From an uncultured Candidatus Saccharibacteria bacterium (GTDB lineage: Bacteria > Patescibacteriota > Minisyncoccia > Phycocordibacterales > PALSA-1337), in contig CAYIYK010000003.1 in the NCBI GenBank assembly GCA_964367745.1, forward strand, positions 10,248 through 74,247: a stretch of 64,000 bases of DNA, in the 5' to 3' direction. Numbering within the stretch: the first letter of the stretch is position 1; each line of letters opens with the position of its first letter. Both the position numbers and the translations under genes were made by a program. Below the pieces are notes generated by a model. The model saw only the letters and a list, made by a program, of their open reading frames with translations, ran no database searches and was not told where the DNA came from. This document shows positions 1 to 64,000 of this stretch, in pieces.

Positions 1-283
1 TTGCTAGATATAGATGGCATTCTGGAGACTTTAGATATGGATATATACCTAGAGCGATAGAACGATTCACGATAAGTTCAGCAGGATTAAAGAATGCCAT
101 TAGGAACTCTACTGCGTGTCTTTCATCATCAGTCATTTTCTTCCAATCATCTAGGTCCTCTTTTAGAGTGATTTCGTGAGGAAACCAAGTATTACGTACA
201 GCTTGATTGTACAAATCATATGCCCACTTATACTTGATTGGATGTAAACTTGTATCTTCAGGTGCGGCTTTTCCGATAAGCAT
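1..283 (-). CDS. nrdB: Class I ribonucleotide reductase beta subunit (R2), N-terminal part only; the gene runs off the left edge
   Basis: Not in the ORF track because it is truncated. My reverse-strand translation from ATG 283..281 gives MLIGKAAPEDTSLHPIKYKWAYDLYNQAVRNTWFPHEITLKEDLDDWKKMTDDERHAVEFLMAFFNPAELIVNRSIALGIYPYLKSPECHLYLA, a typical R2 N-terminus. It lies 24 nt downstream of nrdA. Confidence 0.8.
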   Translation of the reverse strand, partial: MLIGKAAPEDTSLHPIKYKWAYDLYNQAVRNTWFPHEITLKEDLDDWKKMTDDERHAVEFLMAFFNPAELIVNRSIALGIYPYLKSPECHLYLA

Positions 284-307
284 AATATTTTATTTATTAA
301 TTTATAA

Positions 308-3010
308 TTACTGACAACTATCACACTGTGCTCTTTCTGCTGGATCTATAGGGCAAACTTTTGGTTGAGACTTTACTTGGAAGTTTGGATTGTTACTTAA
401 CTTTGCCATAATCTCATCTCTGGATAAAGAACTATCTTTTTTAACTTCAGGAACTGGTGACACTAGGGGCATACTTGGTTGTATTGTCGAGGCTTCTCTT
501 ACTTCATCTCTCATCTCTTCTCTTTGATAAACAGGTGTAGCAACCTTTGCAACTTCTACTCTTTGTATAATAAGTGGACTCTCTATTGGTTGTTTCACTT
601 CTGACACTACATCTTCTTTTGTTGCTGAAGCTACCGCTGCGAATCCTCTCTTTCCAATCTTTTCAGCTTTATTAACTTTAGTTGTACTTTGTTCTGCTGT
701 GTGTCGAGGTTTCATATGTAGATAATATGTAGACTTCAAACCTTTTTTCCAAGCAGTTGTGTAAATATCCATAGTTTCATCTATATCTCTTGTCTCAAGA
801 TACATATTTCTTGAAAGTGCTTGATCTACCCATTTCTGTGCACGTGCAGCTACTTCTACATAAGCTAAAGGTGAAGTTGTGAATGATGTTTTATAAACAT
901 CTTTGATATGTTGTGGAATACCTGGAATGTTTGAGATGTCTCCTTGATTCTCAATGATAGCTTCTCGAACCTTTTCCCAAATTCCCATATTCTTAAGATC
1001 TTTAACTAGGTTATGGTTTATGTCCATATATTTTCCTGAAATCTTATTTCTAGAAAATACTTGAGCAAAACGCGCATCGATTCCTGGAGTTGTTCCTACC
1101 ACTAGACCGATATTTGCATTTGGAGCAACAGCCATCAAAGTAGCATTTCTAATTCCCTTTTTAACTTTCTCTCTTAGAATCTGCCAATTAAGTCCTCTGT
1201 GTTTACTCTGACTATCTACAGTTACTGCAATTCCTCTTGAATCACCAACTTTGTTTAAAGTATCTATTGGAACTTTTCCTTTTGACCATTCTGAACCAGT
1301 GAAGTGACTATATGATCCTCTTTCTTGAGCTAGATTTGCACTTTCATCTATAGCCATATAACTTACGAATTCAAATATTCTGTCAGCAAAATCCCAAGCA
1401 TGTTCACTATCATAAGACATACCAAGTTGTTCAATAGTATCTGCAAATCCCATCACTCCAAGACCGATAGCACGATTCTCTCTATCTGATTTTGCCGCTT
1501 CTGCAATCGGTAGAATATTTATATCTATTAGGTTATCCAATTGTCGAACTGCAAGCCGAACACTTTCTTCCAATCTTCCCCAGTGTACTTCTTTATTCTT
1601 TATATGAGCTGCAAGGTTCAAAGATGCGAGGTTACATACAGCTACATTGTCTTTGTCTTGAGGTAGACAAATCTCCGTACAAAGATTCGACATATGAATC
1701 GTCCCTGTATTGTTATTCAAAGCACGGTTGTTTATTGTATCTTTCCAAACGAGCCATGGATGTGAAGTAGATTGTAGAGAAGTAAGTATTTGTCTGTATT
1801 GTTCTTTTGCTGGAACTTTTTTAAACATTACCAATTCTCCTCTCTCTGCTTTTTCTATGTATTGAGCATATTTTATACTGAATTCTTTTCCATATAGTTC
1901 ATTTAGATCTCCTGTTTCTGCAGGGTCGAACATATACCAATCTTGATCCTTTTCTACTCTAGACATGAATTCATCTGAAAGAAATGCAGCGGTATTTGCT
2001 GTACGCATACGCATATAGTCATCACCTGCATTGTGTTTCCAATCTAGGAATTCTGGAAAATCGTAATGCCAGTTCTCCATATAGAAACATAGAGCTCCCT
2101 TTTTCTTTCCACCTCTCATAACAGCACGGATGGCTGTATCGATTATTTTTGCAAAAGGAGTAGGTCCACTAGAAACCCCACCGAAATTTGATTTCAAAGG
2201 AGAACCAGTTGCTCGTAGTTTTGTAATAGATGCACCGATTCCTCCTGAGCCTTTTGATAGAAGTAGAACATCTGATACAGACTTCGCAATATGTCCCATA
2301 TCATCGTGTATCTCCATTAGATAACAGTTTGAAAGTGCTGGGCGTGTAGTACCTGAACCGAGGTTTGTAGATCCACCAGCTATATACTGATGACGAGACA
2401 TTTTGTCATAGAACTTCTTTGCATATTCATTTGGATTTTTCTCATTGTAACAAAGCCCCATAGCAACTCTCATGAAGAAGTATTGTGGTGTTTCTAGAGG
2501 ATGTTGCTTATCGTCTTTTAAGAAATATCTATTTATAAGTCCATCTAGACCTGCATAGACGAAGAGTTCATCTCTATCTAAAGATATATAATCAGCCAAC
2601 TCTTCGAGATTGAACTTTGATCCCATATCCTTGTGAAGACGATTTTGTTCTATTCCAGATTTAATGTAGTGGATAAAAGCGTCTCTGTGCTTTTTCTGTA
2701 AATCAGCTGGATTCTCTTTATCATATTCACCAATAACTCTACGATAAACAGTCTTTAGAAGAAGTCTAGTTGCTACTCTATCGTATTGGATATCCTCTTT
2801 AATATTTTGAACTGCAGCATTTATAGTTGCATGATCTAGTTCGTCAGTAGTAATACCATTATAAAGAGTCAAATATGTCTCTGTAGCTATTTGAGTAACC
2901 ATAGCTATAGGATCAACAAGTCCAGCACAAGCTCTCTCGATAGAACGATTTACTCTATCTGCATTATGCAATTCACGTGTACCATCAGTCTTCGTTATGT
3001 ATATGCTCAT
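308..3010 (-). CDS. nrdA: Class I ribonucleotide reductase alpha subunit with an ATP-cone and a long C-terminal tail
   Basis: 900 aa. The N-terminus is ATP-cone-like (ITKTDGTRELHNADRVNRSIERA). The active-site motif NLCTEI is present and the C-terminal Cys pair reads QCDSCQ. nrdB is adjacent. Confidence 0.95.
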   Translation of the reverse strand: MSIYITKTDGTRELHNADRVNRSIERACAGLVDPIAMVTQIATETYLTLYNGITTDELDHATINAAVQNIKEDIQYDRVATRLLLKTVYRRVIGEYDKENPADLQKKHRDAFIHYIKSGIEQNRLHKDMGSKFNLEELADYISLDRDELFVYAGLDGLINRYFLKDDKQHPLETPQYFFMRVAMGLCYNEKNPNEYAKKFYDKMSRHQYIAGGSTNLGSGTTRPALSNCYLMEIHDDMGHIAKSVSDVLLLSKGSGGIGASITKLRATGSPLKSNFGGVSSGPTPFAKIIDTAIRAVMRGGKKKGALCFYMENWHYDFPEFLDWKHNAGDDYMRMRTANTAAFLSDEFMSRVEKDQDWYMFDPAETGDLNELYGKEFSIKYAQYIEKAERGELVMFKKVPAKEQYRQILTSLQSTSHPWLVWKDTINNRALNNNTGTIHMSNLCTEICLPQDKDNVAVCNLASLNLAAHIKNKEVHWGRLEESVRLAVRQLDNLIDINILPIAEAAKSDRENRAIGLGVMGFADTIEQLGMSYDSEHAWDFADRIFEFVSYMAIDESANLAQERGSYSHFTGSEWSKGKVPIDTLNKVGDSRGIAVTVDSQSKHRGLNWQILREKVKKGIRNATLMAVAPNANIGLVVGTTPGIDARFAQVFSRNKISGKYMDINHNLVKDLKNMGIWEKVREAIIENQGDISNIPGIPQHIKDVYKTSFTTSPLAYVEVAARAQKWVDQALSRNMYLETRDIDETMDIYTTAWKKGLKSTYYLHMKPRHTAEQSTTKVNKAEKIGKRGFAAVASATKEDVVSEVKQPIESPLIIQRVEVAKVATPVYQREEMRDEVREASTIQPSMPLVSPVPEVKKDSSLSRDEIMAKLSNNPNFQVKSQPKVCPIDPAERAQCDSCQ

Positions 3011-3124
3011 AAATTAATAATATTATTTCTACTAGTGGAGACATTTTACCTTTTTAGCAAGGTTAAAAAAAGGGGAAAATAACTTTTTTTATAGATAAGA
3101 GACAGAAATTTAAAAATGTAAATA

Positions 3125-3580
3125 CTACTCCTTCGTCAATTTTAAAATATTTCCCACCTCTATATTATTTTCATCAGAAAAACCAGCATTTGTCTCGATT
3201 ACGTATAGGCTTTTTTCTGGTGGGAAGAATTGTTCTGGATAACTATCTACTGATGCATTTTTCTCAATATCAACAACTTTTTTATTTTCATCTAGCCAAA
3301 TAATATCTATTGGGAATTTCATATCTTTCATCCAAAAACCATAAGTGTCAGGTTTATCAAAGACAAAAAGCATTGCGCTTCCCTTTACTAGAGTCGCTCT
3401 ACCACTTAGTCCAGCTATTCTCGACGCTTCTGTATCAGAAACAATGAGTGGAATATCCTTGTTATTTATATCGAGTTTATATTTAGAAATATTTTTAATA
3501 TTTGTATCTTTTGGTAAGACACAGAATATCCAAATAATAATAGCAACCAGTATTACGTAAAATGGTATTTTCTTTTTCAT
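3125..3580 (-). CDS. DUF192-family protein with an N-terminal membrane anchor or signal
   Basis: Hydrophobic N-terminus MKKKIPFYVILVAIIIWIFCVL. The core FWMKDMKFPIDIIWLD is the pattern I associate with DUF192. Confidence 0.7.
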   Translation of the reverse strand: MKKKIPFYVILVAIIIWIFCVLPKDTNIKNISKYKLDINNKDIPLIVSDTEASRIAGLSGRATLVKGSAMLFVFDKPDTYGFWMKDMKFPIDIIWLDENKKVVDIEKNASVDSYPEQFFPPEKSLYVIETNAGFSDENNIEVGNILKLTKE

Positions 3581-3649
3581 GTATATTATTATCCCCTTTT
3601 AATTATTTTTCATCAAGATGACTAAAATGAAAAAAGATATGTTAATATT

Positions 3650-4207
3650 ATGTATATGAAAATTTCTTTTGTAGGACCATTTGCAGTAGGAAAAGATGCT
3701 GTATCAAGCTATATAGAAAAAAAATACAATCTAACCCACATATCTAGTGGCAATATCATAAGAGACTATATAACAAAGAATAATCTAGGTGGTCTAGATA
3801 GAAAGAACCTACAAATAGTAGCAAATAAAATGAGGGTTGATGGTGGTGGTGATATTCTAGTCAAAATGGCTTTAGCTGAAGCAAAAGACAATGTAATTGT
3901 TAGTGGACTGCGCGCAATAGATGAAGTAGAGACCTTTAAGAAAATGGGTGGCAATATAATAGCAATCACCGCTCCGATCGAACAGAGGTATAAACTAGCA
4001 CAAATGAGAGGACGTGTAGATGATCATATTTCCTTCGAAGAATTTAAAAAAATTGAAGAGGAAGAAAATAGGAGTAAGGACCATAACGAACAAAATCTGT
4101 CCAAAGTCATAGCAATGGCAGATTTTGAAGTCATAAATGATGGAAGTCTTGAGGAGTTATTCGCGAAATGCGATAAGACTATTTCCCAGATTATGAATGG
4201 ATTCTAA
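3650..4207 (+). CDS. Small P-loop nucleotide/nucleoside kinase-like protein (UPF0200 / dNMP-kinase-like)
   Basis: 185 aa. The Walker-A-like motif is GPFAVGKD (Asp in place of Ser/Thr). Later blocks VSGLRAIDEVETFKK and RGRVDDHISFEEFKKIEEEE resemble the archaeal-type UPF0200 kinase-like family. The start could instead be ATG 3656. Confidence 0.5.
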   Translation: MYMKISFVGPFAVGKDAVSSYIEKKYNLTHISSGNIIRDYITKNNLGGLDRKNLQIVANKMRVDGGGDILVKMALAEAKDNVIVSGLRAIDEVETFKKMGGNIIAITAPIEQRYKLAQMRGRVDDHISFEEFKKIEEEENRSKDHNEQNLSKVIAMADFEVINDGSLEELFAKCDKTISQIMNGF

Positions 4208-4209
4208 TA

Positions 4210-4683
4210 TTATCTTGAGAATATACTCATGATTGCATCCCATAGACTAGCAAGGTTTGCGCCGAAACTCTTTTCAACTGCAAAAGTCACATTGTCTACA
4301 CTTGATACACAACCACCTGTAAACTTTTCAGGGTTTCCACAACCAATTTCGATTTGTAGATTTTCACCTAGTTCATCTCTTTTTGGTGACCACTTGAAAC
4401 TTCCATCATTCTCAGTATTTGCAGCAATTTGCCTAACTAGTTCATAACTCACTGGTGAGTCTGAAACCTTTTTAATCAAGTTAATATTTATACTAGCTTC
4501 CGCTGGGAAATTCTCAGTAGTCCAAGTTATGCTTTGATTTGAACCTGTCTTTATTACAGATTTTGATACTGAAGATACAGAATTTACCTTTGCTTCATTT
4601 GAAGCATTGGCAATAGTAAAACCTGATGAAAATAATGCTAATGTGATTATTGAACTTGCTAATAGATAAGATGTTTTATTCAT
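4210..4683 (-). CDS. Secreted hypothetical protein
   Basis: I moved the start to the internal ATG (cat at 4681..4683). This gives a signal peptide MNKTSYLLASSIITLALFSSGFTIANA. I recognised no domain. Confidence 0.5.
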   Translation of the reverse strand: MNKTSYLLASSIITLALFSSGFTIANASNEAKVNSVSSVSKSVIKTGSNQSITWTTENFPAEASININLIKKVSDSPVSYELVRQIAANTENDGSFKWSPKRDELGENLQIEIGCGNPEKFTGGCVSSVDNVTFAVEKSFGANLASLWDAIMSIFSR

Positions 4684-4752
4684 ATTTTTTATTATTATTT
4701 TATAAGTATACACGAAATTCTCGAGTTGTCAAGGTCTATATAAAGTGGATAA

Positions 4753-5709
4753 CTACTTCATTTTTAACCTAGATCCTGCACCCAATAATAATAACACGAT
4801 AGCGATAGAAAAATGTGGTAAATGTCCCATAAGCTCCACAGGACCTAGCATAACTAATGTTGATAATAAGAATACAGCTAGGGTTATAGTTGTCGTTCGA
4901 GTAACAAGTCCGAGCATAAGGAACAATCCAAATAGCGCTTCTACAACGCCAGCTGAGAATGCAAACCAATAATCAGTAAACCAAGTAAAGCCGATATTAT
5001 GCATGAAATTCCAATGATACAGACTCAAGAAATTCTCAGTAAGTGAAGGAGACATTATCTTCTCAGAGAAGCCAAGAATAAAGAGATTTAGTCCTGTACC
5101 AATTCTTAGCAGTGGTAATCCATAAGAATGGATTTTATGTGTATATTCTTTGAATATTTCTGTATCAACTATTCTCCATTTTGGTCTTCCTACAATCATT
5201 GCAAATAAACTGAAACCAAGCATTTCGAATGTATCCATCATTTCCATAAAACCGTATTCTTTTATTCCAAGAATAAATAGAATCACGAGCAGAAAACCTC
5301 CGATTCTCTCATAATACCCTGCTAGTATCATTATTCCCGCTAGAGTTTGGGTAATGATAAGTAGTAAAGCTAGTGGACCGTTTGCAATTAGATTTGGAGC
5401 GAAGATAAAACCGTTATATGAAAATATAAGGAAAGACAATCCAAAACCAATACTTGAAATAGATATTACATAGGGTGCCCACTTCTCTTCTATACGACGA
5501 AACCATGCTGGAATCTTTAGCTTTTTTTCTAGGATATAACCAATGATGAGGATTACGATCACAGCTATAATAGCAATGATTACCGGAAGGTCTGTTAATT
5601 CATAAGGCCTTATTTCTTTTACTGGATGAGCAAACCATTTTACATGTGCTGAGACCAAAAAAGGAACTGAGAATAAAACTGAAACAATTGATAATATTTT
5701 TTTGTACAT
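4753..5709 (-). CDS. Polytopic membrane protein, possibly DoxX-like
   Basis: 318 aa with about 9 hydrophobic segments. The signal-like N-terminus ends in SAHVKWF. LLRIGTGLNLFILGFSEKI resembles the DoxX pattern. The family assignment is weak. Confidence 0.55.
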   Translation of the reverse strand: MYKKILSIVSVLFSVPFLVSAHVKWFAHPVKEIRPYELTDLPVIIAIIAVIVILIIGYILEKKLKIPAWFRRIEEKWAPYVISISSIGFGLSFLIFSYNGFIFAPNLIANGPLALLLIITQTLAGIMILAGYYERIGGFLLVILFILGIKEYGFMEMMDTFEMLGFSLFAMIVGRPKWRIVDTEIFKEYTHKIHSYGLPLLRIGTGLNLFILGFSEKIMSPSLTENFLSLYHWNFMHNIGFTWFTDYWFAFSAGVVEALFGLFLMLGLVTRTTTITLAVFLLSTLVMLGPVELMGHLPHFSIAIVLLLLGAGSRLKMK

Positions 5710-5770
5710 GTATCAATTATACATTACAGAAATCAGTCTTTTTTATAAATATGTGAAGAAATAGGATTGT

Positions 5771-5799
5771 TTGACAAATCACCTGTTTTGGTGTATTAT
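5771..5799 (+). promoter_or_regulatory. Sigma-70-type promoter for the 5834 gene
   Basis: TTGACA (5771..5776), a 17-nt spacer, then TATTAT (5794..5799), 35 nt upstream of the ATG. Confidence 0.5.
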
Positions 5800-5833
5800 A
5801 TTAAAAGAATAGCTGCCGAACTATTTTGAATAT

Positions 5834-6628
5834 ATGAAGTATCTCCTAGCTCATGAGGCTAGTAGATGGACACAATCCCATTATTCTCAAAAGGCATTTA
5901 AAATGATTAATATCGAAAGCGCTCGCAGGTTACTCAACAAGGTTTCTCCCGAGATCGTAAAACATTGGGAGAAGGAAAAAGGGGTCGGTCTTGCTATGAC
6001 AATCGCTCAGATTGAACAGATCGAACAGAACAGGCAAAAACCTAGGACAAGGAATAGAAAGCTTGAATTGTTAGTTATTATGATAGTTATCACCGCATAC
6101 ATACTACTATTATCACTATTGAGAAATAGTGTAATAGCGATGATGATTCTGATGATCTTCATGGTTGCGTCAATTGGTTTTTATTACGGACGATTGAACC
6201 GAAAGGATCGTGAGTCTTTTCAAAAAGAATCCAATGAAGACGCGGAGCAAGCAAGGCTATCAGATTCAATCACCGCCTTCTGGGAAACCATTTTCAGTGT
6301 TTGTGAACACAACACACTTCCCCAAGACAACCTCGTAGATGCGGAATACCTGAAAGGTGTATTGCATACCACAATTAAGGACCTGCTTTTGAAACAAGCA
6401 GTACTCAGGATGAAAAACTCCAATCCAAGCTTTGATGTAGATAATGTCGCTGCAGCAGCGATTGAATACACAAGTGCAGATGTATACCTGGACAATCAAT
6501 GGGAAACCGTCAAGAATGAACTAGGTGTAGATATAAAAAGGAAAGAGATGTTCAAAAAAGCCGAAGATGAAATGCGAATTACCCATCCCGGCCTTAGTCA
6601 GTACTTCAAGACAACAGAGGGGCAATAA
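5834..6628 (+). CDS. Hypothetical 2-TM protein with atypically high GC
   Basis: 264 aa with two central hydrophobic helices (LELLVIMIVITAYILLLSLL and AMMILMIFMVASIGFYYG). I recognised no domain. The soluble-domain DNA is about 48% GC by hand count. The gene has its own promoter and terminator. Confidence 0.6.
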   Translation: MKYLLAHEASRWTQSHYSQKAFKMINIESARRLLNKVSPEIVKHWEKEKGVGLAMTIAQIEQIEQNRQKPRTRNRKLELLVIMIVITAYILLLSLLRNSVIAMMILMIFMVASIGFYYGRLNRKDRESFQKESNEDAEQARLSDSITAFWETIFSVCEHNTLPQDNLVDAEYLKGVLHTTIKDLLLKQAVLRMKNSNPSFDVDNVAAAAIEYTSADVYLDNQWETVKNELGVDIKRKEMFKKAEDEMRITHPGLSQYFKTTEGQ

Positions 6629-6643
6629 GCACAACCCTCTCAC

Positions 6644-6677
6644 AGCCACGATTTTGCAAAAGATCGTGGCTTTTTTA
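6644..6677. terminator. Intrinsic terminator between convergent genes
   Basis: A 9-bp stem AGCCACGAT (6644..6652) / ATCGTGGCT (6663..6671) is followed by TTTTTT. It abuts the stop codon of the TPM gene. Confidence 0.65.
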
Positions 6678-7547
6678 TTACCAAGATCCACTCGAACCTC
6701 CTCCACCAGAGCTTCCACCTCCAAATCCTCCGAAGCCACCAGATGATCCTCCCCTTCCTCCTCCGATAAATAATGGCCAAATACCTCCACCCTTACTTGG
6801 TGGATGTTTTGAAACAAAATAATCAAAAATAAGACCAGCAATAGTAAGAGCTATTGTTGTAATAATAATTTTAAATGTAAAACCAAAAGCTATACCGAGA
6901 GCGATACCAATAATAAAACCAATAACGCCACCGAGCCACCAAGACTTCGTTCTACCTAATATACTTGAAAAGAAGATGATTGCCGACCAGAATATAAAGA
7001 TAATAAATTCAATAGATTTCCCACCGACTTTTACACTATTAGATTCATTTTTTATAGAATAATCAACATCACTAGTCACCACAGAAACAATAGCATTCGT
7101 TCCATCAGTAATTCCTTTTGGTAAATTCCCTGCTTTGAATTCTGGTAGAACTATTTTTTGAATAATTCCATTTGATTGCAAATCGGTTAATACACCTTCC
7201 AAACCATAACCAACTTCTATTCTTACTTTTCTTTCGTTTGGTGCGATAAGGAACAATACTCCATTATCCTTAGCTGAATTACCTATACCCCATTCTTTAA
7301 AAAGTTTTACTGCGTAAGTTTCTATCGTTTCATTACCTAGAGAATTTATAGTCACTATTGCGACTTGTATTGTTGTTTTATTATTAAGATCATTTAATTT
7401 TGATTCTATTTGATCTTTATTTTCTTTAGATAAAATACTTGCATAGTCATTTACAAAGCCCTGTGGTTTTCCAGGGCTTGTAAAAGCATTAGCAATAGTG
7501 ATGCTAAGTGCAAATATTATTGTTGCAAATAAAGCAACTTTCTTCAT
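6678..7547 (-). CDS. TPM-domain (YgcG-like) membrane protein with a Gly-rich C-terminal tail
   Basis: Signal peptide, then GFVNDYASILS ... RKVRIEVGYGLEGVLTD (TPM-domain pattern), then TM helices and a GGGSSGG tail. It pairs with LemA, which is a classic arrangement. Confidence 0.85.
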   Translation of the reverse strand: MKKVALFATIIFALSITIANAFTSPGKPQGFVNDYASILSKENKDQIESKLNDLNNKTTIQVAIVTINSLGNETIETYAVKLFKEWGIGNSAKDNGVLFLIAPNERKVRIEVGYGLEGVLTDLQSNGIIQKIVLPEFKAGNLPKGITDGTNAIVSVVTSDVDYSIKNESNSVKVGGKSIEFIIFIFWSAIIFFSSILGRTKSWWLGGVIGFIIGIALGIAFGFTFKIIITTIALTIAGLIFDYFVSKHPPSKGGGIWPLFIGGGRGGSSGGFGGFGGGSSGGGGSSGSW

Positions 7548-7549
7548 AT

Positions 7550-8107
7550 TTAGAATTTAACTTGTGGAGCTTGTTCAGCGCCTTTTACTGCTTCAAAATA
7601 TGATCTTTCCTTGAATCCAAATATTGATGCGATTATTGAACCTGGAACTTTCATTACTTTCAAATTGTATAGTTTTACAGAATCATTGAATCTCATTCTT
7701 TCTACATTGATACGATTCTCAGTGCCTTCTAGTTGTGACATCATTGATTGTACAGTCTCTGAAGATTTCAATGTCGGATAACTTTCAACTATTACCATAA
7801 GTCTACTTAGAGCACTTTCTACCTGTCCTGCAGCTATAGCTTTGTCATTTACATTTGAAGCTCCTGAATATCTTGTTCTTGCATCAGATATAGCAGTAAA
7901 GACTACTTGTTCTTGTTTCATTACACCCTTTGCTGATTCGATAAGGTTTGGAATAAGGTCAAAACGTCTTTGATAGTTTGTTTCTACTTGTTTCCATTGT
8001 GCATCTGCATCAACGTTTAAAGATACGAGACTATTGTAAGTCATGACTGTATATCCTCCCAAAATAACTAGTACTGCAACAATAACGATAATTATTTTTT
8101 TATTCAT
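7550..8107 (-). CDS. lemA: LemA family protein
   Basis: An N-terminal TM is followed by YNSLVSLNVDADAQWKQVETNYQRRFDLIPNL, the typical LemA signature. Confidence 0.9.
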   Translation of the reverse strand: MNKKIIIVIVAVLVILGGYTVMTYNSLVSLNVDADAQWKQVETNYQRRFDLIPNLIESAKGVMKQEQVVFTAISDARTRYSGASNVNDKAIAAGQVESALSRLMVIVESYPTLKSSETVQSMMSQLEGTENRINVERMRFNDSVKLYNLKVMKVPGSIIASIFGFKERSYFEAVKGAEQAPQVKF

Positions 8108-8132
8108 TTTTAATTTAATTAACTAGTAACTA

Positions 8133-8810
8133 CTATTTCTTTGGAGAAGCCTTTGTCTCGTCTGTTCCTGCTGGACCAGTTACGAATTTGAATGATTTAA
8201 CCATGTCCTTGAATTGTGTATCTGCTTCATCAACTAACTTTGTATTGTTTGTAGATGCTAGTTTTACATCATCACCCTTGAATCCTTTACTAGCTGGAGT
8301 TAGAACGATTGAAGAATATGTGAATAGGTAACAAATTGAATTGTTTTGTAGTGAATACATTCTGTTAAAATAATTTCTACCTTGAACTGTATTTGAGATA
8401 GAGATCATGTTTAGAGTTGAATCACCAACTGTTAGAGTAGATCTTTCTTTAACTGTTGTTACAAGTGGGAAAGCACACTTTCCAGATACGATATCAACCT
8501 TCACTTCCAATTTTCCTATAGAATTCTTGTCTTTTGTAACACTAACTGGAATAGCAAGAGTAAGGTTACTAGGAGCTTCTGACTTTTCCCATGCTGTTGG
8601 GTATTTTACAGAGAAACCAAGTTCATCATTCTTGTATTCAGAAAGTTTTGTAGATACTGGTACTGTCTGACTTGTCGGTACTGGAGGAGTTTTCTCAGTT
8701 GTATTTTCACCACCTGAAACTACAGGAGACGGTGTACTTGGTCCATTAAACTTCCAAATAACTGCACCTGCGATAATAATTACTATAACGAAAGCTAATA
8801 TTTTTTTCAT
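8133..8810 (-). CDS. Membrane-anchored or secreted hypothetical protein
   Basis: I moved the start to ATG 8810 (MKKILAFVIVIIIAGAVIW). A Thr/Pro/Ser linker follows. I recognised no domain. Confidence 0.55.
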   Translation of the reverse strand: MKKILAFVIVIIIAGAVIWKFNGPSTPSPVVSGGENTTEKTPPVPTSQTVPVSTKLSEYKNDELGFSVKYPTAWEKSEAPSNLTLAIPVSVTKDKNSIGKLEVKVDIVSGKCAFPLVTTVKERSTLTVGDSTLNMISISNTVQGRNYFNRMYSLQNNSICYLFTYSSIVLTPASKGFKGDDVKLASTNNTKLVDEADTQFKDMVKSFKFVTGPAGTDETKASPKK

Positions 8811-8830
8811 ATCGCACATTATAACAGATA

Positions 8831-10471
<1,641 letters not shown>

Positions 10472-10804
10472 TTATTTGATTATTGCTAATAATTCGCTTT
10501 CTTTTACTATATAGTATTCTTCATCATTTATTTTTACTTTATCTCCCCATTGAAATAGAACTTCATCACCTACTGATACAGATACTGGTATAACCTTTCC
10601 ATCTTCTGTTCTACCTTGACCTATAGCTACAACCTCTCCTCTTTTACCTCCTTTGTCTTCATTCACTGTTACTGGAATAATAATTCCTGATGCTGTTTTA
10701 TTTTCTTTATGTTTTGAATCTTCTTTTATTAAAACTCTATCAAATAGAGGTATGATAATCGTCGAACTGTTATTTGTTTTCGTCTTTTTTGTATCTTTTA
10801 TCAT
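10472..10804 (-). CDS. groES: Co-chaperonin GroES (Cpn10) with a short N-terminal extension
   Basis: IIPLFDRVLIKE ... GEVVAIGQGR ... VGDEVLF. It lies 3 nt upstream of groEL. Confidence 0.9.
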   Translation of the reverse strand: MIKDTKKTKTNNSSTIIIPLFDRVLIKEDSKHKENKTASGIIIPVTVNEDKGGKRGEVVAIGQGRTEDGKVIPVSVSVGDEVLFQWGDKVKINDEEYYIVKESELLAIIK

Positions 10805-10883
10805 AATGGAATTAAATTTTATAGTAATGAATGATCATAAGCAATATTGCACGTTTAAACTGGCTATGCTATAGTGTTCCGTA

Positions 10884-11114
10884 ATGAAGACGATCGCCTC
10901 TATACTACCGTACATACAGATTGTACTTGCTGTAATACTTTTAACAGCAATACTTCTTCAAAGAACTGGAGCACAAATCGGTGGTGCTTTTGGTGGTAGT
11001 GACAATTTTAGTTCTGCATTCCACACAAGACGGGGCTTCGAAAAACAACTCTTCATTGTAACAATCATAGTTGCAATACTCTTTGCAATTTCAGCGCTTT
11101 TGAGTCTTATTTAA
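10884..11114 (+). CDS. secG: Preprotein translocase subunit SecG
   Basis: 76 aa with two TM helices and the loop LLQRTGAQIGGAFGGS, typical of SecG. Confidence 0.75.
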   Translation: MKTIASILPYIQIVLAVILLTAILLQRTGAQIGGAFGGSDNFSSAFHTRRGFEKQLFIVTIIVAILFAISALLSLI

Positions 11115-11138
11115 CATTGACTAAAATCTATACATTAT

Positions 11139-12881
11139 ATGAAAGAGTTTCGCTTTAAAGGAAGTGAGAAACTTCTAGCTACTATTCATGCTTTTTCGGC
11201 CACAGAAAAGGTAGTTTTCACTTTTTTAACTATTGTTGCTTTGATCAGTTCACTTTCACTAGCTTGGAAAGTTAATTCTCTATTCCTTATACCTGTACCA
11301 GCTCATGGCGGTTCATTCTCTGAAGGCATGGTTGGATTACCACGATCTATAAACCCTGTTTTGGCTTTTACAGAAACCGACAAGAATCTTTCAAACCTTA
11401 TATATTCTGGTCTAATGAAATTCAATGGAAATGAAATAGTAAAGGATATCGCTGAATCATGTACAGTATCTGAAGATGGTTTGGTCTATGATTTTAAAAT
11501 TGGAGATAATGTGCGATTCCACGATGGAACTCAACTAACAACTGACGATATAGAATTTACAATACAAAAAATACAAGACAATGAAATAAAGAGTCCAAAA
11601 TATGTTGATTGGGCGAGTGTAATAGTTAAAAAGATCAGTCCTACTGAAATACAATTTATACTAAGACAACCTTATGCACCTTTTCTTTCAAATACAACTA
11701 TAGGTATCATTCCAAAGAATATTTGGAAAAATCAAAGTTCAGAACAATTTATTTTTAATCAAAAAAACCTTGAACCTATAGGTTCTGGACCATATAAAGT
11801 GAATAATATTGTAAAGGATAAGGCTGGCACTCCTACTCAGTATTCCCTTTCTTCATTTAATAAATATCACAGTGGAGAAGCATATATTTCAAATATAAAT
11901 ATATTCTTCTATCAAAACGAGGATATGGCTATTGATGCATTCAAATCTGGAACAATACAAAACTTCGCAGGAGTCTCGCCTCAGAAGTCATATGAAATAT
12001 CTTCATCTACACAAAGTGTAAATATAATACACAATCCACTTCCTAGAATTTTTGGAGTATTTTTTAATCAAAATAATTCACCAGTATTGGCGAATAAAGA
12101 AGTGAGACAAGCTTTGAATATGGTAGTAGATAAAGATGCAATCATCGAAAAAGCACTTTATGGATATGCGGTAAATATCGATAGTCCAATACCACTAGAC
12201 GATGCAAGTAGTACAATCAAAAAAGAAAAACTAGATGTAGATAAAAATATTCAACTAGCAAAAGATCTATTATCAAAATCTGGTTGGGCAATAAATGAAA
12301 ATGGAATTCTTGAAAAAAAGACAAAAACAGTAAAACAAACTCTTGAACTATCTATATCAACCGCCGATTCTACAGATTTGAAACTGATTGCAGAAATGAT
12401 AAAGAAAAGTTGGGAAGAACTAGGAGCGAAGGTAACGGTCAAGGTTTATGAATTCGGAGATCTATCACAAAACATCATAAAAACTAGAAAATATGATGCA
12501 TTACTTTTTGGTGAAATAATAAATAAAGACCTAGATTTGTATGCATTCTGGCATTCATCACAAAGGAATTCTCCAGGATTGAATGTATCAATGTATGTAA
12601 ATAGTAAAGCAGACAAAATACTAGAGGATGCAAGGACATCATTTGATGACAAAGCGAGAGATACCCTTTATAAATCTTTCGAAGAAATAATAAAAGATGA
12701 TGTACCAGCAATATTCCTTTATTCCCCAGAATATCTATACATGATGTCAAAAGAGATAAATGGATACGACATGAAAACAATATCAAGCCCATCAGACAGA
12801 TTCTCAAATATAGACAAATGGTATATCAAGACAGACAAGGTATGGGAGATATTCGTCAAAAATACAAAAACAAATAAATAA
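11139..12881 (+). CDS. Family-5 (peptide/nickel type) ABC substrate-binding protein, membrane-anchored; orphan
   Basis: 580 aa with an N-terminal TM. VRFHDGTQLTTDDIEFT is the family-5 SBP hallmark. No permease or ATPase gene is adjacent. Confidence 0.8.
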   Translation: MKEFRFKGSEKLLATIHAFSATEKVVFTFLTIVALISSLSLAWKVNSLFLIPVPAHGGSFSEGMVGLPRSINPVLAFTETDKNLSNLIYSGLMKFNGNEIVKDIAESCTVSEDGLVYDFKIGDNVRFHDGTQLTTDDIEFTIQKIQDNEIKSPKYVDWASVIVKKISPTEIQFILRQPYAPFLSNTTIGIIPKNIWKNQSSEQFIFNQKNLEPIGSGPYKVNNIVKDKAGTPTQYSLSSFNKYHSGEAYISNINIFFYQNEDMAIDAFKSGTIQNFAGVSPQKSYEISSSTQSVNIIHNPLPRIFGVFFNQNNSPVLANKEVRQALNMVVDKDAIIEKALYGYAVNIDSPIPLDDASSTIKKEKLDVDKNIQLAKDLLSKSGWAINENGILEKKTKTVKQTLELSISTADSTDLKLIAEMIKKSWEELGAKVTVKVYEFGDLSQNIIKTRKYDALLFGEIINKDLDLYAFWHSSQRNSPGLNVSMYVNSKADKILEDARTSFDDKARDTLYKSFEEIIKDDVPAIFLYSPEYLYMMSKEINGYDMKTISSPSDRFSNIDKWYIKTDKVWEIFVKNTKTNK

Positions 12882-12889
12882 TTAATAAA

Positions 12890-14791
12890 ATGGAAAACAC
12901 AAAAACAAATACAAACACAACAGCAAATACGAATGCGAACACAAATACAACTGCAAGTACAAACACGCATGCAGGAACTGGTCATGCCAGAGGTTCACAT
13001 TCAGGTCATAGTCCTAGACGACCCGTATCTAGATCACATGGAATGAGACCAGCTCGTCCACCTGATGCTACACAAATGCATAAAAAAGTTGAGGACACTG
13101 TCCCGGCTTTGGCTCCAAACTCTATCCGTATAATTCCGCTTGGAGGTGTGGAGGAAATTGGTAAGAACATGACTATGGTTGAATATGGAAACGATATAAT
13201 CATTATCGATATAGGTTTCCAATTCAAAGATGAGAATACTCCTGGAATCGATTATATTCTTCCGAACACAAAGTATCTTGAAGAAAGAAAGGATAAAATA
13301 AGAGCTGTGATAATAACTCACGGTCACCTAGACCACATAGGTGGTATTCCTTATGTAATGCCAAGAATTGGTAATCCACCACTATATACAAGAATGCTTA
13401 CTTCAGTAATGGTGAAAAAGCGTCAAGAAGAATTTACTCATGTTCCACCTCTAGATATAAAAATAGTGGAAAAAGACGAAACAATATCATTGGGTGCTTT
13501 GAAAGTGAAATTCTTCGCTGTAACTCACACTATTCCAGATGCTATGGGAGTTGTTATACAAACTCCATTTGGTTCAGTAGTACACACCGGTGACCTAAAA
13601 CTAGATCACGTAGAAGGAATACCAACTGAAGCAGAAGAAGCTGAATACGATAGGGTTTTCAAGAATGAAAAAGTATTACTTCTAATGGCTGATTCTACAA
13701 ACGTAGAAAATCCTGGTTTCTCAATGCCAGAAAAAACAGTTCATAAAAATATTGAAGAAATAATCAAGAATACAAAAGGTAGATTGATCATTGCAACATT
13801 CGCTTCCCTACTAGAAAGAATGCTAAAGATTATAGAATTCTCAGAAAAATATGGAAAGAAAGTGGTTGTGGAAGGACGAAGTATGAAAACAAATATCGAG
13901 ATTTGTATGAATCTTGGTCTTTTGAAACCTAAAAAAGATACTTTGATCACAGTTGAAGAAATAGATAACTTCCCTCCTGAGAGAATCGTAGTTCTAGCAA
14001 CTGGGGCTCAAGGCGATGAATTCGCAGCGATGATGAGAATGTCTAATAAGACTCACAAATATATTAAGATAAATAAAAGAGATACTATTCTTCTTTCTTC
14101 ATCTATCGTTCCAGGGAATGAAAGAGCAGTTCAAAAACTAAAAGACAATCTTTCAAGACAAGGAGCTAGTATTATTCACTACAGAATTGCTGATGTTCAC
14201 TCTTCAGGACATGCAAACCATGATGAAACAGCTTGGATACATAAGAAAATAAATGCCAAGTTCTTCATACCAGTTCACGGTTATCACTATATGTTGAGAG
14301 TGCACGGTGAAATAGCAAAAGAAACAAATGGACTAACTGAAGATCAAATAGTAATCCCTGACAATGGTTCTATCATCGAGATACAAGATGGTGGTGCAAA
14401 GATAGTTAAAATAAAAGAAAAGGCACCATCTGGTATCGTTATGGTTGATGGATTCTCAGTTGGAGATATACAGGATGTTGTTATACGTGATAGACAAATG
14501 CTTGCTCAAGACGGAATCTTCATTGTCTTTGCAATTATAAATTCTCAAACAGGTAAACTAAAGAAATCACCGGATATTATATCTAGAGGATTCGTTTATC
14601 TAAGAGAATCACAAGAACTTCTACATCACACAAGAATAATAATCAAAAATACAATTGATGAATCTACAAAAGGAATGAATCCTATAAACATAGACTTCGT
14701 CAAAACAAGTATTAGTGATAATGTAAGTAAATTCCTACTTCAAAAGACTGCTAAAAGACCTATAGTTATCCCAGTATTACTGACTATTTAA
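12890..14791 (+). CDS. rnj: Ribonuclease J with a ~75-aa low-complexity basic N-terminal extension
   Basis: IRIIPLGGVEEIGKNM, ITHGHLDHIGG (metallo-beta-lactamase motif), beta-CASP and HSSGHA are present. Alternative starts are at M52 (13043) and M63 (13076). Confidence 0.9.
   Translation: MENTKTNTNTTANTNANTNTTASTNTHAGTGHARGSHSGHSPRRPVSRSHGMRPARPPDATQMHKKVEDTVPALAPNSIRIIPLGGVEEIGKNMTMVEYGNDIIIIDIGFQFKDENTPGIDYILPNTKYLEERKDKIRAVIITHGHLDHIGGIPYVMPRIGNPPLYTRMLTSVMVKKRQEEFTHVPPLDIKIVEKDETISLGALKVKFFAVTHTIPDAMGVVIQTPFGSVVHTGDLKLDHVEGIPTEAEEAEYDRVFKNEKVLLLMADSTNVENPGFSMPEKTVHKNIEEIIKNTKGRLIIATFASLLERMLKIIEFSEKYGKKVVVEGRSMKTNIEICMNLGLLKPKKDTLITVEEIDNFPPERIVVLATGAQGDEFAAMMRMSNKTHKYIKINKRDTILLSSSIVPGNERAVQKLKDNLSRQGASIIHYRIADVHSSGHANHDETAWIHKKINAKFFIPVHGYHYMLRVHGEIAKETNGLTEDQIVIPDNGSIIEIQDGGAKIVKIKEKAPSGIVMVDGFSVGDIQDVVIRDRQMLAQDGIFIVFAIINSQTGKLKKSPDIISRGFVYLRESQELLHHTRIIIKNTIDESTKGMNPINIDFVKTSISDNVSKFLLQKTAKRPIVIPVLLTI
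12896..12967 (+). repeat. Imperfect ACAAAY hexanucleotide tract encoding (Thr-Asn)n
   Basis: aacacaaaaacaaatacaaacacaacagcaaatacgaatgcgaacacaaatacaactgcaagtacaaacacg encodes TKTNTNTTANTNANTNTTASTNT at the RNase J N-terminus. Confidence 0.7.
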
Positions 14792-14814
14792 ACTTGATGT
14801 TATAATTAACATCA

Positions 14815-15987
14815 ATGAAGCATCATCACAGTATAAAAAAAGCGAGTGCACTTTATAGTATAAGTGTAATCGCTTTTTTCCTTGCACTACATACAAGTAT
14901 TCCAACTTACTTTAACTCTAGCTTTCTATCAGGAATAACTGATGCAAAAACAGTGAGTATTGTATATTTGATAATATCTCTAACTACGATTGTGGGATTA
15001 TTATCTATGGATAGTGTTTTACATAGATTTGGTAATCTAAATACATCTATCGCTTTTATACTAGTTCAGATTTTTGTGTTCTACGGTTTGATAACATCAA
15101 CTTCCCCAAACACTTTGCTTTTCTTATTTATCATCGGTTCCAGTATGATTAGTTTAATTGGTTTTACTATCGATATTTTCCTCCAAAAAGGCACCGATTT
15201 AGGTCATACCGGAGGTATACGAGGTATGGTTATGACTGCGACAAATAGCGCATGGATACTTGGACCACTTCTTGGAGGTATGTTGGTTATTGGAAATAAT
15301 TATAAAGGAATATACATTGCTGGATTCGCTCTACTTTTCCCGCTTATATACTTGGTACATAGAAACTTCAAAGATTTTAAAGATTCACACTATGTTCAGG
15401 TCTCAGCCAGACAAACATTCCTAAAGATCCTTAGAGACAAAGACATCAGTAAGATCTTTATAATCAACATTGTATTGCAGACTTTTTATGCGTGGATGAT
15501 AGTCTATACCCCGATGTACCTTCATGAATATATAAAGTTTGATTGGAGTGAAATAAGTGTGATCTTTACTATAATGCTAATACCATTCGTACTTGTTCAA
15601 CTTCCTCTTGGTAAACTTGCTGATAAAAAGTGGGGTGAAAAAGAGTTGTTGGCAATCGGTTTTACAATCATTGGTATGACAACTGCGTCTTTAGTATTTT
15701 TTGATACAAAAAGCATTATGATTTGGTCTATCGCTCTTTTCTTAACACGTATTGGTGCGGCAACTGCAGAGATTATGATTGAGACTTATTTTTTCAAGAA
15801 AACTGATAAAAGAGATCCTGAAGTCTTGAGTATGTTTAGAATAACAAGACCATTGTCATATTTTATTGCGCCAATCATTACAACAGTCGGTCTTTCATAT
15901 ACAACTCAACCTTATTTATTTGTTATTTTAGGAGTTATCTGTCTATTGACCCTTTATCCTATTCTAAATATTAGAGATACGAACTAA
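14815..15987 (+). CDS. MFS transporter
   Basis: 390 aa and hydrophobic throughout, in two six-helix halves. The substrate is unknown. Confidence 0.75.
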   Translation: MKHHHSIKKASALYSISVIAFFLALHTSIPTYFNSSFLSGITDAKTVSIVYLIISLTTIVGLLSMDSVLHRFGNLNTSIAFILVQIFVFYGLITSTSPNTLLFLFIIGSSMISLIGFTIDIFLQKGTDLGHTGGIRGMVMTATNSAWILGPLLGGMLVIGNNYKGIYIAGFALLFPLIYLVHRNFKDFKDSHYVQVSARQTFLKILRDKDISKIFIINIVLQTFYAWMIVYTPMYLHEYIKFDWSEISVIFTIMLIPFVLVQLPLGKLADKKWGEKELLAIGFTIIGMTTASLVFFDTKSIMIWSIALFLTRIGAATAEIMIETYFFKKTDKRDPEVLSMFRITRPLSYFIAPIITTVGLSYTTQPYLFVILGVICLLTLYPILNIRDTN

Positions 15988-16008
15988 TTTTTTTATCCTA
16001 TTTATTTT

Positions 16009-16037
16009 TTGCTTTCCCACCCAAACTCATATATAAT
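16009..16037 (+). promoter_or_regulatory. Sigma-70-type promoter for eno
   Basis: TTGCTT (16009..16014), a 17-nt spacer, then TATAAT (16032..16037). Confidence 0.5.
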
Positions 16038-16056
16038 TTCGCTACAAAATTATTAA

Positions 16057-17364
<1,308 letters not shown>

Positions 17365-17390
17365 TTATTTAAGATAAACAAAATAAAAAA

Positions 17391-17424
17391 TAACCTCCAG
17401 ATCTAGAATTTGGAGGTTATTTTT
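17391..17424. terminator. Bidirectional intrinsic terminator after eno
   Basis: A 9-bp stem TAACCTCCA (17391..17399) / TGGAGGTTA (17411..17419) is flanked by A-rich sequence upstream and a T-tract downstream. Confidence 0.8.
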
Positions 17425-17725
17425 ATGATTTCGACACAAACATTACATTTGTGTTGGCGCTGCAGGTGCTGGTGCAGCTGGCTTTGGTGTCTTTGCCATA
17501 TTATTCAAGTCACAGGTTGATTAGCTCCTGTGTGTACAAATTATACCGTCGTTTCAAGTCACTTGACCTTTCCCTCATTTAGTTGACATTGAGTCAAAAC
17601 GTTGGGTAAAAAAGCTATATAAAATGGTACTTTTTAGGTGTGGTGTAATGATTGGTGATATTAGAACATTTAGATCAAGTTTTGGCTATATATATTAAAC
17701 TGGATATGCCATAATCTTCAAAAAC

Positions 17726-17754
17726 TTGACAAGATTATCATGGTATGCTAAGCT
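17726..17754 (+). promoter_or_regulatory. Promoter with an extended -10, driving the small-RNA candidate
   Basis: TTGACA (17726..17731), a 17-nt spacer, then TGcTAAGCT (17746..17754). Confidence 0.45.
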
Positions 17755-17760
17755 GTTTGT

Positions 17761-17878
17761 TAGAAGATAGCTTTACACGTTGGGGGCTACTTTCGTCCAC
17801 AAGGACTATCCAACGGTGAGGAGTGAGAGAATCCAATAAACAACCGGCGCTAATTTCTCTCTGGGCGCCGGTTTTTTC
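17761..17878 (+). ncRNA. Candidate small non-coding RNA (~118 nt), family unknown
   Basis: It is bounded by the promoter above and a strong terminator. No ATG occurs in the transcript. An internal helix is predicted: CGTTGG (17779..17784) pairs with CCAACG (17810..17815), enclosing a GTCC-ACAA-GGAC hairpin. A purine-rich single-stranded stretch GGTGAGGAGTGAGAGAA follows. Confidence 0.3.
17842..17878. terminator. Intrinsic terminator; it ends the sRNA candidate on + and gpmA on -
   Basis: A 9-bp GC-rich stem AACCGGCGC (17842..17850) / GCGCCGGTT (17865..17873) is followed by TTTTTT on the + strand. Confidence 0.75.
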
Positions 17879-17896
17879 TTGCCTAAATCTTAAACA

Positions 17897-18610
17897 TTAT
17901 AACGCCTGCTCTACCCCACCCTCCATCAAATAATATCTCTTCAAAGGTTTTAGATTCTCATCTAGCTCATAGACTATCGGAACTGCATTCTTTATCTCAA
18001 TTCCAACTATCTCATCATCACTTACGTTATCTATATGCTTCACCATTGCTCTTATACTATTGTTACTTGCAGAAATTAGAACTCTTTTACCACTCTTTAT
18101 AGCTGGCACGATCTCTGATTCCCAATATGGCATTACTCTCTTGATAGTATCTTCTAGTGATTCACCTAGCGGCAATTCACTTTCTGACAGATCAGCATAC
18201 ATTGGATCATGTCCTGGATATCTAGGATCATCTTTTGTTAATTGAAGTGGCTTGTCACTAAAACTTCTTCTCCATTTGTGTACTTGTTCTGGTGAATACT
18301 TTGCACCAATATCAGCATGCTTTTGTCCCTGCAAAGCTCCATAATGTCTTTCATTTAATCTCCAAGAGTATTTTATTGGTAAATCATTTATACCAATTTC
18401 ATTTACTACAGTATTTAAAGTATCTTTTGCTCTTTTAAGAACTGAACAAAAGGCCAAATCAAAACCGAAACCTGCATTTTTTAGATTTTTACCTGCAACT
18501 TTGGCTTCCTCAACTCCCTTCTCTGTTAGATCAACGTCTGTCCAACCACAAAACATCTTTTCAATATTATAAACTGTCTGTCCGTGTCTTATTATTACTA
18601 ATTTATACAT
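17897..18610 (-). CDS. gpmA: 2,3-bisphosphoglycerate-dependent phosphoglycerate mutase
   Basis: LVIIRHGQTVYN ... FCGWTDVDLT ... ERHYGALQG. Confidence 0.9.
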   Translation of the reverse strand: MYKLVIIRHGQTVYNIEKMFCGWTDVDLTEKGVEEAKVAGKNLKNAGFGFDLAFCSVLKRAKDTLNTVVNEIGINDLPIKYSWRLNERHYGALQGQKHADIGAKYSPEQVHKWRRSFSDKPLQLTKDDPRYPGHDPMYADLSESELPLGESLEDTIKRVMPYWESEIVPAIKSGKRVLISASNNSIRAMVKHIDNVSDDEIVGIEIKNAVPIVYELDENLKPLKRYYLMEGGVEQAL

Positions 18611-18641
18611 AGACCGATATTATACAGTAAACGATATTTTA

Positions 18642-19925
18642 TTAAAAGTTATTTTTATCTTCAGCTTTTTTAAACAAAGCTAGTACGATACTTACATATT
18701 TTACAAGGAGGATAATAGAGGTTACCCAGAATAAACCAAAACCTATACCCGCAAGGACGTCCGATAACCAATGCACGCCGAGATATACCCTACTGAATGC
18801 AGTAAGAATTATAGACAATACACACAGTACAACCAATATTTCTCTAACTATCATTGATTTTACTTTTACAATAAAGAAATATATAAGGAGGGTGAAGAAA
18901 ATCGTTGATGCAACAGCATGTCCACTTGGGAAGCTATATCCTTTTACTAGAATAAAAGCATTCTCAGGTCTAATCCTTGTAACTATGTTTTTTATTATAA
19001 AAGTGAATACATAACCACCACCTAGTGAGAATATTGATATTAAAGAATAATAATAATTCTTTTTATGAATCAAATAAGCAATCAATACCAAACTAATTCC
19101 AGTAATAAGTGTTGGACTAAATATATTCGTAAATATAAGCATAAAATCTCTCAACACTTCAGATGAATGGATAAAGAAGAAATTGTTTACAAAAACATCT
19201 AGTTCAAGCAGAAAAACTTTATCTGTAATTGCATCTTGTAGTGTTTTAAAGAATAAATAAAGTCCAAACAGATTGAAACCTAGAGTAATTAGTTCGTATT
19301 TTGCGAATATATGGAATTGTTTATTTATAAATCTATAACCCCACACTATCAATATACCAATCAAGACTGCTATGAAAATATACTTACCCAATACCTTTGA
19401 CATTATGTGATAGCTAGCACCAAAAACATAACCTAGTAGGACTGATGTAATTGACCAGATAAAAACACCAATAAAATCCCAAATCCAGAATATTTTTGTA
19501 TGTATTCCACTCGCGCCGAGCATAAATGGTGTAAGTGTTCTTGTAATAGGGTTATACTTTCCGAAAATTATTGCTTTTGCTTTATGTTCCTTTACAAGTT
19601 TTAAGATTTTATCTAGATATTCCTTCTTAACAAAAAAATATGGACCTAATTTCTCTAGAAGAGATATACCGTACTTTTTTCCCAAAATAAAACCAATAAT
19701 ATCTCCTAGTAAAGCCCCAATACTTACTACAGGTATGACCACAAACAAATTTAATATACCTAATTTTGATAAGAAACCTGAAATAATTACAATAGTGTGT
19801 CCTGGAACGAATTGTCCAATTATTGGTATACCTTCTACAATGGTTATTAAGAAAAGAAGTAGGTAACCACCGTTTTCAACTATAGTCTGTAAGTTACTAG
19901 ATACTGAGTGAAGAAAATTATACAT
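18642..19925 (-). CDS. DedA-family membrane protein fused to a PAP2 (undecaprenyl-diphosphate-phosphatase-type) domain
   Basis: The N-terminal half has the DedA pattern (VEGIPIIGQFVPGHTIVIISGF ... GDIIGFILGKKYG ... FGKYNPITRTL). The C-terminal half has all three PAP2 motifs: KNIVTRIRP, SFPSGHA and SRVYLGVHWLSDV. Confidence 0.85.
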   Translation of the reverse strand: MYNFLHSVSSNLQTIVENGGYLLLFLITIVEGIPIIGQFVPGHTIVIISGFLSKLGILNLFVVIPVVSIGALLGDIIGFILGKKYGISLLEKLGPYFFVKKEYLDKILKLVKEHKAKAIIFGKYNPITRTLTPFMLGASGIHTKIFWIWDFIGVFIWSITSVLLGYVFGASYHIMSKVLGKYIFIAVLIGILIVWGYRFINKQFHIFAKYELITLGFNLFGLYLFFKTLQDAITDKVFLLELDVFVNNFFFIHSSEVLRDFMLIFTNIFSPTLITGISLVLIAYLIHKKNYYYSLISIFSLGGGYVFTFIIKNIVTRIRPENAFILVKGYSFPSGHAVASTIFFTLLIYFFIVKVKSMIVREILVVLCVLSIILTAFSRVYLGVHWLSDVLAGIGFGLFWVTSIILLVKYVSIVLALFKKAEDKNNF

Positions 19926-20055
19926 AGATTAGGTATTTAATAATTATAACACAAACGAGATAAATTCCTGATAAAATTTTTATAATAGATTTCCACAAAT
20001 AAATTTGATTTAGAGCCATAATTATTCAATAATCAAATCATAAAAATACAATATT

Positions 20056-20724
20056 ATGAAAATCCTGATTATTGAAGACGATGTAGATATTTCCAGTTTC
20101 ATAAAGGACAATCTTACAGAGAGTACATATTCAGTTGAAGTCGCAAAGGATGGACCTGATGGATCATTTCTGGCCAGAACAAATTATCACGATGTTATCA
20201 TAATGGATTATTCACTTCCTTCAAAAGACGGAGTTTTGGTTTGTGAAGAGATAAGATCATCAGGTGTTGAAACACCCATAATATTCCTAACCGTACATAC
20301 AGACGTCAAAAAGAAGGTTAAAGCATTAGAAAAAGGTGCGGATGACTATATGACTAAACCTTTCTCTATCGAAGAGTTAAAAGCGAGGATACAAGCTCTA
20401 GTGCGTAGACCTAGGAAAATCGAAAGTCCTGTACTGATAGTTGGAGACCTAGTTTTGGATACACACAAAAGAACAGTTAGAAGAGGTGAAACACCTATTT
20501 ATCTAACTAGAAAGACTTATGATCTATTGGAATATCTTATGAGGAATAAAGGTATAGTGCTTTCAAGGGGATCTATAATGGAATATGTATGGAACTCAGA
20601 TAGTGATCCATTCTCAAATACCATAGAAGCACATATCCTAAACCTCAGAAAGAAAATCAATGTTAGAGGTAAAAAGGATATACTAAAGAATATTCCAGGT
20701 AGAGGTTATATTATGGGGTCCTAA
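20056..20724 (+). CDS. OmpR/PhoB-family response regulator (receiver plus winged helix); no kinase nearby
   Basis: MKILIIEDD, IIMDYSLPSKDG, YMTKPF and a C-terminal wHTH (LTRKTYDLLEYLMRN ... GRGYIM). Confidence 0.9.
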   Translation: MKILIIEDDVDISSFIKDNLTESTYSVEVAKDGPDGSFLARTNYHDVIIMDYSLPSKDGVLVCEEIRSSGVETPIIFLTVHTDVKKKVKALEKGADDYMTKPFSIEELKARIQALVRRPRKIESPVLIVGDLVLDTHKRTVRRGETPIYLTRKTYDLLEYLMRNKGIVLSRGSIMEYVWNSDSDPFSNTIEAHILNLRKKINVRGKKDILKNIPGRGYIMGS

Positions 20725-22957
20725 ACTTACCTTCTTCTATTTGCTTTATAGCCTCATCTACTTGAGACTTTATAAGTGGGAATCTTTCTTTTGCTTTCTT
20801 TAGAAGTTCAATCGCTTGGTATTCTTGTTTACTCAATAGATAAACATAAGCTAGAGATGAATATACTTCTTGATTGTCTTGATCTTTAGCTAATATCTTC
20901 TTATATATTTCAATAGCTTTATCGTACTGTTTTGACAATACATAAGCATTTATAACTCTTGGATCGCTGAATACTTCGAAATCATCTCCAAATAGCTTCT
21001 TCGCTTTTACTTCTTCACCTGCCGTTATAAGAGCTGTAACGTAAGTAGTCTTGGCGATTGGATTGTCTGTTGCTGATTGATACGCTTTGTCTAATATCTC
21101 AACTGCTTCTTTATTTTTACCGATATTTAGATAGTTGACGGCTAGTTCAAATATTATACTTTGCTTGTTTGGAGAAAGTTCATTTGCTTTTTCAAGTAGT
21201 GGTGTAGCTGTATTAAAATCTCTTATAGTATCATAATAACTTCCACCAATAATATATATTCTTGCATCATTCGGAGTTTTCTTTATTTGATTTTCTATTT
21301 CTTTCTTTGCCAAATCGTAGAATGCAGCCTTTTTATCTTGTTGCATTTGTGGATTTTGTATTACATTTGCTGAACAATTTAATAGTTGCTCAACCGACTC
21401 TTGATTTGCAACTGTCTGTCTTAGTTTGAATATTTTTTCAAATGGTACTACTGATACTGTTTGAGGATTTGAACAAGCTATAAGTGCATTTATAAGTCCT
21501 GTATTCGCTTGTATAGCGCGCACATTCACAAAATACATTGAAGTAATGAATAAGATAACAACAACAGGTACATATACATAATCTCTTACTGTTTCAGCAT
21601 CTTCAGATATTGATTTGCTGTAATTTTTAAATATAAATAAATCTTTATTCTTTCTTAATGAATGAACAAAAGCGAGCAATGTAAAGAACATTACATAACT
21701 TGTTTGATTGTCGAATACGAATACATTGTGTATTGCATATCCTACCAATAGACCGATAAGTATAGATTTTTCACCAATAGTTTTTTCACTTTTAATGATA
21801 AAGATTAGAGAGATTAAATATAGAGCTAGATACGCAACTAATCCTAGTATTCCTCCGGCAACAAACCAATCTAGGAAAACACTGTGTGCTCGATCAAACC
21901 ATTGCTCATGTCTCCACATTTCAGGATTGTAATGTGAATTGAATATATAGTTAAAGTTCTCTTGCCCAACTCCGATAATTGCTGTCTTTGGGCTCTCTGT
22001 AATTCCCTTTATAGCCATAGGCCAAATAAATCTTCTTGCTTGAGTCTTTGTATCTGAAATAGATATAGAAGCCAATCTTCCCAATACTTCATTCTTTTGA
22101 ATCCAACTAGCATTTCTATTGAAATAAAATAGTGTACCGATAACAACTACTAGTAGAATAACTGAACCAGAAACTACTCTACTTATATTTGATTGACCAC
22201 TACTCTTTCTACCAAAAATTGTATAAATAGCACATGAAGCAATAATAGCAATCGTCCAACCTATGATAGTTCCTCGAGTTGCTGTTTGAAACATTATAAA
22301 AGAGAAAAATGCTGCGGCAATAGCATATGAATAGAACAAATGCTTCTTTGCAAAATAACTTATAGCCAAATATCCCGCAATAAATGCATTAAATAACATA
22401 TAAACCGCCATGTATGCAGAGTTACCTAGAGATGCATCGACTCTACTTCCTTGATGTGTTTCTGCCCAACCGAAAAACTGTGTTAGACCGTAAAGTGCAG
22501 TTATAAATCCAGAAACAATTACAACATTGAAAAACTTATGCCAACTCTCTTTTGTCTTAAGTACTGAAGATAGAACCATGAAATAACCCCAAAGGTGTAT
22601 TATCATCAACCAACCTTCCATTCTTTCGAAGTTTGACCAAATACTTCTAAGTGGATTTAGACCAGCTAAGTCAGCAATCAGAGCAATAAGAGTAAATATA
22701 CCTATAGAAATAGATATTGCATTGCATCGCGGAAGAACACTTCTATCTGTTCCGACAACACTAGTGCCTCTTTCTCTGAAAACAAGAATCAGCCATAGAG
22801 CAAAGACAATTTCAACAATTATTCTAAAAGCGAATCCTTTACCAGTGATGAATGGAAAGAATAAAGAATTAACGACGTAAGTTGGGATAAATGGGATTAC
22901 TGCTAAACCGATAATAATTGCGTATTTGATTAAAGTATTTATTGTTGCATTGTTCAT
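20711..22957 (-). CDS. O-antigen-ligase-like (Wzy_C) polytopic membrane protein with a C-terminal TPR domain
   Basis: 748 aa. About 12 TM helices include the Wzy_C-like block MFQTATRGTIIGW. The C-terminal ~270 aa carry TPR-like repeats (AFYDLAKK, ANELSPNK, AYQSATDN, IEIYKKILAKDQDN). Confidence 0.8.
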   Translation of the reverse strand: MNNATINTLIKYAIIIGLAVIPFIPTYVVNSLFFPFITGKGFAFRIIVEIVFALWLILVFRERGTSVVGTDRSVLPRCNAISISIGIFTLIALIADLAGLNPLRSIWSNFERMEGWLMIIHLWGYFMVLSSVLKTKESWHKFFNVVIVSGFITALYGLTQFFGWAETHQGSRVDASLGNSAYMAVYMLFNAFIAGYLAISYFAKKHLFYSYAIAAAFFSFIMFQTATRGTIIGWTIAIIASCAIYTIFGRKSSGQSNISRVVSGSVILLVVVIGTLFYFNRNASWIQKNEVLGRLASISISDTKTQARRFIWPMAIKGITESPKTAIIGVGQENFNYIFNSHYNPEMWRHEQWFDRAHSVFLDWFVAGGILGLVAYLALYLISLIFIIKSEKTIGEKSILIGLLVGYAIHNVFVFDNQTSYVMFFTLLAFVHSLRKNKDLFIFKNYSKSISEDAETVRDYVYVPVVVILFITSMYFVNVRAIQANTGLINALIACSNPQTVSVVPFEKIFKLRQTVANQESVEQLLNCSANVIQNPQMQQDKKAAFYDLAKKEIENQIKKTPNDARIYIIGGSYYDTIRDFNTATPLLEKANELSPNKQSIIFELAVNYLNIGKNKEAVEILDKAYQSATDNPIAKTTYVTALITAGEEVKAKKLFGDDFEVFSDPRVINAYVLSKQYDKAIEIYKKILAKDQDNQEVYSSLAYVYLLSKQEYQAIELLKKAKERFPLIKSQVDEAIKQIEEGKFRTP

Positions 22958-22992
22958 AATATGGAGATGATATCATATTATGAACATGTTAT

Positions 22993-23940
22993 CTATTGAA
23001 ATTTCTTTAATTTATTGGCTATAAATATATCAGTATCTCTTCTAGATTCATAAGTCATACCTCCTGTATGTGGAGCGATGATTACATTTGAATATTCTTT
23101 TGCAAACTTCACTAATGGATGATTCTTGCAACTATTTTTTGTAAATAGAATCTCACCATCTAGAACGTCAGCTGTATAACCGGCAATCTTTTTTTGCTTT
23201 ATCATAGTCATCAAATCACCTTCATGAACTATTTTGCCTCTTGAAGTATTTATAAGATACGCAGTTTTCTTCATAAGACTCATAGTCTTTTTATTGAAAA
23301 GGAATTCTGTTTCTGGATTCAAATGTACGTGTATAGAAATAAAATCACTTTGTTTTATAAGCTCTTCGAAACTAACTTTTTTCCAATTTAGATTTGATGA
23401 TTCAACTTTTGGATCAGTGAATAGAACTTTCATACCCAAAGCCTCTCCATATCTTGCCATCCATTTTCCAAGTCTACCAAGTCCAACAACTCCCAATGTC
23501 TGACCATTCAGTGAATGCCCTTTGAACTTTTCTCTATTCCATTCCCCCTTTAGAACTGATTGAGTTGAACTAGGAATATGTCTTGAAGAAGATATGAGTA
23601 ATCCCAAAGCTAGTTCAGCAGTGCCAGTAATAGTATTTAGGAAATCATCTTCACCCTTTAGACTTAGAACTTTTATACCCTTTTCCTCAGCGTATTTTAA
23701 ATCGATATGATCCAAACCAGTTGTTGCGGTAACAAGGAACTTTAGATTTTTAGCTTTTGATAGGACTTCACTATTAAAGTTCAATCCCAAACCACAAACT
23801 ACTACATCATATTTTTCTATCTTTTTTAATAGTTCTTGATTTGTAGGTATAACATAATCAACCTTACCTAGAATGTTTAGAATCTTTTTTGCTTCAGGGT
23901 CGAAATCTTTACCGATTGTATTTAGTATTTTGTAGGCCAT
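22993..23940 (-). CDS. D-isomer-specific 2-hydroxyacid dehydrogenase family protein
   Basis: The NAD-binding motif is GVVGLGRLGKWMARYGEALGMKV. INTSRG and IIAPHTGG (catalytic His region) are also present. Confidence 0.85.
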   Translation of the reverse strand: MAYKILNTIGKDFDPEAKKILNILGKVDYVIPTNQELLKKIEKYDVVVCGLGLNFNSEVLSKAKNLKFLVTATTGLDHIDLKYAEEKGIKVLSLKGEDDFLNTITGTAELALGLLISSSRHIPSSTQSVLKGEWNREKFKGHSLNGQTLGVVGLGRLGKWMARYGEALGMKVLFTDPKVESSNLNWKKVSFEELIKQSDFISIHVHLNPETEFLFNKKTMSLMKKTAYLINTSRGKIVHEGDLMTMIKQKKIAGYTADVLDGEILFTKNSCKNHPLVKFAKEYSNVIIAPHTGGMTYESRRDTDIFIANKLKKFQ

Positions 23941-23978
23941 TAAGTAATTATCTATAAAATGAAGGAAAAAGCAAATGG

Positions 23979-24422
23979 TTAAACCTTCGGCACCTTTATT
24001 ATAACCAACCTAGCTTTCGTAGAAGTCTTATGTTGATGTGGCTCTCCAGCAGGAATCCATAACCAATCTCCAGGTTTCATCACAACTTCTGTTCCACCCT
24101 TTATTTCTTTTGCTTTCCATTCCCTATCATCTATACTCCCATCAGCATTCTTTTTTACCCAAGGGTCTACCATTTCTCCTCCATAGATAAAGATAACTTC
24201 TCCTTCAAGACAAAACCATAGATCAGCTTCATGCTTGTGTATCTCTGCTTCATTTGAAATATTTATATCCTCCAATATATTCATAGGAACTTTATTCAAA
24301 GCAGAAAAAGCTTTTAGAGGTTCCAAAAGTTTTTTTGTTGGCGTGTCGGCACTAGGACTTGATAGAGTACTATCGATTAAATCTTTACTGATAAAAGCAC
24401 AATTTGATTTATTATTTTCCAT
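23979..24422 (-). CDS. Cupin-domain protein
   Basis: The two cupin motifs are HKHEADLWFCLEGEV and GDWLWIPAGEPHQH. Confidence 0.7.
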   Translation of the reverse strand: MENNKSNCAFISKDLIDSTLSSPSADTPTKKLLEPLKAFSALNKVPMNILEDINISNEAEIHKHEADLWFCLEGEVIFIYGGEMVDPWVKKNADGSIDDREWKAKEIKGGTEVVMKPGDWLWIPAGEPHQHKTSTKARLVIIKVPKV

Positions 24423-24431
24423 TTAATTTAA

Positions 24432-26312
24432 TTAAAATTTAAATCCTTTTTTCTTTAATTCTTTTAACATGTACTCTGTGATAATCCAATCAAGTGGATA
24501 GTCTATATCTATAGATCTCTCTTTTGGTACTATATACCCTGCAATCTTATCTCCATATAACCTCTCTTCTTTCATAATCAAATCTCTTCTCATACAATAT
24601 ATTGCTGCACTTCTCTTGTATGCTACAGGTAGATCTTGTCTTCTTGTACCTTCTACTTCAGGAACAGAATATGCACTGATGAAGTCACCTTCTAATTTTT
24701 TAATCTTAATTGGATTTACATTACTTGGTACTTCAACTATTGATACTGCACTATCTGCTTTTGTATCTATAAGTTTTTGAATTGTTCCATCGATATCGTC
24801 TATAGTTCTAAAAGGTGAAGTTGGCTGAAGAATAACTACATAGTCGATAGTGATATTATTTTTCTTTTCATAAAAATCTATTGCATGTTGCATTACAGGA
24901 AGATGTGGAGTTGAATCTAGAGCCAATTCTTTTGGTCTCATAAAAGGTACATCTGCACCATACTTCTTACACACATCGGCAATCTCTTTGTCATCTGTTG
25001 AAACGATAAGATGATTTATCAATTTACTTTTCTTTGCAGCATCGATTGTATATGCAATAAGAGGTTTATTGCCAAGTTTCTTTATATTCTTACCCGGAAT
25101 ACCTTTTGACCCTCCGCGAGCTGTAATAACGCCAAGGACGTTTGGAGTTCTGTATTCCCTATCTACATGTTCTTCTGTAAGCGGTTCAAATTTCTTTATA
25201 TCTTTTATTATTTTTTTATCCAAAATATCATGGAAAAGATTCGAGAAAATTCCATTTAGATGAAGTCTTGGTCTCATAGCGTAAACCATATCACTCGTGA
25301 TTATTGTTCCAGCTTTAATATCTCTTGAAGCAACGAGTGTTTTGTTGAAATAAGGTCTAAACTTATTTTGTGCACCTTCCAATTCTTTTTCCTTTTGACC
25401 GTAGAAAATATTTGTATCTATTTTCTTATATTCATTTTTCTTAATACCAGAGACCAATTGTTTCATTTCTTCTGGAGTTACTGAAGCTTTATGGTCTGAA
25501 CCCCAAAGGCCTCGGTCTAGAGAAAAGTGTTTCTCTATAACCTGCGCACCCATTTTTACTGCAGCTAAAGGAATAGTATTATCTCCAACTGAATGATCAG
25601 AAAAACCGATGATCGCTTGAGGGTATTTTTCTCTAAAATATTCTATAGTAGAAAGGTTAAAAGCTTCTGGAGGACATGGATATTCACTAACGCAATATAG
25701 AATAATAATTGGTGACCCACGCTTTGTTATATAGTCAACAACGTCATCCAACTCTTTGTGACTAACCATTCCTGTTGAAATGATTATTGGTTTTTGTGTC
25801 TTTGTAATAAAGTCCAAAAGAACATGATCCTGAACATCACCAGAACCTACTTTCCAGAAAGGTACATCTAGATTCTCAAGCTTAACCGCTGCCATTCTAG
25901 ACATCGGAGTTGAGAAGAATATAATTCCCTTTTTTTCTGAATATCTTTTTATCTCTTTGAAGAATTCTATAGGTGCTTCTTCAGTATTTCTTTTAACCCA
26001 AGAATATCTATCACTGCCTTTGAAGTGCGGAGAAACTACATTTATATTTGCTTGTTCATCTTCAACTTCATGAGTTTGAAATTTCACAGCATGTGCACCA
26101 GCTTTTACTGCTTCGTCGATAAGCTTTTTTGCATTTTTAATATAGACTTTTAGAGGTTGAGACTCTTGTGTTTGTATAAAATTCTTACCGATTTCAGCAA
26201 TAACAAAAACTTTATCTTTTGATATGATCTTAGAGATAGCGTGAGGTTTCACTATTTTTGAATTTTTGTTCTTACTGGCTTTAGAAGATTTAACAGACTT
26301 TTTTGTTTTCAT
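24432..26312 (-). CDS. Fused NeuB-like nonulosonic (sialic) acid synthase plus NeuA-like CMP-acid cytidylyltransferase
   Basis: NeuB blocks: VIAEIGKNF, AVKFQTH, PIIISTGM, VSEYPCPPEAFNL, GFSDHS and VIEKHFSLDR. A SAF-like segment (RDIKAGTIITSDMV) follows. From about aa 393 the sequence VLGVITARGGSKGIPGKNIKKLGNKPLIAYTI is typical of acylneuraminate cytidylyltransferases. Confidence 0.85.
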   Translation of the reverse strand: MKTKKSVKSSKASKNKNSKIVKPHAISKIISKDKVFVIAEIGKNFIQTQESQPLKVYIKNAKKLIDEAVKAGAHAVKFQTHEVEDEQANINVVSPHFKGSDRYSWVKRNTEEAPIEFFKEIKRYSEKKGIIFFSTPMSRMAAVKLENLDVPFWKVGSGDVQDHVLLDFITKTQKPIIISTGMVSHKELDDVVDYITKRGSPIIILYCVSEYPCPPEAFNLSTIEYFREKYPQAIIGFSDHSVGDNTIPLAAVKMGAQVIEKHFSLDRGLWGSDHKASVTPEEMKQLVSGIKKNEYKKIDTNIFYGQKEKELEGAQNKFRPYFNKTLVASRDIKAGTIITSDMVYAMRPRLHLNGIFSNLFHDILDKKIIKDIKKFEPLTEEHVDREYRTPNVLGVITARGGSKGIPGKNIKKLGNKPLIAYTIDAAKKSKLINHLIVSTDDKEIADVCKKYGADVPFMRPKELALDSTPHLPVMQHAIDFYEKKNNITIDYVVILQPTSPFRTIDDIDGTIQKLIDTKADSAVSIVEVPSNVNPIKIKKLEGDFISAYSVPEVEGTRRQDLPVAYKRSAAIYCMRRDLIMKEERLYGDKIAGYIVPKERSIDIDYPLDWIITEYMLKELKKKGFKF

Positions 26313-26348
26313 ATGTTATATCCTATGCTATTTAAAAATTTTTGCAAC

Positions 26349-26379
26349 AAAAAAAATCCACCCAGTAAAACCAGGTGGA
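26349..26379 (-). terminator. Intrinsic terminator after the GC-rich methyltransferase
   Basis: On the minus strand the stem is TCCACC..GGTGGA (26374..26379 / 26357..26362), followed by T8 (the A-run 26349..26356 on the + strand). Confidence 0.6.
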
Positions 26380-26408
26380 AATTGTGTTGAGTGTTCAGTA
26401 CTCGAAGA

Positions 26409-27347
26409 TCAAAGCCTGCGAGCGGTGACCACAACCGACGGGTGGTATGCGGTAAAGTTGAGGAGATTCTGGTCTGCCTCAAAAACGCTACGGATTCCAA
26501 TACCAACAATCTTGAGCTTGTCCTCAATCGGAAGCTTGTCGAGCGGTTCCCAACGGCACCAAGTGGCCCAGGCATTGCGAATGAAATCGACGATTCGACT
26601 CCCAACAACAGGAACGAGGGTTTCATTCACACGGAAGATCTCGAAACCATTTTGCTCGAGAGCAGACTTGAGATCAACAAGCGAGAATGCCTTTGCTTTG
26701 GGTGCCCAGAGATTTTCGCGAGTGAAATCAGGATACTTTGACCGAACATAATTGTAAGCTGCATCGTGCGCAATCCTATAAAGCGGATGCGAGAGTTCGG
26801 TTGTGATCTGATCCGGCCCCGGCTCAGACTTTGACCGGAAATCGTGCAAATTGCACTTCCAATCCGAATAATTGGACGGACCGAAGTCAAAACTGAGAGT
26901 TCCACGAACCTTGAGGCAAGAACTGATTGCTTTCAAGGAAGCATCGAGGGTATCCCGCAAAAGATGAAACATCTGACAACAGACAGCGGCGTCATGAAGA
27001 CCTACAACATGCCGATCCAGAAATTCCGCTTTCATTGTGTAAGCATTCACCCTCGGATTACCCATCAAATTGAGGAGAAGGAAATGCATCATGCTTTCAT
27101 TCGGCTCAACAGCCGAAACGAGCGCCTTCGTCCTCTTGAGAATAACTGCTGTACTGACACCAGTGCCGGCGCCAATCTCCAACACTGAATTGATTCCATT
27201 TTTGTTGGCTTGAATCGCCTCACTAACAACGAATTCAGCCATTTCAGTGTAGTATTTGTCACGACCATTGAAGGCCGAGTATGCTGCGCCGACATTCCCT
27301 TCGAAGAGTTTCGAACCGAGGATTGCACTAACATTACTTGTACTCAT
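26409..27347 (-). CDS. Class I SAM-dependent methyltransferase of foreign composition
   Basis: 312 aa. SAM motif I is VLEIGAGTGVST. The gene is about 50% GC and uses GC-rich codons, unlike its neighbours. Confidence 0.8.
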   Translation of the reverse strand: MSTSNVSAILGSKLFEGNVGAAYSAFNGRDKYYTEMAEFVVSEAIQANKNGINSVLEIGAGTGVSTAVILKRTKALVSAVEPNESMMHFLLLNLMGNPRVNAYTMKAEFLDRHVVGLHDAAVCCQMFHLLRDTLDASLKAISSCLKVRGTLSFDFGPSNYSDWKCNLHDFRSKSEPGPDQITTELSHPLYRIAHDAAYNYVRSKYPDFTRENLWAPKAKAFSLVDLKSALEQNGFEIFRVNETLVPVVGSRIVDFIRNAWATWCRWEPLDKLPIEDKLKIVGIGIRSVFEADQNLLNFTAYHPSVVVTARRL

Positions 27348-27459
27348 TTTTTTAAGAACTGCATCATGACTTTATTATCATGATTTTCGTTTAATCTATA
27401 ACATATTATTGTAAATTTAGCAATAGTACGATATTTAAATATTAAACTATAGAAAATAA

Positions 27460-27488
27460 TTGACGTAATACTTTTTTAATGATATTGT
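27460..27488 (+). promoter_or_regulatory. Promoter for the island transporter gene
   Basis: TTGACG (27460..27465), a 17-nt spacer, then TATTGT (27483..27488). Confidence 0.4.
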
Positions 27489-27523
27489 ATATTAAATTTA
27501 AACAAACAGTTCATTAAAAAAAT

Positions 27524-28477
27524 ATGACAGCAAAAAATGTTGGAAATTGGCAAAAATGGGCCTTCTTGGAAGGAATAACAAGGACCTTATCAAGGACTCT
27601 ACAAAAAGTTGTTGGTTCCGTATCTAACAACTGGGAGAATACCCTACTAGCTGCCGGCATAATCGGTTTTGTTCAAGTTCTGTCAGCTGTAATCATTACA
27701 AGAAAGACGAAAGAAAAACTTCTGTGTGATCCAGCAGGAATCATCGGCTGTTTGATTTTTGGTCTTATAGCTCTAGTATGTACTGTATTAGGCTTCGCAA
27801 CTTTCCTTTATGGAGGAGATATTACTGTTAGTACTTTTATCATTGCCCTGTCCATCATTCCAAGTATGATAATCGACATCGTCTTCTTCAACTACAAATC
27901 TAGTCGTAGAGAATGGATTGGGATTTTTGTGGCGGTTATAGCTGGTTGGGCAGTTCTAGACTTCCCAAACTTAGCTAGCATGCTTAAGTTGCCTATGTGG
28001 GTAGGCCTTTCATTCATCACCATGATCCTTGTGGCAATAAATCAAGGAATCACACAATCAATCAAAGATATTTCCCCGATGTTCAAAAACTTCTGGGGTG
28101 GTATGGTGGCACTAATACTGTCACCAGTTATCATGATCGTGATTGGCAAAGGTGGATTCTTACTCAGTTTCCCAGATAATAAAGTACTATGGTTTACCTC
28201 AGCTATGATTGGGATCATAGTGATAGCCATATGGTCTTTCAACCTTCTGAGCTACAAGGACGGTGCGAGTATCGCATTAAAAAAACTTGTAGTAAGTAGT
28301 ATTTACTTTATCAGTACCACGTTTCTTGGAAGCATCGTATTTAACGAAGCAATGACTGCTGGGAAAATTATTGCAATCCCTCTTTTTATTATTTCATACT
28401 TCCTTATGAGTAAGGAAGCCTACAATTTCGTACTAGCGAAGCGGATACCGAAGTGGATAAAGTGGATATTGAAGTGA
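27524..28477 (+). CDS. About 10-TM membrane protein, possibly a DMT/EamA-type transporter
   Basis: 317 aa with about 10 hydrophobic helices in two halves. GC is elevated (~45% by hand count). It uses a TGA stop, whereas the native + strand CDS stops I read (4207, 6628, 11114, 12881, 14791, 15987, 17364, 20724) are all TAA. Confidence 0.55.
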   Translation: MTAKNVGNWQKWAFLEGITRTLSRTLQKVVGSVSNNWENTLLAAGIIGFVQVLSAVIITRKTKEKLLCDPAGIIGCLIFGLIALVCTVLGFATFLYGGDITVSTFIIALSIIPSMIIDIVFFNYKSSRREWIGIFVAVIAGWAVLDFPNLASMLKLPMWVGLSFITMILVAINQGITQSIKDISPMFKNFWGGMVALILSPVIMIVIGKGGFLLSFPDNKVLWFTSAMIGIIVIAIWSFNLLSYKDGASIALKKLVVSSIYFISTTFLGSIVFNEAMTAGKIIAIPLFIISYFLMSKEAYNFVLAKRIPKWIKWILK

Positions 28478-28507
28478 TGTCTAAGTAAATACAGTAATCT
28501 CTCAAAG

Positions 28508-28537
28508 CCCTCACGTAAAAAGCGTGGGGGTCTTTTT
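28508..28537 (+). terminator. Intrinsic terminator after the island transporter
   Basis: An 8-bp stem CCCTCACG (28508..28515) / CGTGGGGG (28523..28530) with one G-U pair is followed by TCTTTTT. It overlaps the neuC stop codon. Confidence 0.65.
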
Positions 28538-29693
28538 ATTCAACAAAAGTCTTTTGAGTATAAAGAGGTACAGTAGCTATAACCTCTGCAATCTTTTTAC
28601 TTGTACCTTCTGCAAAATATAGACTTGATGATTCGTATCTGCCTTTTTTAACTTGTTTCTCTATTGCTTTCTTTATAGCTTTAATATCATGGTCTACAGT
28701 TACTACATTTTCTGCACTCAATCTTTTGAATTGTCTATTACCAATATTCACCACAGGCAAACCCATAAAAGAAGATTCCTTTATTCCAGCTGATGAATTC
28801 CCTATCAAACATAGACTGTTATTCAATAGCCAAATAAAATCCTTTGGACCCATATATCGCATGAAGCGTATTTTATGTCCTTTAACTTCATCTTTAAAAA
28901 TTCGAAGCTCATGTGATATATCTTCTGCACCGGCATCAGCATTTGGCCAAAACCAAAGTGTTGGAATCTTTAGACTATGTACAGCATCAAGGATTTTCTT
29001 TGTATTTTCATGTACATGCTTCACATCCATAATATCAGGATGATACATAACTATTAGATATCCTTTCTTTAGATCAAAAAGGGCCCCACTTCCTGTTTTC
29101 TTTATATCGAATTTATGTTTATTTTTTGCTAATTTTTGTACAACTTCTATTTCTGGACTACCAAAATTGAAAACGTGAGATTCTCTTTCTCCAAGTCTCA
29201 ATACTCTTTTTCTTGCTGGTTCATTTGTTGTAAAGTGAATATGAGAAAGTTTTGTGATAGCGTGTCTTACACTTTCATCTATTGATCCAGATACATCACC
29301 ACCTTCTATGTGTGCGATAGGTATAGATAAATATGCAGCTGCAATTGTAGCTGATAGAACTTCAAATCTATCACCTCTTACCACAACGACATCAGGTTTA
29401 ATCTGATTAAAAAGTGTAGTGAATTCTATTATTCCTAGTCCTGTTGTTTTTGCTTTTACGATTGTATCATTCCCTTCTAGATTGAAATGTAGTTCGTATA
29501 GCTTGTTATATCCGTCTTCCGTCAAAAGTTTTCTTATATCAGCAAGTTTTGAAGTATAACGAGACAATAAAGCTGTACCTCCAACTATTATATGTAGGTC
29601 AATATCCTTTCTTTTCTTTAGTTCTTCTAGAATAAGAAAGTTACGACTATAGTGTATGAAACTTGTAATAACAAAGCAGACTTTTCTCTTCAT
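28536..29693 (-). CDS. neuC: Hydrolysing UDP-N-acetylglucosamine 2-epimerase (NeuC-type)
   Basis: 385 aa. PDVVVVRGDRFE and IAHIEGGDVSGSIDESVRHAITKLSHIHF match the NeuC / hydrolysing-epimerase pattern. Confidence 0.8.
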   Translation of the reverse strand: MKRKVCFVITSFIHYSRNFLILEELKKRKDIDLHIIVGGTALLSRYTSKLADIRKLLTEDGYNKLYELHFNLEGNDTIVKAKTTGLGIIEFTTLFNQIKPDVVVVRGDRFEVLSATIAAAYLSIPIAHIEGGDVSGSIDESVRHAITKLSHIHFTTNEPARKRVLRLGERESHVFNFGSPEIEVVQKLAKNKHKFDIKKTGSGALFDLKKGYLIVMYHPDIMDVKHVHENTKKILDAVHSLKIPTLWFWPNADAGAEDISHELRIFKDEVKGHKIRFMRYMGPKDFIWLLNNSLCLIGNSSAGIKESSFMGLPVVNIGNRQFKRLSAENVVTVDHDIKAIKKAIEKQVKKGRYESSSLYFAEGTSKKIAEVIATVPLYTQKTFVE

Positions 29694-29696
29694 AGT

Positions 29697-30680
29697 CTAG
29701 CTAATATGCAGTATTTTTCGTAAAAATGCAAATCTATTTGAATACTTTATTATGTATATTATTTTAACCAAGATTGGTGATAGTGATACGCGCGCTTTAA
29801 GATAAATATTCTTCGGAATTTCTATATCTTTTGATAATGTATCCTTCCTTGCAACCAAACGTATATGGTGGGTATTCAATCCATCTTGTTTTTGCTTCTT
29901 TATTTGTTCTTGCTTTTTACCTTCATCAACATCCATATAGACGATTACGAAACCTGCTTTTTTACACATTAAAGAAAGTGTCTCTGGTGTAAACATATAG
30001 ACATGGTCAATCTGCACTCCAGACTGAAGCTTCCCCATTCTTCTAACTTGATGTCTCCAGTTTTTCACTGCAAGGAAAATATGACCACCTGGTTCCAGTG
30101 CTTCATGTGACCAATTTAGGAATTTCATTGGATCTAAAAGATGGTTCAAACTTTGAACACAAAGAATATTTTTTACTTTATTCTTAATATCCATATTCAC
30201 ATCTTCAAAAAGCCCGCGAATAGTCTTTACGCCTTTTGATTCTGCATAACCCGATTCTTCAAGCGAAGGTTCAATACCTAGCAGTTCTAGATTTTTCCTA
30301 GATTCCCTCATACCAAAAAGGATTCCACCAGTACTTGAACCAACGTCGATAGTAAGTCCGTCTTTTACATATTTACCCATATAACTGACTATAGCCTTAC
30401 CGAATCTTCTAGCATTCTCGAAGTTCTTCTCTAGATCAGAATTGTATTCACGATTCTTTATACTAGCTCTATCTTGTCTATAAAAAGACATATAGTATTC
30501 ATCATAATCTTTTGCAGTCATACGTGGGTTAATAAAGACTAGACTGCACTTCTTACACATTACTGTATTTGCTTTGAGATTGTTTACACTTCTTTTAACA
30601 ATTATTTTAAAATCATTTCCACCACAAAGATTACATGCGATGTATTCTAAATTCTTTTTATTATAATCAAATCCTTCCAT
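29697..30680 (-). CDS. Zn-ribbon class I SAM methyltransferase (paralog M1)
   Basis: CNLCGGNDF...CKKCSLVFINPRMT forms a 4-Cys ribbon. The SAM motif is TIDVGSSTGG. QIDHVYMFTPETL is shared with M2. Confidence 0.8.
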   Translation of the reverse strand: MEGFDYNKKNLEYIACNLCGGNDFKIIVKRSVNNLKANTVMCKKCSLVFINPRMTAKDYDEYYMSFYRQDRASIKNREYNSDLEKNFENARRFGKAIVSYMGKYVKDGLTIDVGSSTGGILFGMRESRKNLELLGIEPSLEESGYAESKGVKTIRGLFEDVNMDIKNKVKNILCVQSLNHLLDPMKFLNWSHEALEPGGHIFLAVKNWRHQVRRMGKLQSGVQIDHVYMFTPETLSLMCKKAGFVIVYMDVDEGKKQEQIKKQKQDGLNTHHIRLVARKDTLSKDIEIPKNIYLKARVSLSPILVKIIYIIKYSNRFAFLRKILHIS

Positions 30681-30681
30681 T

Positions 30682-32040
30682 TTATTTAATTAAATTAATT
30701 ATATAATCTGCAATTCTCTTTCCTGATAAACCGTCTGTATAACTTGTCTGTTCTTTTACCAAGATCTCTCTTTCTTTACTCTTTACTGATGGATCATCAA
30801 GATATTTATTTATTGAATCCAATAACTCTTGTTTGCTATTAACTAGATCGATAGCACCGGTCTTTAATGCATTCTTATAATGCCAAGTTCTATAGTATTG
30901 TACAGGAGATTTCAATAATTTTGGAATTATATTTATTTCAAAATTTATATTTATTACAGGTTTATTAAAAATACTTGCATCGATACTAATACTTGAAGCA
31001 TAGCAAACCAAAACAGACATATGATAAAGAGTATCCTGCAAATGTTCTAGATCTGCTTTATTCATATCCCAATCTACACCTCTTTTTGTACCAAAACGTA
31101 TACCAGGCTTATCATATTTTAGATCTGGTCTCTTTGATATTTCTTCTTCATCAACAAAGTCATTTGGTTGGAATCGGACCAATAATTCACATTCGTATTT
31201 CAATTCATTTGAGTGAATAGTTTTTTGCAAAAGGTCGATTATATCCCAATCTGCAGAACTGAACGCTCTCCCCATTGGAGCGTATACTATCAATTTCTTA
31301 TCACTTGATATTTTTATTTTATTAAAAAATTCTTCTCTTAAAATAGGTTTCCTTGTGTAGAAGAAATCGTATTGTGGCAGACCGCTGATAAAAATATCTT
31401 CCGATTTCATTTCATTCAAATCAATCATCTCCTTTTTTACGATATCGTTAAAAACTATAGCTTTATCAGGTAATAATCTTAAAATGCATCTTGATGTAAC
31501 TTTGTCCCAAGAGTTTATATAGCCTATCGTTTTTATTTTTCTTTTTTTTGCTTCTCTTAAAAGATTGATTTCTATTTCTTCAAATAGATGTGCGGTGAAA
31601 ACAAGATCTGGTGAATATTTATCAAAATATTCACTATATGTATTGTCTTTTATTAAAATAAAATCCAAATATCGTACGATTCTTCTTATCACAGGCCAAG
31701 CCAAAATATAGTTCGATACTTTACCAAAATAGTATCCGAAAAATCTTCCTTCATATTCACTTACCATTTTCCTTTTTAAATCTGTTGTTTCAGTTCTAAG
31801 TAAAGTGAATTTCATCTTTGAGAAAAACCCATCAAACATTGGTACAGATTTTTGCTCGACAAATTCAAATACTATTCTTGGATCATTGAATTCATTTTTA
31901 TAATAATCAACTTTTTGTTGTGATTTTGTAAATAGAACAATTTTAATATCTTTATTTAAAAGAAGATTTTCCAAAATCGGTGTTCGTAGAATATTTTTTA
32001 CTTCTACACCCTCAAAGATTGTTACAAATATTGTCTTCAT
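30682..32040 (-). CDS. Uncharacterised GT-B-like transferase (paralog P1)
   Basis: 452 aa. It shares blocks with P2 and P3: IKTIGYINSWDKVTS, LLVRFQPND and FNKPVININF. The overall layout is that of a two-Rossmann-domain GT-B. I did not recognise the family. Confidence 0.6.
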   Translation of the reverse strand: MKTIFVTIFEGVEVKNILRTPILENLLLNKDIKIVLFTKSQQKVDYYKNEFNDPRIVFEFVEQKSVPMFDGFFSKMKFTLLRTETTDLKRKMVSEYEGRFFGYYFGKVSNYILAWPVIRRIVRYLDFILIKDNTYSEYFDKYSPDLVFTAHLFEEIEINLLREAKKRKIKTIGYINSWDKVTSRCILRLLPDKAIVFNDIVKKEMIDLNEMKSEDIFISGLPQYDFFYTRKPILREEFFNKIKISSDKKLIVYAPMGRAFSSADWDIIDLLQKTIHSNELKYECELLVRFQPNDFVDEEEISKRPDLKYDKPGIRFGTKRGVDWDMNKADLEHLQDTLYHMSVLVCYASSISIDASIFNKPVININFEINIIPKLLKSPVQYYRTWHYKNALKTGAIDLVNSKQELLDSINKYLDDPSVKSKEREILVKEQTSYTDGLSGKRIADYIINLIK

Positions 32041-33365
32041 TTATTTATTGATTCTAGTATTGCATTAAAAAGTCTTTCAGTATTTTTGCCATCCAAAAAT
32101 CCAGTTTCCATCTCTGCTAGTTTCTTTCTTTTATCTTTATCCAGACTAGGATTTTTAACGTATTCTTCTACATAGTCTTTAAATTGACGCATAGATTCAG
32201 CCAGCTTCACACCTCCACTCTCTATTACTGGAATAAAATTGTTATAATCATAATATCTTCTTATACTATCAAAATATTCCCTTTTTTCATGTCCGTCAAA
32301 ACCAAAAAGGATTATTGGTTTATCCATATATGCAGAATCCAAAACTAAAGTTGATGGTGAGCTGATAACCAATTCTGACCAGAACAATGTATGAGCAAGA
32401 TGTATATCATCATCTTTATCGATCTCTGTAATTTTTATATTATCAAATTTAGGTTTTGCTCTGTCATACATAACCTTAATATTTGGAAACTTCGGACTAT
32501 TCTCCAATTCTCTAACATAATCTCCAGGTGGAAGTCTGACTAGAAGTTGATAATCATTTGGTAAAGTCTTATCCAAAATATCTACAATATCTCTGTCTAC
32601 AGTATTTTTTCTCAAATATCGATCACCTAGAGGTATAAATAAAGCCAGCTTTTTATTCTGATCACCACCTATTTTTTCTATAAATTCTTTTCTATTTGTA
32701 AATACATTCTTTTTATAATCATCATAGTGTGGAATTCCGACAATAGATATTATTGATTCATTTATTCCTTGAAGATCTTTTGCTTCATCTTTAATGATAT
32801 TGTTCCAAACAAAAAGTCTATTCGGAATCGTTCGAATGATACCTTTTGAAGTAAGATTGTCCCAAGAACGAACCATACCGATAGTCTTTATACCTGAGGA
32901 ATTACCTTCATTTAAAATCGCTATATCGATTTCGCTTTGAATATCGGTAGCGAATACGCAATCAGGTTTATACTGCTCAAATAATTTATCAAATTTTTTA
33001 TTTTTATAACTTACTCTTTCCAAGAATCTTACGAATTTATGCCCGATTTTATTTGATAATAAATAAGTTAAATACATTCCACTCCCTTTCATCTCTGTCT
33101 TCCTTTTTATATAAAGAGTTTTTGTATTTAATGCTGTTAGCGAAAGATACTTTAATAAATTTTCTCTTTTAGCATTTTTAAATTCTATTCCTTCAACAAC
33201 TACCCCATCTCTTTCAAAACTTTCTTTAAAAAAACTCTCTTTATTTTTTGGAGCAATTATTACAACTTTTATTTCATTCTTAACAAAGAGATCCAAAATT
33301 CCAGATGAAAGAATATTTCTTGATATTAGAGGATGGCAACTAGTTATAAAAATTGTCTTTTTCAT
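32037..33365 (-). CDS. Uncharacterised GT-B-like transferase (paralog P2)
   Basis: 442 aa with IKTIGMVRSWDNLTS, LLVRLPPGD and MDKPIILFGF. It overlaps P1 by 4 nt. Confidence 0.6.
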   Translation of the reverse strand: MKKTIFITSCHPLISRNILSSGILDLFVKNEIKVVIIAPKNKESFFKESFERDGVVVEGIEFKNAKRENLLKYLSLTALNTKTLYIKRKTEMKGSGMYLTYLLSNKIGHKFVRFLERVSYKNKKFDKLFEQYKPDCVFATDIQSEIDIAILNEGNSSGIKTIGMVRSWDNLTSKGIIRTIPNRLFVWNNIIKDEAKDLQGINESIISIVGIPHYDDYKKNVFTNRKEFIEKIGGDQNKKLALFIPLGDRYLRKNTVDRDIVDILDKTLPNDYQLLVRLPPGDYVRELENSPKFPNIKVMYDRAKPKFDNIKITEIDKDDDIHLAHTLFWSELVISSPSTLVLDSAYMDKPIILFGFDGHEKREYFDSIRRYYDYNNFIPVIESGGVKLAESMRQFKDYVEEYVKNPSLDKDKRKKLAEMETGFLDGKNTERLFNAILESINK

Positions 33366-34312
33366 TATCTTTTAAGGAATTGCTGTAGACGTACTGTAAG
33401 TAAATATCTTAAATAAATATAATATTTGTTTATTGATAATAAAGTAAAAATATAATTACCCTTACCTATTGTTAAATCCTTGAAGGGGGTTTTATTCAAT
33501 CTTTTAGCCACAATGCGAATATGTACTTTTGGAATTCCCTGCATGACCTTCTTTTTTGTATATTCATTAGCTTCAAAGAAAAGGATTTCGAATCCAGCTG
33601 ATACAATGAAATCTCTCAAAACCTCAGGTGTATACATATAGACATGGTCGATCTTTACACTATTTTCATACTTTCCTGCTTTTTGTAATTGCTGTCGAAA
33701 ATTCATAACTTCAACTACAAGAAGTCCATTATCAAAAAGAGACTCGTGAGCCCATTTGAAAAAATATCTAGGATCCAAATAGTGATTTAAAGCTTGAGTA
33801 CTGACTATAACTGCGAATTTTTCTTTTTTATTATGATCTTCGATTAGAGCATGATAAGTCTTTATTCCTTGAGAATTCGCATAATCTGATTCAATCTTTG
33901 ATGGCTCAAGACCAATTACTTCTCTATTCAAAAATCTTTTCATTCCTTCCAAAACTCCTCCGACACCAGAACCGACTTCCATTATTGAGCCTTTTACTTT
34001 TAGATATGGTGATATAAGCTCACCCAAGAATTTGCCGTGTCCGATGGTTGATTCGAACAATTTCTTACAATCAAAATCTGAACCTGCTTCGCCATTGTTT
34101 ATAGTTTTTTGTCTGTATTCTTCTTCATAATAGAATTTGTAACCAGACTTTGTCATTCTAGGATTTATATAAATAAGCCCGCATTTTTTACAAATAACAG
34201 AATTCAAAGCAAGACCATCAGTGCCTTTTTTTGACAGGATTTTATAATTGTTACTTAAACAGAAACTGCAAGCAATATTCTCCTTTTCAATTGTATTGTA
34301 TGGGAAAGACAT
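33365..34312 (-). CDS. Zn-ribbon class I SAM methyltransferase (paralog M2)
   Basis: I moved the start to ATG 34312 (MSFPYNTIEKENIACSFC), which aligns with the M1 N-terminus. CSFCLSNNY...CKKCGLIYINPRMT, MEVGSGVGG and KIDHVYMYTPEVL are present. Confidence 0.8.
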   Translation of the reverse strand: MSFPYNTIEKENIACSFCLSNNYKILSKKGTDGLALNSVICKKCGLIYINPRMTKSGYKFYYEEEYRQKTINNGEAGSDFDCKKLFESTIGHGKFLGELISPYLKVKGSIMEVGSGVGGVLEGMKRFLNREVIGLEPSKIESDYANSQGIKTYHALIEDHNKKEKFAVIVSTQALNHYLDPRYFFKWAHESLFDNGLLVVEVMNFRQQLQKAGKYENSVKIDHVYMYTPEVLRDFIVSAGFEILFFEANEYTKKKVMQGIPKVHIRIVAKRLNKTPFKDLTIGKGNYIFTLLSINKYYIYLRYLLTVRLQQFLKR

Positions 34313-34383
34313 TTTATGATAAACAAGTATATCACAACAAAATATTGCTTCAATTAAGATTAAATTCTGATATACTGTCTCAA

Positions 34384-35520
34384 ATGGAAATAAAAATCGA
34401 TAAGGTCGCAAATCTAAGTGGCTGGAAATCATATACAGTAGACAATACTAATGATTTTATAACTATAAATGATTGCTTGTGTTGCAAAGGAAAACTAAAA
34501 GTTACAATTCGAAATAAAAATCAAACAGACGATACAAAGATTGATATTGGAACTTGTGTAAATTGTGGTTTTACAACCTATATTAATAAACCAAGTCACA
34601 AATGGATTATCGATTTCTACAATTCAACTTGGAATAAAGAAGAGGGTGAAGAGAATAATTTTGTAAATAAAGATCTACAATCTAGCAAACTAACAATAGC
34701 CCTAGAAAAAATAAATTTCCCAAAGAATGGTTCAATATGTGAAATCGGCACAGGAAGAGGCGGTAACTTTGCTGCGCTTATAAATAATGGTTATAACAAT
34801 CTTATTGGTGTAGAGAATTCAATACACAGAGCTGATACAGTGAGTAAAGCTCTAAATGATGTTCCTATATACACAGGAGGTTTTGAAGAAGAAAAAGTAC
34901 AAAATGCTCTAGCGAAACATGGAAGTTTCGATTTGATATACACTGCTCATGTAATGGAACATATTTATAATCCTGAAGAGACTATTGAACTATGTTCAAA
35001 ACTTCAGAATGAAAATGGTCATTTGATAGTCGCTGTGCCGAACTTCGTAGGTGAACCTAGTATAGGTATTTCTTCTTTCCTTCCCCATTTACATTCTTTT
35101 ACAAAAGAATCGATGATAAGACTTTTGAATAATAAAGGGTATCAAGTTATAGATGATAGTTACACTACAGAGTTTGAATTGTTTCTTATTGCTCAAAAGA
35201 AAAGTAATATTAATAAAAAACTAGATAATAAGACTGATTATATAAAACCTGCTCAAGACAAATTTATTAAAGAATTAAAATTGAATGAAATTCCCCTAAA
35301 TCAGTCTGTATTCTATTTTTTCTCTAAGAAAAATTATTCAGTATCTGGATATAAAATACTAAATAAAATATCAATAATAAAAACAATTCAAGCTATGTTT
35401 TTCAAATTCATTCAAAGAAAAAAAGGTTATAGATCTTTCGTATTTACTTTGATGAATAAAGATAAAAATCAACCAATTGTATTGAATTGGAAGAAATCTA
35501 TTATTCTTTTCTATAAATAA
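34384..35520 (+). CDS. Zn-ribbon class I SAM methyltransferase (paralog M3, divergent)
   Basis: The track start at 34231 is a TTG that overlaps M2. I moved it to ATG 34384 (MEIKIDK). CLCCKGKL...CVNCGFTTYINKP, CEIGTGRGGN and HVMEHIYNPEE are present. Confidence 0.75.
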   Translation: MEIKIDKVANLSGWKSYTVDNTNDFITINDCLCCKGKLKVTIRNKNQTDDTKIDIGTCVNCGFTTYINKPSHKWIIDFYNSTWNKEEGEENNFVNKDLQSSKLTIALEKINFPKNGSICEIGTGRGGNFAALINNGYNNLIGVENSIHRADTVSKALNDVPIYTGGFEEEKVQNALAKHGSFDLIYTAHVMEHIYNPEETIELCSKLQNENGHLIVAVPNFVGEPSIGISSFLPHLHSFTKESMIRLLNNKGYQVIDDSYTTEFELFLIAQKKSNINKKLDNKTDYIKPAQDKFIKELKLNEIPLNQSVFYFFSKKNYSVSGYKILNKISIIKTIQAMFFKFIQRKKGYRSFVFTLMNKDKNQPIVLNWKKSIILFYK

Positions 35521-36471
35521 TTAGAAATTATAGAATTTCGGCTCCTTCTTTATCTTATTTGAAACTGCGATTTTAGCTTCATTAGATAGTCCATTTGTAT
35601 CTAGTGATTTCGGATATTTATATAGTATAGGCCAAACAGATGCTGGAGAAGTGTATACACTTGTATACATGAATCTATTACTTGTCTTTGCATGACCGCC
35701 TCTATGCAAACCGCTTGTATCGCAGAATATTATTGTTCCAGCTTTACCTGTACACACAATTTTGTCTTCATTAGGAATTAAGGAATCCTGGCTTGCACTA
35801 CCTCGTGGTGGCTGTTGTGGTGATATATGTCTCCATTTACCGAAGATATGAGACTTTTTAACATAAATAAAAGGGCCAGCATTGTCATCAACATCATTTA
35901 GATAAAGGAACACTTTTACAAGTTGTTGATCTTCAGGATCTCTGTGCCACTCTTGTGATGCGTAACTTCTCATTCCTTCAGGCATAGGTACGGTCACTTG
36001 GAATCTCCAATCAAAAAACTTCATATACATTTTCATATATGCATTCACTGTTCCGAGAATTTGATTACTCAGACTCATTTTGGTGAGAGGATGTTTTAGA
36101 TCCAATATTCTCTCTCCATTCCAAAGATCGATCAAAAAGAAATTCTTACTTTTCAACTTGTCACCATCCAATAGATTACCTCTAGAGTCGTATCTTTCTT
36201 TAACGTCTTTATCATTCCATCGATTCTGTGCAATCTTCTCCAATTCAGCATATACGTGCTTTGGAAAAAGTTTATCGATATGACTTATTGCAATACCGTC
36301 TCTATTTAGATCTTCGACGATTTTCTTCTGTTCATCTGACAATTTATTTTCACTCTTTTTATAAAGTCTAATACTTGAGATATTTAGTAGAGTCCAGACA
36401 AATCGACTTGCTCTGATGCGATGATAAAAACGTGCGATTATACCTATAACACTTTTTATTATTTTCTTCAT
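35521..36471 (-). CDS. PhyH-like Fe(II)/2-oxoglutarate dioxygenase
   Basis: EWHRDPED ... FLYLNDVDDNAGPF ... GTIIFCDTSGLHRGG match the phytanoyl-CoA-dioxygenase-family pattern (the HxD and distal His). Confidence 0.7.
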   Translation of the reverse strand: MKKIIKSVIGIIARFYHRIRASRFVWTLLNISSIRLYKKSENKLSDEQKKIVEDLNRDGIAISHIDKLFPKHVYAELEKIAQNRWNDKDVKERYDSRGNLLDGDKLKSKNFFLIDLWNGERILDLKHPLTKMSLSNQILGTVNAYMKMYMKFFDWRFQVTVPMPEGMRSYASQEWHRDPEDQQLVKVFLYLNDVDDNAGPFIYVKKSHIFGKWRHISPQQPPRGSASQDSLIPNEDKIVCTGKAGTIIFCDTSGLHRGGHAKTSNRFMYTSVYTSPASVWPILYKYPKSLDTNGLSNEAKIAVSNKIKKEPKFYNF

Positions 36472-36478
36472 AAATAAA

Positions 36479-37828
36479 TTAAATAATTTTTCCTAAAAAA
36501 TCGACATTTCTCTTATAAGACAAACCGTCTCTAAAGAAAATAAAATCATTGAATACTTTCTCTTGTTGCTTCTTTTTTACATCGTGATTTTTCAAACAAA
36601 TATTAACATGTTCAACGATATTATCGAAACTCTTTGAGAGAAAAACTGCATCAGCATCTACTATAGGTTTATAGTGACGGAAATTGTATGCTCTATGATA
36701 CTTTTCTGGATAATCTATATTTACAACTGGTTTTCCGAAGATAAAAGATTCAAGGGTCATTGTTGAAACGTAGTTTATAACTACATCAGAATATTTTAGA
36801 GTTAATTTTAGATTCAAAATATCATCTTCATGTATTTCAATTCTTGTACCCATTTCTTGTGAAAGTAACTTGCCTGGATATTCAACATGGAGATTTGGAA
36901 TTTTACTATCAATATATACTTTGAACTTATCAAACTCTTCTTTTGGATGCATTCGCACTAGAATATTGGGTTTACCATCGAATTTGCCTTGATCACGAGC
37001 TTTCAATAGTTCACCAAGAAGAATATCTTCATCAGGGTAATTCCCCTTTGTAACTGTAGTTATAAGTATTGTTTTTTCTTTTGGATTCAATCCTTTACTC
37101 AAAAGGAACGCTTCTCTAGACTGTTCACTTGGATTGTTTACAGAATAAGAGTCGAAACGCATTGTACCTGAGACAAATACATTATCTTCTGAATATCCAT
37201 ATTCTTTAACTGCGGTATTTTTTATTATTTTATTCCAAACGATTAGATAATCTGGTCTTCTAAAATGCATTCCTCCATTGTGAAGATTGTCCCAACTGAA
37301 GTTTACTGCAGCAGTCTTTATACCAAACTTCTTAGCATATATTATTGCTTCAGCATCAGGATGACTGAAGCCAGGAGTTGCTGTTAGAAACATAACTGGG
37401 TTGTATTCTTTAATCTTTTCTTCAAGAGCCTTTGATCTTGGTATAAAAATTTTCTCAAGTTTAGTAAATAAATCATTTGTCCAAAAAGATGCAGGGGCAA
37501 TGTAAGAAAAATACTTCAAAAATCTTCTTCTCCAATCCTTCATCCCCTTTTCTTTATTTCTTACAACCACTGGTTCAAAATCGTATTTACGGATTATTGA
37601 ATATCTAAAATATTTACCAAATAGATTCCAAAATCCTGGATTTTGTAATTTCCAAGGAACATAAGTCACATTTTCTGATTTAAAATATGGTTTATTATCT
37701 TCACAAAAAGCTTGTGGGGACATAAATACGACTACTTTGTATTTTGTTGATAAATACTTTATATAATCTGTACGCAAAAAATCTGATGAGTAAACAAAGT
37801 TCGAAATAAAAAGAAATATTGTTTTCAT
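36479..37828 (-). CDS. Uncharacterised GT-B-like transferase (paralog P3)
   Basis: I moved the start to ATG 37828 (MKTIFLFISNF), which matches the P1 and P2 N-termini. IKTAAVNFSWDNLHN, ILVRMHPKE and FGKPVVNIDY are present. Confidence 0.6.
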   Translation of the reverse strand: MKTIFLFISNFVYSSDFLRTDYIKYLSTKYKVVVFMSPQAFCEDNKPYFKSENVTYVPWKLQNPGFWNLFGKYFRYSIIRKYDFEPVVVRNKEKGMKDWRRRFLKYFSYIAPASFWTNDLFTKLEKIFIPRSKALEEKIKEYNPVMFLTATPGFSHPDAEAIIYAKKFGIKTAAVNFSWDNLHNGGMHFRRPDYLIVWNKIIKNTAVKEYGYSEDNVFVSGTMRFDSYSVNNPSEQSREAFLLSKGLNPKEKTILITTVTKGNYPDEDILLGELLKARDQGKFDGKPNILVRMHPKEEFDKFKVYIDSKIPNLHVEYPGKLLSQEMGTRIEIHEDDILNLKLTLKYSDVVINYVSTMTLESFIFGKPVVNIDYPEKYHRAYNFRHYKPIVDADAVFLSKSFDNIVEHVNICLKNHDVKKKQQEKVFNDFIFFRDGLSYKRNVDFLGKII

Positions 37829-37873
37829 AGAAAGGTATTGTAGCATATATGTTATAATCCTTATTATTACCAC

Positions 37874-38992
37874 ATGAAAAAGCCTATTCTGCTACTCTGG
37901 ATAATTTCATCATGGATTCTCTATCCTTTTTTTAGTCTATCTTCAAAAATTAAGAGTAAGAAACTAGGTAAAAAGAAAAGGATACTTGTATTACCTCAGC
38001 TTTCTAGAATTGGGGACATCGTCTGTTCTACAGGCGTATTTTATAACATAAAAAAATCATATCCTGATAGTTATGTATCTGTACTAGTATCAAAGAGAGC
38101 ATTTGGAATTATAAAAAACAATAAAAGAATCGATAATTTTATTATTTATGAAGACTATTCTTTTTTTGGTTTAATAAATAAAATTAAATCAGAGAATTTT
38201 AACTATTCAATAAACCTCACAGCAACATCAATAAATACATGTTTAACACTTTGGAGTTGTATAGATCACAGAATAAAGACTGTGGTAGAAAATCCCCCGA
38301 TTACTGAGAGACTAACTGATTGTATGTCTAATCATCGATTGTTATACAAGAATCATACGTATTTACCGCTTCATCATATAAAGTTGTTGAATTTTATTGG
38401 AATAAATAATCCTGAAGATAAAAAAGAAATCTGGCTAAGTGATACAGCAGAAATAAAAGCGAATGATTTTGTTAAAAATCTTGGAGAAAATAAGAAAATA
38501 ATTGGAATAAGTATAACCGCAGGAAATAAAATAAAAGAACTCGGTGATGAGAGATTTGAAAAATTAATAAATAAACTATTAGAAAATAAAGAAAATATTG
38601 TTTGTTGTATAGGATCAAAAAACGATTCAGAAAGAATAGATAAAATAATATCAAGCGTAAATAATCCTCGTTTCATTAAAGCAACAGATTTTAACTTGGA
38701 AGAGTTACCATCTCTTATGAAAAGATTCTCACTTTATATAGCAGTTGATACAGGCCCTATTTATATCGCACATGCTCTGGGAGTACCTCTAATAGACATA
38801 ATAGGTCCAGTAGATCCGGATGAACAACCACCAAAAGACAGTAAGAGTATACGAATTCTTCCTAGAGGAGATATTAAGCCTAGTTCATTTGTATTTAAGA
38901 GACGTGGAACTCAAGATGAAATCATCTCAGCAATACAAAATACTGATATAAACGATATCTATAAAGCAGCAAGTATACTATTGAGTAAGTAG
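37874..38992 (+). CDS. Glycosyltransferase family 9 (heptosyltransferase-like)
   Basis: 372 aa. VDTGPIYIAHALGVPLIDIIGP matches the GT9 C-terminal signature (DSGPMHLAAALGxP..LFGP type). Confidence 0.75.
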   Translation: MKKPILLLWIISSWILYPFFSLSSKIKSKKLGKKKRILVLPQLSRIGDIVCSTGVFYNIKKSYPDSYVSVLVSKRAFGIIKNNKRIDNFIIYEDYSFFGLINKIKSENFNYSINLTATSINTCLTLWSCIDHRIKTVVENPPITERLTDCMSNHRLLYKNHTYLPLHHIKLLNFIGINNPEDKKEIWLSDTAEIKANDFVKNLGENKKIIGISITAGNKIKELGDERFEKLINKLLENKENIVCCIGSKNDSERIDKIISSVNNPRFIKATDFNLEELPSLMKRFSLYIAVDTGPIYIAHALGVPLIDIIGPVDPDEQPPKDSKSIRILPRGDIKPSSFVFKRRGTQDEIISAIQNTDINDIYKAASILLSK

Positions 38993-40366
38993 ACCGTATC
39001 TAACAAACCATCCTCGAACTATTGATATTCCCTTTCGAAGGATTATTTTATCTTCTTCTTTGAAACCAAAGATAATTTTAAAATCAAAATGGAATCCTTT
39101 ATCCTGATTTTTTGTGTATATATAGTTTGCAATAACCATAATTAAAGGTACGAGTACAAATTCAAGAGACAATCCCCAAAGACCGATAATTGGTAGGGTA
39201 GAAACGATGAGACCAAGAGTCAAACTATTTCTTAATAGATGTAGAAAGAAAAGGTATTTTTGTTTTCGTAGTGCTATGAGATAGTTGCCGATTATGATTC
39301 CACTTGCAAATATTGGTAAATTCAAGAGCATAAAGTAGAACAATGGTATTGATTGTGCGTATTTTGAGAAGAAAGTATAGACGACTGGTGGCACGACAAC
39401 AATCGCTGATATAACCACCAATATACTTCCAAGTACAAAATATTTTATTCCATAAGAAAACATTTTTACCGATAGATGTTTGTCTTTTATCCAAAGTGGT
39501 ACGAGAGATTGCATTGTATTACTTGGAATTAGATCTTGAATAGTTGTAACAATAGTCTCTGCGATAGAATATATAGCCACTGCTTCTGTGCCAATGAAAA
39601 GTTTAACCAGCCAAGGTTTAACCCTGAAAGTTATTTTATTTATAAATTGTCGAAGCACATCCCAAGTACCATAGGTGGTGAAAATATTCCACAACAATAC
39701 ATTTGGAGTAGCTACAATATGACTCCATTTGAAATATACCTTGAAGAATTGATATGAAACTGCCAAAACACTGAGTGATGAAGCGATGATTATAGATAGT
39801 ATCAATTGTTTCAAACCAAGATTGCCTTGCAGGAAATAATAAATAAGTACAATAGATTGAATAGCTTTATTTATAGTATATCTCTGAGCAACTACTGAGA
39901 ACTTCAATCTGACTAGACATAGTAATCGTATAAGAACGAACAATCCTTCACTCAAAATCACAAAAGAAATCATTCTCATATCTTTTACGAAATCGATATC
40001 GTAAGATTTAAAGAAGTAAACTGAACCGAAGAATATTATTGCCCAAGCAATGAAAGTTATAACTATTCTAACCAAAGAATATTCTAAGAAAATTCTCTTT
40101 GCATCACTAAGTCTATTGTCAGCAATTGCTCGAGACATTTCATTTGAGATAATAGCTGAACCAAGATTCAAAACATCAGACGGTACACCTGAAAAAGAAA
40201 GTAGGAGTTGGAATACACCGTACTGATACAGGGTAAGAGATGTAATGGTTAAGAATGTATTCAATAGACCTATTGCCTTTGTCACAAGATTCCAAAAGGT
40301 TGAAATAGCTTCCCCTTTTAAGAAAATAGCCATAAATGACGGCTTTTTTTGAGTATTTGTATCCAT
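38978..40366 (-). CDS. wzx: Wzx-like MOP-superfamily polysaccharide flippase
   Basis: 462 aa with about 12-14 TM helices. Size and topology are typical of polysaccharide biosynthesis flippases, and the gene sits in a glycan cluster. Confidence 0.7.
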   Translation of the reverse strand: MDTNTQKKPSFMAIFLKGEAISTFWNLVTKAIGLLNTFLTITSLTLYQYGVFQLLLSFSGVPSDVLNLGSAIISNEMSRAIADNRLSDAKRIFLEYSLVRIVITFIAWAIIFFGSVYFFKSYDIDFVKDMRMISFVILSEGLFVLIRLLCLVRLKFSVVAQRYTINKAIQSIVLIYYFLQGNLGLKQLILSIIIASSLSVLAVSYQFFKVYFKWSHIVATPNVLLWNIFTTYGTWDVLRQFINKITFRVKPWLVKLFIGTEAVAIYSIAETIVTTIQDLIPSNTMQSLVPLWIKDKHLSVKMFSYGIKYFVLGSILVVISAIVVVPPVVYTFFSKYAQSIPLFYFMLLNLPIFASGIIIGNYLIALRKQKYLFFLHLLRNSLTLGLIVSTLPIIGLWGLSLEFVLVPLIMVIANYIYTKNQDKGFHFDFKIIFGFKEEDKIILRKGISIVRGWFVRYGLLTQ

Positions 40367-40425
40367 AACTCAATATACTATCATAAATTGTGATAACCAT
40401 ATATAATCTTAAAAAATACAATTTT

Positions 40426-41814
40426 ATGAAAAATATATCCAAAAAGGCTTTCATTATCATATTTTTAATAATCGTATCCGTAAATTTCCTTTATGCTATA
40501 TCATATAAAATAAAACCAGCTGTAGATGCTGAAGCATATGATGAAATAGCGACAAATATCGTTGAACACGAACAGTACAGATCGAGCTTTAACGTTCCTC
40601 TAGAACTTGATGGTTCAATATCAAGAATCGGTCCTGGATATGAATTGTTCTTAGCTACAAATTATCTATTCTTTGGAAAACATTTTTGGATTATTTGGTT
40701 ATTCCAAGCAATACTTTATGCTTTGACTATTGTAATGCTTGGCTTGATGAGTCTAAAGTTATTCCCTGTTTTAAATCAAAACACAAAAATCCTTTATGGT
40801 TCGATGATTGTCTTTGGTCTACTTATCGATATTATTCAGTTGAATGCAATGATAATGACCGAATCCCTTTTCCTATTTCTTCTAACTCTTTCTTTCTTTA
40901 TTTGGTCACAAATTTACAATCATGATCCAAAGATAAAATATGGACTGTGGATTATCCTTGGTTTCGTCTTGGGATTGTTAACCCTTACAAGACCAACAGG
41001 TCTTCTAGTTTTTGTTTTATTAAGTGGAGCAACTATATATAGGAAAAAACTTGGTTCAATACTTGCAATATGCCTTATTGCTATTCCTTTTATCTTAATC
41101 CAAGTTCCTTGGTTTGTAAGAAATTATCATGTATATAATCAATTCATTTTTCACTCTAGTGCTGATGGTCTGAATTTCTTAAGTGGCAACTATCCCGGTA
41201 ATCATGGAGAATTTACTTCTGATTTCCCTTTTTATAAAGAATTAAAAGAGAAATACCCATCCCCAGTAGAATTAAATAGTGAAGCAAAGAAGTGGTATAA
41301 AGATTTTGTATTACATCACCCTATTCAAGCTACAAAAATACTAATTGAAAAAGCTTTAATATTCTTTTCACTTACCAAAACTTCTGGCTTTTGGTTCCAT
41401 TATTTTGGAAAGACTGATCAGATACTTACGATCCTCATATCAATATTTCAAAACTTTATAATACTTGGAAGTATTATATTGTATGGAACGATGGTTGTTA
41501 AAAGATGGATAAATAAACAATTCCTTCTACCAGACATATTCCTTGCTTCAACTTTTGTAGTATTAACAGTAACTCCAATAATTTCAGTTATAGCAAATAG
41601 ACATAGACTTCCACTAGTTATAATGTCTCTGCCTTTATTCGTCTATGTTGCATATATAATAAAAAATAACTTTAGAAAAATGAAATGGGAAATCGCTATT
41701 ACGATTCTTATCCTTATCGCAAGTACAGGTTTTGATCTATTCTTACAATTCGATAAATTCAAATCAAAGATACATTCAGTGAATAAAAATCCAGCAGAAA
41801 CAGTAACTAAATAA
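40426..41814 (+). CDS. GT-C fold membrane glycosyltransferase (ArnT/PMT, GT39/83-like)
   Basis: The track start at 40390 is a GTG; ATG 40426 (MKNISKKAF) is more likely. The acidic first-loop motif is DAEAYDEIA, followed by multiple TM helices. Confidence 0.65.
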   Translation: MKNISKKAFIIIFLIIVSVNFLYAISYKIKPAVDAEAYDEIATNIVEHEQYRSSFNVPLELDGSISRIGPGYELFLATNYLFFGKHFWIIWLFQAILYALTIVMLGLMSLKLFPVLNQNTKILYGSMIVFGLLIDIIQLNAMIMTESLFLFLLTLSFFIWSQIYNHDPKIKYGLWIILGFVLGLLTLTRPTGLLVFVLLSGATIYRKKLGSILAICLIAIPFILIQVPWFVRNYHVYNQFIFHSSADGLNFLSGNYPGNHGEFTSDFPFYKELKEKYPSPVELNSEAKKWYKDFVLHHPIQATKILIEKALIFFSLTKTSGFWFHYFGKTDQILTILISIFQNFIILGSIILYGTMVVKRWINKQFLLPDIFLASTFVVLTVTPIISVIANRHRLPLVIMSLPLFVYVAYIIKNNFRKMKWEIAITILILIASTGFDLFLQFDKFKSKIHSVNKNPAETVTK

Positions 41815-41817
41815 TTT

Positions 41818-43476
41818 ATGATTAAGAAAATTATAAAACACCCATTAAGTTATATATTACTTTTTGCTTTTTTAATTCGTATAGTAATGATCAAATACGG
41901 TTTGCCATTCTGGCTATACAATGACGAACCACCTTTTGTACTTACAACACTGAAGATGTTCCAACTAAAAACACTGTTACCAGTGTTACATGAAGCTGAT
42001 TTCAAGCCTTTCATGTATTACCCTCCTTATATTAGTTATCTATATATTCCCTTCTTTTTATTTTCTATAGCACTATCATGGATTGGTTTTGATGGAAACC
42101 TTAGTGAGTTACAGAATGTCTTGGCTAGTGATCCTTCTATATTTTTCATAACAGCGAGAGTAATAATGATTTTTATTAGTATATTAACAATTTATTTAAT
42201 ATATAAAATAACTCAATCATTAACTCAAAGTAAGACAGCATCACTTTATTCTGCAATCCTTTCTTCAACAAGTTTAATGTTTATAAGTCTTTCAATCACA
42301 GGCAAACACTGGGTACCAATACTTTTCTTTTATACACTTTGTCTTTTTATACTTACACGTCCGAATTGGTCTATTAAAAAGAGATATATATTGTCAGCAG
42401 TTACTATTGGTATCGGAACTGGTGTAGGTACTGTGGTGATTCTTTTTTCAGTTGTTATTTTCCTTTGGTATATAACGTACGATAAAGTAAGTATGAAAGA
42501 AAGTTTGACTAGCTTACTTATGTACAAACTAGGTTTTATCGTAGTTATTTTATCTTTTATTCCAGTTCTTCTTTATCCTGCAAGTCTTGGTTTCGTACCA
42601 GACACAACATTACATGGAGGTAAAACTCTTTTAGGATTCATAACTAGTCCTTTTGTCTTTCCATTCCCTTTTATCGCCACGGAACCAGTTTTGGTATTAC
42701 TTAGTCTTATTGGTTTATATCTCGGTTTTAAAAAATACAAACCATTCTATATAACATCTATCATTTTTACAGTGTTTTACAGTATGATATTCTATGTATT
42801 TTTCAGATTCGAATACCGTTTCCTTTTACCTCTTGTATTGTTCTTAATAGTTGGATCAGCAATAGGAATAAATGAGATTAGGAATAAATACCCAAACAAA
42901 TATTCTAAAGCATTTATTTATCTAATTCTTCTAATCCCAATATTATTCTCTTTGAGACTTAGTTATCTTGGTTATGTAAATGATTCAAGAATAAAAGCAA
43001 AAGAATGGTTGAATGCCAATACCGAAGCTGATGACAAAGTTATCGTCTATGCAAACCTTATGAGAATAGCGAATAATAAAAATGGAATATTGGAACAAGA
43101 ATTCATCGATTCTAGATCATTGAGGACAAATGATAAAAACATGTTGAATATTCGAGACGGTTTGATAAAAGAGAAGACATTCCACGCTTTAAATCTATAT
43201 ACAGTTGAGAACGACAATTTCTACAAAATGATTGATGTTTATGCAAAAAAGAATGGCTATAAATATCTAATATTTAGTAAAAAAGATTTCTTAGATAAAT
43301 CTGAACAGTTTGAGTATGTTAAAAATCTTACAAAAGATGCTAAACTTATGGCAAGCTATGGTAATAATGAGAGTAACTATTCCCTATCAAAAACAGACAT
43401 TGGACCTAATTTATTACCTTTCTTTAGAATAAATGAATTCGGACCAGAGATAGAGATATATAAATTGAATAACTAA
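41818..43476 (+). CDS. GT-C fold membrane glycosyltransferase with a C-terminal soluble domain
   Basis: 552 aa. The first-loop motif is LYNDEPPF. About 11 TM helices are followed by a ~180-aa soluble tail. Confidence 0.6.
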   Translation: MIKKIIKHPLSYILLFAFLIRIVMIKYGLPFWLYNDEPPFVLTTLKMFQLKTLLPVLHEADFKPFMYYPPYISYLYIPFFLFSIALSWIGFDGNLSELQNVLASDPSIFFITARVIMIFISILTIYLIYKITQSLTQSKTASLYSAILSSTSLMFISLSITGKHWVPILFFYTLCLFILTRPNWSIKKRYILSAVTIGIGTGVGTVVILFSVVIFLWYITYDKVSMKESLTSLLMYKLGFIVVILSFIPVLLYPASLGFVPDTTLHGGKTLLGFITSPFVFPFPFIATEPVLVLLSLIGLYLGFKKYKPFYITSIIFTVFYSMIFYVFFRFEYRFLLPLVLFLIVGSAIGINEIRNKYPNKYSKAFIYLILLIPILFSLRLSYLGYVNDSRIKAKEWLNANTEADDKVIVYANLMRIANNKNGILEQEFIDSRSLRTNDKNMLNIRDGLIKEKTFHALNLYTVENDNFYKMIDVYAKKNGYKYLIFSKKDFLDKSEQFEYVKNLTKDAKLMASYGNNESNYSLSKTDIGPNLLPFFRINEFGPEIEIYKLNN

Positions 43477-44240
43477 TGAAAATCACGATAATAATACCAA
43501 CATACAATGAGGGTGAAGCAATCGGTAATCTTCTCGATGCGGTTATTGCTGAGACAAAGGAAATAAAGAATCATATATTTTCTATTCTTATCGTTGACGG
43601 GAATTCAAAAGACAATACTCAAGAGAATGTTAGAAACAAATCAAATAAATACAACAATATAAAACTAATTGTTGAAAAAAGTAAATGCGGTCTTGGGAAT
43701 GCGTATCTAGAAGGAATGAATTATGCAATAAACAATCTTGGTGCGGATGCCTTCATGGAATTTGATGGTGATTTCCAGCACAATCCAAAAGATATAAAGA
43801 AGTTGGTAGAAAAACTAGATCAAGGATACGAATATATAATCGGATCAAGATATATAAAAGGAGGAACGATTCCAAAAGAATGGCCTTGGTACAGGAAAGC
43901 TATTAGTTCATTCGGAAATATCGTTATAAGTATAGGATTAAGACTTGGTATAAATGATGCAACTTCAGGATTCAAACTATCAAGAGTTGGTAAATTCAAA
44001 GACTCGATGCCATTAAAACAAGGACAATTGATCTCTCTTCGACATGCATATAAGATCCATTTTCTTTATAATATAGTAAAAGCTGGAGCAAAAACAGTAG
44101 AAGTTCCCATAGAATTCTTGAATCGAAATAAAGGAATATCAAAGAGTACTTTCGAAGATATTATAGAATCATTAAGAGTTGTCTTTGTTTTGATTATCAA
44201 AGGTAGAAACAACAGCATTGTTTTTAAAAATAAATCTTGA
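43476..44240 (+). CDS. Polyprenol-phosphate glycosyltransferase (GT2; GtrB / Dpm1 / ArnC-like)
   Basis: IIIPTYNEGEAI, VDGNSKDNT, FDGDFQHNP and GSRYIKGG. Confidence 0.85.
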   Translation: MKITIIIPTYNEGEAIGNLLDAVIAETKEIKNHIFSILIVDGNSKDNTQENVRNKSNKYNNIKLIVEKSKCGLGNAYLEGMNYAINNLGADAFMEFDGDFQHNPKDIKKLVEKLDQGYEYIIGSRYIKGGTIPKEWPWYRKAISSFGNIVISIGLRLGINDATSGFKLSRVGKFKDSMPLKQGQLISLRHAYKIHFLYNIVKAGAKTVEVPIEFLNRNKGISKSTFEDIIESLRVVFVLIIKGRNNSIVFKNKS

Positions 44241-44603
44241 ATAGATAAAGTAACTACTGATAGCAAGTAAACCTGAAGCTAGTATTTGACTTAGGAAATA
44301 GTGAATATGGAAGTGATCTACAAATAAATACATTAAAAGTGTATTCACACCAAGATTTACGCTTGAGACAATAAAATAAATAGTTGTTTGTTTGTGAACA
44401 TCTTCGATACTTTTATCCTGAAATGTCCAGAACTTTTGCAATATAAAACTAACAGAGAATGCTATTAGGAAAGCAAGAATTGCTGAAATCAAATAATTTA
44501 TCTTAAAAATATCAACAAAAATAGCTAGGAAGGCCAAGTTAACAACCGCTGCAGTTCCACCAGATATTATATATTTTATTGTCTTAATTATTTTGGTTCT
44601 CAT
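44172..44603 (-). CDS. gtrA: GtrA-family membrane protein
   Basis: 143 aa with 4 TM helices. YIISGGTAAVVNLAFLAIF ... SFILQKFWTF is the GtrA pattern. Confidence 0.8.
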   Translation of the reverse strand: MRTKIIKTIKYIISGGTAAVVNLAFLAIFVDIFKINYLISAILAFLIAFSVSFILQKFWTFQDKSIEDVHKQTTIYFIVSSVNLGVNTLLMYLFVDHFHIHYFLSQILASGLLAISSYFIYSRFIFKNNAVVSTFDNQNKDNS

Positions 44604-45289
44604 TGCTTAACAATCACGCACTGACCAACTGTAGTAACTATTGGAATTTCCTTTTTATCAATCAAGAATTCATCTAAAGCTTTTTTAACTCCTGGAGTAT
44701 TCTTGCCCATATAGTCATCGAAAAATATGAATCCCCCTTTTAACATCTTTGGATAGAAGAAGTTCAACGAATCAAGAGTTGATTGATAAATATCAACATC
44801 AATATAGACAAAAGAGAAATTCTCACTTTGTGCTGGAGCACTTGTATCTGGGAAAAATCCTGGGCAAAAAACTATGTCCTTTGCATCTTTAAAAATCTCT
44901 TTTACACCTTCTAAAGAAGTATTTATAAAATCACCTTCTTTATGTAAATCTATCTCTTCATTTACCTTTGGCATTCCTTTGAAAGTATCGAAAAGATAAA
45001 ACTTCTTACCATTTCCTTCTTTTGCATGAGCTATTAGTCTCGCAGACCCACCACGAAATACTCCTACTTGCGCCATCGCTCCAGGGAAGCGTTTTGCTTG
45101 TCTTGCAAACTGCCAAAGCATAAACAATCTATCTCTTTCAAGCATTGTATATGGACTTACTTTTTTGTAAGCATTCTCAAAATCATTATCCTTTGCCCAA
45201 GAGATAAAATCCATTCTTACATCTGTACGAGTAATGGTATAGCCTGTTTTATCAATTATTTTTTTAATTAAATCTTTTATTTTTTTCAT
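44600..45289 (-). CDS. TylF/MycF-like (macrocin-O-methyltransferase family) sugar O-methyltransferase
   Basis: VGVFRGGSARLIA, VYIDVDIYQST and GGFIFFDDY. Confidence 0.8.
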   Translation of the reverse strand: MKKIKDLIKKIIDKTGYTITRTDVRMDFISWAKDNDFENAYKKVSPYTMLERDRLFMLWQFARQAKRFPGAMAQVGVFRGGSARLIAHAKEGNGKKFYLFDTFKGMPKVNEEIDLHKEGDFINTSLEGVKEIFKDAKDIVFCPGFFPDTSAPAQSENFSFVYIDVDIYQSTLDSLNFFYPKMLKGGFIFFDDYMGKNTPGVKKALDEFLIDKKEIPIVTTVGQCVIVKQ

Positions 45290-45879
45290 TTTGTTGCGTA
45301 TAAATAATAACCGTAAGTTGTTGTCTTTTTTGCAGTACCAAAAATCTTATCCAAAATAGTTGATAATGGATGCAAAATAAATTTCAATTTATGTTGCATT
45401 GGAAAGAAGAAAGATAAGGTCTTAAAGTATCCTCCAGCTTTTATAAGTTCAACCTTAGAAAAGCCTTCGAACATAAATAATAACGAATCATCGAAGAATC
45501 TCCAATAGTCAGGATATGAGCCTTTTCTTGCATGGTATGGATATATAGAAGGAACATAAACAAATATCTTACCTCCCTTTTTCAATACCCTTTTTAGCTC
45601 CAAAACTGCTCTTATAGGGTCTTTTACATGCTCTAGCACCGAACTACATATAACAGCGTCTACACTTTCATCCTTTAATGGTATAGCGTGTATATCACCG
45701 ATAACATCTGCACCCGTATGTGCATCATAATCCATTGTCTTGTAATCACAGTTCTTAAATAGATCCTTATAAGGTTCTAGCCATTTCTGGAATCGATCGC
45801 CTCCACCAATATCTAATACGATCTTTTCTTTACTTATCAAAACCATCTTTTCATCTACAAATTTTTGATAGTGTGTCAT
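45286..45879 (-). CDS. Class I SAM methyltransferase (Methyltransf_11-like)
   Basis: VLDIGGGD and VDAVICSSVLEHVKDP ... LKKGGKIFV. Confidence 0.8.
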   Translation of the reverse strand: MTHYQKFVDEKMVLISKEKIVLDIGGGDRFQKWLEPYKDLFKNCDYKTMDYDAHTGADVIGDIHAIPLKDESVDAVICSSVLEHVKDPIRAVLELKRVLKKGGKIFVYVPSIYPYHARKGSYPDYWRFFDDSLLFMFEGFSKVELIKAGGYFKTLSFFFPMQHKLKFILHPLSTILDKIFGTAKKTTTYGYYLYATK

Positions 45880-45883
45880 ATAT

Positions 45884-46573
45884 TTATTTTGTAAATCTTG
45901 TTCTTATAATAGTACCGAGAATCATAAATCCGTGCTTCCAATTTATTTTCTTACCTTCTGAATAACTTCGTGGGTTGTAATGTATTGGTACATCTACAGT
46001 CTTATATCCCATTTTCAAAGCCTTACAAACCAATTCATTCTCATAATCAAAACTATTTGCTTTAACATCGATTTTTCTTGCTAATTCTTTTGTTATGGCT
46101 TTATAACATCCTTCATATTCACCTGCATGATTTAAGTATAAAATATTTGTAAGCCAAGTTATAGTGAAGTTCCCTATTGTACCAAGGAAATAAAGTACTT
46201 TTCTCCCCGTATGTCTATCTTCTATTCTAACCCCTAGAGTCACTTCAGTTTTACTATCAAGTATAGGTTGAATAACCGCTTTAAAATCATTTGGATCATA
46301 TTCTAGATCTGCATCTTGTATTATAAAAATATCTCCTGTTGCTTCTTTGAAGCCTTTTTTAACAGCTGCACCTTTTCCAGGAATAGTTTCTTTAAAAACC
46401 CTAACTCCTTGTATTGAACTAGCGATGTTGTAAGTATTATCTTTTGAATTGTTATCGACAACAATAATCTCTTTTTCGATATTCCCAATATCCGCCTTTT
46501 TTACCAATTCTACTATCTTTTGAATTGTCTTTTCTTCATTGTATGCAGGAATAACGATGGAAAGTTTTTTCAT
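45884..46573 (-). CDS. GT2 glycosyltransferase
   Basis: LSIVIPAYNEEKTI, VVDNNSKDNT and IIQDADLEYDP. Confidence 0.85.
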   Translation of the reverse strand: MKKLSIVIPAYNEEKTIQKIVELVKKADIGNIEKEIIVVDNNSKDNTYNIASSIQGVRVFKETIPGKGAAVKKGFKEATGDIFIIQDADLEYDPNDFKAVIQPILDSKTEVTLGVRIEDRHTGRKVLYFLGTIGNFTITWLTNILYLNHAGEYEGCYKAITKELARKIDVKANSFDYENELVCKALKMGYKTVDVPIHYNPRSYSEGKKINWKHGFMILGTIIRTRFTK

Positions 46574-47709
46574 AATTTTTTAACTATTATAACATCTTTA
46601 ACTATAGATATATGGGTATCAGTAACTACATCCCATGATTGATTTAATGGCAATGAATTGACGATTTCTATCATGTTTGGATAGAGTTTTTTATCAAACA
46701 TATTTAATATTTTATTCTCCAATTCCTTTTTATCAAATGGATCAAATAAGAACTCTTCTGGCAAGACAACAGATAGACCGTTTCCTTTTGTAAGTAGTAC
46801 CGGTTTGCCCAAAGAAAGAGATTCGAGTATAAAGTTTGGATTGAATTCTGAAAGAGCTGGTCCAATACATACAGTTGAATTTCTAATATAATCAAATAAT
46901 TCATTTTGAGGAACTGAATTCTTAAAGATTACAATTTCTTTCATTGATAATTTATCTACCAAATCAACTAATTTATTTTTATCTGGACCACTACCAACCA
47001 AGATAAACTTTCCCTTACCGATCTTTTTTACTACATTATTAAAAACTTTGATCACTAATTCTAGATTTTTATAACTAACGAATCTTCCAGCAAAAAGTAG
47101 TGTTGGTATATCCTGTATTTGAGAATTAGACTTTTCTTTTCTTACTACAGGATTCTTAACTATTACAATTTTATCTTGATTTGCATCGTAATAATTTATA
47201 TAAAAATCTTTAAAAAATTGACCGTAAACTATTATTTTATCTGCTTTTTTTATAATAAATCTTATTAGTTTATAAAGTATTGGTTTATCAATTCTATATA
47301 ATCCTTGTTTATAGTAATCATCAATAGTTATAAACCTCTTCCCCATTTCTACTGTCCTTTCCCAAATAGGATCACCCCCAATTCTTATAATAAATGGCTT
47401 TCTAAAGATAATAGATGCCAAGCAAGCAGGTAAGCCGGCAGCAGTTGGATCAAAAGCATAAATTGCTTTACTACCAATACCCTTACACATAACAATAAAA
47501 TAGTATGTTAACCATTGCAAAACCTTAGGCAAACGTCTCGATACTCGAATAACTTTGAATGGAAATTTCTTATTTGTCTTATCATCTCCATAAGCAAGTA
47601 CAGTTACATCGAAACCATTAGCCTGTAAAGCCTCAGCAATTTTCTGTACATGTATAGCGGGACCTCCAACATCAGGATAAAAAATTCCAGCTGCAAATAA
47701 GATTTTCAT
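46570..47709 (-). CDS. GT4 (GT-B) glycosyltransferase
   Basis: KILFAAGIFYPDVGGPAIHV at the N-terminus and FILESLSLGKPVLLT in the C-terminal domain. Confidence 0.8.
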   Translation of the reverse strand: MKILFAAGIFYPDVGGPAIHVQKIAEALQANGFDVTVLAYGDDKTNKKFPFKVIRVSRRLPKVLQWLTYYFIVMCKGIGSKAIYAFDPTAAGLPACLASIIFRKPFIIRIGGDPIWERTVEMGKRFITIDDYYKQGLYRIDKPILYKLIRFIIKKADKIIVYGQFFKDFYINYYDANQDKIVIVKNPVVRKEKSNSQIQDIPTLLFAGRFVSYKNLELVIKVFNNVVKKIGKGKFILVGSGPDKNKLVDLVDKLSMKEIVIFKNSVPQNELFDYIRNSTVCIGPALSEFNPNFILESLSLGKPVLLTKGNGLSVVLPEEFLFDPFDKKELENKILNMFDKKLYPNMIEIVNSLPLNQSWDVVTDTHISIVKDVIIVKKL

Positions 47710-47754
47710 ATTTTAATATTGTCACCTTAATAATATTGCTATACTATATCAAAC

Positions 47755-48663
47755 ATGGATAAAAAACTAAATGTCGCAATAATCGGTATAGGTAAATGGG
47801 GTAAGAACCTAACTGAAGCTTTTTTGAGACAAGGTGCAAATATTAAATACTGTTTTAATAAAGGTTCAATAGAAAATGTAAAATGGTTAAAAGAAAAGCA
47901 TCCTGATATTGAACTAGCTTCAAGCTATGAAGATATTCTTTCAGACAAAACAATTGATTCAATAATAGTTGCTACTCCTATAAAGACTCACTTTGAAATT
48001 ACAAAAAAGGCTTTGCTAGCAAAAAAAAATGTTTTTCTTGAAAAACCTGGAACTGAGACTGTGGAAGAATTGGAAGAACTCAAAAAACTTCATGTAGATA
48101 ACGATCTAATACTTACTGTTGGTTATATTTTTGTACACCATCCAGTCTGCACATATATTAAAAAACTACTAAATAACGAGAAAATAATTAGTATACATTT
48201 CGAATGGAATAAATGGGGATCATTCGGAGAGGATATAATACTTAATCTTTTTTCACATGAGATTTCATTATTAAAAACTTTTGGTATAGATATTGAAGAA
48301 AAGACGATAAGTTTCGAAACCCATTCTCATATTTCTGAAAAAGATATTGTTGTATTTAATGCAGAGGGTAAAAATGGAGAAAAAATAACAATAAATATAA
48401 ATAGAGTGAGTTTGGATAAGAAAAAAACAGTCACTATTAAAACTAATAAGAACTCATACATTTGGCTAAATAATGAATTAAAAATTATTAATATGGATCA
48501 GATTAATACAAACATTGAAGTATCAAATGTGCCAGCATTAGATATTGAAGTTGCAAATTTTATATCTAATATACAAAACAAAAATAAGCCTTTAGTTGAT
48601 CTGGATTTTTCAATAGATGTACTTAAAACTACTTCTTTTTTATTAGATTCAAAACATCCTTAG
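47755..48663 (+). CDS. Gfo/Idh/MocA-family NAD(P) oxidoreductase
   Basis: LNVAIIGIGKWGKN is a Rossmann motif, and NVFLEKP is the family EKP motif. Confidence 0.75.
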   Translation: MDKKLNVAIIGIGKWGKNLTEAFLRQGANIKYCFNKGSIENVKWLKEKHPDIELASSYEDILSDKTIDSIIVATPIKTHFEITKKALLAKKNVFLEKPGTETVEELEELKKLHVDNDLILTVGYIFVHHPVCTYIKKLLNNEKIISIHFEWNKWGSFGEDIILNLFSHEISLLKTFGIDIEEKTISFETHSHISEKDIVVFNAEGKNGEKITININRVSLDKKKTVTIKTNKNSYIWLNNELKIINMDQINTNIEVSNVPALDIEVANFISNIQNKNKPLVDLDFSIDVLKTTSFLLDSKHP

Positions 48664-49675
48664 CTGCTTGAACACAGTTCCCTATTTTCCCAGAAAAAAC
48701 TTGTATTAGACGCTTATTTAACTTACTTACAATAGTTGGCCTTTCATCTGTCTTATCTTTATTTGGTAGTACCGTTCTTATTGTATACATTGAACCTATA
48801 TGTTCTGCTTTTGCCATATCGGGAATTATTTCTGAAGCAGATTTAAGAAATTTTTTGATATTTGTAATAGAAGGATCCTTAATTATCCCTTTATTTAAAA
48901 ATGGAACAATTTTTTTTGGAATCTTTGGAAAGGATCCGTTGTTTGTAGAATGTATAGCATGAACGACATTACCCATCACATGCATATCAGTCCTACCGTA
49001 AGGATCGATACAGAAAAATGGCCCATCTAAAATAACTATACTTTTTTTATTATATTCTTTAGGTAGTTTTATTAAGGGTTTTTCACAAACTTCAAATTGA
49101 TACTCATTGTGATTATCTTTGTTTTCTATAACAGAATTTAGATTGGCATAAGTACAATTTATAATATAATCATAATCATTTGAATTATTTGAAAAGCTTG
49201 TATTTAAAAATTGTTTTACTTTATTTTTATAAAGACGATTACTAACTATTTCTTTAAGTTTAGCGTGATCTATAATCGATTCTTTAACCCTAACGGATAG
49301 TTCGATCTTGTCTTTCTTTGCATGAGGCAAATCAACTATTTCAAAATCTAAATCACATCTTTTACAAAAATCCATGAATTGTTTAGCGGAAACCTTACTT
49401 CCTTGTGATGCTATACAATAATAATGCTCATTATCATTCACTACAGAATCTTTATACTCTTTTCTAAAAGAATTCTCTGAGTCACGAGAAGAAATAGCGG
49501 TCTCATCACTTCTTGGATAATGATAACCAACATGCAACCTAAACTGATTTGCACCAGATGCACCCATCAATATATCTGATTCTCTCTCAAAAATTTCAAC
49601 CTTAAAACCTTTTTCAGCAAGCTTGATAGCTACAGTAGTTCCAAATATTCCAGCTCCGACAACTGCGATTTTCAT
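48629..49675 (-). CDS. FAD-dependent oxidoreductase (DAO-like)
   Basis: MKIAVVGAGIFGTTVAIKLAEKGFKVEIFE is a dinucleotide-binding motif. Confidence 0.75.
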   Translation of the reverse strand: MKIAVVGAGIFGTTVAIKLAEKGFKVEIFERESDILMGASGANQFRLHVGYHYPRSDETAISSRDSENSFRKEYKDSVVNDNEHYYCIASQGSKVSAKQFMDFCKRCDLDFEIVDLPHAKKDKIELSVRVKESIIDHAKLKEIVSNRLYKNKVKQFLNTSFSNNSNDYDYIINCTYANLNSVIENKDNHNEYQFEVCEKPLIKLPKEYNKKSIVILDGPFFCIDPYGRTDMHVMGNVVHAIHSTNNGSFPKIPKKIVPFLNKGIIKDPSITNIKKFLKSASEIIPDMAKAEHIGSMYTIRTVLPNKDKTDERPTIVSKLNKRLIQVFSGKIGNCVQAAKDVLNLIKKK

Positions 49676-49676
49676 T

Positions 49677-50687
49677 CTATTTTATTATCTTAAAAAGCTT
49701 GTCTGACAAAATAGACAATGAATGCTTGTTTGAAAAATCACTTAGTCTAGACAAAATATCCAATCGCTCTTTTTCAGAATAATTCATAACTCTCTCAATT
49801 TTATTTTTTAATTCATCTGTATCCCCTTGTTTAAAAATCAAATCATCACTTATTTCTCCTCTCAAATTATCATTTGAAGCAATAACAATACAACCACAAG
49901 CCATAGCCTCAAATATTGTCTTATCATACATTCCACTTGAAGATAGATTTATAAAAATTTCGTATTTAGAATATAGATCTATAGTTTCAATATTTGGAAC
50001 TCCTTTATGAAATTCTATTAATCCAGAAGATTTATTTTTTAATTCTTCATAATAAATTTTATCTTTTTCGATTGGATCACCGTAGACTGCAACTTTGATA
50101 CTTGGATCATTTATTTTATTTATTACATCTACTAAAACATGAATATTTTTTGAAGGTGATATTCTACCTATAGACAATATAGATTTTCCTAATCTAGTTA
50201 TATTTTTATTCGGTTTAAAGTTTTCTAAATCTACACCTACTGGCATTATTTCAGTCTTTCTGTATTTTGCTGTATATGAAAACTTAGATGTGCAAAACAC
50301 CTTTTTACAGAACATTGAAGCTATATCAGTAAGCATTGAACCTGAATGATGATTCCTCCACATGTATATATTCTTATTCATGATCTTCCACATAACTCCA
50401 GCGAGTAAGATATACTCTTGGTTCATATGAACAAAAACACTGTTGTATTCATTTCTCAATCGCCAAATATATTTATAAAAATTTAAAATATATTTTATCT
50501 TTGATTCCCCTTTTTCTTTACCCAAAGAAAATACTCTAACATTTTTAGGTAAATCGTATTCGCCTTTATAAAGACATATTACATTTACACTTTCATAGTT
50601 TTCTGAGAAAACTCTTACCCAATTATGAAAAAAGCCTAGTACAGGATCATTTTTATCAATCTTTTGAGTTATGATTAATAATTTCAT
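49677..50687 (-). CDS. GT4 (GT-B) glycosyltransferase
   Basis: The C-terminal block is YDKTIFEAMACGCIVIASN (the E..EAMA.G.PVI type). Confidence 0.75.
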   Translation of the reverse strand: MKLLIITQKIDKNDPVLGFFHNWVRVFSENYESVNVICLYKGEYDLPKNVRVFSLGKEKGESKIKYILNFYKYIWRLRNEYNSVFVHMNQEYILLAGVMWKIMNKNIYMWRNHHSGSMLTDIASMFCKKVFCTSKFSYTAKYRKTEIMPVGVDLENFKPNKNITRLGKSILSIGRISPSKNIHVLVDVINKINDPSIKVAVYGDPIEKDKIYYEELKNKSSGLIEFHKGVPNIETIDLYSKYEIFINLSSSGMYDKTIFEAMACGCIVIASNDNLRGEISDDLIFKQGDTDELKNKIERVMNYSEKERLDILSRLSDFSNKHSLSILSDKLFKIIK

Positions 50688-51775
50688 TTAATTTTATCTA
50701 TAATCTTTGAAGCTATATCTTCGCTTGTCCAATCGACAATACTTGCTCCTACATCCTTTGCGATACCTACGTCAGTTGAGATTATTTTGCAATTATTCGC
50801 TTCAGCTTCTTTGAATGTAAGACCGTAACCTTCATACCATGAACAAACTAGAAATACATCGCAACCTTTATAGTATGAGGTGAGATCAGTCTGCCACCCT
50901 TCAAATACAATATTTGATGAAATCTTCAGAATTTCAGATTTTCTTTTAAGATAATCCTGCATTGTTCCAGAACCGACAATCACGAGTCCTGTATCTGGTT
51001 TTTTAGCCAGAACAATCTTCATCGCATCTATAGCCATTGAGAAATTCTTTTCAGCTTCTATTCTTGAAACCATAAGAATGATATTTTTAAATTGAGGGAA
51101 TTTTTCTTTTAAAATAAAAGATGTTTTATCATTCTTTATATAATCAATATTTATATCTATAGGTTTTACTATTATATCTTCTGGATTAAATCCCCTTTTA
51201 GCTAGTGAATCTGCAATTTTATTTGATACTACTCTTATGATATTTGCATGATTTAAAGTAAAACGAGATATAAAAAGTCTTATTCTATTTAAAATAGAAT
51301 TCAAAATACCGATTCTTGCATCGACGAAATACGGACTATGCAGATCGGTATGTATTTGTATCAACAATTCAGAATTCTTTCTTTTACTATTTAGACATTT
51401 CCCCACCAAAGCGGTTTCAAAAGGATCTTGGCAAGTTATAAGTATTGGTATTTCTGAGTTTATTTCATTAATAATTTTTACACCGATCTTTCTCGCATCG
51501 CTTACATAGTTCCATCTTACAAATGATTTCGTAGAATAGATTTTGCAGTTTTTTGCTATTTCTTCATCATTAACTTTTGAATCTGAAAAGACAATAATAT
51601 GTAATTCTTTATATTGCTTTGAATATTCAAGCATTCTTCTTCTAACAGCACTTTTCTCTACAAGTATTTGTCTATCAGTTGAAATCATTATCACAGAATG
51701 ATTGGAATAATCTTTATATGTTGTTTTATAAACATTATTTGATTCTTTCATAAATCGAAATGATTTCATTCCCAA
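50684..51775 (-). CDS. GT4 (GT-B) glycosyltransferase; start uncertain
   Basis: SWYEGYGLTFKEAEANNCKIISTDVG is present. The track start overlaps the upstream gene by 41 nt, and internal Met codons (M9, M30) are alternatives. Confidence 0.7.
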   Translation of the reverse strand: MGMKSFRFMKESNNVYKTTYKDYSNHSVIMISTDRQILVEKSAVRRRMLEYSKQYKELHIIVFSDSKVNDEEIAKNCKIYSTKSFVRWNYVSDARKIGVKIINEINSEIPILITCQDPFETALVGKCLNSKRKNSELLIQIHTDLHSPYFVDARIGILNSILNRIRLFISRFTLNHANIIRVVSNKIADSLAKRGFNPEDIIVKPIDINIDYIKNDKTSFILKEKFPQFKNIILMVSRIEAEKNFSMAIDAMKIVLAKKPDTGLVIVGSGTMQDYLKRKSEILKISSNIVFEGWQTDLTSYYKGCDVFLVCSWYEGYGLTFKEAEANNCKIISTDVGIAKDVGASIVDWTSEDIASKIIDKIK

Positions 51776-52757
51776 TATTCTCCCAACTATGAACCCAATT
51801 AAACTTCTTTACCTTATCTGCTTGTATTTTTCTATTCTTAGGGTCAGATATCCAGACAATCTTTTCGACTATATCATTTTTATTCATTGGATCTATAAAA
51901 ATCGCGCAATCTTTTACTCTATCTGATATACCATTCTCTTTTGTAAGAATAAAAGGAGTACCAACTCTTATGGCGTCAAAAATCATATTTGGACTTATAT
52001 CGCCAATCGAATTTAAAATCACCGCATAAGATCGTCTCATTCTCTCTTGGAAATTATCATAGACTGCTTTTGTAGTATCGAATTCTATATCTTCAAAACC
52101 TTTTTCTTTGACTTTATCCTGAGCAATTTTAAATGAACTCTTTAACAATTCTAGATTCTTCCACTTCAATTCTCTTGTACCAGCAACAAAAACTCTATTC
52201 TCTGGCTCTATTTGTTCATCTCTTTCTCCACAGAAATTCTCAACGATCATATTCTTTTCTGAATCAAGTTTATATACTTTTTCAAAAATATCTCTTTGCC
52301 ATTTTGTACTAAATATTATTGCTGAAGCATTCCTCATAGAATCACCTCCAACTTTAAATATTACTTTTTCTTTTTTAGATAGCTTATTAAGTGATGTATT
52401 ATAGAAATTTTTAAATAAAACCAAGTCTCCTGTTCTTTCAACATAATTTTCCCATAAGAAATCTCCTCCAGTTCTTATGATGTATTTTTTCCTCATAAGC
52501 TTGCAGGCATACATAGTAGGTACTGCTGCACTCCATGTATCAAGTACGAGTATCAAATCCGCATTCCATCCTTTTCTAAAAATCTTTAGAAAAAATAAAA
52601 AGTGTCTGAGGAATTTTGGGAATGCTCTCTCCCAACGATATGCAGCAACTTTTACATCATGACCCTGCTTTTTCCAGGTTTCATAAAGATTTCTAGCATA
52701 TTGAGCTGGACCACCAATATCTGGTGGATATATTCCTGATGAGATTAGAATTTTCAT
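51735..52757 (-). CDS. GT4-like (GT-B) glycosyltransferase
   Basis: MKILISSGIYPPDIGGPAQYARNL at the N-terminus and FDAIRVGTPFILTKENG in the C-terminal domain. Confidence 0.7.
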   Translation of the reverse strand: MKILISSGIYPPDIGGPAQYARNLYETWKKQGHDVKVAAYRWERAFPKFLRHFLFFLKIFRKGWNADLILVLDTWSAAVPTMYACKLMRKKYIIRTGGDFLWENYVERTGDLVLFKNFYNTSLNKLSKKEKVIFKVGGDSMRNASAIIFSTKWQRDIFEKVYKLDSEKNMIVENFCGERDEQIEPENRVFVAGTRELKWKNLELLKSSFKIAQDKVKEKGFEDIEFDTTKAVYDNFQERMRRSYAVILNSIGDISPNMIFDAIRVGTPFILTKENGISDRVKDCAIFIDPMNKNDIVEKIVWISDPKNRKIQADKVKKFNWVHSWENIGNEIISIYERIK

Positions 52758-53944
52758 ATTACCTTTAAGAATACCTTATTCTTCATATCACTTGCAATGA
52801 GGTTCCATTGATACTTTCTTTCTACCATATCCAAAGCATTTTTGACTATTTTCTCTTTTAAACTCTTATCATTTAAAAGCATTTCAACTTTCCAAGCTAT
52901 GCTCTTTGGATTTTTTACTTCACACAAAAGGCCTGTTTCTCCATCTTTAAGAAAATCTACTATTCCTCCAACCGGTGTTGCTATAACAGGAATTCCAGCA
53001 GCCATCGCTTCTATATATGAATTACCAAAACCTTCAGACAAAGATGGTCTTATGAAAATATCTGATACATGGAGATATTTTGGCATATCTACATGTTTAA
53101 CAAAACCTAAGAAGATCACTCTGTTATCGAGATTTAATCTCTTAGTTCTTTGCTTTAGCATTTCTTCTTCATGACCTGTACCCAAGACAAGGAATTTAAC
53201 ATTTTCTGGTAGATATGTTAGAGAATCAATGATATCTATAGTTGCATTTTTCTCAACCAATCTACTTGTAGTTACAATAAAAATATCTTTATCTTTTTTA
53301 TTCAGACTCTTTTTTAAATCATTAAATTCATTTTCATTTTTTCTATTTGAAAATAGAGAAAAATTCACGCCATTTGGTACAACAACAATCGGTGAACTTG
53401 CTCCCATATTTTTTGACCAGGTTGATAGGAAATTTGATATTACTTGAACAATATCCGCCTTTCTAAAAATCCTCATGAAAGATGATTTGAATATTCCTTG
53501 GCGAATCTTGAAGTTATCACCTTCTTGTATTGAAAGTACAAATGGAATATTTGGATTGAATATTTTAAATAAATAACCAGCAAAACCAGCATAACTTGCC
53601 ATCATTGACCATACTAAATCGTATTTATTTTTTCTATTTAGTTGTAGTGCCTTTATAAAAGCAAAAACTGGAAAAGTTAGTTTTGATAATGGGAATATCT
53701 TTGAACTTTTTGTATTACTACCAAACCAAGGCATACCAGCTCTATATACATTTATATTCCCTATTCTTTCAAATTTAGGAGCCTGTTTTCTTAAGGTTAT
53801 CATATCGAATTCCATATCAGACGGAAGGATACGATCAGTAATTTCTTTAATCGCTATTTCTGCCCCACCTATGAATCTTGGATAGTAAACTAGCGAAAAA
53901 ATGAGTATTTTCTTACTTTTTTGTTCATTTTTTACTTGTTCCAT
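52754..53944 (-). CDS. GT4 (GT-B) glycosyltransferase
   Basis: YYPRFIGGAEIAIKE and PSLSEGFGNSYIEAMAAGIPVIATPVGG. Confidence 0.85.
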   Translation of the reverse strand: MEQVKNEQKSKKILIFSLVYYPRFIGGAEIAIKEITDRILPSDMEFDMITLRKQAPKFERIGNINVYRAGMPWFGSNTKSSKIFPLSKLTFPVFAFIKALQLNRKNKYDLVWSMMASYAGFAGYLFKIFNPNIPFVLSIQEGDNFKIRQGIFKSSFMRIFRKADIVQVISNFLSTWSKNMGASSPIVVVPNGVNFSLFSNRKNENEFNDLKKSLNKKDKDIFIVTTSRLVEKNATIDIIDSLTYLPENVKFLVLGTGHEEEMLKQRTKRLNLDNRVIFLGFVKHVDMPKYLHVSDIFIRPSLSEGFGNSYIEAMAAGIPVIATPVGGIVDFLKDGETGLLCEVKNPKSIAWKVEMLLNDKSLKEKIVKNALDMVERKYQWNLIASDMKNKVFLKVI

Positions 53945-53948
53945 TTTA

Positions 53949-55823
53949 TTACTTTACCTTAAGTACATCACGAAGTACATCTTCAGGAACCTCTCTTTTT
54001 GTGTCACTTTTTTCGTGATGATTAGCATGACTTTTATGTATTTCATTTGGTTTATGGTCACTTGAAGTATTTTGATGATTCGAATGATTTGAACCATCTG
54101 AATCTTTTTTTACATGCTCGTCCTTATGTGCCAAAACTGATGCCAAAGCACTCTTTAATTCATTTATTCTTTGTGGATGTGCATCTTTATGATGATTATG
54201 AGCCTTAGGTGTATTTGTTAGAGAATTCAGAGATACAGACTTTAACTTAGGAAGATTTGGTTGGGGTTTTGGATAATTTGATTGTTGCACATGATTTTGG
54301 ACACTTGGCTGTACAGGTGCTTGGACTGATTGTTGAGGTGGTTGCTGAATAGGCTGTTCTGCGACAATTGGCTTTGGTGGAGGTGGAGGTATATGTGCAG
54401 GTGCAGGTGTGGGTGCAACTGTAGCTACTGGTTTGGGCGGTTGTGTATTTGTTGCAGGAGTACTAGAACCATTCTGAGTAGAATTCGAAGCGGTAGATGC
54501 ACCGGGCGTAGGATTCTTTGGAGTTACAACAGGCTTTATTGGTGCAAGCCATTCTTCGATTTTCTTTTCTACTTCTGGTCTCTTACTAGCAAACTGTCTT
54601 CTTGATTCTTCAATCACAGCAAGAGCATTGGACTTCTCTGGTAAAGGAATGGGTGGCAATGTTGTAGCAGAAAATGGTGATGAACTTATACCATCAATCA
54701 TCAGTTTCAAATATATTTGAAATATTCCGAGATTAACAATATCTTCAGCGGTGAACTGTGGTGCGAATTCTTTTTCCAAAACTTCTGCATCATAAGCGCC
54801 AACACGGAACACGATCATTGTTCCAACGTTTCCAAAAACCGCAGCTCTAACCTCTTCTTCCATTTGCTCTATATACTGGTGAGCCATAGTAAGATTCAGT
54901 TTATATTTTCGAGCTTCAGAGAGAATATCTGCAAAAGATTCATTTGCAAATGATTGGAATTCGTCTACGAATAGATAGAAGTTTGGAAGTTTTTTTATAA
55001 CATTATCTGACACATCAGCACGAGAAAGTGCAGCGAGATATATCTTGGTTATTATCATTCCACCCAAAAGATTTGCATTCGATTCTCCGATTCTTCCTTT
55101 TGATAAGTTAACTATAAATATCTTACTCTTATCCATCATTTCACGGAGATTGAAAGATGATTTTGGTTGACCGATCATATTTCGTATCAGAGCATTCGCA
55201 GTGAACTGACCGATTTTATTTTGTATTGCAGGAACAGCTTCGGCAGCCATTCTTTCTGTATAGTTTGCAAATTCTTGTACCCAGAATGATTTTACTGATG
55301 GATCAGTAACACAGGCCACTACTTGCTTCCTGAATTCTTTATCAGAAAGCATTCTATTTACCCCAAGCAGGGTTGCGTCAGGATATTCAAGTAAAGCCAA
55401 AAGAGTATTTGTAAGAATATACTCCATTCTCGCTGACCAAGCATCTTGCCAGATCTTTTTGAATGTACTCATAAGACCAGATACAACTAGATGTCTTTTG
55501 TCATGATCAACGTTTTCAAGTACGTTGAATGATATAGGATAGTCCATATCAAAAGGTGCAAAATACACAACGTCTTGTCTTCTATTCTCAGGAATATATT
55601 CTAGTAGCAATTCCGCTGTCTTACCGTGAGGGTCGAGGAAGGCCATACCTTCCCCATTTTTTATATCTTGCACAGCCATGTTTTCAAGTAGAGTAGATTT
55701 ACCCATACCTGTCTTACCGATCACATAAACGTGCTTTGTTCTATCTTTGGCTTTAATACCAAAACTTACCTTTTTATTTCTGGCATCAGTTTGACCAAAA
55801 TATGTAATCTTTTCTTCATTCAT
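53949..55823 (-). CDS. VirD4/TraD-like (type IV coupling-protein-type) P-loop ATPase with no TM anchor and a Pro/Gln/His-rich tail
   Basis: Walker A is VIGKTGMGKSTLL and Walker B is NFYLFVDEFQSF. LTMAHQYIEQM is also present. The N-terminus is soluble. The last ~200 aa are low complexity (PPPPPKP, QQPPQQ, HNHHKDAH, HKSHANHHEK). Confidence 0.7.
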   Translation of the reverse strand: MNEEKITYFGQTDARNKKVSFGIKAKDRTKHVYVIGKTGMGKSTLLENMAVQDIKNGEGMAFLDPHGKTAELLLEYIPENRRQDVVYFAPFDMDYPISFNVLENVDHDKRHLVVSGLMSTFKKIWQDAWSARMEYILTNTLLALLEYPDATLLGVNRMLSDKEFRKQVVACVTDPSVKSFWVQEFANYTERMAAEAVPAIQNKIGQFTANALIRNMIGQPKSSFNLREMMDKSKIFIVNLSKGRIGESNANLLGGMIITKIYLAALSRADVSDNVIKKLPNFYLFVDEFQSFANESFADILSEARKYKLNLTMAHQYIEQMEEEVRAAVFGNVGTMIVFRVGAYDAEVLEKEFAPQFTAEDIVNLGIFQIYLKLMIDGISSSPFSATTLPPIPLPEKSNALAVIEESRRQFASKRPEVEKKIEEWLAPIKPVVTPKNPTPGASTASNSTQNGSSTPATNTQPPKPVATVAPTPAPAHIPPPPPKPIVAEQPIQQPPQQSVQAPVQPSVQNHVQQSNYPKPQPNLPKLKSVSLNSLTNTPKAHNHHKDAHPQRINELKSALASVLAHKDEHVKKDSDGSNHSNHQNTSSDHKPNEIHKSHANHHEKSDTKREVPEDVLRDVLKVK

Positions 55824-55875
55824 ATGGAGTTCTATATGTTTAATATTTTACCATGGTTTTTTATATTAAGTATAG

Positions 55876-57441
55876 TTAATTATGACTGTATATTGTATAT
55901 AAATTATCACTATATACCCTCTTCAAATTTGAGTATTTTAATAAATCATTTCTATTATCCTGTATTACATATTGAATATCGTATTTTTCTAGATTTTTTA
56001 ATATCCTTTCTTGTGTGTTTGAACTCATAACATCATGAATTCTCTCTGGCTTTGATATCCACTGCCCCGCATATAATGTCCAAAAAACATAATTTCTTGA
56101 ATAAAGCGGTATATATTGTGAAAGAGATTCCGGTGCCATAAATATTGAATCTTTAGAATTCGACTTTATCCAATTAAGTATGGGGACATATCTTTGAACA
56201 TAAATAGTATAATCTAAAGAGTTTTTATATGAATTAATTTGAATCAAAATAGAATTAAAAATACAAAGAATAGACAGCAGGTATATTATTGCAATACAAA
56301 TTTTTGATTTTATATTGTCAGACAGAAATTCCTTTATAAAATAGACTATTGAGATAACCAAGACTGGACTGAATACATACATTTCGAAATGACCATATTG
56401 CATTATAAGTCCAGTTATAACATGTTCATTTCTAGTTAGAAAACAAGCAGATATTAGGCCTGAAATAAATATAAATTCATCATTAATAATTTTATTCTTC
56501 TTATAAACCAAAAAGAGCAGCGTAGAACAGACTATAAAAATTGATATTCCAAACAAACTAACATCAGGAATATGACTCATTCTTAAATATTCATGTGGGA
56601 TGGTTAAATAGTACTCATGAGACATTAGATTCACAATCTGATAAAAGACTGGAATAGCCAATATTATACCTACTGATAAACTGACAACAAGACCCTTAAG
56701 TCTGTCAAATTCTTTTCTAAAAAAATAAATCCCAATAAAAACTAGATTTAACACAGTTAAATATGCATATGTAAAGAAATAAACATAGAATGACAAACCA
56801 AAGAAAATACCGAGGATGATATACCACAGTCTAGTATTCTTTTTAATTGCTAAATACAAAATATTTAAATATAAGAAAAAATACAAAGAACTGAATTGAG
56901 GATTAACAGGTCTAGAGAATATAAGGAATTGATCCTCATCAGTTACAAACCTAAACAGATTCAATAAATCATGAATATTTAACAGATCAACGAAATTCAA
57001 GAGATTATACCCAAGCACAATAAACAGTGACCCGAGTATAGATATGTGAATATTCCTAGTAATTCTATCGAGCAGCAAAAAAGACAGAAGGAAGATAATG
57101 ATCGGCAACACAAGTTCGTACAAAATCTTTAAATCCAGCGTATCTATACTTAATATGATACCTGGCAGTGCCAATATCATAGACGAAATAGATGAATCAA
57201 AGTGTGGGAAATTATAGCCATACTCTTTTATAAAAGGATTACAATTAAACGTACAACCCATGTATGCTCCTTGAATTTTATTCAGATATAGTGACTCTGC
57301 ATCGGTATTCATTATTGGTATACCACTAAAGTTAGTACTGTGAATAAATAAAATATTTGGCAATACATAAATAACACCGCAAACTAGAGAGATGATAAGG
57401 ATCGATAGAAATTTCTTAGAAAACATAAATAAATTATACAT
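55876..57441 (-). CDS. Polytopic membrane protein of unknown function immediately downstream of pilA (possibly GT-C-like)
   Basis: The track start is TTG 57444; ATG 57441 is more likely. About 11-12 TM helices are followed by a ~110-aa soluble C-terminus. The acidic motif NTDAESLYL follows the first TM, as in GT-C enzymes. Confidence 0.6.
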   Translation of the reverse strand: MYNLFMFSKKFLSILIISLVCGVIYVLPNILFIHSTNFSGIPIMNTDAESLYLNKIQGAYMGCTFNCNPFIKEYGYNFPHFDSSISSMILALPGIILSIDTLDLKILYELVLPIIIFLLSFLLLDRITRNIHISILGSLFIVLGYNLLNFVDLLNIHDLLNLFRFVTDEDQFLIFSRPVNPQFSSLYFFLYLNILYLAIKKNTRLWYIILGIFFGLSFYVYFFTYAYLTVLNLVFIGIYFFRKEFDRLKGLVVSLSVGIILAIPVFYQIVNLMSHEYYLTIPHEYLRMSHIPDVSLFGISIFIVCSTLLFLVYKKNKIINDEFIFISGLISACFLTRNEHVITGLIMQYGHFEMYVFSPVLVISIVYFIKEFLSDNIKSKICIAIIYLLSILCIFNSILIQINSYKNSLDYTIYVQRYVPILNWIKSNSKDSIFMAPESLSQYIPLYSRNYVFWTLYAGQWISKPERIHDVMSSNTQERILKNLEKYDIQYVIQDNRNDLLKYSNLKRVYSDNLYTIYSHN

Positions 57442-57442
57442 C

Positions 57443-57467
57443 AAAAAACACCCTATGGGTGTTTTTT
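57443..57467 (-). terminator. Intrinsic terminator directly after pilA
   Basis: AAAAAACACCC-tat-GGGTGTTTTTT is a perfect hairpin with a U-tract on the minus strand. It ends 1 nt before the downstream ATG. Confidence 0.7.
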
Positions 57468-57495
57468 GATGTAACCGTATTGTTACCAGATTGTA

Positions 57496-57975
57496 TTAAG
57501 ACGCAGGGCAAGCTGTAGCATTTATTGCAAGAACAGTTGTAACTTGTCTTGAAGCGCCTGTATTATCTACACACCATCCAACTGGTGTACCACTCACTGA
57601 AGCCTTCAGCGGAGCCCAGATAACCCATGTTGCTGATGCATCGTGACATTGTGCAGTGTTCCAAGTTGAAGCAGTTCCATCAGCAAATACCGCAGCTGTT
57701 CCTCCGAAAGCGGCTTGAGCAGCCATTACACTGTCTCCAATAACATTAGCACCTGTTAACGCACATACGGCATCATAAACATTAGTTCCATTATCATAGA
57801 ACAATTCTGCCTCAGCTCTAGCACCTGCTAGGTTTGACTTTATAGCTGTATCAGCTCCCTTTGAACGTGCTGTGTTTAGTGAAGCCAAAACAACTGATGA
57901 CAATATACCGATAATAGCGATAACTACAAGCAACTCAATCAATGTAAAACCTTTTTGCAAATATGATTTCTTCAT
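57496..57975 (-). CDS. pilA: Type IV major pilin
   Basis: The prepilin leader and N-methylation motif read MKKSYLQKG/FTLIELLVVIAIIGIL. Four Cys are present (two potential disulfides). The C-terminus is ...INATACPAS. Confidence 0.9.
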   Translation of the reverse strand: MKKSYLQKGFTLIELLVVIAIIGILSSVVLASLNTARSKGADTAIKSNLAGARAEAELFYDNGTNVYDAVCALTGANVIGDSVMAAQAAFGGTAAVFADGTASTWNTAQCHDASATWVIWAPLKASVSGTPVGWCVDNTGASRQVTTVLAINATACPAS

Positions 57976-58015
57976 AACGAAATAATTAACTTAATAAATA
58001 AAACTAATAATTCAA

Positions 58016-58044
58016 CTTATACACGTAAGTATATCAAACCTCAA
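58016..58044 (-). promoter_or_regulatory. Sigma-70-type promoter for pilA
   Basis: On the minus strand: TTGAGG (58044..58039), a 17-nt spacer, then TATAAG (58021..58016). Confidence 0.45.
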
Positions 58045-58085
58045 AAAAATAGCGCAATATCGTATGGGGATAAGTAGTTGATAAC

Positions 58086-59294
58086 TTATTGAGCACTTGC
58101 AACGTTGTATATAGGTATAAGAACTGAAGCAAGCAGTGTAGCAACACCAAGTCCCAAAAGGACGATCATAGCGGGTTCAATAAGATCGACTAGTGCATCT
58201 ACAGCAGTTACTACTTCTCTAGAGTAAAATCTCGACAAAGTCTTCAATATTGCACCGAGTTCTCCTGATTCTTCTCCCACTCTCATCATTTGAATCATAA
58301 TTCCGGGGATTTCACCGTTACCTGAAAGTGCTTCTGATACCGTCTTTCCTGCTTTTACTGAATCTACAGCATCAGAAAGTATTTTTTTATAAATACTATT
58401 GTTTATAACAGATGAAGTTAGTTCTAGTGAACGAATCATTGGAATTCCTGACATAAGCATAGTATTCATATTGTCAGAAAGTCTTGCCCAATATAGTTTC
58501 CTAAAAAGATTACTCATATAAGGGATACTAAGTTTGAATTGATCAAAAACGATTGTGCCACTTGGAGTTCTTATATATCTAATTAAAATAAATCCAAGCA
58601 CCACAACGATCGCAACAACAATAAAGCCTTTTTCTACCAAGAAATTACTTATACCCAGAACAACTTTTGTATATATTGGAATATCTTGTCCAGACTCAGT
58701 CAAAATTGTACTGATCTTTGGAATAACCATAGTGAACATAAGTATCATCACGGTTATAAATGTCATCATAACGAAAGCTGGATATATAAGAGCACTCTTG
58801 GCTTTTGAAACAAGTTCATATGTTCTATCTAGATAGTCAGCAAGGTAAGCAAAAGTCTCATTTAGTTTACCTGACTCTTCTCCTGCTTTTACCATACTTA
58901 CATAAAATTCTGAGAATACCTTTGGATGTTTCTCTAGAGCGCTTGATATCTGACTTCCCGCTTGTAGATCATCGGCGATCTGGATTAGCTTTGTACCCAA
59001 AACTTTATTATCACATTCAGCGCCTAAGAGTCTAAAGATTCTCAGAGCCGAAACCTGTGCTTCAAAAAGTGTTGCTAGTTGTCTTGAAAGTATAACTATC
59101 TCTTTATTTGACACTCTATCAAGAAAAGATAGGTTCATTGAAAGAAGTCCTCCCTTTTTATCTGCTTCATTTATAGAAGTAATAACCAGGCCTCTTCTTT
59201 GCAAAGAAGCAATAGCAATATCGACATTCGCAGCATCTATAGAGCCTTTTTGTTGTGTTCCCGCTTGATCTACTGATTGATAATTAAATAACAT
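58086..59294 (-). CDS. pilC: Type IV pilus platform protein PilC (GspF family)
   Basis: 402 aa with a duplicated GspF-type domain (SALRIFRLL ... MVKAGEESGKL; LSDNMNTMLMSGIPM ... MMRVGEESGEL) and 3 TM helices. Confidence 0.92.
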   Translation of the reverse strand: MLFNYQSVDQAGTQQKGSIDAANVDIAIASLQRRGLVITSINEADKKGGLLSMNLSFLDRVSNKEIVILSRQLATLFEAQVSALRIFRLLGAECDNKVLGTKLIQIADDLQAGSQISSALEKHPKVFSEFYVSMVKAGEESGKLNETFAYLADYLDRTYELVSKAKSALIYPAFVMMTFITVMILMFTMVIPKISTILTESGQDIPIYTKVVLGISNFLVEKGFIVVAIVVVLGFILIRYIRTPSGTIVFDQFKLSIPYMSNLFRKLYWARLSDNMNTMLMSGIPMIRSLELTSSVINNSIYKKILSDAVDSVKAGKTVSEALSGNGEIPGIMIQMMRVGEESGELGAILKTLSRFYSREVVTAVDALVDLIEPAMIVLLGLGVATLLASVLIPIYNVASAQ

Positions 59295-59302
59295 ATAAAA
59301 TA

Positions 59303-60361
59303 TTATATCATTCTCTCAAGATTTTTTGGATTCGCAGAATTTATATAAGCATTTTCAGGACTAATCTCACCTCTTCTTACAAGTTCTGCCAAAGAACGAT
59401 TCATATCGATCATACCTTCTGCAGAACTAGTCTCTATAACAGTATTTATTTCATGTATTCTTTTTTCTCGGATTAGGTTTGCAACCGCAGAATTGTTTAT
59501 CAGAAGTTCATATGCTGGTATAAGTCCTCCTGAAATTCTAGGAATCAATCTTTGAGAGAAAATACCTGTCATACTTCCTGCAAGTTGAACTCTAATTTGA
59601 TCTTGTTGAGAGGCTGGAAAAGAGTCGATGATACGGTTTATAGTCTGAGAAGCAGTATTTGTGTGTAGTGTTGAGAATACCAAGTGACCTGTTTCAGCAG
59701 CAGTAACCGCTGTAGATATAGTCTCTGGATCTCGCATCTCGCCCACCAAAGCAACGTCTATATCTTCTCGAAACATTGCGATCAAAGCATTCTTAAAGTC
59801 TGGAGTATCTATTCTGACCTCTCTTTGATCTATAATAGATTTCTTTGATTCATAAATATATTCAATAGGATCCTCTATCGTCATAATGTGCTCATTTCTA
59901 GTTTGATTTATTATTTCAATTAAAGAAGCCAAGGTTGTACTTTTTCCTTGTCCGATCGGTCCTACGCAAAGGAAGAATCCTTGTTGTTTTCTAGTAAAAG
60001 ATTCAAGAATTGGTGGAAGATTCAACTCTGTAAGAGTCTTTATTTGTTTTGGAATAAGTCTAAGGGCAATAGAGATGAGGCTTTGTCTATAATACGCATT
60101 TCCTCGGAATCTTGCATTGGTCAAACTATAAGAAAAGTCTACGTCTTTGTCTTTATCAAAAAGTTCTTTATTTTCATCAGAAAGAAAAGTATTTATATAA
60201 CCTTTCATATCTGCAGCGGTGATTATAGGTTTTTTTGCAAGAGGTATAAGGCTTCCAGATACTCGAATAAGTGGGTGTCTACCTTCAGAAAGATGAAGGT
60301 CTGATGCACCCTCGTTTATCACGGTTGTAACAAGTTCTTCTATATCCCTTTTATAATCCAT
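59303..60361 (-). CDS. pilT: Twitching-motility retraction ATPase PilT
   Basis: 352 aa with ASDLHLSEGRHPLIRVSG, Walker A GPIGQGKSTT, GEMRD and HLVFSTLHTN. Confidence 0.92.
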   Translation of the reverse strand: MDYKRDIEELVTTVINEGASDLHLSEGRHPLIRVSGSLIPLAKKPIITAADMKGYINTFLSDENKELFDKDKDVDFSYSLTNARFRGNAYYRQSLISIALRLIPKQIKTLTELNLPPILESFTRKQQGFFLCVGPIGQGKSTTLASLIEIINQTRNEHIMTIEDPIEYIYESKKSIIDQREVRIDTPDFKNALIAMFREDIDVALVGEMRDPETISTAVTAAETGHLVFSTLHTNTASQTINRIIDSFPASQQDQIRVQLAGSMTGIFSQRLIPRISGGLIPAYELLINNSAVANLIREKRIHEINTVIETSSAEGMIDMNRSLAELVRRGEISPENAYINSANPKNLERMI

Positions 60362-60381
60362 ATAATTTAATTATGAAAAAA

Positions 60382-60768
60382 CTATTTTTTAATATTTGAA
60401 CAAATCTTCTCAACTTCAGACATAACTTCAGAAGGAATTGTGGTTGCTTTTATTATATAACCATCAACATTCAAAGCTTTTGCTCTAGCAATATCATCAG
60501 GAAGACCTTGATTTGTTAGCATGATTATAACTGATTTCTTTACCAAACCTTCTTTTCTTAGATTTGAAAGTAATTCGATACCATCCATTCCTGGCATAAC
60601 AATATCTAAAAGTAGAATATCAGGTTCCAATCCATCTCTTATTAACTTCAACGCTTCTTCTGTATCTGCTGATGTGTGGACGATAAAATCATTCTTTGAA
60701 AACTTCAGAGAATACATATCGAGTAGAAACTTGTCATCATCTACAAAAAGTATTGAGCGTTGTTTCAT
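60382..60768 (-). CDS. Stand-alone CheY-like receiver protein embedded in the pilus operon
   Basis: ILFVDDD, ILLLDIVMPGMDG, IIMLTNQ and GYIIKA. All canonical receiver positions are present and there is no output domain. Confidence 0.9.
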   Translation of the reverse strand: MKQRSILFVDDDKFLLDMYSLKFSKNDFIVHTSADTEEALKLIRDGLEPDILLLDIVMPGMDGIELLSNLRKEGLVKKSVIIMLTNQGLPDDIARAKALNVDGYIIKATTIPSEVMSEVEKICSNIKK

Positions 60769-60791
60769 AGATATATTATATCATAGTTAAA

Positions 60792-62507
60792 TTAAAGCTT
60801 ATTCACTTCTTCAAACGGTATTTTCTTTTCAAATGCTTTTAGCATTGCATCTTCTTTCATCGTAATCATCCCCTTTTGTCTCAACAATCTACTTATCTCC
60901 AATTCAGTCGGGCTTTTCAAAATAACATTTTCTATCTCTTTATCCATTTTAAATATTTCAAATATTGCCATACGTCCTCTAGTACCCTTTGGACAATCTG
61001 GAGTCGGCTCTATTCCATAAACTGTATCTGAAAAAGGTATTTCTTTTTTATATTGTTCTGGAAGATCTGAGAATTGCTTATCGATCATCATTTTTATACT
61101 TCCTTCAACCGGTATTGGTTTACCAGCACCTGGAGGGAAAGTTGAAACAAGTCTTTGGGCAATAGCTAGGATAAGAGTCGGAGCAATAAGGTATGGATCT
61201 ACTCCCATGTCTATCAGACGAGGAATAACACCAGCAGAGTTGTTAGTGTGTAGTGTTGAGAATACCAAGTGACCAGTAAGCGCTGCTTGCACAGCAAGCT
61301 GCGCAGTCTCTTTGTCTCGGATCTCTCCCACCATGATTATATCCGGGTCTTGTCTAAGAGTTGTTCTAAGTCCTGATGCAAAAGTATAACCAATTTCAGG
61401 GTGTACTTGTGATTGACTCACGCCGTCCATATTGTATTCAATAGGATCTTCGAGAGAAAGAACGTTCATACTCTCTCTATCAACTTCGTTTAGCATAGAA
61501 TAAAGTGTTGTAGATTTTCCTGAACCTGTCGGACCTGTGATTAGAATAAGTCCATAAGGTCTTGTAATTGCATCTTTTATATAAGCGAGGTTTTTCGGGG
61601 TTAGACTCATATCGTCTATCTTTTTTACTCCCTTTTCCTGATCGAGGATACGCATCACAACCTTCTCACCATAATATGCCGGGAAAGTTGAAACTCGGAA
61701 GTCGATTTTTCTTCCATCAATACGCGCAGAGAATCTACCGTCTTGAGGTTTTCTCTTTTCATCAAGCTTCATATTACATAAAACTTTAATACGAGCCACA
61801 ACAGCATTGTGCACTTGTGGAGGCAGAACTAGACTGGTATTTAGAGTACCGTCCACACGGAATCGGACACGAACCTTATCTCTCATATGTTCGATATGAA
61901 CGTCGGAAGCATTACCTTCTGTAGCGTATCGAACTATAGTAGCTACGATCTTTATAACTGGAGCATCTTCTATAATAACTGCATCACTTTTCTTTTCAGA
62001 CTTATTTTGTGCCAAATCTAGAGTTGCAGCTTTGTCTACAGATAGTACAGATTCAAGTTCAGTAAGAGCCTTTGATACTTCTCCACCAATTCCTTTGTAT
62101 GATTCAATTACTTTTTGGAAATCATCTATAGTGATAAGAAAAACTTTGTATGGAATATTTTTCTTTGAGGCAATGAAGTTTAGAGCATCTCTAGCTTCGA
62201 TATTGTCTGGGTCTACAATTCCAACCTCGAGTGTACTGTCATGAATTCCAACTGGTACGAATTTATAATGTTTCGCTGATTCTTCTGGAATATAATCCAA
62301 TGCTTCAAAAGGAACCATAGTATCCCCTAGGGCTTTTACAGGAATATTCAGGAACTCTCCTCTTGCAGTGAGAATATCTTCAGGTCTTATACCCTTTTCA
62401 ATTAAAATTTGATCCAAAGCCTCACCCTTTGCAGCGAGTTTTTTTATTTCTGCAACATCATCTTTGGTTATAAGATTTTTATTTAATAAAATATCAACAA
62501 TACTCAT
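60792..62507 (-). CDS. pilB: Type IV pilus assembly ATPase PilB (GspE family)
   Basis: 571 aa with an N-terminal GspE-N domain, Walker A GPTGSGKSTT, GEIRD and HLVFSTLHTN. Confidence 0.95.
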   Translation of the reverse strand: MSIVDILLNKNLITKDDVAEIKKLAAKGEALDQILIEKGIRPEDILTARGEFLNIPVKALGDTMVPFEALDYIPEESAKHYKFVPVGIHDSTLEVGIVDPDNIEARDALNFIASKKNIPYKVFLITIDDFQKVIESYKGIGGEVSKALTELESVLSVDKAATLDLAQNKSEKKSDAVIIEDAPVIKIVATIVRYATEGNASDVHIEHMRDKVRVRFRVDGTLNTSLVLPPQVHNAVVARIKVLCNMKLDEKRKPQDGRFSARIDGRKIDFRVSTFPAYYGEKVVMRILDQEKGVKKIDDMSLTPKNLAYIKDAITRPYGLILITGPTGSGKSTTLYSMLNEVDRESMNVLSLEDPIEYNMDGVSQSQVHPEIGYTFASGLRTTLRQDPDIIMVGEIRDKETAQLAVQAALTGHLVFSTLHTNNSAGVIPRLIDMGVDPYLIAPTLILAIAQRLVSTFPPGAGKPIPVEGSIKMMIDKQFSDLPEQYKKEIPFSDTVYGIEPTPDCPKGTRGRMAIFEIFKMDKEIENVILKSPTELEISRLLRQKGMITMKEDAMLKAFEKKIPFEEVNKL

Positions 62508-62512
62508 AAAAT

Positions 62513-62878
62513 TTAATTTGAACCTTTAGGAAGCTTAACTGGATTAACCGCAGGAACTGCAGAACCACCGATTGGAGCAAAAGGGTTTGGTCGTCCAACA
62601 TTCTGTTCTGGAATAGTTATTGTATAGTCGACAAGAGAATTATACACCGGAGACTTAAATATTTCTCCATCAATTTTAAGTGAATTTATTGTATTCAAAA
62701 GCATCAATACTCTTGTAGCTGCGGCTTGTGCACCAACTGAAGCTACAGTACTTGAGGTCGTCAATGAAGAACCTGTATCAGTAGGTGTTCCTTTATAATA
62801 AAAATAAATTCCAAGTGATACTAATACTATTAGTATCAAAGCTATGAATGTTCCTTTTGATGGTGATTGTTGTTGCAT
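62513..62878 (-). CDS. Small membrane-anchored pilus-operon protein (PilP-like?)
   Basis: 121 aa with one TM. The C-terminal GRPNPFAPIG resembles the R-D/N-P-F motif of PilP-type proteins. Its position between pilO and pilB fits. Confidence 0.45.
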   Translation of the reverse strand: MQQQSPSKGTFIALILIVLVSLGIYFYYKGTPTDTGSSLTTSSTVASVGAQAAATRVLMLLNTINSLKIDGEIFKSPVYNSLVDYTITIPEQNVGRPNPFAPIGGSAVPAVNPVKLPKGSN

Positions 62879-62882
62879 AATA

Positions 62883-63458
62883 TTATTGTTTTAACCAAAA
62901 TGTTTTAACTTCAACACTGTAATCATACACCCCAGTTTCATTTGATTTAATTGTAATTTTTGAAATCTCAATAATTCTTAGACTTGCTTCGATATCTTTT
63001 AGAAAATTTAAGAAATTCTGATAGTTACTAGAAACATCGAAGTTCAAAGTAACAGTACTGTAACTACCTTGTTTTGGTGCTGAAACCCCCATACCTTGCC
63101 CCATAGCTGTATCAACTACTGGTTCAGAAGCGTCTTTTGGTGTGGTGGTCTTCACATTCTTCATTACAATACCGTGCCTTGCAGCGACACCACTTACATC
63201 AATTATAAGTCTTACATTGTCTACATTGTCTGGCAAAATCTTCTCCAGTCTTTCTTGATCATCCTGACTTATCTTATTGTAATTATCCCTAACAGTGTCT
63301 CTTACCTTTACCAGTTTCTCTGAATTCTTAAGAGCTTGTTCATATTGTGCATTTACCTGTCTAATAGCCTGCAATTCATCGATTTTTGCACGAGTAAAAG
63401 TAAAATAAATTCCGACTGACAAAACTATGAGGATGAGAGGTGTGAGGTTTTTGTTCAT
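62883..63458 (-). CDS. pilO: PilO-like pilus alignment protein
   Basis: 191 aa. An N-terminal TM is followed by a coiled-coil (AKIDELQAIRQVNAQYEQALK) and a ferredoxin-like C-terminus. The operon context supports the call. Confidence 0.6.
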   Translation of the reverse strand: MNKNLTPLILIVLSVGIYFTFTRAKIDELQAIRQVNAQYEQALKNSEKLVKVRDTVRDNYNKISQDDQERLEKILPDNVDNVRLIIDVSGVAARHGIVMKNVKTTTPKDASEPVVDTAMGQGMGVSAPKQGSYSTVTLNFDVSSNYQNFLNFLKDIEASLRIIEISKITIKSNETGVYDYSVEVKTFWLKQ

Positions 63459-63459
63459 A

Positions 63460-64000
63460 TTATTGTGTAGGATTATTTGGTGTCACACCTCCAGTTAACA
63501 CTTTTTCATAATAAATATCATTTGGATCAAAACTTGCAGTCATAGTAAAACCAACATTCCCTTTTTCATCAAGTATTAAATCTCCCAAGACTGGATTTTT
63601 AACTATTTTGTTTTTCCCGTATTTTATAGATTGACCCAAAACGTCAGACTGCCAAGCAATTGAACTGAAACTATTTCCAACCCCTCTCACTGTTATACGA
63701 GCTGAATCACCTGTAGCAACTGGTGAAGTGAATTCAAAATTATCAAAACGGATACCTTCGGTAGTAAGACTATTAACAATATCAAAAACTTCAGAAACCG
63801 CGACATGCTTCTTTAATAATTGGTTTGCAAGATCAATCTTCGTATTTGCTTTCTTTAGCTTTTCAATCAAACCAATATCAAATCTTTTTTCTGCTTTTTC
63901 TAATTCAACTTGGTATGAAGCCTGTTGCTTCGTCAAAACATCTTTCCAAAAAAAAGTAAAACCTGCACCTGCAAGAGATAGTATAAAAATGATCACAGAT
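63460..64000 (-). CDS. pilN: PilN-like pilus alignment protein; the 5' end runs off the right edge
   Basis: The track Met is a GTG at 63996 and the frame stays open to position 64000. A TM helix and coiled-coil are present. The operon context supports the call. Confidence 0.55.
   Translation of the reverse strand, partial: SVIIFILSLAGAGFTFFWKDVLTKQQASYQVELEKAEKRFDIGLIEKLKKANTKIDLANQLLKKHVAVSEVFDIVNSLTTEGIRFDNFEFTSPVATGDSARITVRGVGNSFSSIAWQSDVLGQSIKYGKNKIVKNPVLGDLILDEKGNVGFTMTASFDPNDIYYEKVLTGGVTPNNPTQ

What the first reader, a model, noticed from the sequence alone, without database searches (positions are those of the whole stretch)
17726..17878. Stand-alone promoter-to-terminator unit with no ORF: candidate ~118-nt small RNA in an unusually long spacer
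The eno-gpmA spacer is 532 bp (17365..17896), about ten times the typical spacer in this window. Inside it, a promoter TTGACA-17 nt-TGcTAAGCT (with extended -10) is followed ~110 nt later by the strongest terminator in the window: a 9-bp GC stem AACCGGCGC/GCGCCGGTT plus T6.

The predicted transcript contains no ATG. A helix is predicted in which CGTTGG (17779..17784) pairs with CCAACG (17810..17815), enclosing a GTCC-ACAA-GGAC hairpin. A purine-rich single strand GGTGAGGAGTGAGAGAA follows. The 8-mer ACGTTGGG also occurs at 17599..17606.

No downstream + strand gene exists that it could regulate in cis; the next one starts at 20056. The transcript is too short for RNase P RNA, tmRNA or 6S RNA. 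I could not find the SRP helix-8 GGAA/AGCA motifs.
Basis: seen in the sequence. Interest (0 to 1): 0.5.

Follow-up and report, generated by a model that had tools for sequence, protein, structure and literature searches.

The report
Strain-specific ORF-less promoter–terminator cassette
The promoter-to-terminator unit is really there, but it is a strain-specific, ORF-less filling of a swappable small-gene slot next to gpmA in a Saccharibacteria genome, absent from the closest relatives, so it is at best a young orphan RNA and not a conserved regulator.

Summary
The described features exist: TTGACA-17-TGcTAAGCT (17726..17754), an ATG-free stretch of about 116 nt, and a 10-bp GC hairpin plus T-run (17842..17877). 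No Rfam family matches on either strand.

The window is a Saccharibacteria genome. In strains whose gpmA protein is at least 96% identical, the 3' flank of gpmA is hypervariable. It is empty in most strains. Others carry an IS element, or orphan ORFs of 54-129 aa. Only three nearly identical contigs carry this unit. About 195 bp (17701..17895) are missing from the nearest relatives, and TTAAAC repeats flank that stretch.

One sister strain (L055) has, at the same junction and on the same strand, the same -35 block (TCTTCARAAACTTGACA). It also has a homologous terminator: 7 of 9 stem pairs are identical and 2 are changed on both sides. Its tail matches too. There, these parts frame an 88-aa membrane ORF. 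So the promoter and terminator are an inherited gene frame, not chance.

The 110-bp interior of the window's unit matches nothing I could search. It folds no better than shuffled sequence (z = -1.3), and no target stands out in the window.

Best reading: an ORF-less cassette that gives a short strain-specific RNA, more likely a relic or by-product than an established regulator. Interest is low.

The parts
17365..17896 (.). eno-gpmA spacer, 532 bp
   Evidence: ORF list and Pfam: Enolase 16072..17364(+), His_Phos_1 (gpmA-like) 17897..18610(-)
17388..17424 (.). Bidirectional terminator hairpin shared by eno (+) and the tiny ORF (-)
   Evidence: -20.3 kcal/mol on + and -16.9 on -, with T-runs on both sides; conserved in all close relatives
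17443..17499 (-). 18-codon Pro/Ala-rich ORF (MAKTPKPAAPAPAAPTQM*). It is part of the conserved block that makes the spacer long in every relative. It is not part of the candidate unit.
   Evidence: Translation; same length and same start and stop in L002 and L026
17500..17694 (-). Conserved upstream block of the tiny ORF. It holds hairpin CACAGG 17511-16 / CCTGTG 17527-32, an invariant TATAAT (+ strand ATTATA 17540-45), and the palindrome TTGACAYTGAGTCAA 17583-97.
   Evidence: Nine-sequence alignment; L002 has one double change in the hairpin stem
17695..17700 (.). Left copy of the TTAAAC direct repeat at the junction of the variable segment
   Evidence: Empty sites have one related copy (TTTTAAC / TTTCAGC).
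17701..17889 (.). Strain-variable segment, absent from L001, L002, L032-L043 and L050/51
   Evidence: Alignments and BLAST break points at 17696-17701 and 17874-17893
17709..17743 (.). Inverted repeat CCATAATCTT / AAGATT(ATC)ATGG that brackets the -35 hexamer
   Evidence: Read from the sequence; not present in L055; function not tested
17715..17731 (+). -35 block TCTTCAAAAACTTGACA, shared with the promoter of the 88-aa ORF in L055 (16 of 17 bases)
   Evidence: Local alignment p about 0.001 against shuffles; alignment A3; found only at this locus
17726..17754 (+). Sigma-70-type promoter: TTGACA, 17-nt spacer ending in TGc, then TAAGCT
   Evidence: Only match to the pattern in 64 kb, 0.17 expected
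17761..17877 (+). Predicted ORF-less transcript, about 116 nt, 48% G+C in a 33% G+C genome. The start is inferred from the -10 position.
   Evidence: No ATG and no ORF with a plausible start; G+C; no Rfam, protein or DNA homologue
17778..17815 (+). Stem-loop: CGTTGG/CCAACG enclosing GTCC-ACAA-GGAC
   Evidence: In the minimum-free-energy and centroid folds; not more stable than shuffles (z = -1.29)
17815..17831 (+). Purine-rich tract GGTGAGGAGTGAGAGAA. GAGAGAA (17825-31) is complementary to TTCTCTC (17855-61) in the terminator loop.
   Evidence: Sequence; no target in the window scores better than shuffles. This genome's genes lack Shine-Dalgarno motifs, so reading the tract as a ribosome-binding site is not compelling.
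17842..17877 (.). Intrinsic terminator: 10-bp stem AACCGGCGCT/GGCGCCGGTT, 12-nt loop, T-run. It is oriented for the + strand and is also terminator-like on the - strand, 25 nt past the gpmA stop.
   Evidence: -17.4 kcal/mol on + and -16.0 on - with tail TGTTTATT. Homologous to the L055 ORF terminator: 7 of 9 pairs identical, 2 changed on both sides.
17874..17895 (.). Tail TTTTCTTGCCTAAATCTTAAAC, including the right TTAAAC repeat. It is shared with the different cassettes of L026, L048 and L055.
   Evidence: unique in the window
17897..18610 (-). gpmA-like phosphoglycerate mutase, the conserved anchor of the variable site
   Evidence: Pfam His_Phos_1; homologues named 2,3-bisphosphoglycerate-dependent phosphoglycerate mutase by their sources

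Best explanation
The unit is the ORF-less occupant of a swappable small-gene slot in a hypervariable islet just 3' of gpmA in a Saccharibacteria population.

Shown:
- The left edge of the slot (the -35 block TCTTCARAAACTTGACA) and its right edge (GC-rich intrinsic terminator plus the tail TTTTTC..AATCTTAAAC) are inherited.
- In strain L055 the same edges frame a Shine-Dalgarno site and an 88-aa membrane ORF.
- In the window they frame 110 bp of unrelated, GC-enriched sequence with no usable reading frame.

Inferred:
- RNA polymerase starts near 17761 and stops at 17877, giving a non-coding RNA of about 116 nt that is specific to this strain.
- The hairpin insulates gpmA from this convergent transcription and probably also ends the gpmA transcript.
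- The RNA itself is most likely a young or relic product without an established regulatory role, that is, a cassette whose protein cargo was lost or replaced, rather than a conserved riboregulator.
For: - The organism and the variable site were identified from relatives. There are at least seven states of the gpmA 3' flank among strains whose gpmA is at least 96% identical.
- The unit is absent from L001, L002, L032-L043 and L050.
- It is identical in L025 and L047. L047 differs from the window by 4 of 981 nt, all inside gpmA.
- L055 shares the junction, the -35 block (p about 0.001) and the terminator plus tail (p about 0.005). The stems keep pairing through two double substitutions.
- The promoter pattern is unique in the window.
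- The T-run orientation is the same in W, L026, L048 and L055.
- The interior has no ORF and no Rfam hit. It has no homologue in phages, plasmids, viral contigs or JGI metagenomes, none in Pfam or the protein database, none in other cassettes, and none by a covariance model.
- The body fold is not significant, and no target signal was found.
- The hairpin also qualifies as a - strand terminator.
Against: - No expression data are available, so the transcript is only inferred.
- The interior shows no remnant of the L055 ORF or of its UTRs. A simple deletion of that ORF therefore does not explain it; the cargo was exchanged or is of separate origin.
- The promoter looks fully intact and even has an extended -10.
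- The interior is GC-enriched (48% against 33%) and has the classic sRNA layout of a stem-loop, a single-stranded tract and a terminator.
- Another ORF-less unit at the same position in L026 is strongly structured (z = -5.4).
- All of these points fit a functional RNA cargo as well as, or better than, a relic.
Confidence: 0.45

Rival explanations
1. It is a genuine, strain-specific trans-acting small RNA carried as the cargo of the cassette. It is transcribed from its own promoter and stabilised by the 5' stem-loop and the terminator hairpin. It would pair with pyrimidine-rich targets through the exposed tract GGUGAGGAGUGAGAGAA, or through its 5' end.
For: - The promoter is intact and strong, and the terminator is intact.
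- There is no ORF.
- G+C is 48% in a 33% genome.
- The layout is the classic sRNA one.
- The interior is not a remnant of the L055 ORF.
- L026 has a strongly structured ORF-less unit in the same slot and orientation (z = -5.4).
- Lineage-specific sRNAs are known to arise in rearranged intergenic regions (PMC4350180).
Against: - It is absent from the nearest relatives.
- Only identical copies are known, so no covariation can be measured.
- The body fold is not better than shuffles, and the fold gives no strand preference.
- The best duplex with 57 translation-start regions in the window is no better than for shuffled tracts: 37% of shuffles are as good for the purine tract and 100% for the 5' end.
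- No Rfam family matches.
- Similarity to the L026 unit is not significant (p = 0.08-0.35).
Confidence: 0.3
2. There is no meaningful + strand product. The GC hairpin is simply the intrinsic terminator of gpmA, working in both directions, and the promoter is silent or irrelevant.
For: - The hairpin sits 25 nt after the gpmA stop and scores as a - strand terminator (-16.0 kcal/mol, tail TGTTTATT).
- The older gpmA terminator seen in L002 (ATTACACC/GGTGTAAT plus T-run) has decayed in the window.
- The eno terminator is likewise bidirectional.
Against: - The better T-run is on the + strand.
- The positionally equivalent hairpins of L026 and L048 have a T-run only on the + strand.
- The hairpin is homologous to the terminator of a + strand ORF in L055.
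- The -35 block is homologous to that ORF's promoter, so the promoter is not a chance match.
Confidence: 0.15
3. It is a miniature mobile element (MITE-like or IS-derived) that inserted next to gpmA and duplicated its target.
For: - 6-bp TTAAAC repeats flank the roughly 189-bp segment, and empty sites carry one related copy.
- The site also received an IS element with an rve transposase in L044/L045.
Against: - There are no terminal inverted repeats.
- There is no second copy in 64 kb.
- There is no similarity to the L044 IS or to any other locus.
- There is no match in phages, plasmids or viral contigs.
- The edges are shared with a cassette of different content, which fits exchange of cargo by recombination rather than transposition.
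Confidence: 0.05
4. It encodes a tiny protein, either the 24-codon ATG ORF at 17745..17819 or the TTG/GTG ORFs.
For: Open frames of 19-24 codons exist. Many genes of this genome appear leaderless and lack a Shine-Dalgarno site, so the absence of a ribosome-binding site is not decisive.
Against: - The ATG at 17745 lies inside the -10 region, upstream of the predicted start.
- No ATG occurs in the predicted transcript.
- The 36-codon GTG ORF runs through the terminator.
- There is no Pfam match.
Confidence: 0.03

Closest known systems
Intergenic promoter-to-Rho-independent-terminator sRNA genes, including lineage-specific sRNAs born in rearranged intergenic regions (Raghavan et al. 2015, PMC4350180)
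   Same: A sigma-70-type promoter, about 116 nt without an ORF, a stem-loop, a single-stranded tract and an intrinsic terminator. It lies in a non-syntenic, recently rearranged intergenic region.
   Different: There is no evidence of expression, no conservation, no covariation, no significant fold and no target. The organism is a Saccharibacteria (CPR) bacterium, and I found no sRNA biology described for such organisms in the one literature search I ran.
Horizontal-transfer hotspots or flexible genomic islets between conserved core genes (general concept, from my own knowledge)
   Same: The same site between eno and gpmA holds different small orphan genes, an IS element, or nothing, in near-identical strains.
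   Different: Several occupants share the same -35 block and the same terminator and tail while the cargo differs. In at least two strains the cargo has no ORF.
Bidirectional intrinsic terminators between convergent genes
   Same: A GC hairpin between convergent transcription units, with an A-rich 5' side and a T-rich 3' side, that scores on both strands.
   Different: The T-run is clearly better on the + strand. The hairpin descends from the terminator of a + strand cassette gene.
Integron gene cassettes
   Same: Interchangeable small cargo at one site, with a short recurrent junction motif (TTARAC).
   Different: Each unit has its own promoter and terminator. Cassettes lie in both orientations. 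No attC-like R''/R' pairing was seen, and no integrase gene was seen in the loci examined.

Membership tests
Trans-encoded bacterial sRNA | Own promoter and intrinsic terminator, with no ORF between them | tested here: met
   Promoter and terminator are homologous to those of a real gene in L055.
Trans-encoded bacterial sRNA | Discrete transcript of the predicted size | not testable with these tools
   No transcriptome data are available
Trans-encoded bacterial sRNA | Sequence or structure conserved in relatives; covariation | tested here: not met
   Absent from L001, L002, L032-L043 and L050. The only copies are identical. The covariance model finds no relative.
Trans-encoded bacterial sRNA | Fold more stable than expected by chance | tested here: inconclusive
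   z = -1.9 with the terminator and -1.29 without it. The opposite strand gives z = -2.4.
Trans-encoded bacterial sRNA | Complementarity to mRNA translation-start regions beyond chance | tested here: not met
   RNAduplex against 57 start regions in the window is no better than for shuffled tracts. The rest of the genome was not available.
Any Rfam 15 family (SRP, 6S, tmRNA, riboswitches and others) | Covariance-model score at or near the gathering threshold | tested here: not met
   No gathering hits in 64 kb. The best local hits have E above 1 and only match terminators.
Relic of a protein-coding cassette (pseudogene) | Flanking signals homologous to those of an intact gene at the same site | tested here: met
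   The L055 88-aa ORF cassette has the same junction, -35 block, terminator and tail
Relic of a protein-coding cassette (pseudogene) | Residual similarity of the interior to a coding sequence | tested here: not met
   No similarity to the L055 ORF (p above 0.4), to Pfam, or to the 5.8 billion protein clusters for the longest open frame
MITE or IS-derived element | Terminal inverted repeats, target-site duplication, several copies | tested here: not met
   6-bp TTAAAC direct repeats are present. There are no terminal inverted repeats and no second copy in the window or the loci.
Bidirectional intrinsic terminator | Stable GC hairpin with U-rich tails on both strands, between convergent units | tested here: met
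   -17.4 kcal/mol with tail TTTTTTCTT on +, and -16.0 with tail TGTTTATT on -. Termination efficiency was not measured.
Integron cassette | attC recombination site and a nearby intI integrase | tested here: inconclusive
   No R''/R' inverted core sites were seen by eye at the junctions. The window was not systematically scanned for an integrase. The neighbouring genes examined carry none.
Type I toxin-antitoxin locus | Small hydrophobic toxin ORF with an overlapping antisense RNA | tested here: not met
   There is no hydrophobic micro-ORF on either strand of 17640..17900

The most novel reading that the evidence does not exclude
The gpmA-proximal slot is a genuine exchange site. Its fixed frame (the shared -35 block, and the shared terminator and tail) is kept by selection, while the cargo is swapped between strains. 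That cargo can be an RNA gene as well as a protein gene. On this reading the window's 116-nt RNA and the strongly structured L026 unit would be strain-specific riboregulators, or RNA components of accessory systems such as defence or immunity, in an episymbiotic CPR bacterium whose genes largely lack Shine-Dalgarno sites.
Probability: 0.2. Interest if true: 0.5.

Novelty: new member of a known kind. Interest (0 to 1): 0.22.

Why it matters
If the RNA is functional, it would be one of the first candidate riboregulators in Saccharibacteria. It would also be an example of RNA and protein genes alternating as cargo in one promoter-terminator frame.

As it stands, the main value is a caution. A textbook promoter-terminator pair in a long spacer turned out to be strain-specific content of a variable islet. 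The length of the spacer is explained instead by a different, conserved element: an 18-codon ORF with its leader.

Tried and rejected
- **Known RNA family.** Rfam found nothing with gathering thresholds over the whole window, nor in permissive mode over 17340-17920 or over seven related loci. ARAGORN found nothing.
- **Other copies.** I found none in the window, in phage or plasmid records, or with four patterns in viral contigs. One JGI metagenome scan gave only a chance 20-mer inside a high-GC coding region (L046).
- **Shared 5' motif.** A motif (GTTA..GAA..TAGC) seemed shared by the window, L026 and L048. Alignment tests rejected it, with p = 0.26-0.72. The full-interior comparison of the window with L026 gave p = 0.08-0.35.
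- **Interior as a decayed copy of the L055 ORF.** Rejected, with p above 0.4.
- **Interior as a fragment of a protein gene.** The 52-codon frame in phase with gpmA has no Pfam match and no database homologue.
- **Purine tract as a fossil ribosome-binding site.** This is weakened because the genome's own genes have no Shine-Dalgarno motif.
- **Structure-aware search.** A covariance model built from the unit found only itself and generic terminators.
- **Target prediction in the window.** Nothing scored above shuffled controls.
- **The repeated 8-mer ACGTTGGG.** It is not conserved in relatives, so it is chance.
- **Literature.** One search for Saccharibacteria small RNAs returned nothing applicable.

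Full report
**What is in the sequence**

The spacer between eno (16072..17364, +) and a gpmA-like histidine-phosphatase gene (17897..18610, -) is 532 bp.
- TTGACA at 17726-31, a 17-nt spacer ending in TGc, and TAAGCT at 17749-54.
- A stretch with no ATG.
- A helix CGTTGG (17778-83) / CCAACG (17810-15) that encloses GTCC-ACAA-GGAC.
- The purine tract 17815-31.
- A 10-bp hairpin AACCGGCGCT / GGCGCCGGTT (17842-73) that runs into a T-run (17872-77).

The complete promoter pattern occurs only here in 64 kb, where 0.17 matches are expected.

Some details need correction:
- The hairpin is one of the strongest terminator-like sites but not the strongest.
- The helix coordinates are one base off.
- The RNA body is not more stable than shuffled sequence (z = -1.29; z = -1.9 with the terminator). 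The complementary strand folds just as well.
- Rfam gives no hit at gathering thresholds in the whole window. In permissive mode on both strands it returns only terminator look-alikes with E above 1.

**Where the window comes from, and what relatives show**

The gpmA protein finds Candidatus Saccharibacteria genomes. L001 is 97% identical and L002 is 80% identical. Both share the part of the spacer from 17440 to about 17696 but lack the candidate unit.

I then fetched 30 more contigs through the 90%-identity gpmA cluster. Homology to the window always stops at 17696-17701 and resumes at 17874-17893. Among strains whose gpmA is at least 96% identical, the 3' flank of gpmA has at least seven states:
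- Empty, in L001, L032-L043 and L050/51, with spacers of 332-335 bp.
- The window's unit, in the window, L025 and L047.
- An 835-bp insert with a 129-aa Cys-rich ORF plus an ORF-less stretch, in L026-L030.
- A different hairpin unit, in L048.
- A 121-128-aa membrane ORF, in L049 and L052/53.
- An IS with an rve transposase plus further genes, in L044/45.
- An 88-aa ORF plus a 54-aa ORF, in L055.

None of the small ORFs matches Pfam or PADLOC. L047 differs from the window at 4 of 981 positions, all inside gpmA. The three copies of the unit therefore carry no comparative information. TTAAAC occurs at both edges of the variable segment (17695-700 and 17890-95), and empty sites have one related copy.

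**The key comparison: L055**

L055 has a cassette at exactly the same junction (after ...TTGGCTATATATTAAAC) and on the window's + strand. It reads tcttcagaaacTTGACA-17 nt-TATAGT, then GGGGG seven bases before an ATG, then an 88-aa membrane ORF. A terminator AGCGGCGATC/GGTCGCCGCT follows, and then TTTTTCATGAATCTTAACC.

The window shares three things with it:
- The 17-nt -35 block, 16 of 17 bases, with local-alignment p about 0.001.
- The terminator right arm plus tail, with p about 0.005.
- The stem itself. With a one-pair shift, seven of nine stem pairs are identical and two differ on both sides while staying paired.

The same tail also follows the unrelated hairpins of L026 and L048, and in all of them the T-run is on the window's + strand. 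So the promoter is not a chance match, and the terminator was built for + strand transcripts. Both are the inherited frame of a small accessory-gene slot.

**The interior**

The window's interior runs from just after TTGACA to the left arm of the terminator, about 110 bp. It shows no detectable similarity to any of the following:
- The L055 ORF or its UTRs (p above 0.4).
- Any other cassette.
- The L026 unit (p = 0.08-0.35).
- Pfam, or the protein database for its longest open frame.
- Phage, plasmid, viral or JGI metagenome sequence.
- Anything found by a covariance model built from the unit.

It has no plausible ORF. It is GC-enriched, at 48% against 33% for the window. No translation-start region in the window pairs with its single-stranded tracts better than with shuffled versions. 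Because this genome's genes lack Shine-Dalgarno motifs and often have TATAAT just upstream of the ATG, the purine tract is not convincingly a fossil ribosome-binding site.

**Interpretation**

Two things are shown. The unit is real, and it is strain-specific. Its transcription signals descend from a gene cassette.

Two things are inferred. It yields a non-coding RNA of about 116 nt (17761..17877). Its hairpin also shields gpmA from convergent transcription and may terminate gpmA, since it scores -16.0 kcal/mol with tail TGTTTATT on the minus strand, 25 nt past the stop.

Whether the RNA has a function is open. I rank the readings as follows:
- An ORF-less cassette whose RNA is a relic or a young by-product: 0.45.
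- A genuine strain-specific trans-acting sRNA: 0.30. In its favour are the intact strong promoter, the GC enrichment, the absence of any ORF remnant, and the strongly structured ORF-less unit in the same slot of L026 (z = -5.4).
- A terminator only, with a silent promoter: 0.15.
- A MITE-like element: 0.05.
- A micro-protein: 0.03.

The transcription-unit reading survives.

**Comparison with known things**

The unit works like the classic intergenic promoter-terminator sRNA genes. It sits in the kind of rearranged, non-syntenic intergenic region where lineage-specific sRNAs have been shown to arise (PMC4350180). It fails the tests that would make it a supported member of that class, namely conservation, covariation, fold significance and a target.

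The locus as a whole behaves like a horizontal-transfer hotspot between core genes. It is not an integron, because the units have their own promoters and terminators, lie in both orientations, and show no attC. It is not a MITE, because it has no inverted repeats and is single-copy in 64 kb.

**Verdict**

This is an ordinary but real feature: a new, strain-limited member of a known kind. Interest is low (0.22). The most novel reading not excluded is a fixed promoter-terminator frame whose cargo alternates between protein and RNA genes in a CPR bacterium. I give it a probability of about 0.2.

Noticed in passing
window 17443..17499 (-), with leader up to about 17545: An 18-codon Pro/Ala-rich ORF (MAKTPKPAAPAPAAPTQM*) keeps the same length, start and stop in L002 (MTKGPKAPTPPVPPAPQA*). 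It is preceded by an invariant TATAAT and a hairpin CACAGG/CCTGTG with an invariant loop, and L002 shows one double compensatory change in the stem. This conserved block explains the long spacer in all relatives. It looks like a real micro-gene or leader peptide.
   Followed up: partly
window 17583..17597: The palindrome TTGACAYTGAGTCAA is invariant in nine relatives, including the 80%-identity outgroup. It may be an operator upstream of the tiny ORF's promoter.
   Followed up: no
whole window (36 gene starts listed): The genes have no Shine-Dalgarno motif. Many have TATAAT 6-20 nt before the ATG, which suggests widespread leaderless or very short-leader mRNAs in this Saccharibacteria lineage.
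   Followed up: partly
L026:3228-3365 (-), identical in L027-L030: An ORF-less unit sits next to gpmA in another strain. It has an extended -10 (TGaTATCAT) and a rod-like fold closed by GUUAUCUGAA/UUCAGGUAAC, then a terminator. It folds at -40.8 kcal/mol (z = -5.4, 0 of 200 shuffles as good) and has no Rfam hit. It is a better structured-RNA candidate than the window's unit, and it lies divergent from a 129-aa Cys-rich orphan ORF.
   Followed up: partly
gpmA 3' flank in L001, L026, L032-L055: The site is hypervariable, with at least seven states among strains whose gpmA is at least 96% identical. They include an IS (rve transposase), a NUDIX gene, and orphan ORFs of 54, 88, 97, 121-129 aa. The junctions recur at a TTARAC motif.
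   Followed up: partly
window 17825..17831 and 17855..17861: GAGAGAA in the purine tract is exactly complementary to UUCUCUC in the 12-nt terminator loop. It could form an alternative helix, but a pseudoknot with the full terminator stem looks sterically unlikely. Its significance was not assessed.
   Followed up: no
window 17709..17743: The inverted repeat CCATAATCTT / AAGATT(ATC)ATGG brackets the -35 hexamer. It is absent from the homologous L055 promoter.
   Followed up: no
window 17741..17896 (-): 52 codons stay open in phase with gpmA directly after its TAA stop. The translation has no Pfam match and no database homologue, so this is probably chance helped by the higher local G+C.
   Followed up: partly
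window 1..64000: There is no tRNA gene and no Rfam gathering-level hit anywhere in 64 kb.
   Followed up: no
window 17655..17690 compared with L002:4745-4775: L002 has a clear gpmA terminator (AATTACACC-CAAG-TGGTGTAATTTT on the gpmA strand) in the conserved block. The equivalent window sequence has lost the hairpin, which fits the inserted GC hairpin having taken over gpmA termination.
   Followed up: no

What the first reader, a model, noticed from the sequence alone, without database searches (positions are those of the whole stretch)
20711..53944. 33-kb surface-glycan megacluster fills half the window
From 20.7 to 53.9 kb almost every gene is glycan-related. The set comprises:
- a Wzy_C-TPR protein
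- a 2-hydroxyacid dehydrogenase and a cupin
- NeuB-NeuA and NeuC
- three P-type transferases
- six methyltransferases (three Zn-ribbon, one foreign, one TylF-like, one type-11)
- a PhyH dioxygenase
- GT9, Wzx, two GT-C enzymes, a GtrB-like GT2 and GtrA
- another GT2 and five GT4 enzymes
- Gfo/Idh/MocA and FAD oxidoreductases

For an organism with such compact intergenic spacing this is a very large investment. No LPS-core, lipid A, capsule-export (Wza/Wzc, KpsMT) or teichoic-acid export (TagGH) genes are present in the window. The acceptor is therefore more likely a protein (pilin or S-layer) or a lipid-anchored glycan of a monoderm-type envelope.

Two assembly routes appear to coexist. One is cytoplasmic build-up, Wzx flipping and Wzy_C transfer. 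The other is an outside-facing polyprenol-P-sugar route (GtrB-like, GtrA and GT-C).
Basis: partly seen in the sequence, partly recalled or inferred. Interest (0 to 1): 0.6.

Follow-up and report, generated by a model that had tools for sequence, protein, structure and literature searches.

The report
Variable surface-sugar gene island in CPR bacterium
Half of this window from an ultra-small, uncultured (Patescibacteria/CPR) bacterium is one real 33-39 kb block of genes for building cell-surface sugars, including a sialic-acid-like sugar. It sits between a conserved sugar-attaching membrane enzyme and the pilus genes, and probably decorates surface proteins such as the pili these bacteria are thought to use to bind their hosts.

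Summary
Only one to three genes look foreign. Independent assemblies reproduce most of the gene order.

The organism is a Paceibacteria/Taylorbacteria-like CPR bacterium.

What the tools add:
- The three "P-type" (TagF-like) transferases belong to the family of the Tannerella forsythia pseudaminic/legionaminic acid transferases. One homologue is fused to a CMP-sugar synthetase. They are best read as transferases for a sialic-acid-like nonulosonic acid (NulO), not teichoic-acid enzymes.
- The Wzy_C-TPR protein has the WaaL ligase fold and an outward-facing TPR domain. It has more than 3400 Patescibacteria homologues. It anchors a hypervariable glycan locus that is Wzx-type or Wzm/Wzt-type in relatives, so it is a terminal ligase or oligosaccharyltransferase, not a polymerase.
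- The unannotated 474-aa gene is a PMT_2-type GT-C.
- Outside the given coordinates, a 12-TM protein directly after the major pilin gene is a GT-C-fold enzyme. It is pilin-linked in 10 of 10 close homologues, like P. aeruginosa pilA-tfpW.
- A DedA-PAP2 fusion next to the ligase is a candidate lipid-carrier recycler.

The acceptor, the exact sugar and the priming enzyme remain unknown. This is a new variant of known glycosylation systems, of moderate interest.

The parts
18642..19925 (-). VTT(DedA)-PAP2 fusion membrane protein. Candidate polyprenyl-PP phosphatase plus polyprenyl-P re-flipping module (lipid-carrier recycling).
   Evidence: Pfam VTT_dom 6.7e-17 and PAP2 1.7e-17. About 9 TM segments. 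Syntenic with Wzy_C-TPR in 12 relatives. DedA proteins act as Und-P flippases (PMC9876793, PMC10127716). The role here is inferred.
20056..20724 (+). OmpR-type response regulator, convergent with and overlapping the 3' end of Wzy_C-TPR. Possible regulator; its membership of the system is uncertain.
   Evidence: Pfam Response_reg plus Trans_reg_C. Conserved next to Wzy_C-TPR in relatives.
20711..22957 (-). Wzy_C-TPR: WaaL-fold polytopic transferase (13 TM) with an extracytoplasmic C-terminal TPR domain. Conserved anchor of the island; proposed terminal ligase or O-oligosaccharyltransferase.
22993..23940 (-). D-2-hydroxyacid dehydrogenase (PGDH/glyoxylate-reductase-like). Conserved member of the NulO module; its step is unknown.
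   Evidence: Pfam 2-Hacid_dh_C 2.1e-49. NCBIfam hits all below cut-offs. Co-occurs with the NulO genes in L005, L008, L015, L085, L086 and a JGI contig.
23979..24422 (-). Small cupin with a weak YhcH/N-acetylneuraminate-anomerase-like hit. Accessory gene: present in L015, absent in the closest relatives.
   Evidence: Pfam Cupin_2 7.5e-10 and DUF386 4.7e-4. NF040884 at 4.7e-4, below cut-off. Indel relative to L005 and L085.
24432..26312 (-). NeuB-NeuA fusion: nonulosonic acid synthase plus CMP-NulO synthetase.
   Evidence: Pfam NeuB 4.2e-66, SAF, CTP_transf_3 1.1e-27. NCBIfam NeuB 252 bits, PseI 214 and PseF 172, all below equivalog cut-offs. PDB best hit is N. meningitidis NeuB at 160 bits, and CMP-Neu5Ac synthetases.
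26409..27347 (-). Class I methyltransferase, recently acquired (foreign composition).
   Evidence: Pfam Methyltransf_12/25. GC 0.483 and GC3 0.508. Absent from L005, L008 and L085.
27524..28477 (+). EamA/DMT-superfamily 10-TM transporter. Conserved in the NulO module; substrate unknown. Its 5' half is replaced relative to relatives.
   Evidence: Pfam EamA 5.7e-7. About 10 TM segments. Present in L085, L086 and the JGI contig. Only 59-61% identical to the closest relatives, and GC3 0.41.
28536..29693 (-). NeuC: hydrolysing UDP-sugar 2-epimerase, the first committed step of NulO synthesis.
   Evidence: TIGR03568 342.7 bits, above the 235.9 cut-off. PDB hits LegG-type epimerase 190.7 and the human GNE epimerase domain 185.5.
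29697..30680 (-). Zn-ribbon SAM methyltransferase MT_b, paired with the NulO transferases.
   Evidence: Pfam Methyltransf_23 2e-13. CxxC at residues 16 and 42. 40% identical to MT_c.
30682..32040 (-). NulOT1: TagB/TagF-fold, BFO_1060-family putative CMP-NulO transferase.
   Evidence: Pfam Glyphos_transf 8.3e-11. NF046086 52.7 bits. Paralogue of NulOT2 and NulOT3.
32037..33365 (-). NulOT2: second putative CMP-NulO transferase.
   Evidence: Pfam Glyphos_transf 1.7e-8. NF046086 47.8 bits, and only a weak TarL hit at 5.3e-5.
33365..34312 (-). Zn-ribbon methyltransferase MT_c. The start is revised to Met41 of the ORF 33365-34432.
   Evidence: Pfam Methyltransf_23 2.3e-14. CxxC pairs. The orthologue in L085 is 315 aa.
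34384..35520 (+). Zn-ribbon methyltransferase MT_d. The start is revised from the TTG at 34231. Part of a 2.1-kb cassette specific to this lineage.
   Evidence: Pfam Methyltransf_23 4.5e-14. CxxC pairs. Region 34355-36467 is absent from L005, L008 and L085.
35521..36471 (-). PhyH-family Fe(II)/2-oxoglutarate dioxygenase, in the same lineage-specific cassette. Possible sugar hydroxylase.
   Evidence: Pfam PhyH 9.8e-5, 23.2 bits against a 22 cut-off. Indel evidence.
36479..37873 (-). NulOT3: third putative CMP-NulO transferase and the best match to the BFO_1060 family. The true start is probably about 10-20 codons downstream.
   Evidence: NF046086 82.9 bits and TIGR04396 44.3 bits. 161 homologues; every one that carries a source name is from Patescibacteria. 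19 of 19 aligned members hit NF046086. Homologue P0109 is fused to a PseF-like cytidylyltransferase. No PDB sequence hit.
37874..38992 (+). GT9-family glycosyltransferase.
   Evidence: Pfam Glyco_transf_9 1.2e-17. Heptosyltransferase models all below cut-off.
38978..40366 (-). Wzx-type (MOP) flippase.
   Evidence: Pfam Polysacc_synt 2.5e-7, 30.9 bits against a 28.2 cut-off. Orthologues in L085 and the JGI contig.
40390..41814 (+). GT-C glycosyltransferase, a divergent PMT_2/ArnT-like type. It is not a Wzy polymerase.
   Evidence: No direct Pfam hit. 4143 relatives. 45 of 50 aligned homologues hit PF13231 PMT_2. Invariant D46 in 'VDAxAYD'.
41818..43476 (+). GT-C glycosyltransferase (PMT_2-like).
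   Evidence: Pfam PMT_2 8.6e-5, 23.2 bits, below the 26.1 cut-off. The orthologue in L085 carries PMT_2 and weak PMT hits. About 11 TM segments.
43476..44240 (+). Polyprenol-phosphate sugar synthase (DPMS/GtrB/PpgS-like GT2).
   Evidence: Pfam Glycos_transf_2 1.1e-24. PDB P. furiosus Dol-P-Man synthase 1e-26, plus ArnC and GtrB. NCBIfam PpgS, PgfS, AglJ and ArnC below cut-offs.
44172..44603 (-). GtrA-family small membrane protein (polyprenol-P-sugar flippase candidate).
   Evidence: Pfam GtrA_DPMS_TM 3.8e-25.
44600..45289 (-). TylF-type sugar O-methyltransferase.
   Evidence: Pfam TylF 7.7e-26.
45286..45879 (-). Methyltransf_11 methyltransferase.
   Evidence: Pfam 3.6e-15.
45884..46573 (-). 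Second polyprenol-phosphate hexose synthase-like GT2 (AglJ-like).
   Evidence: Pfam Glycos_transf_2 9.1e-30. NCBIfam AglJ 119.5 bits and Dol-P-hexose transferase 57 bits, both below cut-offs.
46570..47709 (-). GT4 glycosyltransferase a.
   Evidence: Pfam Glycos_transf_1 and Glyco_transf_4.
47755..48663 (+). Gfo/Idh/MocA sugar oxidoreductase. Best match is the archaeal UDP-GlcNAc 3-dehydrogenase model, far below cut-off.
   Evidence: Pfam GFO_IDH_MocA 7.8e-21. NF040723 62.5 bits against a 450 cut-off.
48629..49675 (-). FAD-dependent oxidoreductase.
   Evidence: Pfam DAO 1.2e-11, N-terminal FAD-binding fold only.
49677..53944 (-). Four tandem, overlapping GT4 glycosyltransferase genes (49677-50687, 50684-51775, 51735-52757, 52754-53944).
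   Evidence: Pfam Glycos_transf_1 and Glyco_transf_4. GT4_d is a paralogue of GT4_a at 2.7e-37.
55876..57444 (-). Pilin-linked GT-C-fold glycosyltransferase: a new family with no Pfam, NCBIfam or PDB sequence hit.
   Evidence: AF2 pLDDT 90.2 and pTM 0.90. The top 24 Foldseek PDB hits are all GT-C enzymes (AftA 2.5e-8, DPY19, STT3/PglB, ArnT). D48 and E50 are invariant in the close subfamily and more than 90% conserved family-wide; they lie in the first outer loop. hhalign to the PMT_2-type family gives 85.8% probability and aligns the catalytic Asp. It lies 9-173 bp downstream of a GFTLIEL prepilin gene in all 10 loci with at least 41% identity.
57496..57975 (-). Major type IVa pilin, the last gene of the PilB-RR-PilT-PilC-pilin run. 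Candidate glycosylation target.
   Evidence: Pfam N_methyl 2.3e-9. Sequence KGFTLIELLVV..., C-terminus ...NATACPAS. 80% identical in L089, where the motor proteins are 99% identical.

Best explanation
This is a hypervariable cell-surface glycosylation island of a Paceibacteria/Taylorbacteria-like CPR bacterium. It lies between a lineage-conserved WaaL-fold transferase (Wzy_C-TPR) and the type IV pilus operon.

Shown by domains, folds and synteny:

1. NulO module. NeuC plus a NeuB-NeuA fusion make a CMP-activated nonulosonic (sialic-acid-like) sugar. A Neu5Ac-type sugar is the most parsimonious, because no dehydratase or aminotransferase genes are present. Three conserved, non-redundant BFO_1060/TagB-fold transferases sit next to Zn-ribbon methyltransferases.

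2. Cytoplasmic glycosyltransferases (five GT4 and a GT9) and a Wzx flippase.

3. Outside-facing module. Two polyprenol-phosphate sugar synthases, GtrA and two PMT_2-type GT-C enzymes.

4. A third GT-C, of a new family, fixed immediately downstream of the major pilin gene.

5. A DedA-PAP2 fusion beside the ligase.

Inferred mechanism:
- An unidentified priming enzyme, encoded elsewhere, starts an oligosaccharide on polyprenyl phosphate.
- The GT4 and GT9 enzymes extend it. The three transferases add O-methylated NulO residues from CMP-NulO.
- Wzx flips the lipid-linked glycan.
- Wzy_C-TPR transfers it en bloc to a conserved non-LPS acceptor. A surface protein is most likely, recognised through the outward TPR domain.
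- The released polyprenyl-PP is dephosphorylated and flipped back by the PAP2-DedA fusion.
- In parallel, single sugars loaded on polyprenyl-P are flipped by GtrA. GT-C enzymes use them outside the membrane to decorate the glycan or proteins, and the pilin-linked GT-C modifies pilin.

Gene content turns over by cassette gain and loss, as in O-antigen loci.
For: Taxon:
- All 80 closest loci of the Wzy_C-TPR gene are Patescibacteria MAGs.

Inventory:
-.

NulO pathway:
- NeuC scores above the curated cut-off.
- NeuB and NeuA domains are present.

NulO transferases:
- All three hit NF046086, at 48-83 bits.
- 19 of 19 aligned family members hit it and 17 of 19 hit TIGR04396, against one weak TarL hit.
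- The founding members Tanf_01245 and TFUB4_00887 are genetically required for the terminal Pse/Leg residue and carry a TagB-superfamily domain (PMC5420450).
- Homologue P0109 is a fusion with a PseF-like CMP-NulO synthetase and sits beside NeuC.
- The only cytidylyltransferase in the window and in related modules is NeuA.

Wzy_C-TPR:
- Pfam hit above cut-off.
- Invariant Arg and His residues in the outer loop.
- Topology places the loop and the TPR domain outside.
- Conserved in at least 3471 proteins.
- The neighbouring 5 kb in 27 relatives holds Wzx (13 ORFs) or Wzm/Wzt-type ABC exporter genes (ABC2_membrane 7, Wzt_C 5), together with GT2, GT4, methyltransferase and NDP-sugar genes. A Wzy polymerase would not pair with ABC-exported glycans.

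Island behaviour:
- The left flank is syntenic while the right side is variable.
- Three cassette indels separate the window from 85-92% identical relatives.
- Foreign GC is confined to MT_a and EamA.

Assembly:
- Independent contigs L005, L085 and L089.

GT-C route:
- DPMS, ArnC and GtrB hits.
- PpgS, PgfS and AglJ hits.
- GtrA.
- PMT_2 in 45 of 50 homologues of the 474-aa protein.

Pilin-linked GT-C:
-.
- The pilin and this GT-C diverge together (80% and 83%), whereas the motor proteins are 99% identical.
Against: - No priming phosphoglycosyltransferase (Bac_transf or WecA/MraY type) is present in the 64 kb.
- The NF046086 scores are far below the 200-bit cut-off. NulOT1 and NulOT2 lack the His of the HP motif: RFQP and RLPP, against RMHP in NulOT3.
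- The sugar identity is unresolved. NeuB, PseI and PseF all score below equivalog cut-offs. NeuC matches a Leg-pathway epimerase and human GNE equally well.
- Wzy_C-TPR is 35 kb from the pilin gene here and is not near pilus genes in relatives. Its acceptor is therefore unknown and could be a lipid or the cell wall.
- The pilin's C-terminal Ser, which would suit a TfpO-type site, is not conserved.
- The pilin-linked GT-C lacks the TPR domain of TfpW, and the donor sugar is not identified.
- The roles of 2-Hacid_dh, EamA, cupin, PhyH, GFO and the FAD enzyme are unassigned.
- No biochemical data exist.
Confidence: 0.6

Rival explanations
1. The glycan is not attached to protein. Wzy_C-TPR ligates the flipped oligo- or polysaccharide to a membrane glycolipid or lipoglycan anchor, or hands it to the cell wall. 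This would give a lipid-anchored or wall-bound secondary polymer, a functional analogue of LPS O-antigen or lipoteichoic acid in a monoderm. Only the pilin-linked GT-C acts on protein.
For: - The closest solved fold is WaaL, a lipid-directed ligase.
- The gene is universal in the lineage and independent of pilus loci.
- It pairs with Wzm/Wzt-type polysaccharide exporters in relatives.
- It is adjacent to a lipid-carrier/PAP2 gene.
Against: - No lipid A or core genes are present.
- TPR domains usually bind proteins and are periplasmic in the pilin transferase TfpW.
- Wzy_C enzymes in the PglL, TfpO, TfpM and PglS families are protein O-OTases (PMC9829042).
- Nothing in the window encodes a candidate lipid anchor pathway.
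Confidence: 0.25
2. The three TagF-like enzymes are genuine polyol-phosphate transferases (a primase and polymerases). The island then makes a teichoic-acid-like anionic polymer, with the NulO as a minor substituent added by another enzyme.
For: - Pfam Glyphos_transf hits for two of the three.
- A weak TarL/TarB hit for NulOT2.
- Source annotations read 'CDP-glycerol glycerophosphotransferase family'.
- Three paralogues recall the TagB/TagF division of labour.
- NulOT1 and NulOT2 lack the sialyltransferase-type His-Pro motif.
Against: - There is no TagD, TarI or TarJ (CDP-glycerol or CDP-ribitol synthesis), no TagGH, and no TagO or TagA in the window or in related modules.
- All 19 tested family members match the NulO-transferase family model, against a single weak Tar hit.
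- A homologue is fused to a CMP-NulO synthetase.
- The genes always travel with NeuC, NeuB and NeuA.
Confidence: 0.12
3. The region is a chimeric or mosaic mis-assembly of several organisms' glycan genes.
For: - GC varies from 0.27 to 0.48 across genes.
- MT_a and EamA are clear compositional outliers.
- The 47.8-55.3 kb stretch has no independent copy.
Against: - GC3 and codon usage are uniform for all other genes.
- Three independent assemblies from other samples reproduce 10.5-47.8 kb and 55.3-61.9 kb collinearly at 83-92% nt identity.
- Genes overlap or abut by 0-4 bp across the unreplicated junctions.
- A more distant 648-kb contig has the same module order.
Confidence: 0.02

Closest known systems
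Tannerella forsythia general protein O-glycosylation locus, with CMP-Pse/Leg genes and the NulO transferase Tanf_01245/TFUB4_00887 (BFO_1060 family)
   Same: - NulO synthesis genes lie next to a TagB-fold transferase, with a methyltransferase in between.
- Many glycosyltransferases and methyltransferases and a Wzx sit in one locus.
- The glycan is destined for surface proteins (PMC5420450, PMC5378307, PMC6120980).
- The window's three transferases hit the NCBIfam model built on this family.
   Different: - The host is a diderm Bacteroidota member.
- It has one transferase adding one terminal NulO, against three conserved paralogues here.
- Its Pse/Leg pathways need dehydratase, aminotransferase and acetyltransferase genes, which are absent here.
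- Scores here are far below the family cut-off (48-83 against 200 bits).
- Here a WaaL-fold-TPR enzyme and GT-C enzymes are part of the locus.
Pseudomonas aeruginosa pilin glycosylation: pilA-tfpW (GT-C, D-arabinofuranose) and pilA-tfpO (Wzy_C O-OTase)
   Same: - A polytopic glycosyltransferase gene lies immediately downstream of the major pilin gene.
- TfpW is GT-C with an acidic motif in an outer loop.
- TfpW also carries an outward TPR domain, as the window's Wzy_C protein does.
- TfpO, TfpM and PglL share the Wzy_C domain with a conserved His (bioRxiv 10.1101/2020.04.19.049825, PMC9829042).
   Different: - The window's pilin-linked GT-C has a small alpha/beta C-terminal domain, not a TPR domain.
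- No D-Araf (DprE1/2) genes are present.
- Sequence homology to TfpW could not be tested.
- The Wzy_C-TPR gene is not adjacent to pilin and is much larger (748 aa) than TfpO or TfpM (about 425-460 aa).
- The organism is a monoderm-type CPR bacterium.
Streptococcal Pgf/GtrB-GT-C protein O-glycosylation and phage gtrABC O-antigen modification
   Same: - A polyprenol-P-sugar synthase (GtrB/PgfS-like GT2), a small flippase (GtrA) and outside-acting GT-C enzymes are present.
- In streptococci the targets are surface adhesins and Ser/Thr-rich regions of membrane proteins (PMC5856776, PMC12041528).
- The window's GT2 hits the PgfS, PpgS, AglJ and ArnC models.
   Different: - Two synthases and three GT-C enzymes are present here.
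- The 254-aa synthase lacks the C-terminal TM helices of GtrB and resembles the archaeal DPMS catalytic domain most closely.
- The targets are unknown.
WaaL O-antigen ligase (Cupriavidus metallidurans, PDB 7TPJ) and the Wzx- or ABC-dependent O-antigen loci it serves
   Same: - An outer catalytic loop carries conserved Arg and His residues.
- A conserved ligase serves a hypervariable, low-GC glycan gene cluster of either Wzx or Wzm/Wzt type.
   Different: - The acceptor cannot be lipid A-core. No LPS genes were found, and a Patescibacteria envelope lacks an outer membrane.
- There is an extra 13th TM helix and a 270-residue outward TPR domain.
- Sequence identity is 15%.
Wall teichoic acid TagB/TagF glycerophosphotransferases
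   Same: GT-B TagF-like fold and Pfam Glyphos_transf hits. Both use a CMP-leaving-group donor.
   Different: No CDP-polyol synthesis, TagO/TagA or TagGH genes are present. The proteins match the NulO-transferase family better than the Tar/Tag models.

Membership tests
NeuC/NeuB/NeuA nonulosonic (sialic-acid-type) biosynthesis | Hydrolysing UDP-sugar 2-epimerase (NeuC/NnaA) | tested here: met
   TIGR03568 scores 342.7 bits against a cut-off of 235.9. PDB hits are hydrolysing epimerases only.
NeuC/NeuB/NeuA nonulosonic (sialic-acid-type) biosynthesis | PEP-condensing NulO synthase and CMP-NulO synthetase | tested here: met
   Pfam NeuB 223 bits, SAF, CTP_transf_3 98 bits. PDB hits are N. meningitidis NeuB and CMP-Neu5Ac synthetases.
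NeuC/NeuB/NeuA nonulosonic (sialic-acid-type) biosynthesis | Assignment to one sugar (Neu5Ac, legionaminic or pseudaminic acid) by equivalog model | tested here: inconclusive
   NeuB_NnaB scores 252 (cut-off 400), PseI 214 (cut-off 340) and PseF 172 (cut-off 206). NeuC matches LegG and GNE equally.
Legionaminic/pseudaminic acid pathways | 4,6-dehydratase, aminotransferase and N-acetyltransferase genes making the 2,4-diamino hexose precursor | tested here: not met
   None are present in the 64-kb window or in the related modules L085, L086 and the JGI contig. The rest of the genome was not seen.
BFO_1060 / Tanf_01245 nonulosonic acid transferases | Match to NCBIfam NF046086 at or above its 200-bit cut-off | tested here: not met
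   Scores are 52.7, 47.8 and 82.9 bits. All 19 family members hit the model, the best at 6e-28, but below cut-off. They are remote relatives, not members by the curated criterion.
BFO_1060 / Tanf_01245 nonulosonic acid transferases | TagB-superfamily GT-B domain plus a His-Pro CMP-binding motif | tested here: inconclusive
   Glyphos_transf hits for two of the three. RMHP is present in NulOT3 and its orthologues, but NulOT1 has RFQP and NulOT2 has RLPP.
BFO_1060 / Tanf_01245 nonulosonic acid transferases | Genomic linkage to CMP-NulO synthesis genes | tested here: met
   Adjacent to NeuC and NeuB-NeuA here and in L005, L008, L015, L085, L086 and the JGI contig. Fused to a PseF-like domain in P0109.
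BFO_1060 / Tanf_01245 nonulosonic acid transferases | CMP-NulO-dependent transfer activity | not testable with these tools
   Needs an enzyme assay.
Wzy_C enzymes (WaaL ligase / PglL-TfpO O-OTases / Wzy) | Wzy_C domain and a WaaL-like 12-TM fold with a large outer loop | tested here: met
   [not shown]
Wzy_C enzymes (WaaL ligase / PglL-TfpO O-OTases / Wzy) | Conserved catalytic His and Arg residues in the outer loop | tested here: met
   R294, R308, D355, R356 and H358 are invariant in 42 sequences. The loop 280-359 is predicted to be outside. That these are the same positions as the WaaL or PglL catalytic residues is inferred, not checked by superposition.
TfpO/TfpM pilin-specific O-OTases | Gene immediately downstream of the cognate pilin, which ends in Ser or Thr | tested here: not met
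   Wzy_C-TPR is 35 kb from the pilin gene and is unlinked to pilus genes in relatives. The window's pilin ends in Ser, but its orthologues end in ...CPAN and ...NC.
WaaL O-antigen ligase sensu stricto | Lipid A-core acceptor (LPS pathway present) | tested here: not met
   No lipid A, Kdo or core genes are in the window. The whole genome was not seen.
Wzy O-antigen polymerase | Works only with Wzx-flipped repeat units, usually with a Wzz/PCP chain-length regulator | tested here: not met
   No PCP/Wzz is present. Orthologues in relatives sit beside Wzm/Wzt ABC exporter genes (ABC2_membrane 7, Wzt_C 5).
GT-C glycosyltransferases (pilin-linked, TfpW-like) | GT-C fold | tested here: met
   The top 24 Foldseek PDB hits are all GT-C, with probability 1.00 and TM 0.46-0.59, from a model with pLDDT 90. 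hhalign to the PMT_2-type family gives 85.8% probability.
GT-C glycosyltransferases (pilin-linked, TfpW-like) | Acidic catalytic motif in the first extracytoplasmic loop | tested here: met
   D48 and E50 are invariant in the close subfamily and more than 90% conserved family-wide. D48 aligns with the invariant D46 of the PMT_2-type family.
GT-C glycosyltransferases (pilin-linked, TfpW-like) | Gene immediately downstream of the major pilin gene | tested here: met
   True of 10 of 10 loci with at least 41% identity, with gaps of 9-173 bp. Relatives at 33% identity or less are not pilin-linked.
GT-C glycosyltransferases (pilin-linked, TfpW-like) | C-terminal periplasmic TPR domain and D-Araf donor pathway (TfpW proper) | tested here: not met
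   The C-terminal approximately 90 residues form an alpha/beta domain. No DprE1/2-like genes are in the window.
GT-C glycosyltransferases (pilin-linked, TfpW-like) | Sequence homology to TfpW | not testable with these tools
   The TfpW sequence could not be fetched.
Gtr/Pgf-type polyprenol-P-sugar route | GtrB-like synthase, GtrA and GT-C encoded together | tested here: met
   The genes 40390-44603 are contiguous and conserved in L085 and the JGI contig.
Wzx-dependent lipid-linked oligosaccharide assembly | Priming phosphoglycosyltransferase (WbaP/PglC or WecA type) | tested here: not met
   No Bac_transf or Glycos_transf_4 hit is present in any ORF of at least 100 aa.
Wall teichoic acid pathway (TagB/TagF) | CDP-glycerol or CDP-ribitol synthesis (TagD/TarIJ), TagO/TagA and the TagGH exporter | tested here: not met
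   None are present in the window or in related modules.

The most novel reading that the evidence does not exclude
Paceibacteria (CPR) coat their type IV pili and other surface proteins with strain-variable glycans capped by an O-methylated oligo-sialic-acid-like (nonulosonic) motif.

Three parts would be new:
- a lineage-wide WaaL-fold-TPR enzyme acting as a general protein O-oligosaccharyltransferase of monoderm-type ultra-small bacteria;
- a triple set of TagF-fold NulO transferases building an oligo-NulO chain;
- a previously unrecognised GT-C family dedicated to pilin.

Because the island, the pilin and the pilin-linked GT-C all turn over quickly between near-identical strains, this glycan coat would be a main determinant of host range and of phage or predator evasion in episymbiotic CPR bacteria.
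Probability: 0.25. Interest if true: 0.75.

Novelty: new variant of a known kind. Interest (0 to 1): 0.55.

Why it matters
- CPR/Patescibacteria make up a large share of bacterial diversity. All cultivated members live attached to host cells, and type IV pili and surface structures are thought to mediate that contact.
- Their surface chemistry is essentially unknown. The only Patescibacteria pilus study found calls pilin glycosylation 'unexplored' (bioRxiv 10.1101/2024.11.25.624915). No paper in the searched library links these bacteria to nonulosonic acid synthesis or O-antigen-ligase-type enzymes.
- This locus gives concrete, testable candidates:
  - a conserved terminal transferase present in thousands of CPR genomes;
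  - a pilin-linked GT-C family;
  - a sialic-acid-like pathway with three dedicated transferases.
- It also shows that a genome of roughly 1 Mb (typical for the group; not measured here) spends 33-39 kb on a fast-evolving glycan coat. That points to strong selection from hosts, phages or grazers.
- The TagF-fold NulO transferases and the WaaL-fold-TPR enzyme could also be useful glycoengineering parts.

Tried and rejected
- PDB sequence searches for the pilin-linked 522-aa protein and for NulOT3 gave nothing significant.
- The afdb50 fold library was unavailable.
- Exact-protein look-ups found no record for the window's TraG-like protein, for GT4_e or for P0121. The junction at 53.9 kb could therefore not be independently confirmed.
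- The first metagenome scan, with the full alignment A1, failed for lack of a conserved stretch. It worked with the closer subset A8.
- Rejected: the 474-aa unannotated membrane protein as the missing Wzy polymerase. 45 of 50 homologues are PMT_2 GT-C.
- Rejected as evidence: the pilin's C-terminal Ser as a TfpO/TfpM-type site. It is not conserved in orthologues.
- Rejected: sialyltransferase-type motifs as a discriminator. The HP motif is present only in NulOT3, and my recollection is that TagF-family enzymes also carry conserved active-site histidines.
- I looked in the T. forsythia NulO paper for a dehydrogenase that could explain the conserved 2-hydroxyacid dehydrogenase, for example N-glyceroyl formation. 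There is no such link.
- No IS elements or long direct or inverted repeats flank the cassette indels.
- No tRNA genes and no Rfam RNA families are present in the window.
It was redone with 131 ORFs.

Full report
OBSERVATION

The window has 58 substantial ORFs, 95.7% coding density, GC of about 0.29-0.40 and no tRNA or Rfam RNA.
- Wzy_C+TPR;
- 2-hydroxyacid dehydrogenase and cupin;
- a NeuB-SAF-NeuA fusion, and NeuC (above the curated NCBIfam cut-off);
- two Glyphos_transf proteins plus a third paralogue;
- six methyltransferases, three with double CxxC Zn ribbons, one TylF, one type 11, and one with foreign composition (GC 0.48, GC3 0.51);
- PhyH, GT9, Wzx, GtrA, two GT2 and five GT4;
- Gfo/Idh/MocA and FAD oxidoreductases.

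The 28 flanking genes are housekeeping on the left (RNR, GroES/EL, RNase J, enolase and others) and a type IV pilus operon on the right. They carry no Pfam glycosyltransferase domain. No LPS, capsule-export or TagGH genes occur in the window.

ORGANISM AND ASSEMBLY

A genome scan with the Wzy_C-TPR protein found 364 relatives. All 80 that were listed lie in Patescibacteria MAGs (Paceibacteria, Taylorbacteria, Parcubacteria; 38-92% identity over the full length).

Per-gene GC3 is 0.13-0.29 throughout. The exceptions are MT_a, EamA and one unrelated gene at 5834-6628.

Independent assemblies reproduce most of the region:
- L005 is collinear with window 10.5-36.7 kb.
- Logan contig L085 is collinear with 22.8-47.8 kb.
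- Logan contig L089 is collinear with 55.3-61.9 kb.
- A 648-kb JGI contig at about 72% identity has the same module order.

The mis-assembly refutation therefore fails. Only 47.8-55.3 kb lacks an independent copy, and the genes there overlap or abut by 0-4 bp.

THE ISLAND IS VARIABLE AND ITS ANCHOR IS CONSERVED

In relatives, the left flank is syntenic with Wzy_C-TPR. This flank comprises the OmpR-type regulator, the VTT-PAP2 fusion, histidine phosphatase, enolase, MFS, RNase J and SBP5. The other side differs. The NulO module is present only in L005, L008 and L015, and partly in L016, L077 and L080.

I took 131 ORFs from the 5 kb next to Wzy_C-TPR in 27 relatives that lack the module. They are still glycan genes:
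- Wzx in 13 ORFs;
- ABC_tran in 13, ABC2_membrane in 7 and Wzt_C in 5;
- GT2 in 14 and GT4 in 6;
- methyltransferases in about 15 and FkbM in 10;
- NDP-sugar epimerase or dehydratase in 3.

Against 85-92% identical relatives, the window carries three private cassettes:
- the cupin (23949-24421);
- MT_a plus a new 5' half of EamA (26333-27737; high GC);
- MT_d plus PhyH (34355-36467).

No repeats or IS elements flank them. This is the behaviour of an O-antigen-type locus next to a conserved ligase.

WZY_C-TPR

The family is very large, with 3471 hits at E<=1e-10, and highly conserved, with about 90 invariant columns in 42 sequences.

Positive-inside counting gives 14 K+R in the loops assigned to the inside and 3 in those assigned to the outside. 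This places the catalytic loop 280-359 (invariant R294, R308, D355, R356 and H358) and the TPR domain outside the membrane.

Orthologues sit beside both Wzx-type and Wzm/Wzt-type loci, and there is no Wzz. I therefore read the protein as a terminal ligase or oligosaccharyltransferase, not a polymerase. This is inference.

The acceptor is unknown. WaaL itself uses lipid A-core, which is not encoded here. PglL, TfpO, TfpM and PglS use proteins (PMC9829042). The pilin transferase TfpW also carries a periplasmic TPR domain.

NULO MODULE

NeuC passes TIGR03568 (342.7 against 235.9). The NeuB and NeuA domains score best against the Neu5Ac enzymes but fall below every equivalog cut-off. NeuC matches a Leg-pathway epimerase and human GNE equally well. 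No dehydratase, aminotransferase or acetyltransferase genes occur here or in related modules, so a Neu5Ac-type sugar is the most parsimonious reading. It is not proven.

The three TagF-like proteins are 25-30% identical to each other, and each is conserved in relatives at roughly 54-95% (L085, L005, L008). All three hit NCBIfam NF046086, the 'BFO_1060 family glycosyltransferase' model. BFO_1060 is the strain 92A2 homologue of Tanf_01245 and TFUB4_00887. Knock-outs of those genes lose the terminal Pse or Leg residue of the T. forsythia O-glycan, and the proteins carry a TagB-superfamily domain (PMC5420450).

Further support:
- 19 of 19 aligned family members hit NF046086 and 17 of 19 hit TIGR04396, against one weak TarL hit.
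- Homologue P0109 fuses this domain to a PseF-like CMP-NulO synthetase and lies beside NeuC, a 2-hydroxyacid dehydrogenase and EamA.
- No CDP-polyol genes exist in any of these modules.

I therefore reinterpret the 'P-type transferases' as CMP-NulO transferases, with about 0.7 confidence. Two caveats apply: the scores are far below the 200-bit cut-off, and NulOT1 and NulOT2 lack the His of the HP motif.

The pairing of Zn-ribbon methyltransferases with transferases mirrors the methyltransferase between the Leg genes and the transferase in T. forsythia UB4. It suggests O-methylated NulO residues.

Three things remain unexplained: why there are three transferases, and what the conserved 2-hydroxyacid dehydrogenase and EamA do.

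POLYPRENOL-P-SUGAR ROUTE

- The GT2 at 43476-44240 is most similar to the P. furiosus Dol-P-Man synthase (1e-26), ArnC and GtrB, and to the PpgS, PgfS and AglJ models.
- The GT2 at 45884-46573 matches AglJ and Dol-P-hexose transferase.
- GtrA is clear.
- The 552-aa protein is PMT_2-like (orthologue).
- The unannotated 474-aa protein has 4143 relatives, of which 45 of 50 sampled hit PMT_2. It is a GT-C, not a Wzy polymerase.

OUTSIDE THE GIVEN COORDINATES

First, the 522-aa, 12-TM protein at 55876-57444 has no Pfam, NCBIfam or PDB sequence hit and only 28 homologues.
- Its AF2 model (pLDDT 90.2) matches only GT-C enzymes in its top 24 Foldseek hits: AftA, DPY19, STT3/PglB/AglB and ArnT.
- Its conserved D48 and E50 in the first outer loop align with the invariant Asp of the PMT_2-type family (hhalign 85.8%).
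- In all 10 loci where the homologue is at least 41% identical, a GFTLIEL-type prepilin gene ends 9-173 bp upstream. The order is PilB-RR-PilT-PilC-pilin-GT-C, followed in L087, L088 and L092 by minor pilin genes, and in L087 and L088 also by PilD.
- More distant relatives are not pilin-linked.
- This is the arrangement of P. aeruginosa pilA-tfpW.
- In L089 the motor proteins are 99% identical to the window's, but the pilin is 80% identical and this GT-C 83%. The pair evolves as a unit.

Second, the VTT(DedA)-PAP2 fusion at 18642-19925 is syntenic with Wzy_C-TPR. It combines a family shown to flip undecaprenyl phosphate (PMC9876793, PMC10127716) with a PAP2 phosphatase. It is a plausible recycler of the carrier released by the ligase. 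This is inference.

WHAT IS MISSING

- There is no priming phosphoglycosyltransferase.
- There is no identified acceptor.
- There is no assigned role for the GFO, FAD, PhyH and cupin enzymes.

VERDICT

The locus is built from known kinds of parts. What is new is the combination and the lineage:
- a CPR glycan island anchored by a WaaL-fold-TPR enzyme;
- a NeuC/NeuB-NeuA pathway with three BFO_1060-like transferases;
- a new pilin-linked GT-C family.

The literature searches found no prior description of these features in Patescibacteria. I rate it a new variant of a known kind, with interest 0.55.

Noticed in passing
window 5834-6628 (+): A 264-aa ORF with one TM segment and no Pfam hit is a compositional outlier (GC 0.405, GC3 0.42, against 0.13-0.29 for its neighbours). 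It is probably a recent horizontal acquisition unrelated to the glycan island.
   Followed up: no
window 53949-55823 (-): A soluble TraG/VirD4/TraD-like ATPase with no TM segment is wedged between the pilin-linked GT-C and the glycan island. It has weak NCBIfam hits, including the CedD DNA-translocating ATPase. In L078 a 42% homologue lies directly next to Wzy_C-TPR. It may relate to DNA uptake or transfer through the pilus.
   Followed up: partly
window 60382-60768 (-); L087, L088, L089, L090, L092: A stand-alone CheY-type receiver gene sits between PilB and PilT in every type IV pilus operon examined.
   Followed up: partly
L089:1-6620 vs window 55279-61901: This contig comes from sample SRR30451292, which also yielded a contig with a 100% identical GroEL (L004). 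PilB, RR and PilT are 99% identical to the window's and PilC is 95%, but the pilin is only 80% and the adjacent GT-C 83%. This suggests allele replacement or diversifying selection on the pilin and GT-C pair.
   Followed up: partly
L086:3478-5556 (protein P0109): A natural fusion of a NulOT-like transferase domain with a PseF-like CMP-NulO synthetase (692 aa). It is flanked by NeuC, a 2-hydroxyacid dehydrogenase, EamA, a methyltransferase and a second TagF-like gene.
   Followed up: yes
window 22993-23940 and 27524-28477: A D-2-hydroxyacid dehydrogenase and an EamA/DMT transporter travel with NeuC, NeuB, NeuA and the transferases in every related module seen. No known NulO pathway step requires either of them.
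   Followed up: partly
window 8133-8819 (-) and 62513-62878 (-): Two small proteins have an N-terminal membrane anchor followed by a Ser/Thr/Pro-rich linker. In streptococci, GtrB and GT-C systems O-glycosylate regions of this kind.
   Followed up: no
L005-L084 record titles: Many of the closest MAGs are titled 'uncultured Candidatus Saccharibacteria'. Their named nearest relatives are Taylorbacteria, Paceibacteria and Parcubacteria. These titles should not be used for taxonomy.
   Followed up: no
L094-L101, L104, L105: Distant relatives of the pilin-linked GT-C (33% identity or less) are not next to pilin genes. Where neighbours could be identified (L094, L098, L099, L100, L105), they lie near GT4 or methyltransferase genes. 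The pilin-linked group is therefore a specialised subfamily of a broader, unannotated GT-C family.
   Followed up: partly
window 33365-34432 (-) and 34231-35520 (+): The longest-ORF calls for MT_c and MT_d overlap by 200 bp. Orthologue length and sequence suggest later starts (Met41, giving 33365-34312, and Met52, giving 34384-35520), which removes the overlap.
   Followed up: partly

What the first reader, a model, noticed from the sequence alone, without database searches (positions are those of the whole stretch)
24432..26312. Single polypeptide fusing nonulosonic acid synthase (NeuB) and CMP-acid synthetase (NeuA); with NeuC this gives a complete three-step CMP-sialic-acid-type pathway
The 626-aa ORF carries all NeuB blocks plus a SAF-like segment in aa ~35-375. 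A full acylneuraminate cytidylyltransferase domain begins at VLGVITARGGSKGIPGKNIKKLG. NeuC (28536..29693) supplies the hydrolysing 2-epimerase.

Established pathway: UDP-GlcNAc -> ManNAc (NeuC) -> Neu5Ac (NeuB, using PEP) -> CMP-Neu5Ac (NeuA).

The window contains no 4,6-dehydratase, aminotransferase or N-acetyltransferase set as needed for legionaminic or pseudaminic acid. A Neu5Ac- or Kdn-type product is therefore the simplest reading, although those genes could lie elsewhere in the genome.

The first NeuB block reads AEIGKNF rather than the usual AEIGxNHxG. The protein also has a Lys-rich ~30-aa N-terminal extension. A synthase-activase fusion would channel the free acid directly to the CMP-activated form.
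Basis: partly seen in the sequence, partly recalled or inferred. Interest (0 to 1): 0.5.

Follow-up and report, generated by a model that had tools for sequence, protein, structure and literature searches.

The report
Fused sialic-acid-type synthase and activase gene
In one lineage of tiny candidate-phyla-radiation (CPR) bacteria, two neighbouring genes that make and CMP-activate a sialic-acid-like sugar have recently merged into one functional gene; the merger is real but such fusions are not rare, and the more interesting points are that the synthase belongs to an uncharacterised deep branch and always travels with an unexplained dehydrogenase.

Summary
An uninterrupted 626-aa ORF on the minus strand (24432..26312) carries NeuB + SAF + acylneuraminate cytidylyltransferase domains. 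NeuC lies at 28536..29693. No dehydratase, aminotransferase or acetyltransferase occurs anywhere in the 64 kb.

The fusion is real and recent. The closest relatives have the same locus with separate, abutting neuB and neuA. Three diverged assemblies share the identical 8-residue junction, with dN/dS about 0.04. No internal start codon could give a separate NeuA.

It is not unusual as a class. At least 56 clusters of reverse-order NeuA>NeuB fusions exist, plus NeuB>NeuC and NeuB>NeuC>NeuA fusions. The window's B>A order is the rare one.

The product type is unresolved. The synthase belongs to a deep clade, mostly CPR and DPANN, defined by AEIGKNF plus a 9-residue loop insertion and other sugar-pocket changes. 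It separates from Neu5Ac, Leg and Pse references with 100% bootstrap and fails the curated NeuB and PseI cut-offs. Context favours a ManNAc-derived sugar: NeuC and NeuA in 34/36 loci, Leg/Pse acetyltransferases in 0/36.

A 2-hydroxyacid dehydrogenase is a conserved, unexplained fourth partner (28/36 loci, always on the same strand).

The parts
24432..26312 (-). Fused neuB-neuA gene, 626 aa: bifunctional nonulosonic-acid synthase / CMP-nonulosonate synthetase
   Evidence: Uninterrupted ORF. Pfam NeuB + SAF + CTP_transf_3. The same fusion is present in L001 and L019. dN/dS is 0.04.
26223..26312 (-). Lys-rich N-terminal tail (aa 1-30), variable in length among relatives
   Evidence: dN/dS is 0.21 for aa 1-25 against 0.02 for the NeuB core. 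Relatives have shorter basic tails. A conserved TAGGAT motif lies upstream of the ATG.
25164..26222 (-). NeuB TIM-barrel plus SAF domain (aa 31-383), KNF-clade type
   Evidence: TIGR03569 aligns to aa 36-374 at 252 bits, below the cut-off of 400. It aligns to N. meningitidis NeuB 1XUU.
26142..26198 (-). Clade signature AEIGKNF plus a 9-residue insertion in the beta1-alpha1 loop (aa 39-57, AEIGKNFIQTQESQPLKVY)
   Evidence: Exact AEIGKNF occurs in 95 of the 120 best homologues. It is absent from all Neu5Ac, Leg and Pse references, which have AExGxNH with no insertion.
25140..25163 (-). Fusion linker DREYRTPN (aa 384-391), replacing the ancestral neuB stop codon, spacer and neuA start codon
   Evidence: Sister L006 reads ...AAG AAA TAA c ATG AAT...; the window reads ...GAT AGG GAA TAC AGA.... 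That is stop TAA to GAA plus a net loss of 1 nt. The peptide is identical in the window, L001 and L019, which differ only synonymously.
24435..25139 (-). CMP-nonulosonate synthetase domain (aa 392-626)
   Evidence: PF02348 at 98 bits. PseF model at 172 bits, below the cut-off of 206. It aligns to V. cholerae and N. meningitidis CMP-NeuAc synthetases, with the ARGGSKG, QPTSP and RRQDLP blocks present. It is 79-83% identical to the standalone NeuA of L006, L007 and L009.
28536..29693 (-). NeuC-type hydrolysing UDP-GlcNAc 2-epimerase
   Evidence: TIGR03568 at 343 bits against a cut-off of 236; the wecB model scores only 69 bits. It falls in a clade separate from E. coli NeuC and the LegG references, with 100% bootstrap.
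22993..23940 (-). D-isomer 2-hydroxyacid dehydrogenase (PGDH / glyoxylate-reductase-like): conserved fourth partner of the module, role unknown
   Evidence: Pfam 2-Hacid_dh_C at 168 bits. Nearest solved structures are P. horikoshii PGDH 1WWK, human PHGDH, McyI and glyoxylate reductases. It is present in 28/36 well-flanked KNF loci and on the same strand as NeuB in 28/28. It lies directly after the fused genes in L099 and L100. GxGxxG, NTxR and PHxGG are invariant.
23979..24422 (-). Small cupin protein between the fusion and the dehydrogenase (accessory; found in few loci)
   Evidence: Cupin_2 at 39 bits. Weak, sub-threshold hits to YhcH/DUF386 and to N-acetylneuraminate anomerase. Present in only 7/66 KNF loci.
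30682..33365 (-). Two TagF/TagB-like GT-B transferases (30682-32040 and 32037-33365): candidate CMP-NulO transferases or polymerases
   Evidence: PF04464 at 42 and 34 bits; weak BFO_1060-family hit at 53 bits, below the cut-off of 200. Present in 24/36 KNF loci. T. forsythia NulO transferases are TagB-like (PMC5420450). The HP and D/E-D/E-G sialyl motifs were not found.
20711..22957 (-). Wzy_C (O-antigen-ligase / O-oligosaccharyltransferase-type) membrane protein with C-terminal TPR repeats; last gene of the unit
   Evidence: Pfam Wzy_C at 61 bits plus TPR repeats. Syntenic in L006, L007 and L009. Present in 19/36 loci.
29697..30680 (-). SAM methyltransferase, syntenic with relatives
   Evidence: Methyltransf_23 at 51 bits. 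Conserved position in L006, L007 and L009.
33365..34432 (-). SAM methyltransferase, syntenic with relatives
   Evidence: Methyltransf_23 at 54 bits; synteny shown.
26409..27347 (-). Extra SAM methyltransferase, specific to this strain, inserted just upstream of the fusion
   Evidence: Methyltransferase Pfam hits. No homologue in L019 or the other close relatives. L019 has only about 1 kb where the window has 2.2 kb.
26357..26379 (-). Intrinsic-terminator-like hairpin (10-bp stem, T8 tail) between the extra methyltransferase and the fused gene
   Evidence: Ten such sites were found against 3.5 expected in the scanned region.
27524..28477 (+). EamA-family transporter, divergently oriented between neuC and the fusion; also present in L007/L008
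   Evidence: Pfam EamA at 30 bits; synteny.
38978..40366 (-). Wzx-type flippase (Polysacc_synt) of the same glycan locus
   Evidence: Pfam hit; syntenic in L006 and L009.

Best explanation
This is a real and evolutionarily recent in-frame fusion of two neighbouring genes, neuB and neuA, in one species-level lineage of Patescibacteria (CPR).

How it arose (inferred from comparison with the sister locus): the neuB stop codon changed from TAA to GAA, and a net loss of one nucleotide put neuA in frame. This left an 8-residue linker.

What it does (inferred from homology): the product is a bifunctional enzyme. Its N-terminal TIM-barrel/SAF half condenses phosphoenolpyruvate with a hexosamine-type aldose to give a nine-carbon 2-keto-3-deoxy acid. 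Its C-terminal half activates that acid with CTP to the CMP-sugar.

Where it sits: it works with the NeuC-type hydrolysing epimerase two genes upstream (UDP-GlcNAc to ManNAc). The three form a self-contained module inside a conserved CPR surface-glycan locus. That locus also encodes TagB/TagF-like transferases, SAM methyltransferases, a flippase and a Wzy_C/TPR ligase-like protein.

Product: the most economical guess is a ManNAc-derived, Neu5Ac-type sugar, probably modified further. This is not established, because the synthase belongs to a deep uncharacterised 'KNF' clade.

Effect of the fusion: it mainly fixes 1:1 stoichiometry and co-localisation of two consecutive steps. True substrate channelling is unproven.

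Status of each step: the fusion, its conservation, selection on it and the synteny are shown. The catalytic activities, substrate, product and downstream use are inferred.
For: Fusion and domain content.

Ancestral state: the closest relatives (74-79% identical NeuB) have an identical locus order but separate neuB and neuA, with a 4-bp overlap, a 1-bp gap or a 9-bp gap. The window is sister to unfused P0003 with 100% bootstrap.

Mutational path at the junction.

Conservation of the fusion: it is present in three diverged assemblies. dS is 0.40 and dN/dS is 0.04 overall (NeuB 0.02, NeuA 0.05); the linker has 2 synonymous and 0 non-synonymous changes.

No separate NeuA: there is no in-frame ATG, GTG or TTG between aa 370 and 431, which is past the CTP-binding ARGGSKG loop. 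NeuA activity must therefore come from the fused chain.

Active site: E25, E234, H215, H236, K53, Q55, K129, S132, S154, S213, Y186, D247 and R314 equivalents are all conserved. E134 is Asp, a change reported as common in environmental, archaeal and eukaryotic synthases (PMC8208679).

Module: NeuC and NeuA lie within 10 kb of the synthase in 34/36 well-flanked KNF loci. Four fusion architectures exist among the same three enzymes: B>A, A>B, B>C and B>C>A.

No Leg/Pse upstream set: none in the window. LegH, NeuD and PseG homologues occur in 0/36 loci. DegT occurs in 6/36, at a median distance above 8 kb.
Against: - No biochemical data exist for any member of the clade.
- The synthase scores below the curated NeuB (252 against 400) and PseI (214 against 340) cut-offs, and the cytidylyltransferase below PseF (172 against 206).
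- Clade-specific changes all lie on the sugar side of the pocket: F112M, N184S, F288Y, a Trp before the GxD motif, a 2-residue insertion after R314 and a 9-residue beta1-loop insertion. The aldose substrate could therefore differ from ManNAc.
- A tightly linked 2-hydroxyacid dehydrogenase has no place in the classical three-step pathway.
- One JGI source names a clade member a legionaminate synthase (P0074).
- Only 64-70 kb of the genome was seen, so upstream Leg/Pse genes elsewhere cannot be excluded.
Confidence: 0.8

Rival explanations
1. The module makes a previously undescribed or modified nonulosonic (or related ulosonic) acid rather than plain Neu5Ac. On this view the KNF-type synthase, its own clade of NeuC-like epimerase and the tightly linked 2-hydroxyacid dehydrogenase form a four-enzyme pathway. 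The dehydrogenase would act on the alpha-keto acid or its CMP derivative, or would supply a glycolate, glycerate or lactate substituent.
For: - The KNF clade separates from all Neu5Ac, Leg and Pse references at 100% bootstrap, and so does its partner epimerase clade.
- Substitutions and insertions are concentrated on the sugar side of the pocket, while PEP and metal ligands are intact.
- The 2-HADH is present in 28/36 loci, on the same strand in 28/28, and overlaps or abuts the fused genes in L099 and L100. Its catalytic Arg and His are invariant.
- The locus carries several SAM methyltransferases and a PhyH-like dioxygenase.
Against: - No chemistry is known that links 2-HADH enzymes to NulO pathways, and the literature searches found none.
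- The dehydrogenase also co-occurs with the TagF-like and Wzy_C genes (22/28 and 18/28), so it could serve the glycan rather than the NulO.
- 8/36 loci lack it.
- Deep divergence alone does not prove a new substrate.
Confidence: 0.25
2. The product is a legionaminic- or pseudaminic-type 5,7-diamino sugar. NeuC would act as LegG, the fusion as LegI-LegF, and the dehydratase, aminotransferase and acetyltransferase genes would lie elsewhere in the genome.
For: - The curated NeuC and NeuB models also cover LegG and LegI. The context-defined Sulfitobacter Leg locus is annotated neuC/neuB.
- The cytidylyltransferase half is slightly closer to the PseF and LegF references (36-41% identity) than to E. 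coli NeuA (33%), and its best NCBIfam hit is PseF.
- One JGI annotation calls P0074 a legionaminate synthase.
- 5 of 66 KNF loci have both an SDR and a DegT gene within 10 kb.
Against: - There are no such genes in 64 kb of a small genome or in five syntenic relatives' loci.
- LegH, NeuD and PseG homologues occur in 0/36 loci. DegT genes are rare and distant.
- The synthase does not group with the LegI or PseI references.
- Leg and Pse genes are normally clustered, as in L013, L015 and L017.
Confidence: 0.12
3. The fusion is an artefact: a sequencing or assembly frameshift, or a pseudogene-like read-through, and the organism really has two genes.
For: The closest unfused relatives differ at the junction by only a stop-codon change and one nucleotide.
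Against: - The junction peptide is identical in three independently assembled, diverged genomes (8% nucleotide divergence, dS about 0.4), with only synonymous differences in the linker.
- There is no homopolymer longer than 3 nt at the junction.
- Both halves are under strong purifying selection.
- No start codon is available for a separate NeuA.
Confidence: 0.02

Closest known systems
Bacterial sialic acid pathway NeuC / NeuB / NeuA (E. coli K1 neuDBACES; N. meningitidis SiaA/SiaC/SiaB)
   Same: The same three enzyme families in one locus. NeuB metal, PEP and catalytic residues are conserved. NeuC passes the curated hydrolysing-epimerase model. The cytidylyltransferase has the ARGGSKG, QPTSP and RRQDLP blocks.
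   Different: - Only 28-33% identity to E. coli, N. meningitidis and the other reference enzymes.
- neuB and neuA are fused.
- The synthase has KNF plus a 9-residue insertion and an altered sugar pocket, and fails the NeuB equivalog cut-off.
- There is no NeuD, NeuS or Kps machinery. Instead the locus has TagF-like transferases, methyltransferases, a 2-HADH and a Wzy_C/TPR protein.
Reverse-order NeuA>NeuB fusion proteins (about 550-630 aa) found in sequence databases, including the archaeal P0017/P0018/P0020 and the Patescibacteria protein MFA4995849.1 (P0123)
   Same: A single chain carrying both the CMP-NulO synthetase and the NulO synthase. The archaeal examples share the KNF signature and sit directly after an Epimerase_2 gene.
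   Different: - The domain order is opposite, so these are independent fusion events.
- Most of the 56 clusters have the canonical NH motif.
- None is biochemically characterised as far as I know (my own knowledge) or as far as the searched literature shows.
P0127 (594 aa, metagenomic): the only other NeuB>NeuA same-order fusion among the 150 best-scoring cluster representatives
   Same: The same domain order, and a 2-hydroxyacid dehydrogenase gene follows immediately.
   Different: It has the canonical AEIGLNHNG motif without the insertion, is 38% identical and has a longer linker. It is an independent fusion outside the KNF clade.
Other natural fusions in NulO pathways: mammalian GNE (epimerase-kinase), Leptospira interrogans NeuB-phosphatase, E. 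coli/GBS NeuA-esterase
   Same: Consecutive or accessory steps of sialic acid biosynthesis joined in one polypeptide. Such fusions have been used as evidence of pathway type (PMC3438082; the E. coli NeuA bifunctionality is cited in PMC6137143's reference list).
   Different: The partner domains differ. None of these joins the synthase to the CMP-activating enzyme.
Tannerella forsythia NulO transferases (BFO_1060 / Tanf_01245 family, TagB-like GT-B)
   Same: The window's two Glyphos_transf (PF04464) ORFs next to the NulO genes are TagB/TagF-like, and one gives a weak BFO_1060-family hit.
   Different: The score is far below the family cut-off (53 against 200). The HP and D/E-D/E-G sialyl motifs were not found.

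Membership tests
NeuB / sialic acid synthase superfamily (PF03102 + SAF) | NeuB TIM-barrel domain above the Pfam gathering score | tested here: met
   223.3 bits against a cut-off of 22.1, aa 64-294.
NeuB / sialic acid synthase superfamily (PF03102 + SAF) | C-terminal SAF (antifreeze-like) domain carrying the essential Arg314 equivalent | tested here: met
   SAF at 27.4 bits against a cut-off of 21. The Arg is conserved in MRPR, but it is followed by a clade-specific 2-residue insertion.
NeuB / sialic acid synthase superfamily (PF03102 + SAF) | Metal ligands His215/His236, PEP-binding Lys53/Lys129/Ser132/Ser154/Ser213, catalytic Glu25/Glu134/Glu234 | tested here: met
   All are conserved except E134, which is Asp. 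PMC8208679 reports this change in about 29% of environmental synthases and in archaeal and eukaryotic ones.
NeuB / sialic acid synthase superfamily (PF03102 + SAF) | First block AE[IAL]GxNHxG without an insertion | tested here: not met
   The block reads AEIGKNF and is followed by a 9-residue insertion. This is clade-wide.
N-acetylneuraminate / legionaminate synthase equivalog (NCBIfam TIGR03569 NeuB_NnaB) | Score at or above the curated cut-off | tested here: not met
   252.4 bits against a cut-off of 399.65. PGAP names clade members only 'N-acetylneuraminate synthase family protein'.
Pseudaminic acid synthase PseI (TIGR03586) | Score at or above the curated cut-off; grouping with PseI | tested here: not met
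   214.5 bits against a cut-off of 340.25. It does not group with Klebsiella PseI.
Neu5Ac, Leg or Pse synthase clades (typing in the manner of Lewis et al.) | Phylogenetic placement inside one reference clade | tested here: inconclusive
   The KNF clade is split from all 7 references at 100% bootstrap (NJ, 337 columns, 100 replicates). The reference set is small and the method is NJ, but the placement lies outside all three.
Acylneuraminate cytidylyltransferase (PF02348, CMP-NulO synthetase) | Domain above the gathering score, with the CTP-binding ARGGSKG loop and the QPTSP and RRQDLP blocks | tested here: met
   97.8 bits against a cut-off of 22.6. The blocks align to V. cholerae 6IFD and N. 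meningitidis 1EYR.
Pseudaminic acid cytidylyltransferase PseF (TIGR03584) | Score at or above the curated cut-off | tested here: not met
   172.5 bits against a cut-off of 205.7. The NeuA-domain tree is unresolved among the NeuA, LegF and PseF references.
Hydrolysing UDP-GlcNAc 2-epimerase NeuC (TIGR03568; also covers LegG) | Score at or above the curated cut-off and clearly above the non-hydrolysing WecB model | tested here: met
   342.7 bits against a cut-off of 235.9; the wecB model scores 69 bits. It nonetheless forms its own clade apart from E. coli NeuC and LegG.
Legionaminic acid pathway | LegB/PglF dehydratase, LegC/PglE aminotransferase and LegH/PglD acetyltransferase encoded with the synthase | tested here: not met
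   None in the window. LegH occurs in 0/36 related loci and DegT in 6/36. The rest of the genome was not available.
Pseudaminic acid pathway | PseB, PseC, PseH and PseG encoded with the synthase | tested here: not met
   None in the window. PseG occurs in 0/36 loci and PseB-like genes in 3/36.
Animal-type Neu5Ac-9-P route (NANS plus kinase plus phosphatase) | ManNAc kinase and a Neu5Ac-9-P phosphatase (HAD) linked to the synthase | tested here: not met
   No kinase or HAD phosphatase lies in the locus. The only phosphatase-like ORFs are a histidine-phosphatase/PGM-like gene and a PAP2 gene outside the unit.
Bifunctional synthase/activase activity | One chain catalyses both PEP condensation and CTP-dependent activation | not testable with these tools
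   This needs an enzyme assay. Indirect support: both halves are under purifying selection and there is no alternative NeuA start.
Bacterial sialyltransferase motifs in the TagF-like neighbours | D/E-D/E-G and HP motifs | tested here: not met
   Neither motif is found at the expected C-terminal positions in ORFs 30682-32040 and 32037-33365.

The most novel reading that the evidence does not exclude
The KNF-type synthase, its private clade of NeuC-like epimerase, the cytidylyltransferase and the tightly coupled 2-hydroxyacid dehydrogenase constitute a fourth, so far undescribed nonulosonic-acid pathway. It would be distinct from the Neu5Ac, legionaminic and pseudaminic routes, would be widespread in CPR bacteria and DPANN archaea, and would decorate their cell surface (for example pilins or S-layer, via the Wzy_C/TPR protein) with a new or specially modified nine-carbon acid. 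That sugar could matter for episymbiotic attachment.
Probability: 0.25. Interest if true: 0.7.

Novelty: new variant of a known kind. Interest (0 to 1): 0.38.

Why it matters
The fusion is a modest finding. It is a clean, datable example of two consecutive pathway genes merging through a stop-codon change and a one-nucleotide shift. Together with three other fusion architectures among the same enzymes, it is strong 'Rosetta-stone' evidence that NeuC, the KNF-type NeuB and NeuA work as one module.

The wider value is that it points to a large, unstudied clade of sialic-acid-type synthases found mostly in ultra-small CPR bacteria and DPANN archaea. These organisms live attached to host cells, and their surface chemistry is almost unknown. 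If they coat themselves with a sialic-acid-like sugar, possibly a new one made with the help of a dehydrogenase, that would bear on how they recognise or evade hosts. It would also extend the nonulosonic-acid typing scheme.

The naturally bifunctional enzyme could also be a compact one-protein catalyst for CMP-sugar synthesis.

Tried and rejected
1. Typing by curated HMMs and by phylogeny gave no assignment. The enzyme lies below all equivalog cut-offs and in a clade outside all references. The NeuA-domain tree was unresolved, with deep-node bootstraps of 9-44%.

2. Plasmid hit H39 was expected to be the E. coli K1 neu cluster. It turned out to be an unannotated 4.9-Mb 'plasmid' record carrying a different 515-aa protein with a NeuB-like domain, so it was not usable as a reference. 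The true K1 cluster was then taken from UTI89.

3. I looked for sialyltransferase HP and D/E-D/E-G motifs in the TagF-like neighbours and found none.

4. Literature searches found nothing for NulO pathways in CPR/Patescibacteria/DPANN, for natural NeuB-NeuA fusions, or for 2-hydroxyacid dehydrogenases in NulO clusters. The large NulO-synthase phylogeny paper mentions neither CPR nor fusions.

5. I considered that the annotated start is wrong and the Lys-rich tail untranslated. This is rejected as unlikely, because a conserved SD-like TAGGAT precedes the ATG here and in relatives, and relatives also have basic tails.

6. The animal-type 9-phosphate route is rejected: no kinase or HAD phosphatase is present.

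7. Structure prediction was not run. The tools return no coordinates, so the position of the insertion relative to the substrate could not have been examined.


Full report
**1. Observation**

The interval 24432..26312 is an uninterrupted ATG-initiated ORF of 626 codons.

Pfam finds NeuB (aa 64-294, 223 bits), SAF (aa 326-383) and CTP_transf_3 (aa 394-612, 98 bits). The cytidylyltransferase half begins at VLGVITARGGSKG, as stated. The ORF at 28536..29693 (-) passes the curated NeuC model (343 bits against 236).

I scanned essentially every ORF of at least 100 aa in the window. None is an SDR 4,6-dehydratase, a DegT-type aminotransferase or a hexapeptide acetyltransferase. The factual content of the finding is therefore correct.

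**2. Is the fusion real?**

The organism is a member of the Patescibacteria (CPR): the window has 33% G+C, and all close homologues come from Paceibacteria/Parcubacteria-type MAGs.

The closest relatives carry NeuB proteins 74-79% identical to the window's. They have the same locus order: methyltransferase, two TagF-like genes, methyltransferase, neuC, (EamA), neuB, neuA, (cupin), 2-hydroxyacid dehydrogenase, Wzy_C/TPR. In them, neuB and neuA are separate genes that overlap by 4 bp or are 1-9 bp apart. In a bootstrapped tree the window's synthase is sister to one of these unfused proteins (100%).

At the junction the sister locus reads ...AAG AAA TAA c ATG AAT AAG.... The window reads ...GAT AGG GAA TAC AGA ACT.... 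The stop codon has become GAA, and a net loss of one nucleotide puts neuA in frame, leaving the linker DREYRTPN.

The same fused ORF with an identical junction peptide occurs in two further assemblies. L001 is an ENA contig. L019 is a GTDB representative MAG at 92% nucleotide identity over the gene, with no gaps, and 85-91% in the flanks.

Between the window and L001, dS is 0.40 and dN/dS is 0.04 overall (NeuB part 0.02, NeuA part 0.05). The linker shows two synonymous and no non-synonymous changes. There is no homopolymer longer than 3 nt at the junction.

No in-frame ATG, GTG or TTG occurs between aa 370 and 431, which is already past the CTP-binding loop. NeuA activity in this lineage must therefore come from the fused chain.

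An artefact is effectively excluded. The fusion is young, restricted to one species-level lineage, and maintained by selection.

**3. How unusual is the architecture?**

In a survey of 80 species-representative genomes carrying relatives of the synthase, only L019 has the NeuB>NeuA fusion. Two loci have NeuB>NeuC fusions.

An exhaustive search of 1.84 billion cluster representatives with the full-length protein gave a different picture for the class as a whole. Among the 150 best hits:

| Architecture | Clusters | Note |
|---|---|---|
| NeuA>NeuB (reverse order) | 56 | mostly canonical-motif synthases |
| NeuB>NeuC | 2 | KNF-type |
| NeuB>NeuA (window's order) | 1 other (P0127) | unrelated, canonical-motif |

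A 986-aa NeuB>NeuC>NeuA triple fusion also exists (P0010). Archaeal (DPANN-like) NeuA>NeuB fusions sit directly behind an Epimerase_2 gene.

A single-chain synthase/activase is therefore a recurrent natural solution. It is not something I could find described in the searched literature. The window's domain order is the rare one.

The four architectures among the same three enzymes are good evidence that they form one functional module.

**4. What kind of synthase is it?**

All residues that bind the metal and PEP in N. meningitidis NeuB are conserved: H215, H236, K53, K129, S132, S154 and S213. So are Q55, Y186, D247, R314 and the catalytic E25 and E234. E134 is Asp, a change reported as frequent in environmental, archaeal and eukaryotic synthases (PMC8208679). 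The enzyme looks active.

Together with a 9-residue insertion in the beta1-alpha1 loop, it marks a whole clade. Exact AEIGKNF is present in 95 of the 120 best homologues and in 66 of the 80 surveyed genomes in close variants. It is absent from E. coli and N. meningitidis NeuB, from two context-defined LegI and from a PseI.

The clade has further fixed differences, all on the sugar side of the pocket: F112M, N184S, F288Y, a Trp two residues before the GxD motif, and a 2-residue insertion after R314.

The domain is only 28-33% identical to each reference class. It falls below the curated NeuB (252 against 400) and PseI (214 against 340) cut-offs. It separates from all references with 100% bootstrap. 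The epimerases linked to KNF synthases likewise form their own clade, apart from E. coli NeuC and LegG (100%). The cytidylyltransferase tree is unresolved.

This is a fourth deep lineage. It occurs mainly in CPR classes and DPANN archaea, with a few MAGs labelled otherwise.

**5. Context evidence on the product**

I took the 36 KNF loci with at least 5 kb on both sides of the synthase.

| Gene within 10 kb | Loci |
|---|---|
| NeuC | 34/36 (usually adjacent) |
| NeuA | 34/36 (usually adjacent) |
| LegH/NeuD-type acetyltransferase | 0/36 |
| PseG | 0/36 |
| DegT aminotransferase | 6/36 (median distance above 8 kb) |

By contrast, bona fide Leg and Pse loci keep these genes together (L013, L015, L017).

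I put roughly even odds on plain Neu5Ac-type chemistry, given the remodelled pocket.

**6. An overlooked partner**

A D-isomer 2-hydroxyacid dehydrogenase (22993..23940) follows the fusion and a small cupin. Its nearest solved structures are P. horikoshii and human phosphoglycerate dehydrogenases, McyI and glyoxylate reductases.

Homologues are present in 28/36 well-flanked KNF loci and lie on the same strand as the synthase in 28/28. A homologue overlaps, or lies 2 nt from, the fused genes in the independent P0127 and P0010 loci. The NAD-binding motif and the catalytic Arg and His are invariant.

No known NulO pathway uses such an enzyme, and I found no literature on it. It might act on the alpha-keto acid or its CMP derivative. 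It might supply a glycolate, glycerate or lactate substituent. Or it might serve the glycan rather than the sugar, since it also co-occurs with the TagF-like and Wzy_C genes. This remains unexplained and is the main reason to keep a 'new pathway' reading open.

**7. Downstream use (inference)**

The two TagF/TagB-like GT-B proteins (30682..33365) resemble, weakly, the TagB-like NulO transferases shown by knock-out in Tannerella forsythia. They lack the sialyl motifs.

The locus also contains several SAM methyltransferases, a PhyH-like dioxygenase, a Wzx-type flippase and many glycosyltransferases. Its last gene is a Wzy_C/TPR protein of the type found in O-antigen ligases and O-oligosaccharyltransferases. 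Type IV pilus genes lie at 57-64 kb.

This fits assembly of a NulO-containing, methylated surface glycan on a lipid carrier and its transfer to a surface acceptor.

**8. Verdict**

- The fusion is a genuine, recent and selected gene merger that yields a bifunctional enzyme.
- As an architecture it is a variant of something common in sequence space.
- Channelling is unproven.
- The identity of the sugar is open.

The more interesting outcome is the delineation of the KNF clade, with its own epimerase clade and a tightly linked dehydrogenase, in CPR and DPANN organisms.

Noticed in passing
window 22993-23940 (-); also L099 4496-5452, L100 5707-6666: A 2-hydroxyacid dehydrogenase (PGDH / glyoxylate-reductase-like) is a conserved partner of the NeuC/NeuB/NeuA module. 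It is present in 28/36 loci, always on the same strand, and overlaps or abuts independent fusion genes. No known NulO pathway includes such an enzyme, so its role is unexplained.
   Followed up: partly
window 26357-26379 (-) and 26409-27347 (-): A strong terminator-like hairpin (10-bp stem, T8 tail) lies just upstream of the fused gene. It follows a SAM methyltransferase that is absent from L019 and all the close relatives, so this looks like a strain-specific gene insertion with its own terminator. The fusion, cupin, dehydrogenase and Wzy_C genes would then form a separate transcription unit.
   Followed up: partly
window 30682-32040 and 32037-33365 (-): Two adjacent TagF/TagB-like (PF04464) proteins are conserved in 24/36 related loci. 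They are candidate CMP-NulO transferases by analogy with Tannerella forsythia, but they lack the HP and D/E-D/E-G sialyl motifs.
   Followed up: partly
window 20711-22957 (-) and 57496-63996: A 748-aa Wzy_C (O-antigen-ligase / O-oligosaccharyltransferase-type) protein with C-terminal TPR repeats ends the NulO unit. A type IV pilus gene set lies 35 kb away: a pilin with the N-methylation motif, PilC-like, PilT- and PilB-like ATPases, and PilO. Pilin or S-layer glycosylation with the NulO glycan is conceivable.
   Followed up: no
window 23979-24422 (-): A small cupin between the fusion and the dehydrogenase gives weak, sub-threshold hits to YhcH/DUF386 and to N-acetylneuraminate anomerase. It is present in only 7/66 related loci.
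   Followed up: no
window 29697-30680, 33365-34432, 34231-35520 (+), 44600-45879, 35521-36471: The locus has an unusual density of tailoring genes: at least five SAM methyltransferases, a TylF-type O-methyltransferase and a PhyH-like dioxygenase. This suggests a heavily methylated or modified glycan. The + strand ORF 34231-35520 overlaps the preceding gene, so its true start is probably further downstream.
   Followed up: no
L027, L031, L036, L062, L068, L071, L081 (Patescibacteria MAG loci): Several CPR loci carry two full sets of NeuB, NeuA and NeuC within 20 kb. One set has a KNF-type synthase and the other a divergent non-KNF paralogue (27-34% identity). This suggests two different NulO pathways side by side.
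   Followed up: no
L002-L005 (P0018 loci): The archaeal (DPANN-like) NeuA>NeuB fusion sits behind an Epimerase_2 gene and next to a polysaccharide deacetylase and a UDP-sugar dehydrogenase. Its NeuA and NeuC group with a Woesearchaeota MAG (L073) at 100% bootstrap.
   Followed up: partly
L011 (NZ_CP141089.1, 2961898-2976674): A PLSDB 'plasmid' record of E. coli KE47 is 4.9 Mb long, so it is evidently a chromosome, and it is almost unannotated. It carries a 515-aa protein with a C-terminal NeuB-like domain lacking SAF, next to a cytidylyltransferase, an acetyltransferase and an inositol-monophosphatase-like gene.
   Followed up: no
window 53949-55823 (-): A TraG/VirD4-like type IV secretion coupling protein (624 aa) lies between the glycosyltransferase cluster and the pilus genes.
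   Followed up: no
window 16072-17364 (+) and 17897-18610 (-): Enolase (which makes PEP) and a histidine-phosphatase/phosphoglycerate-mutase-like gene lie just downstream of the NulO unit. This is probably ordinary glycolysis, but it is the source of the synthase's co-substrate.
   Followed up: no
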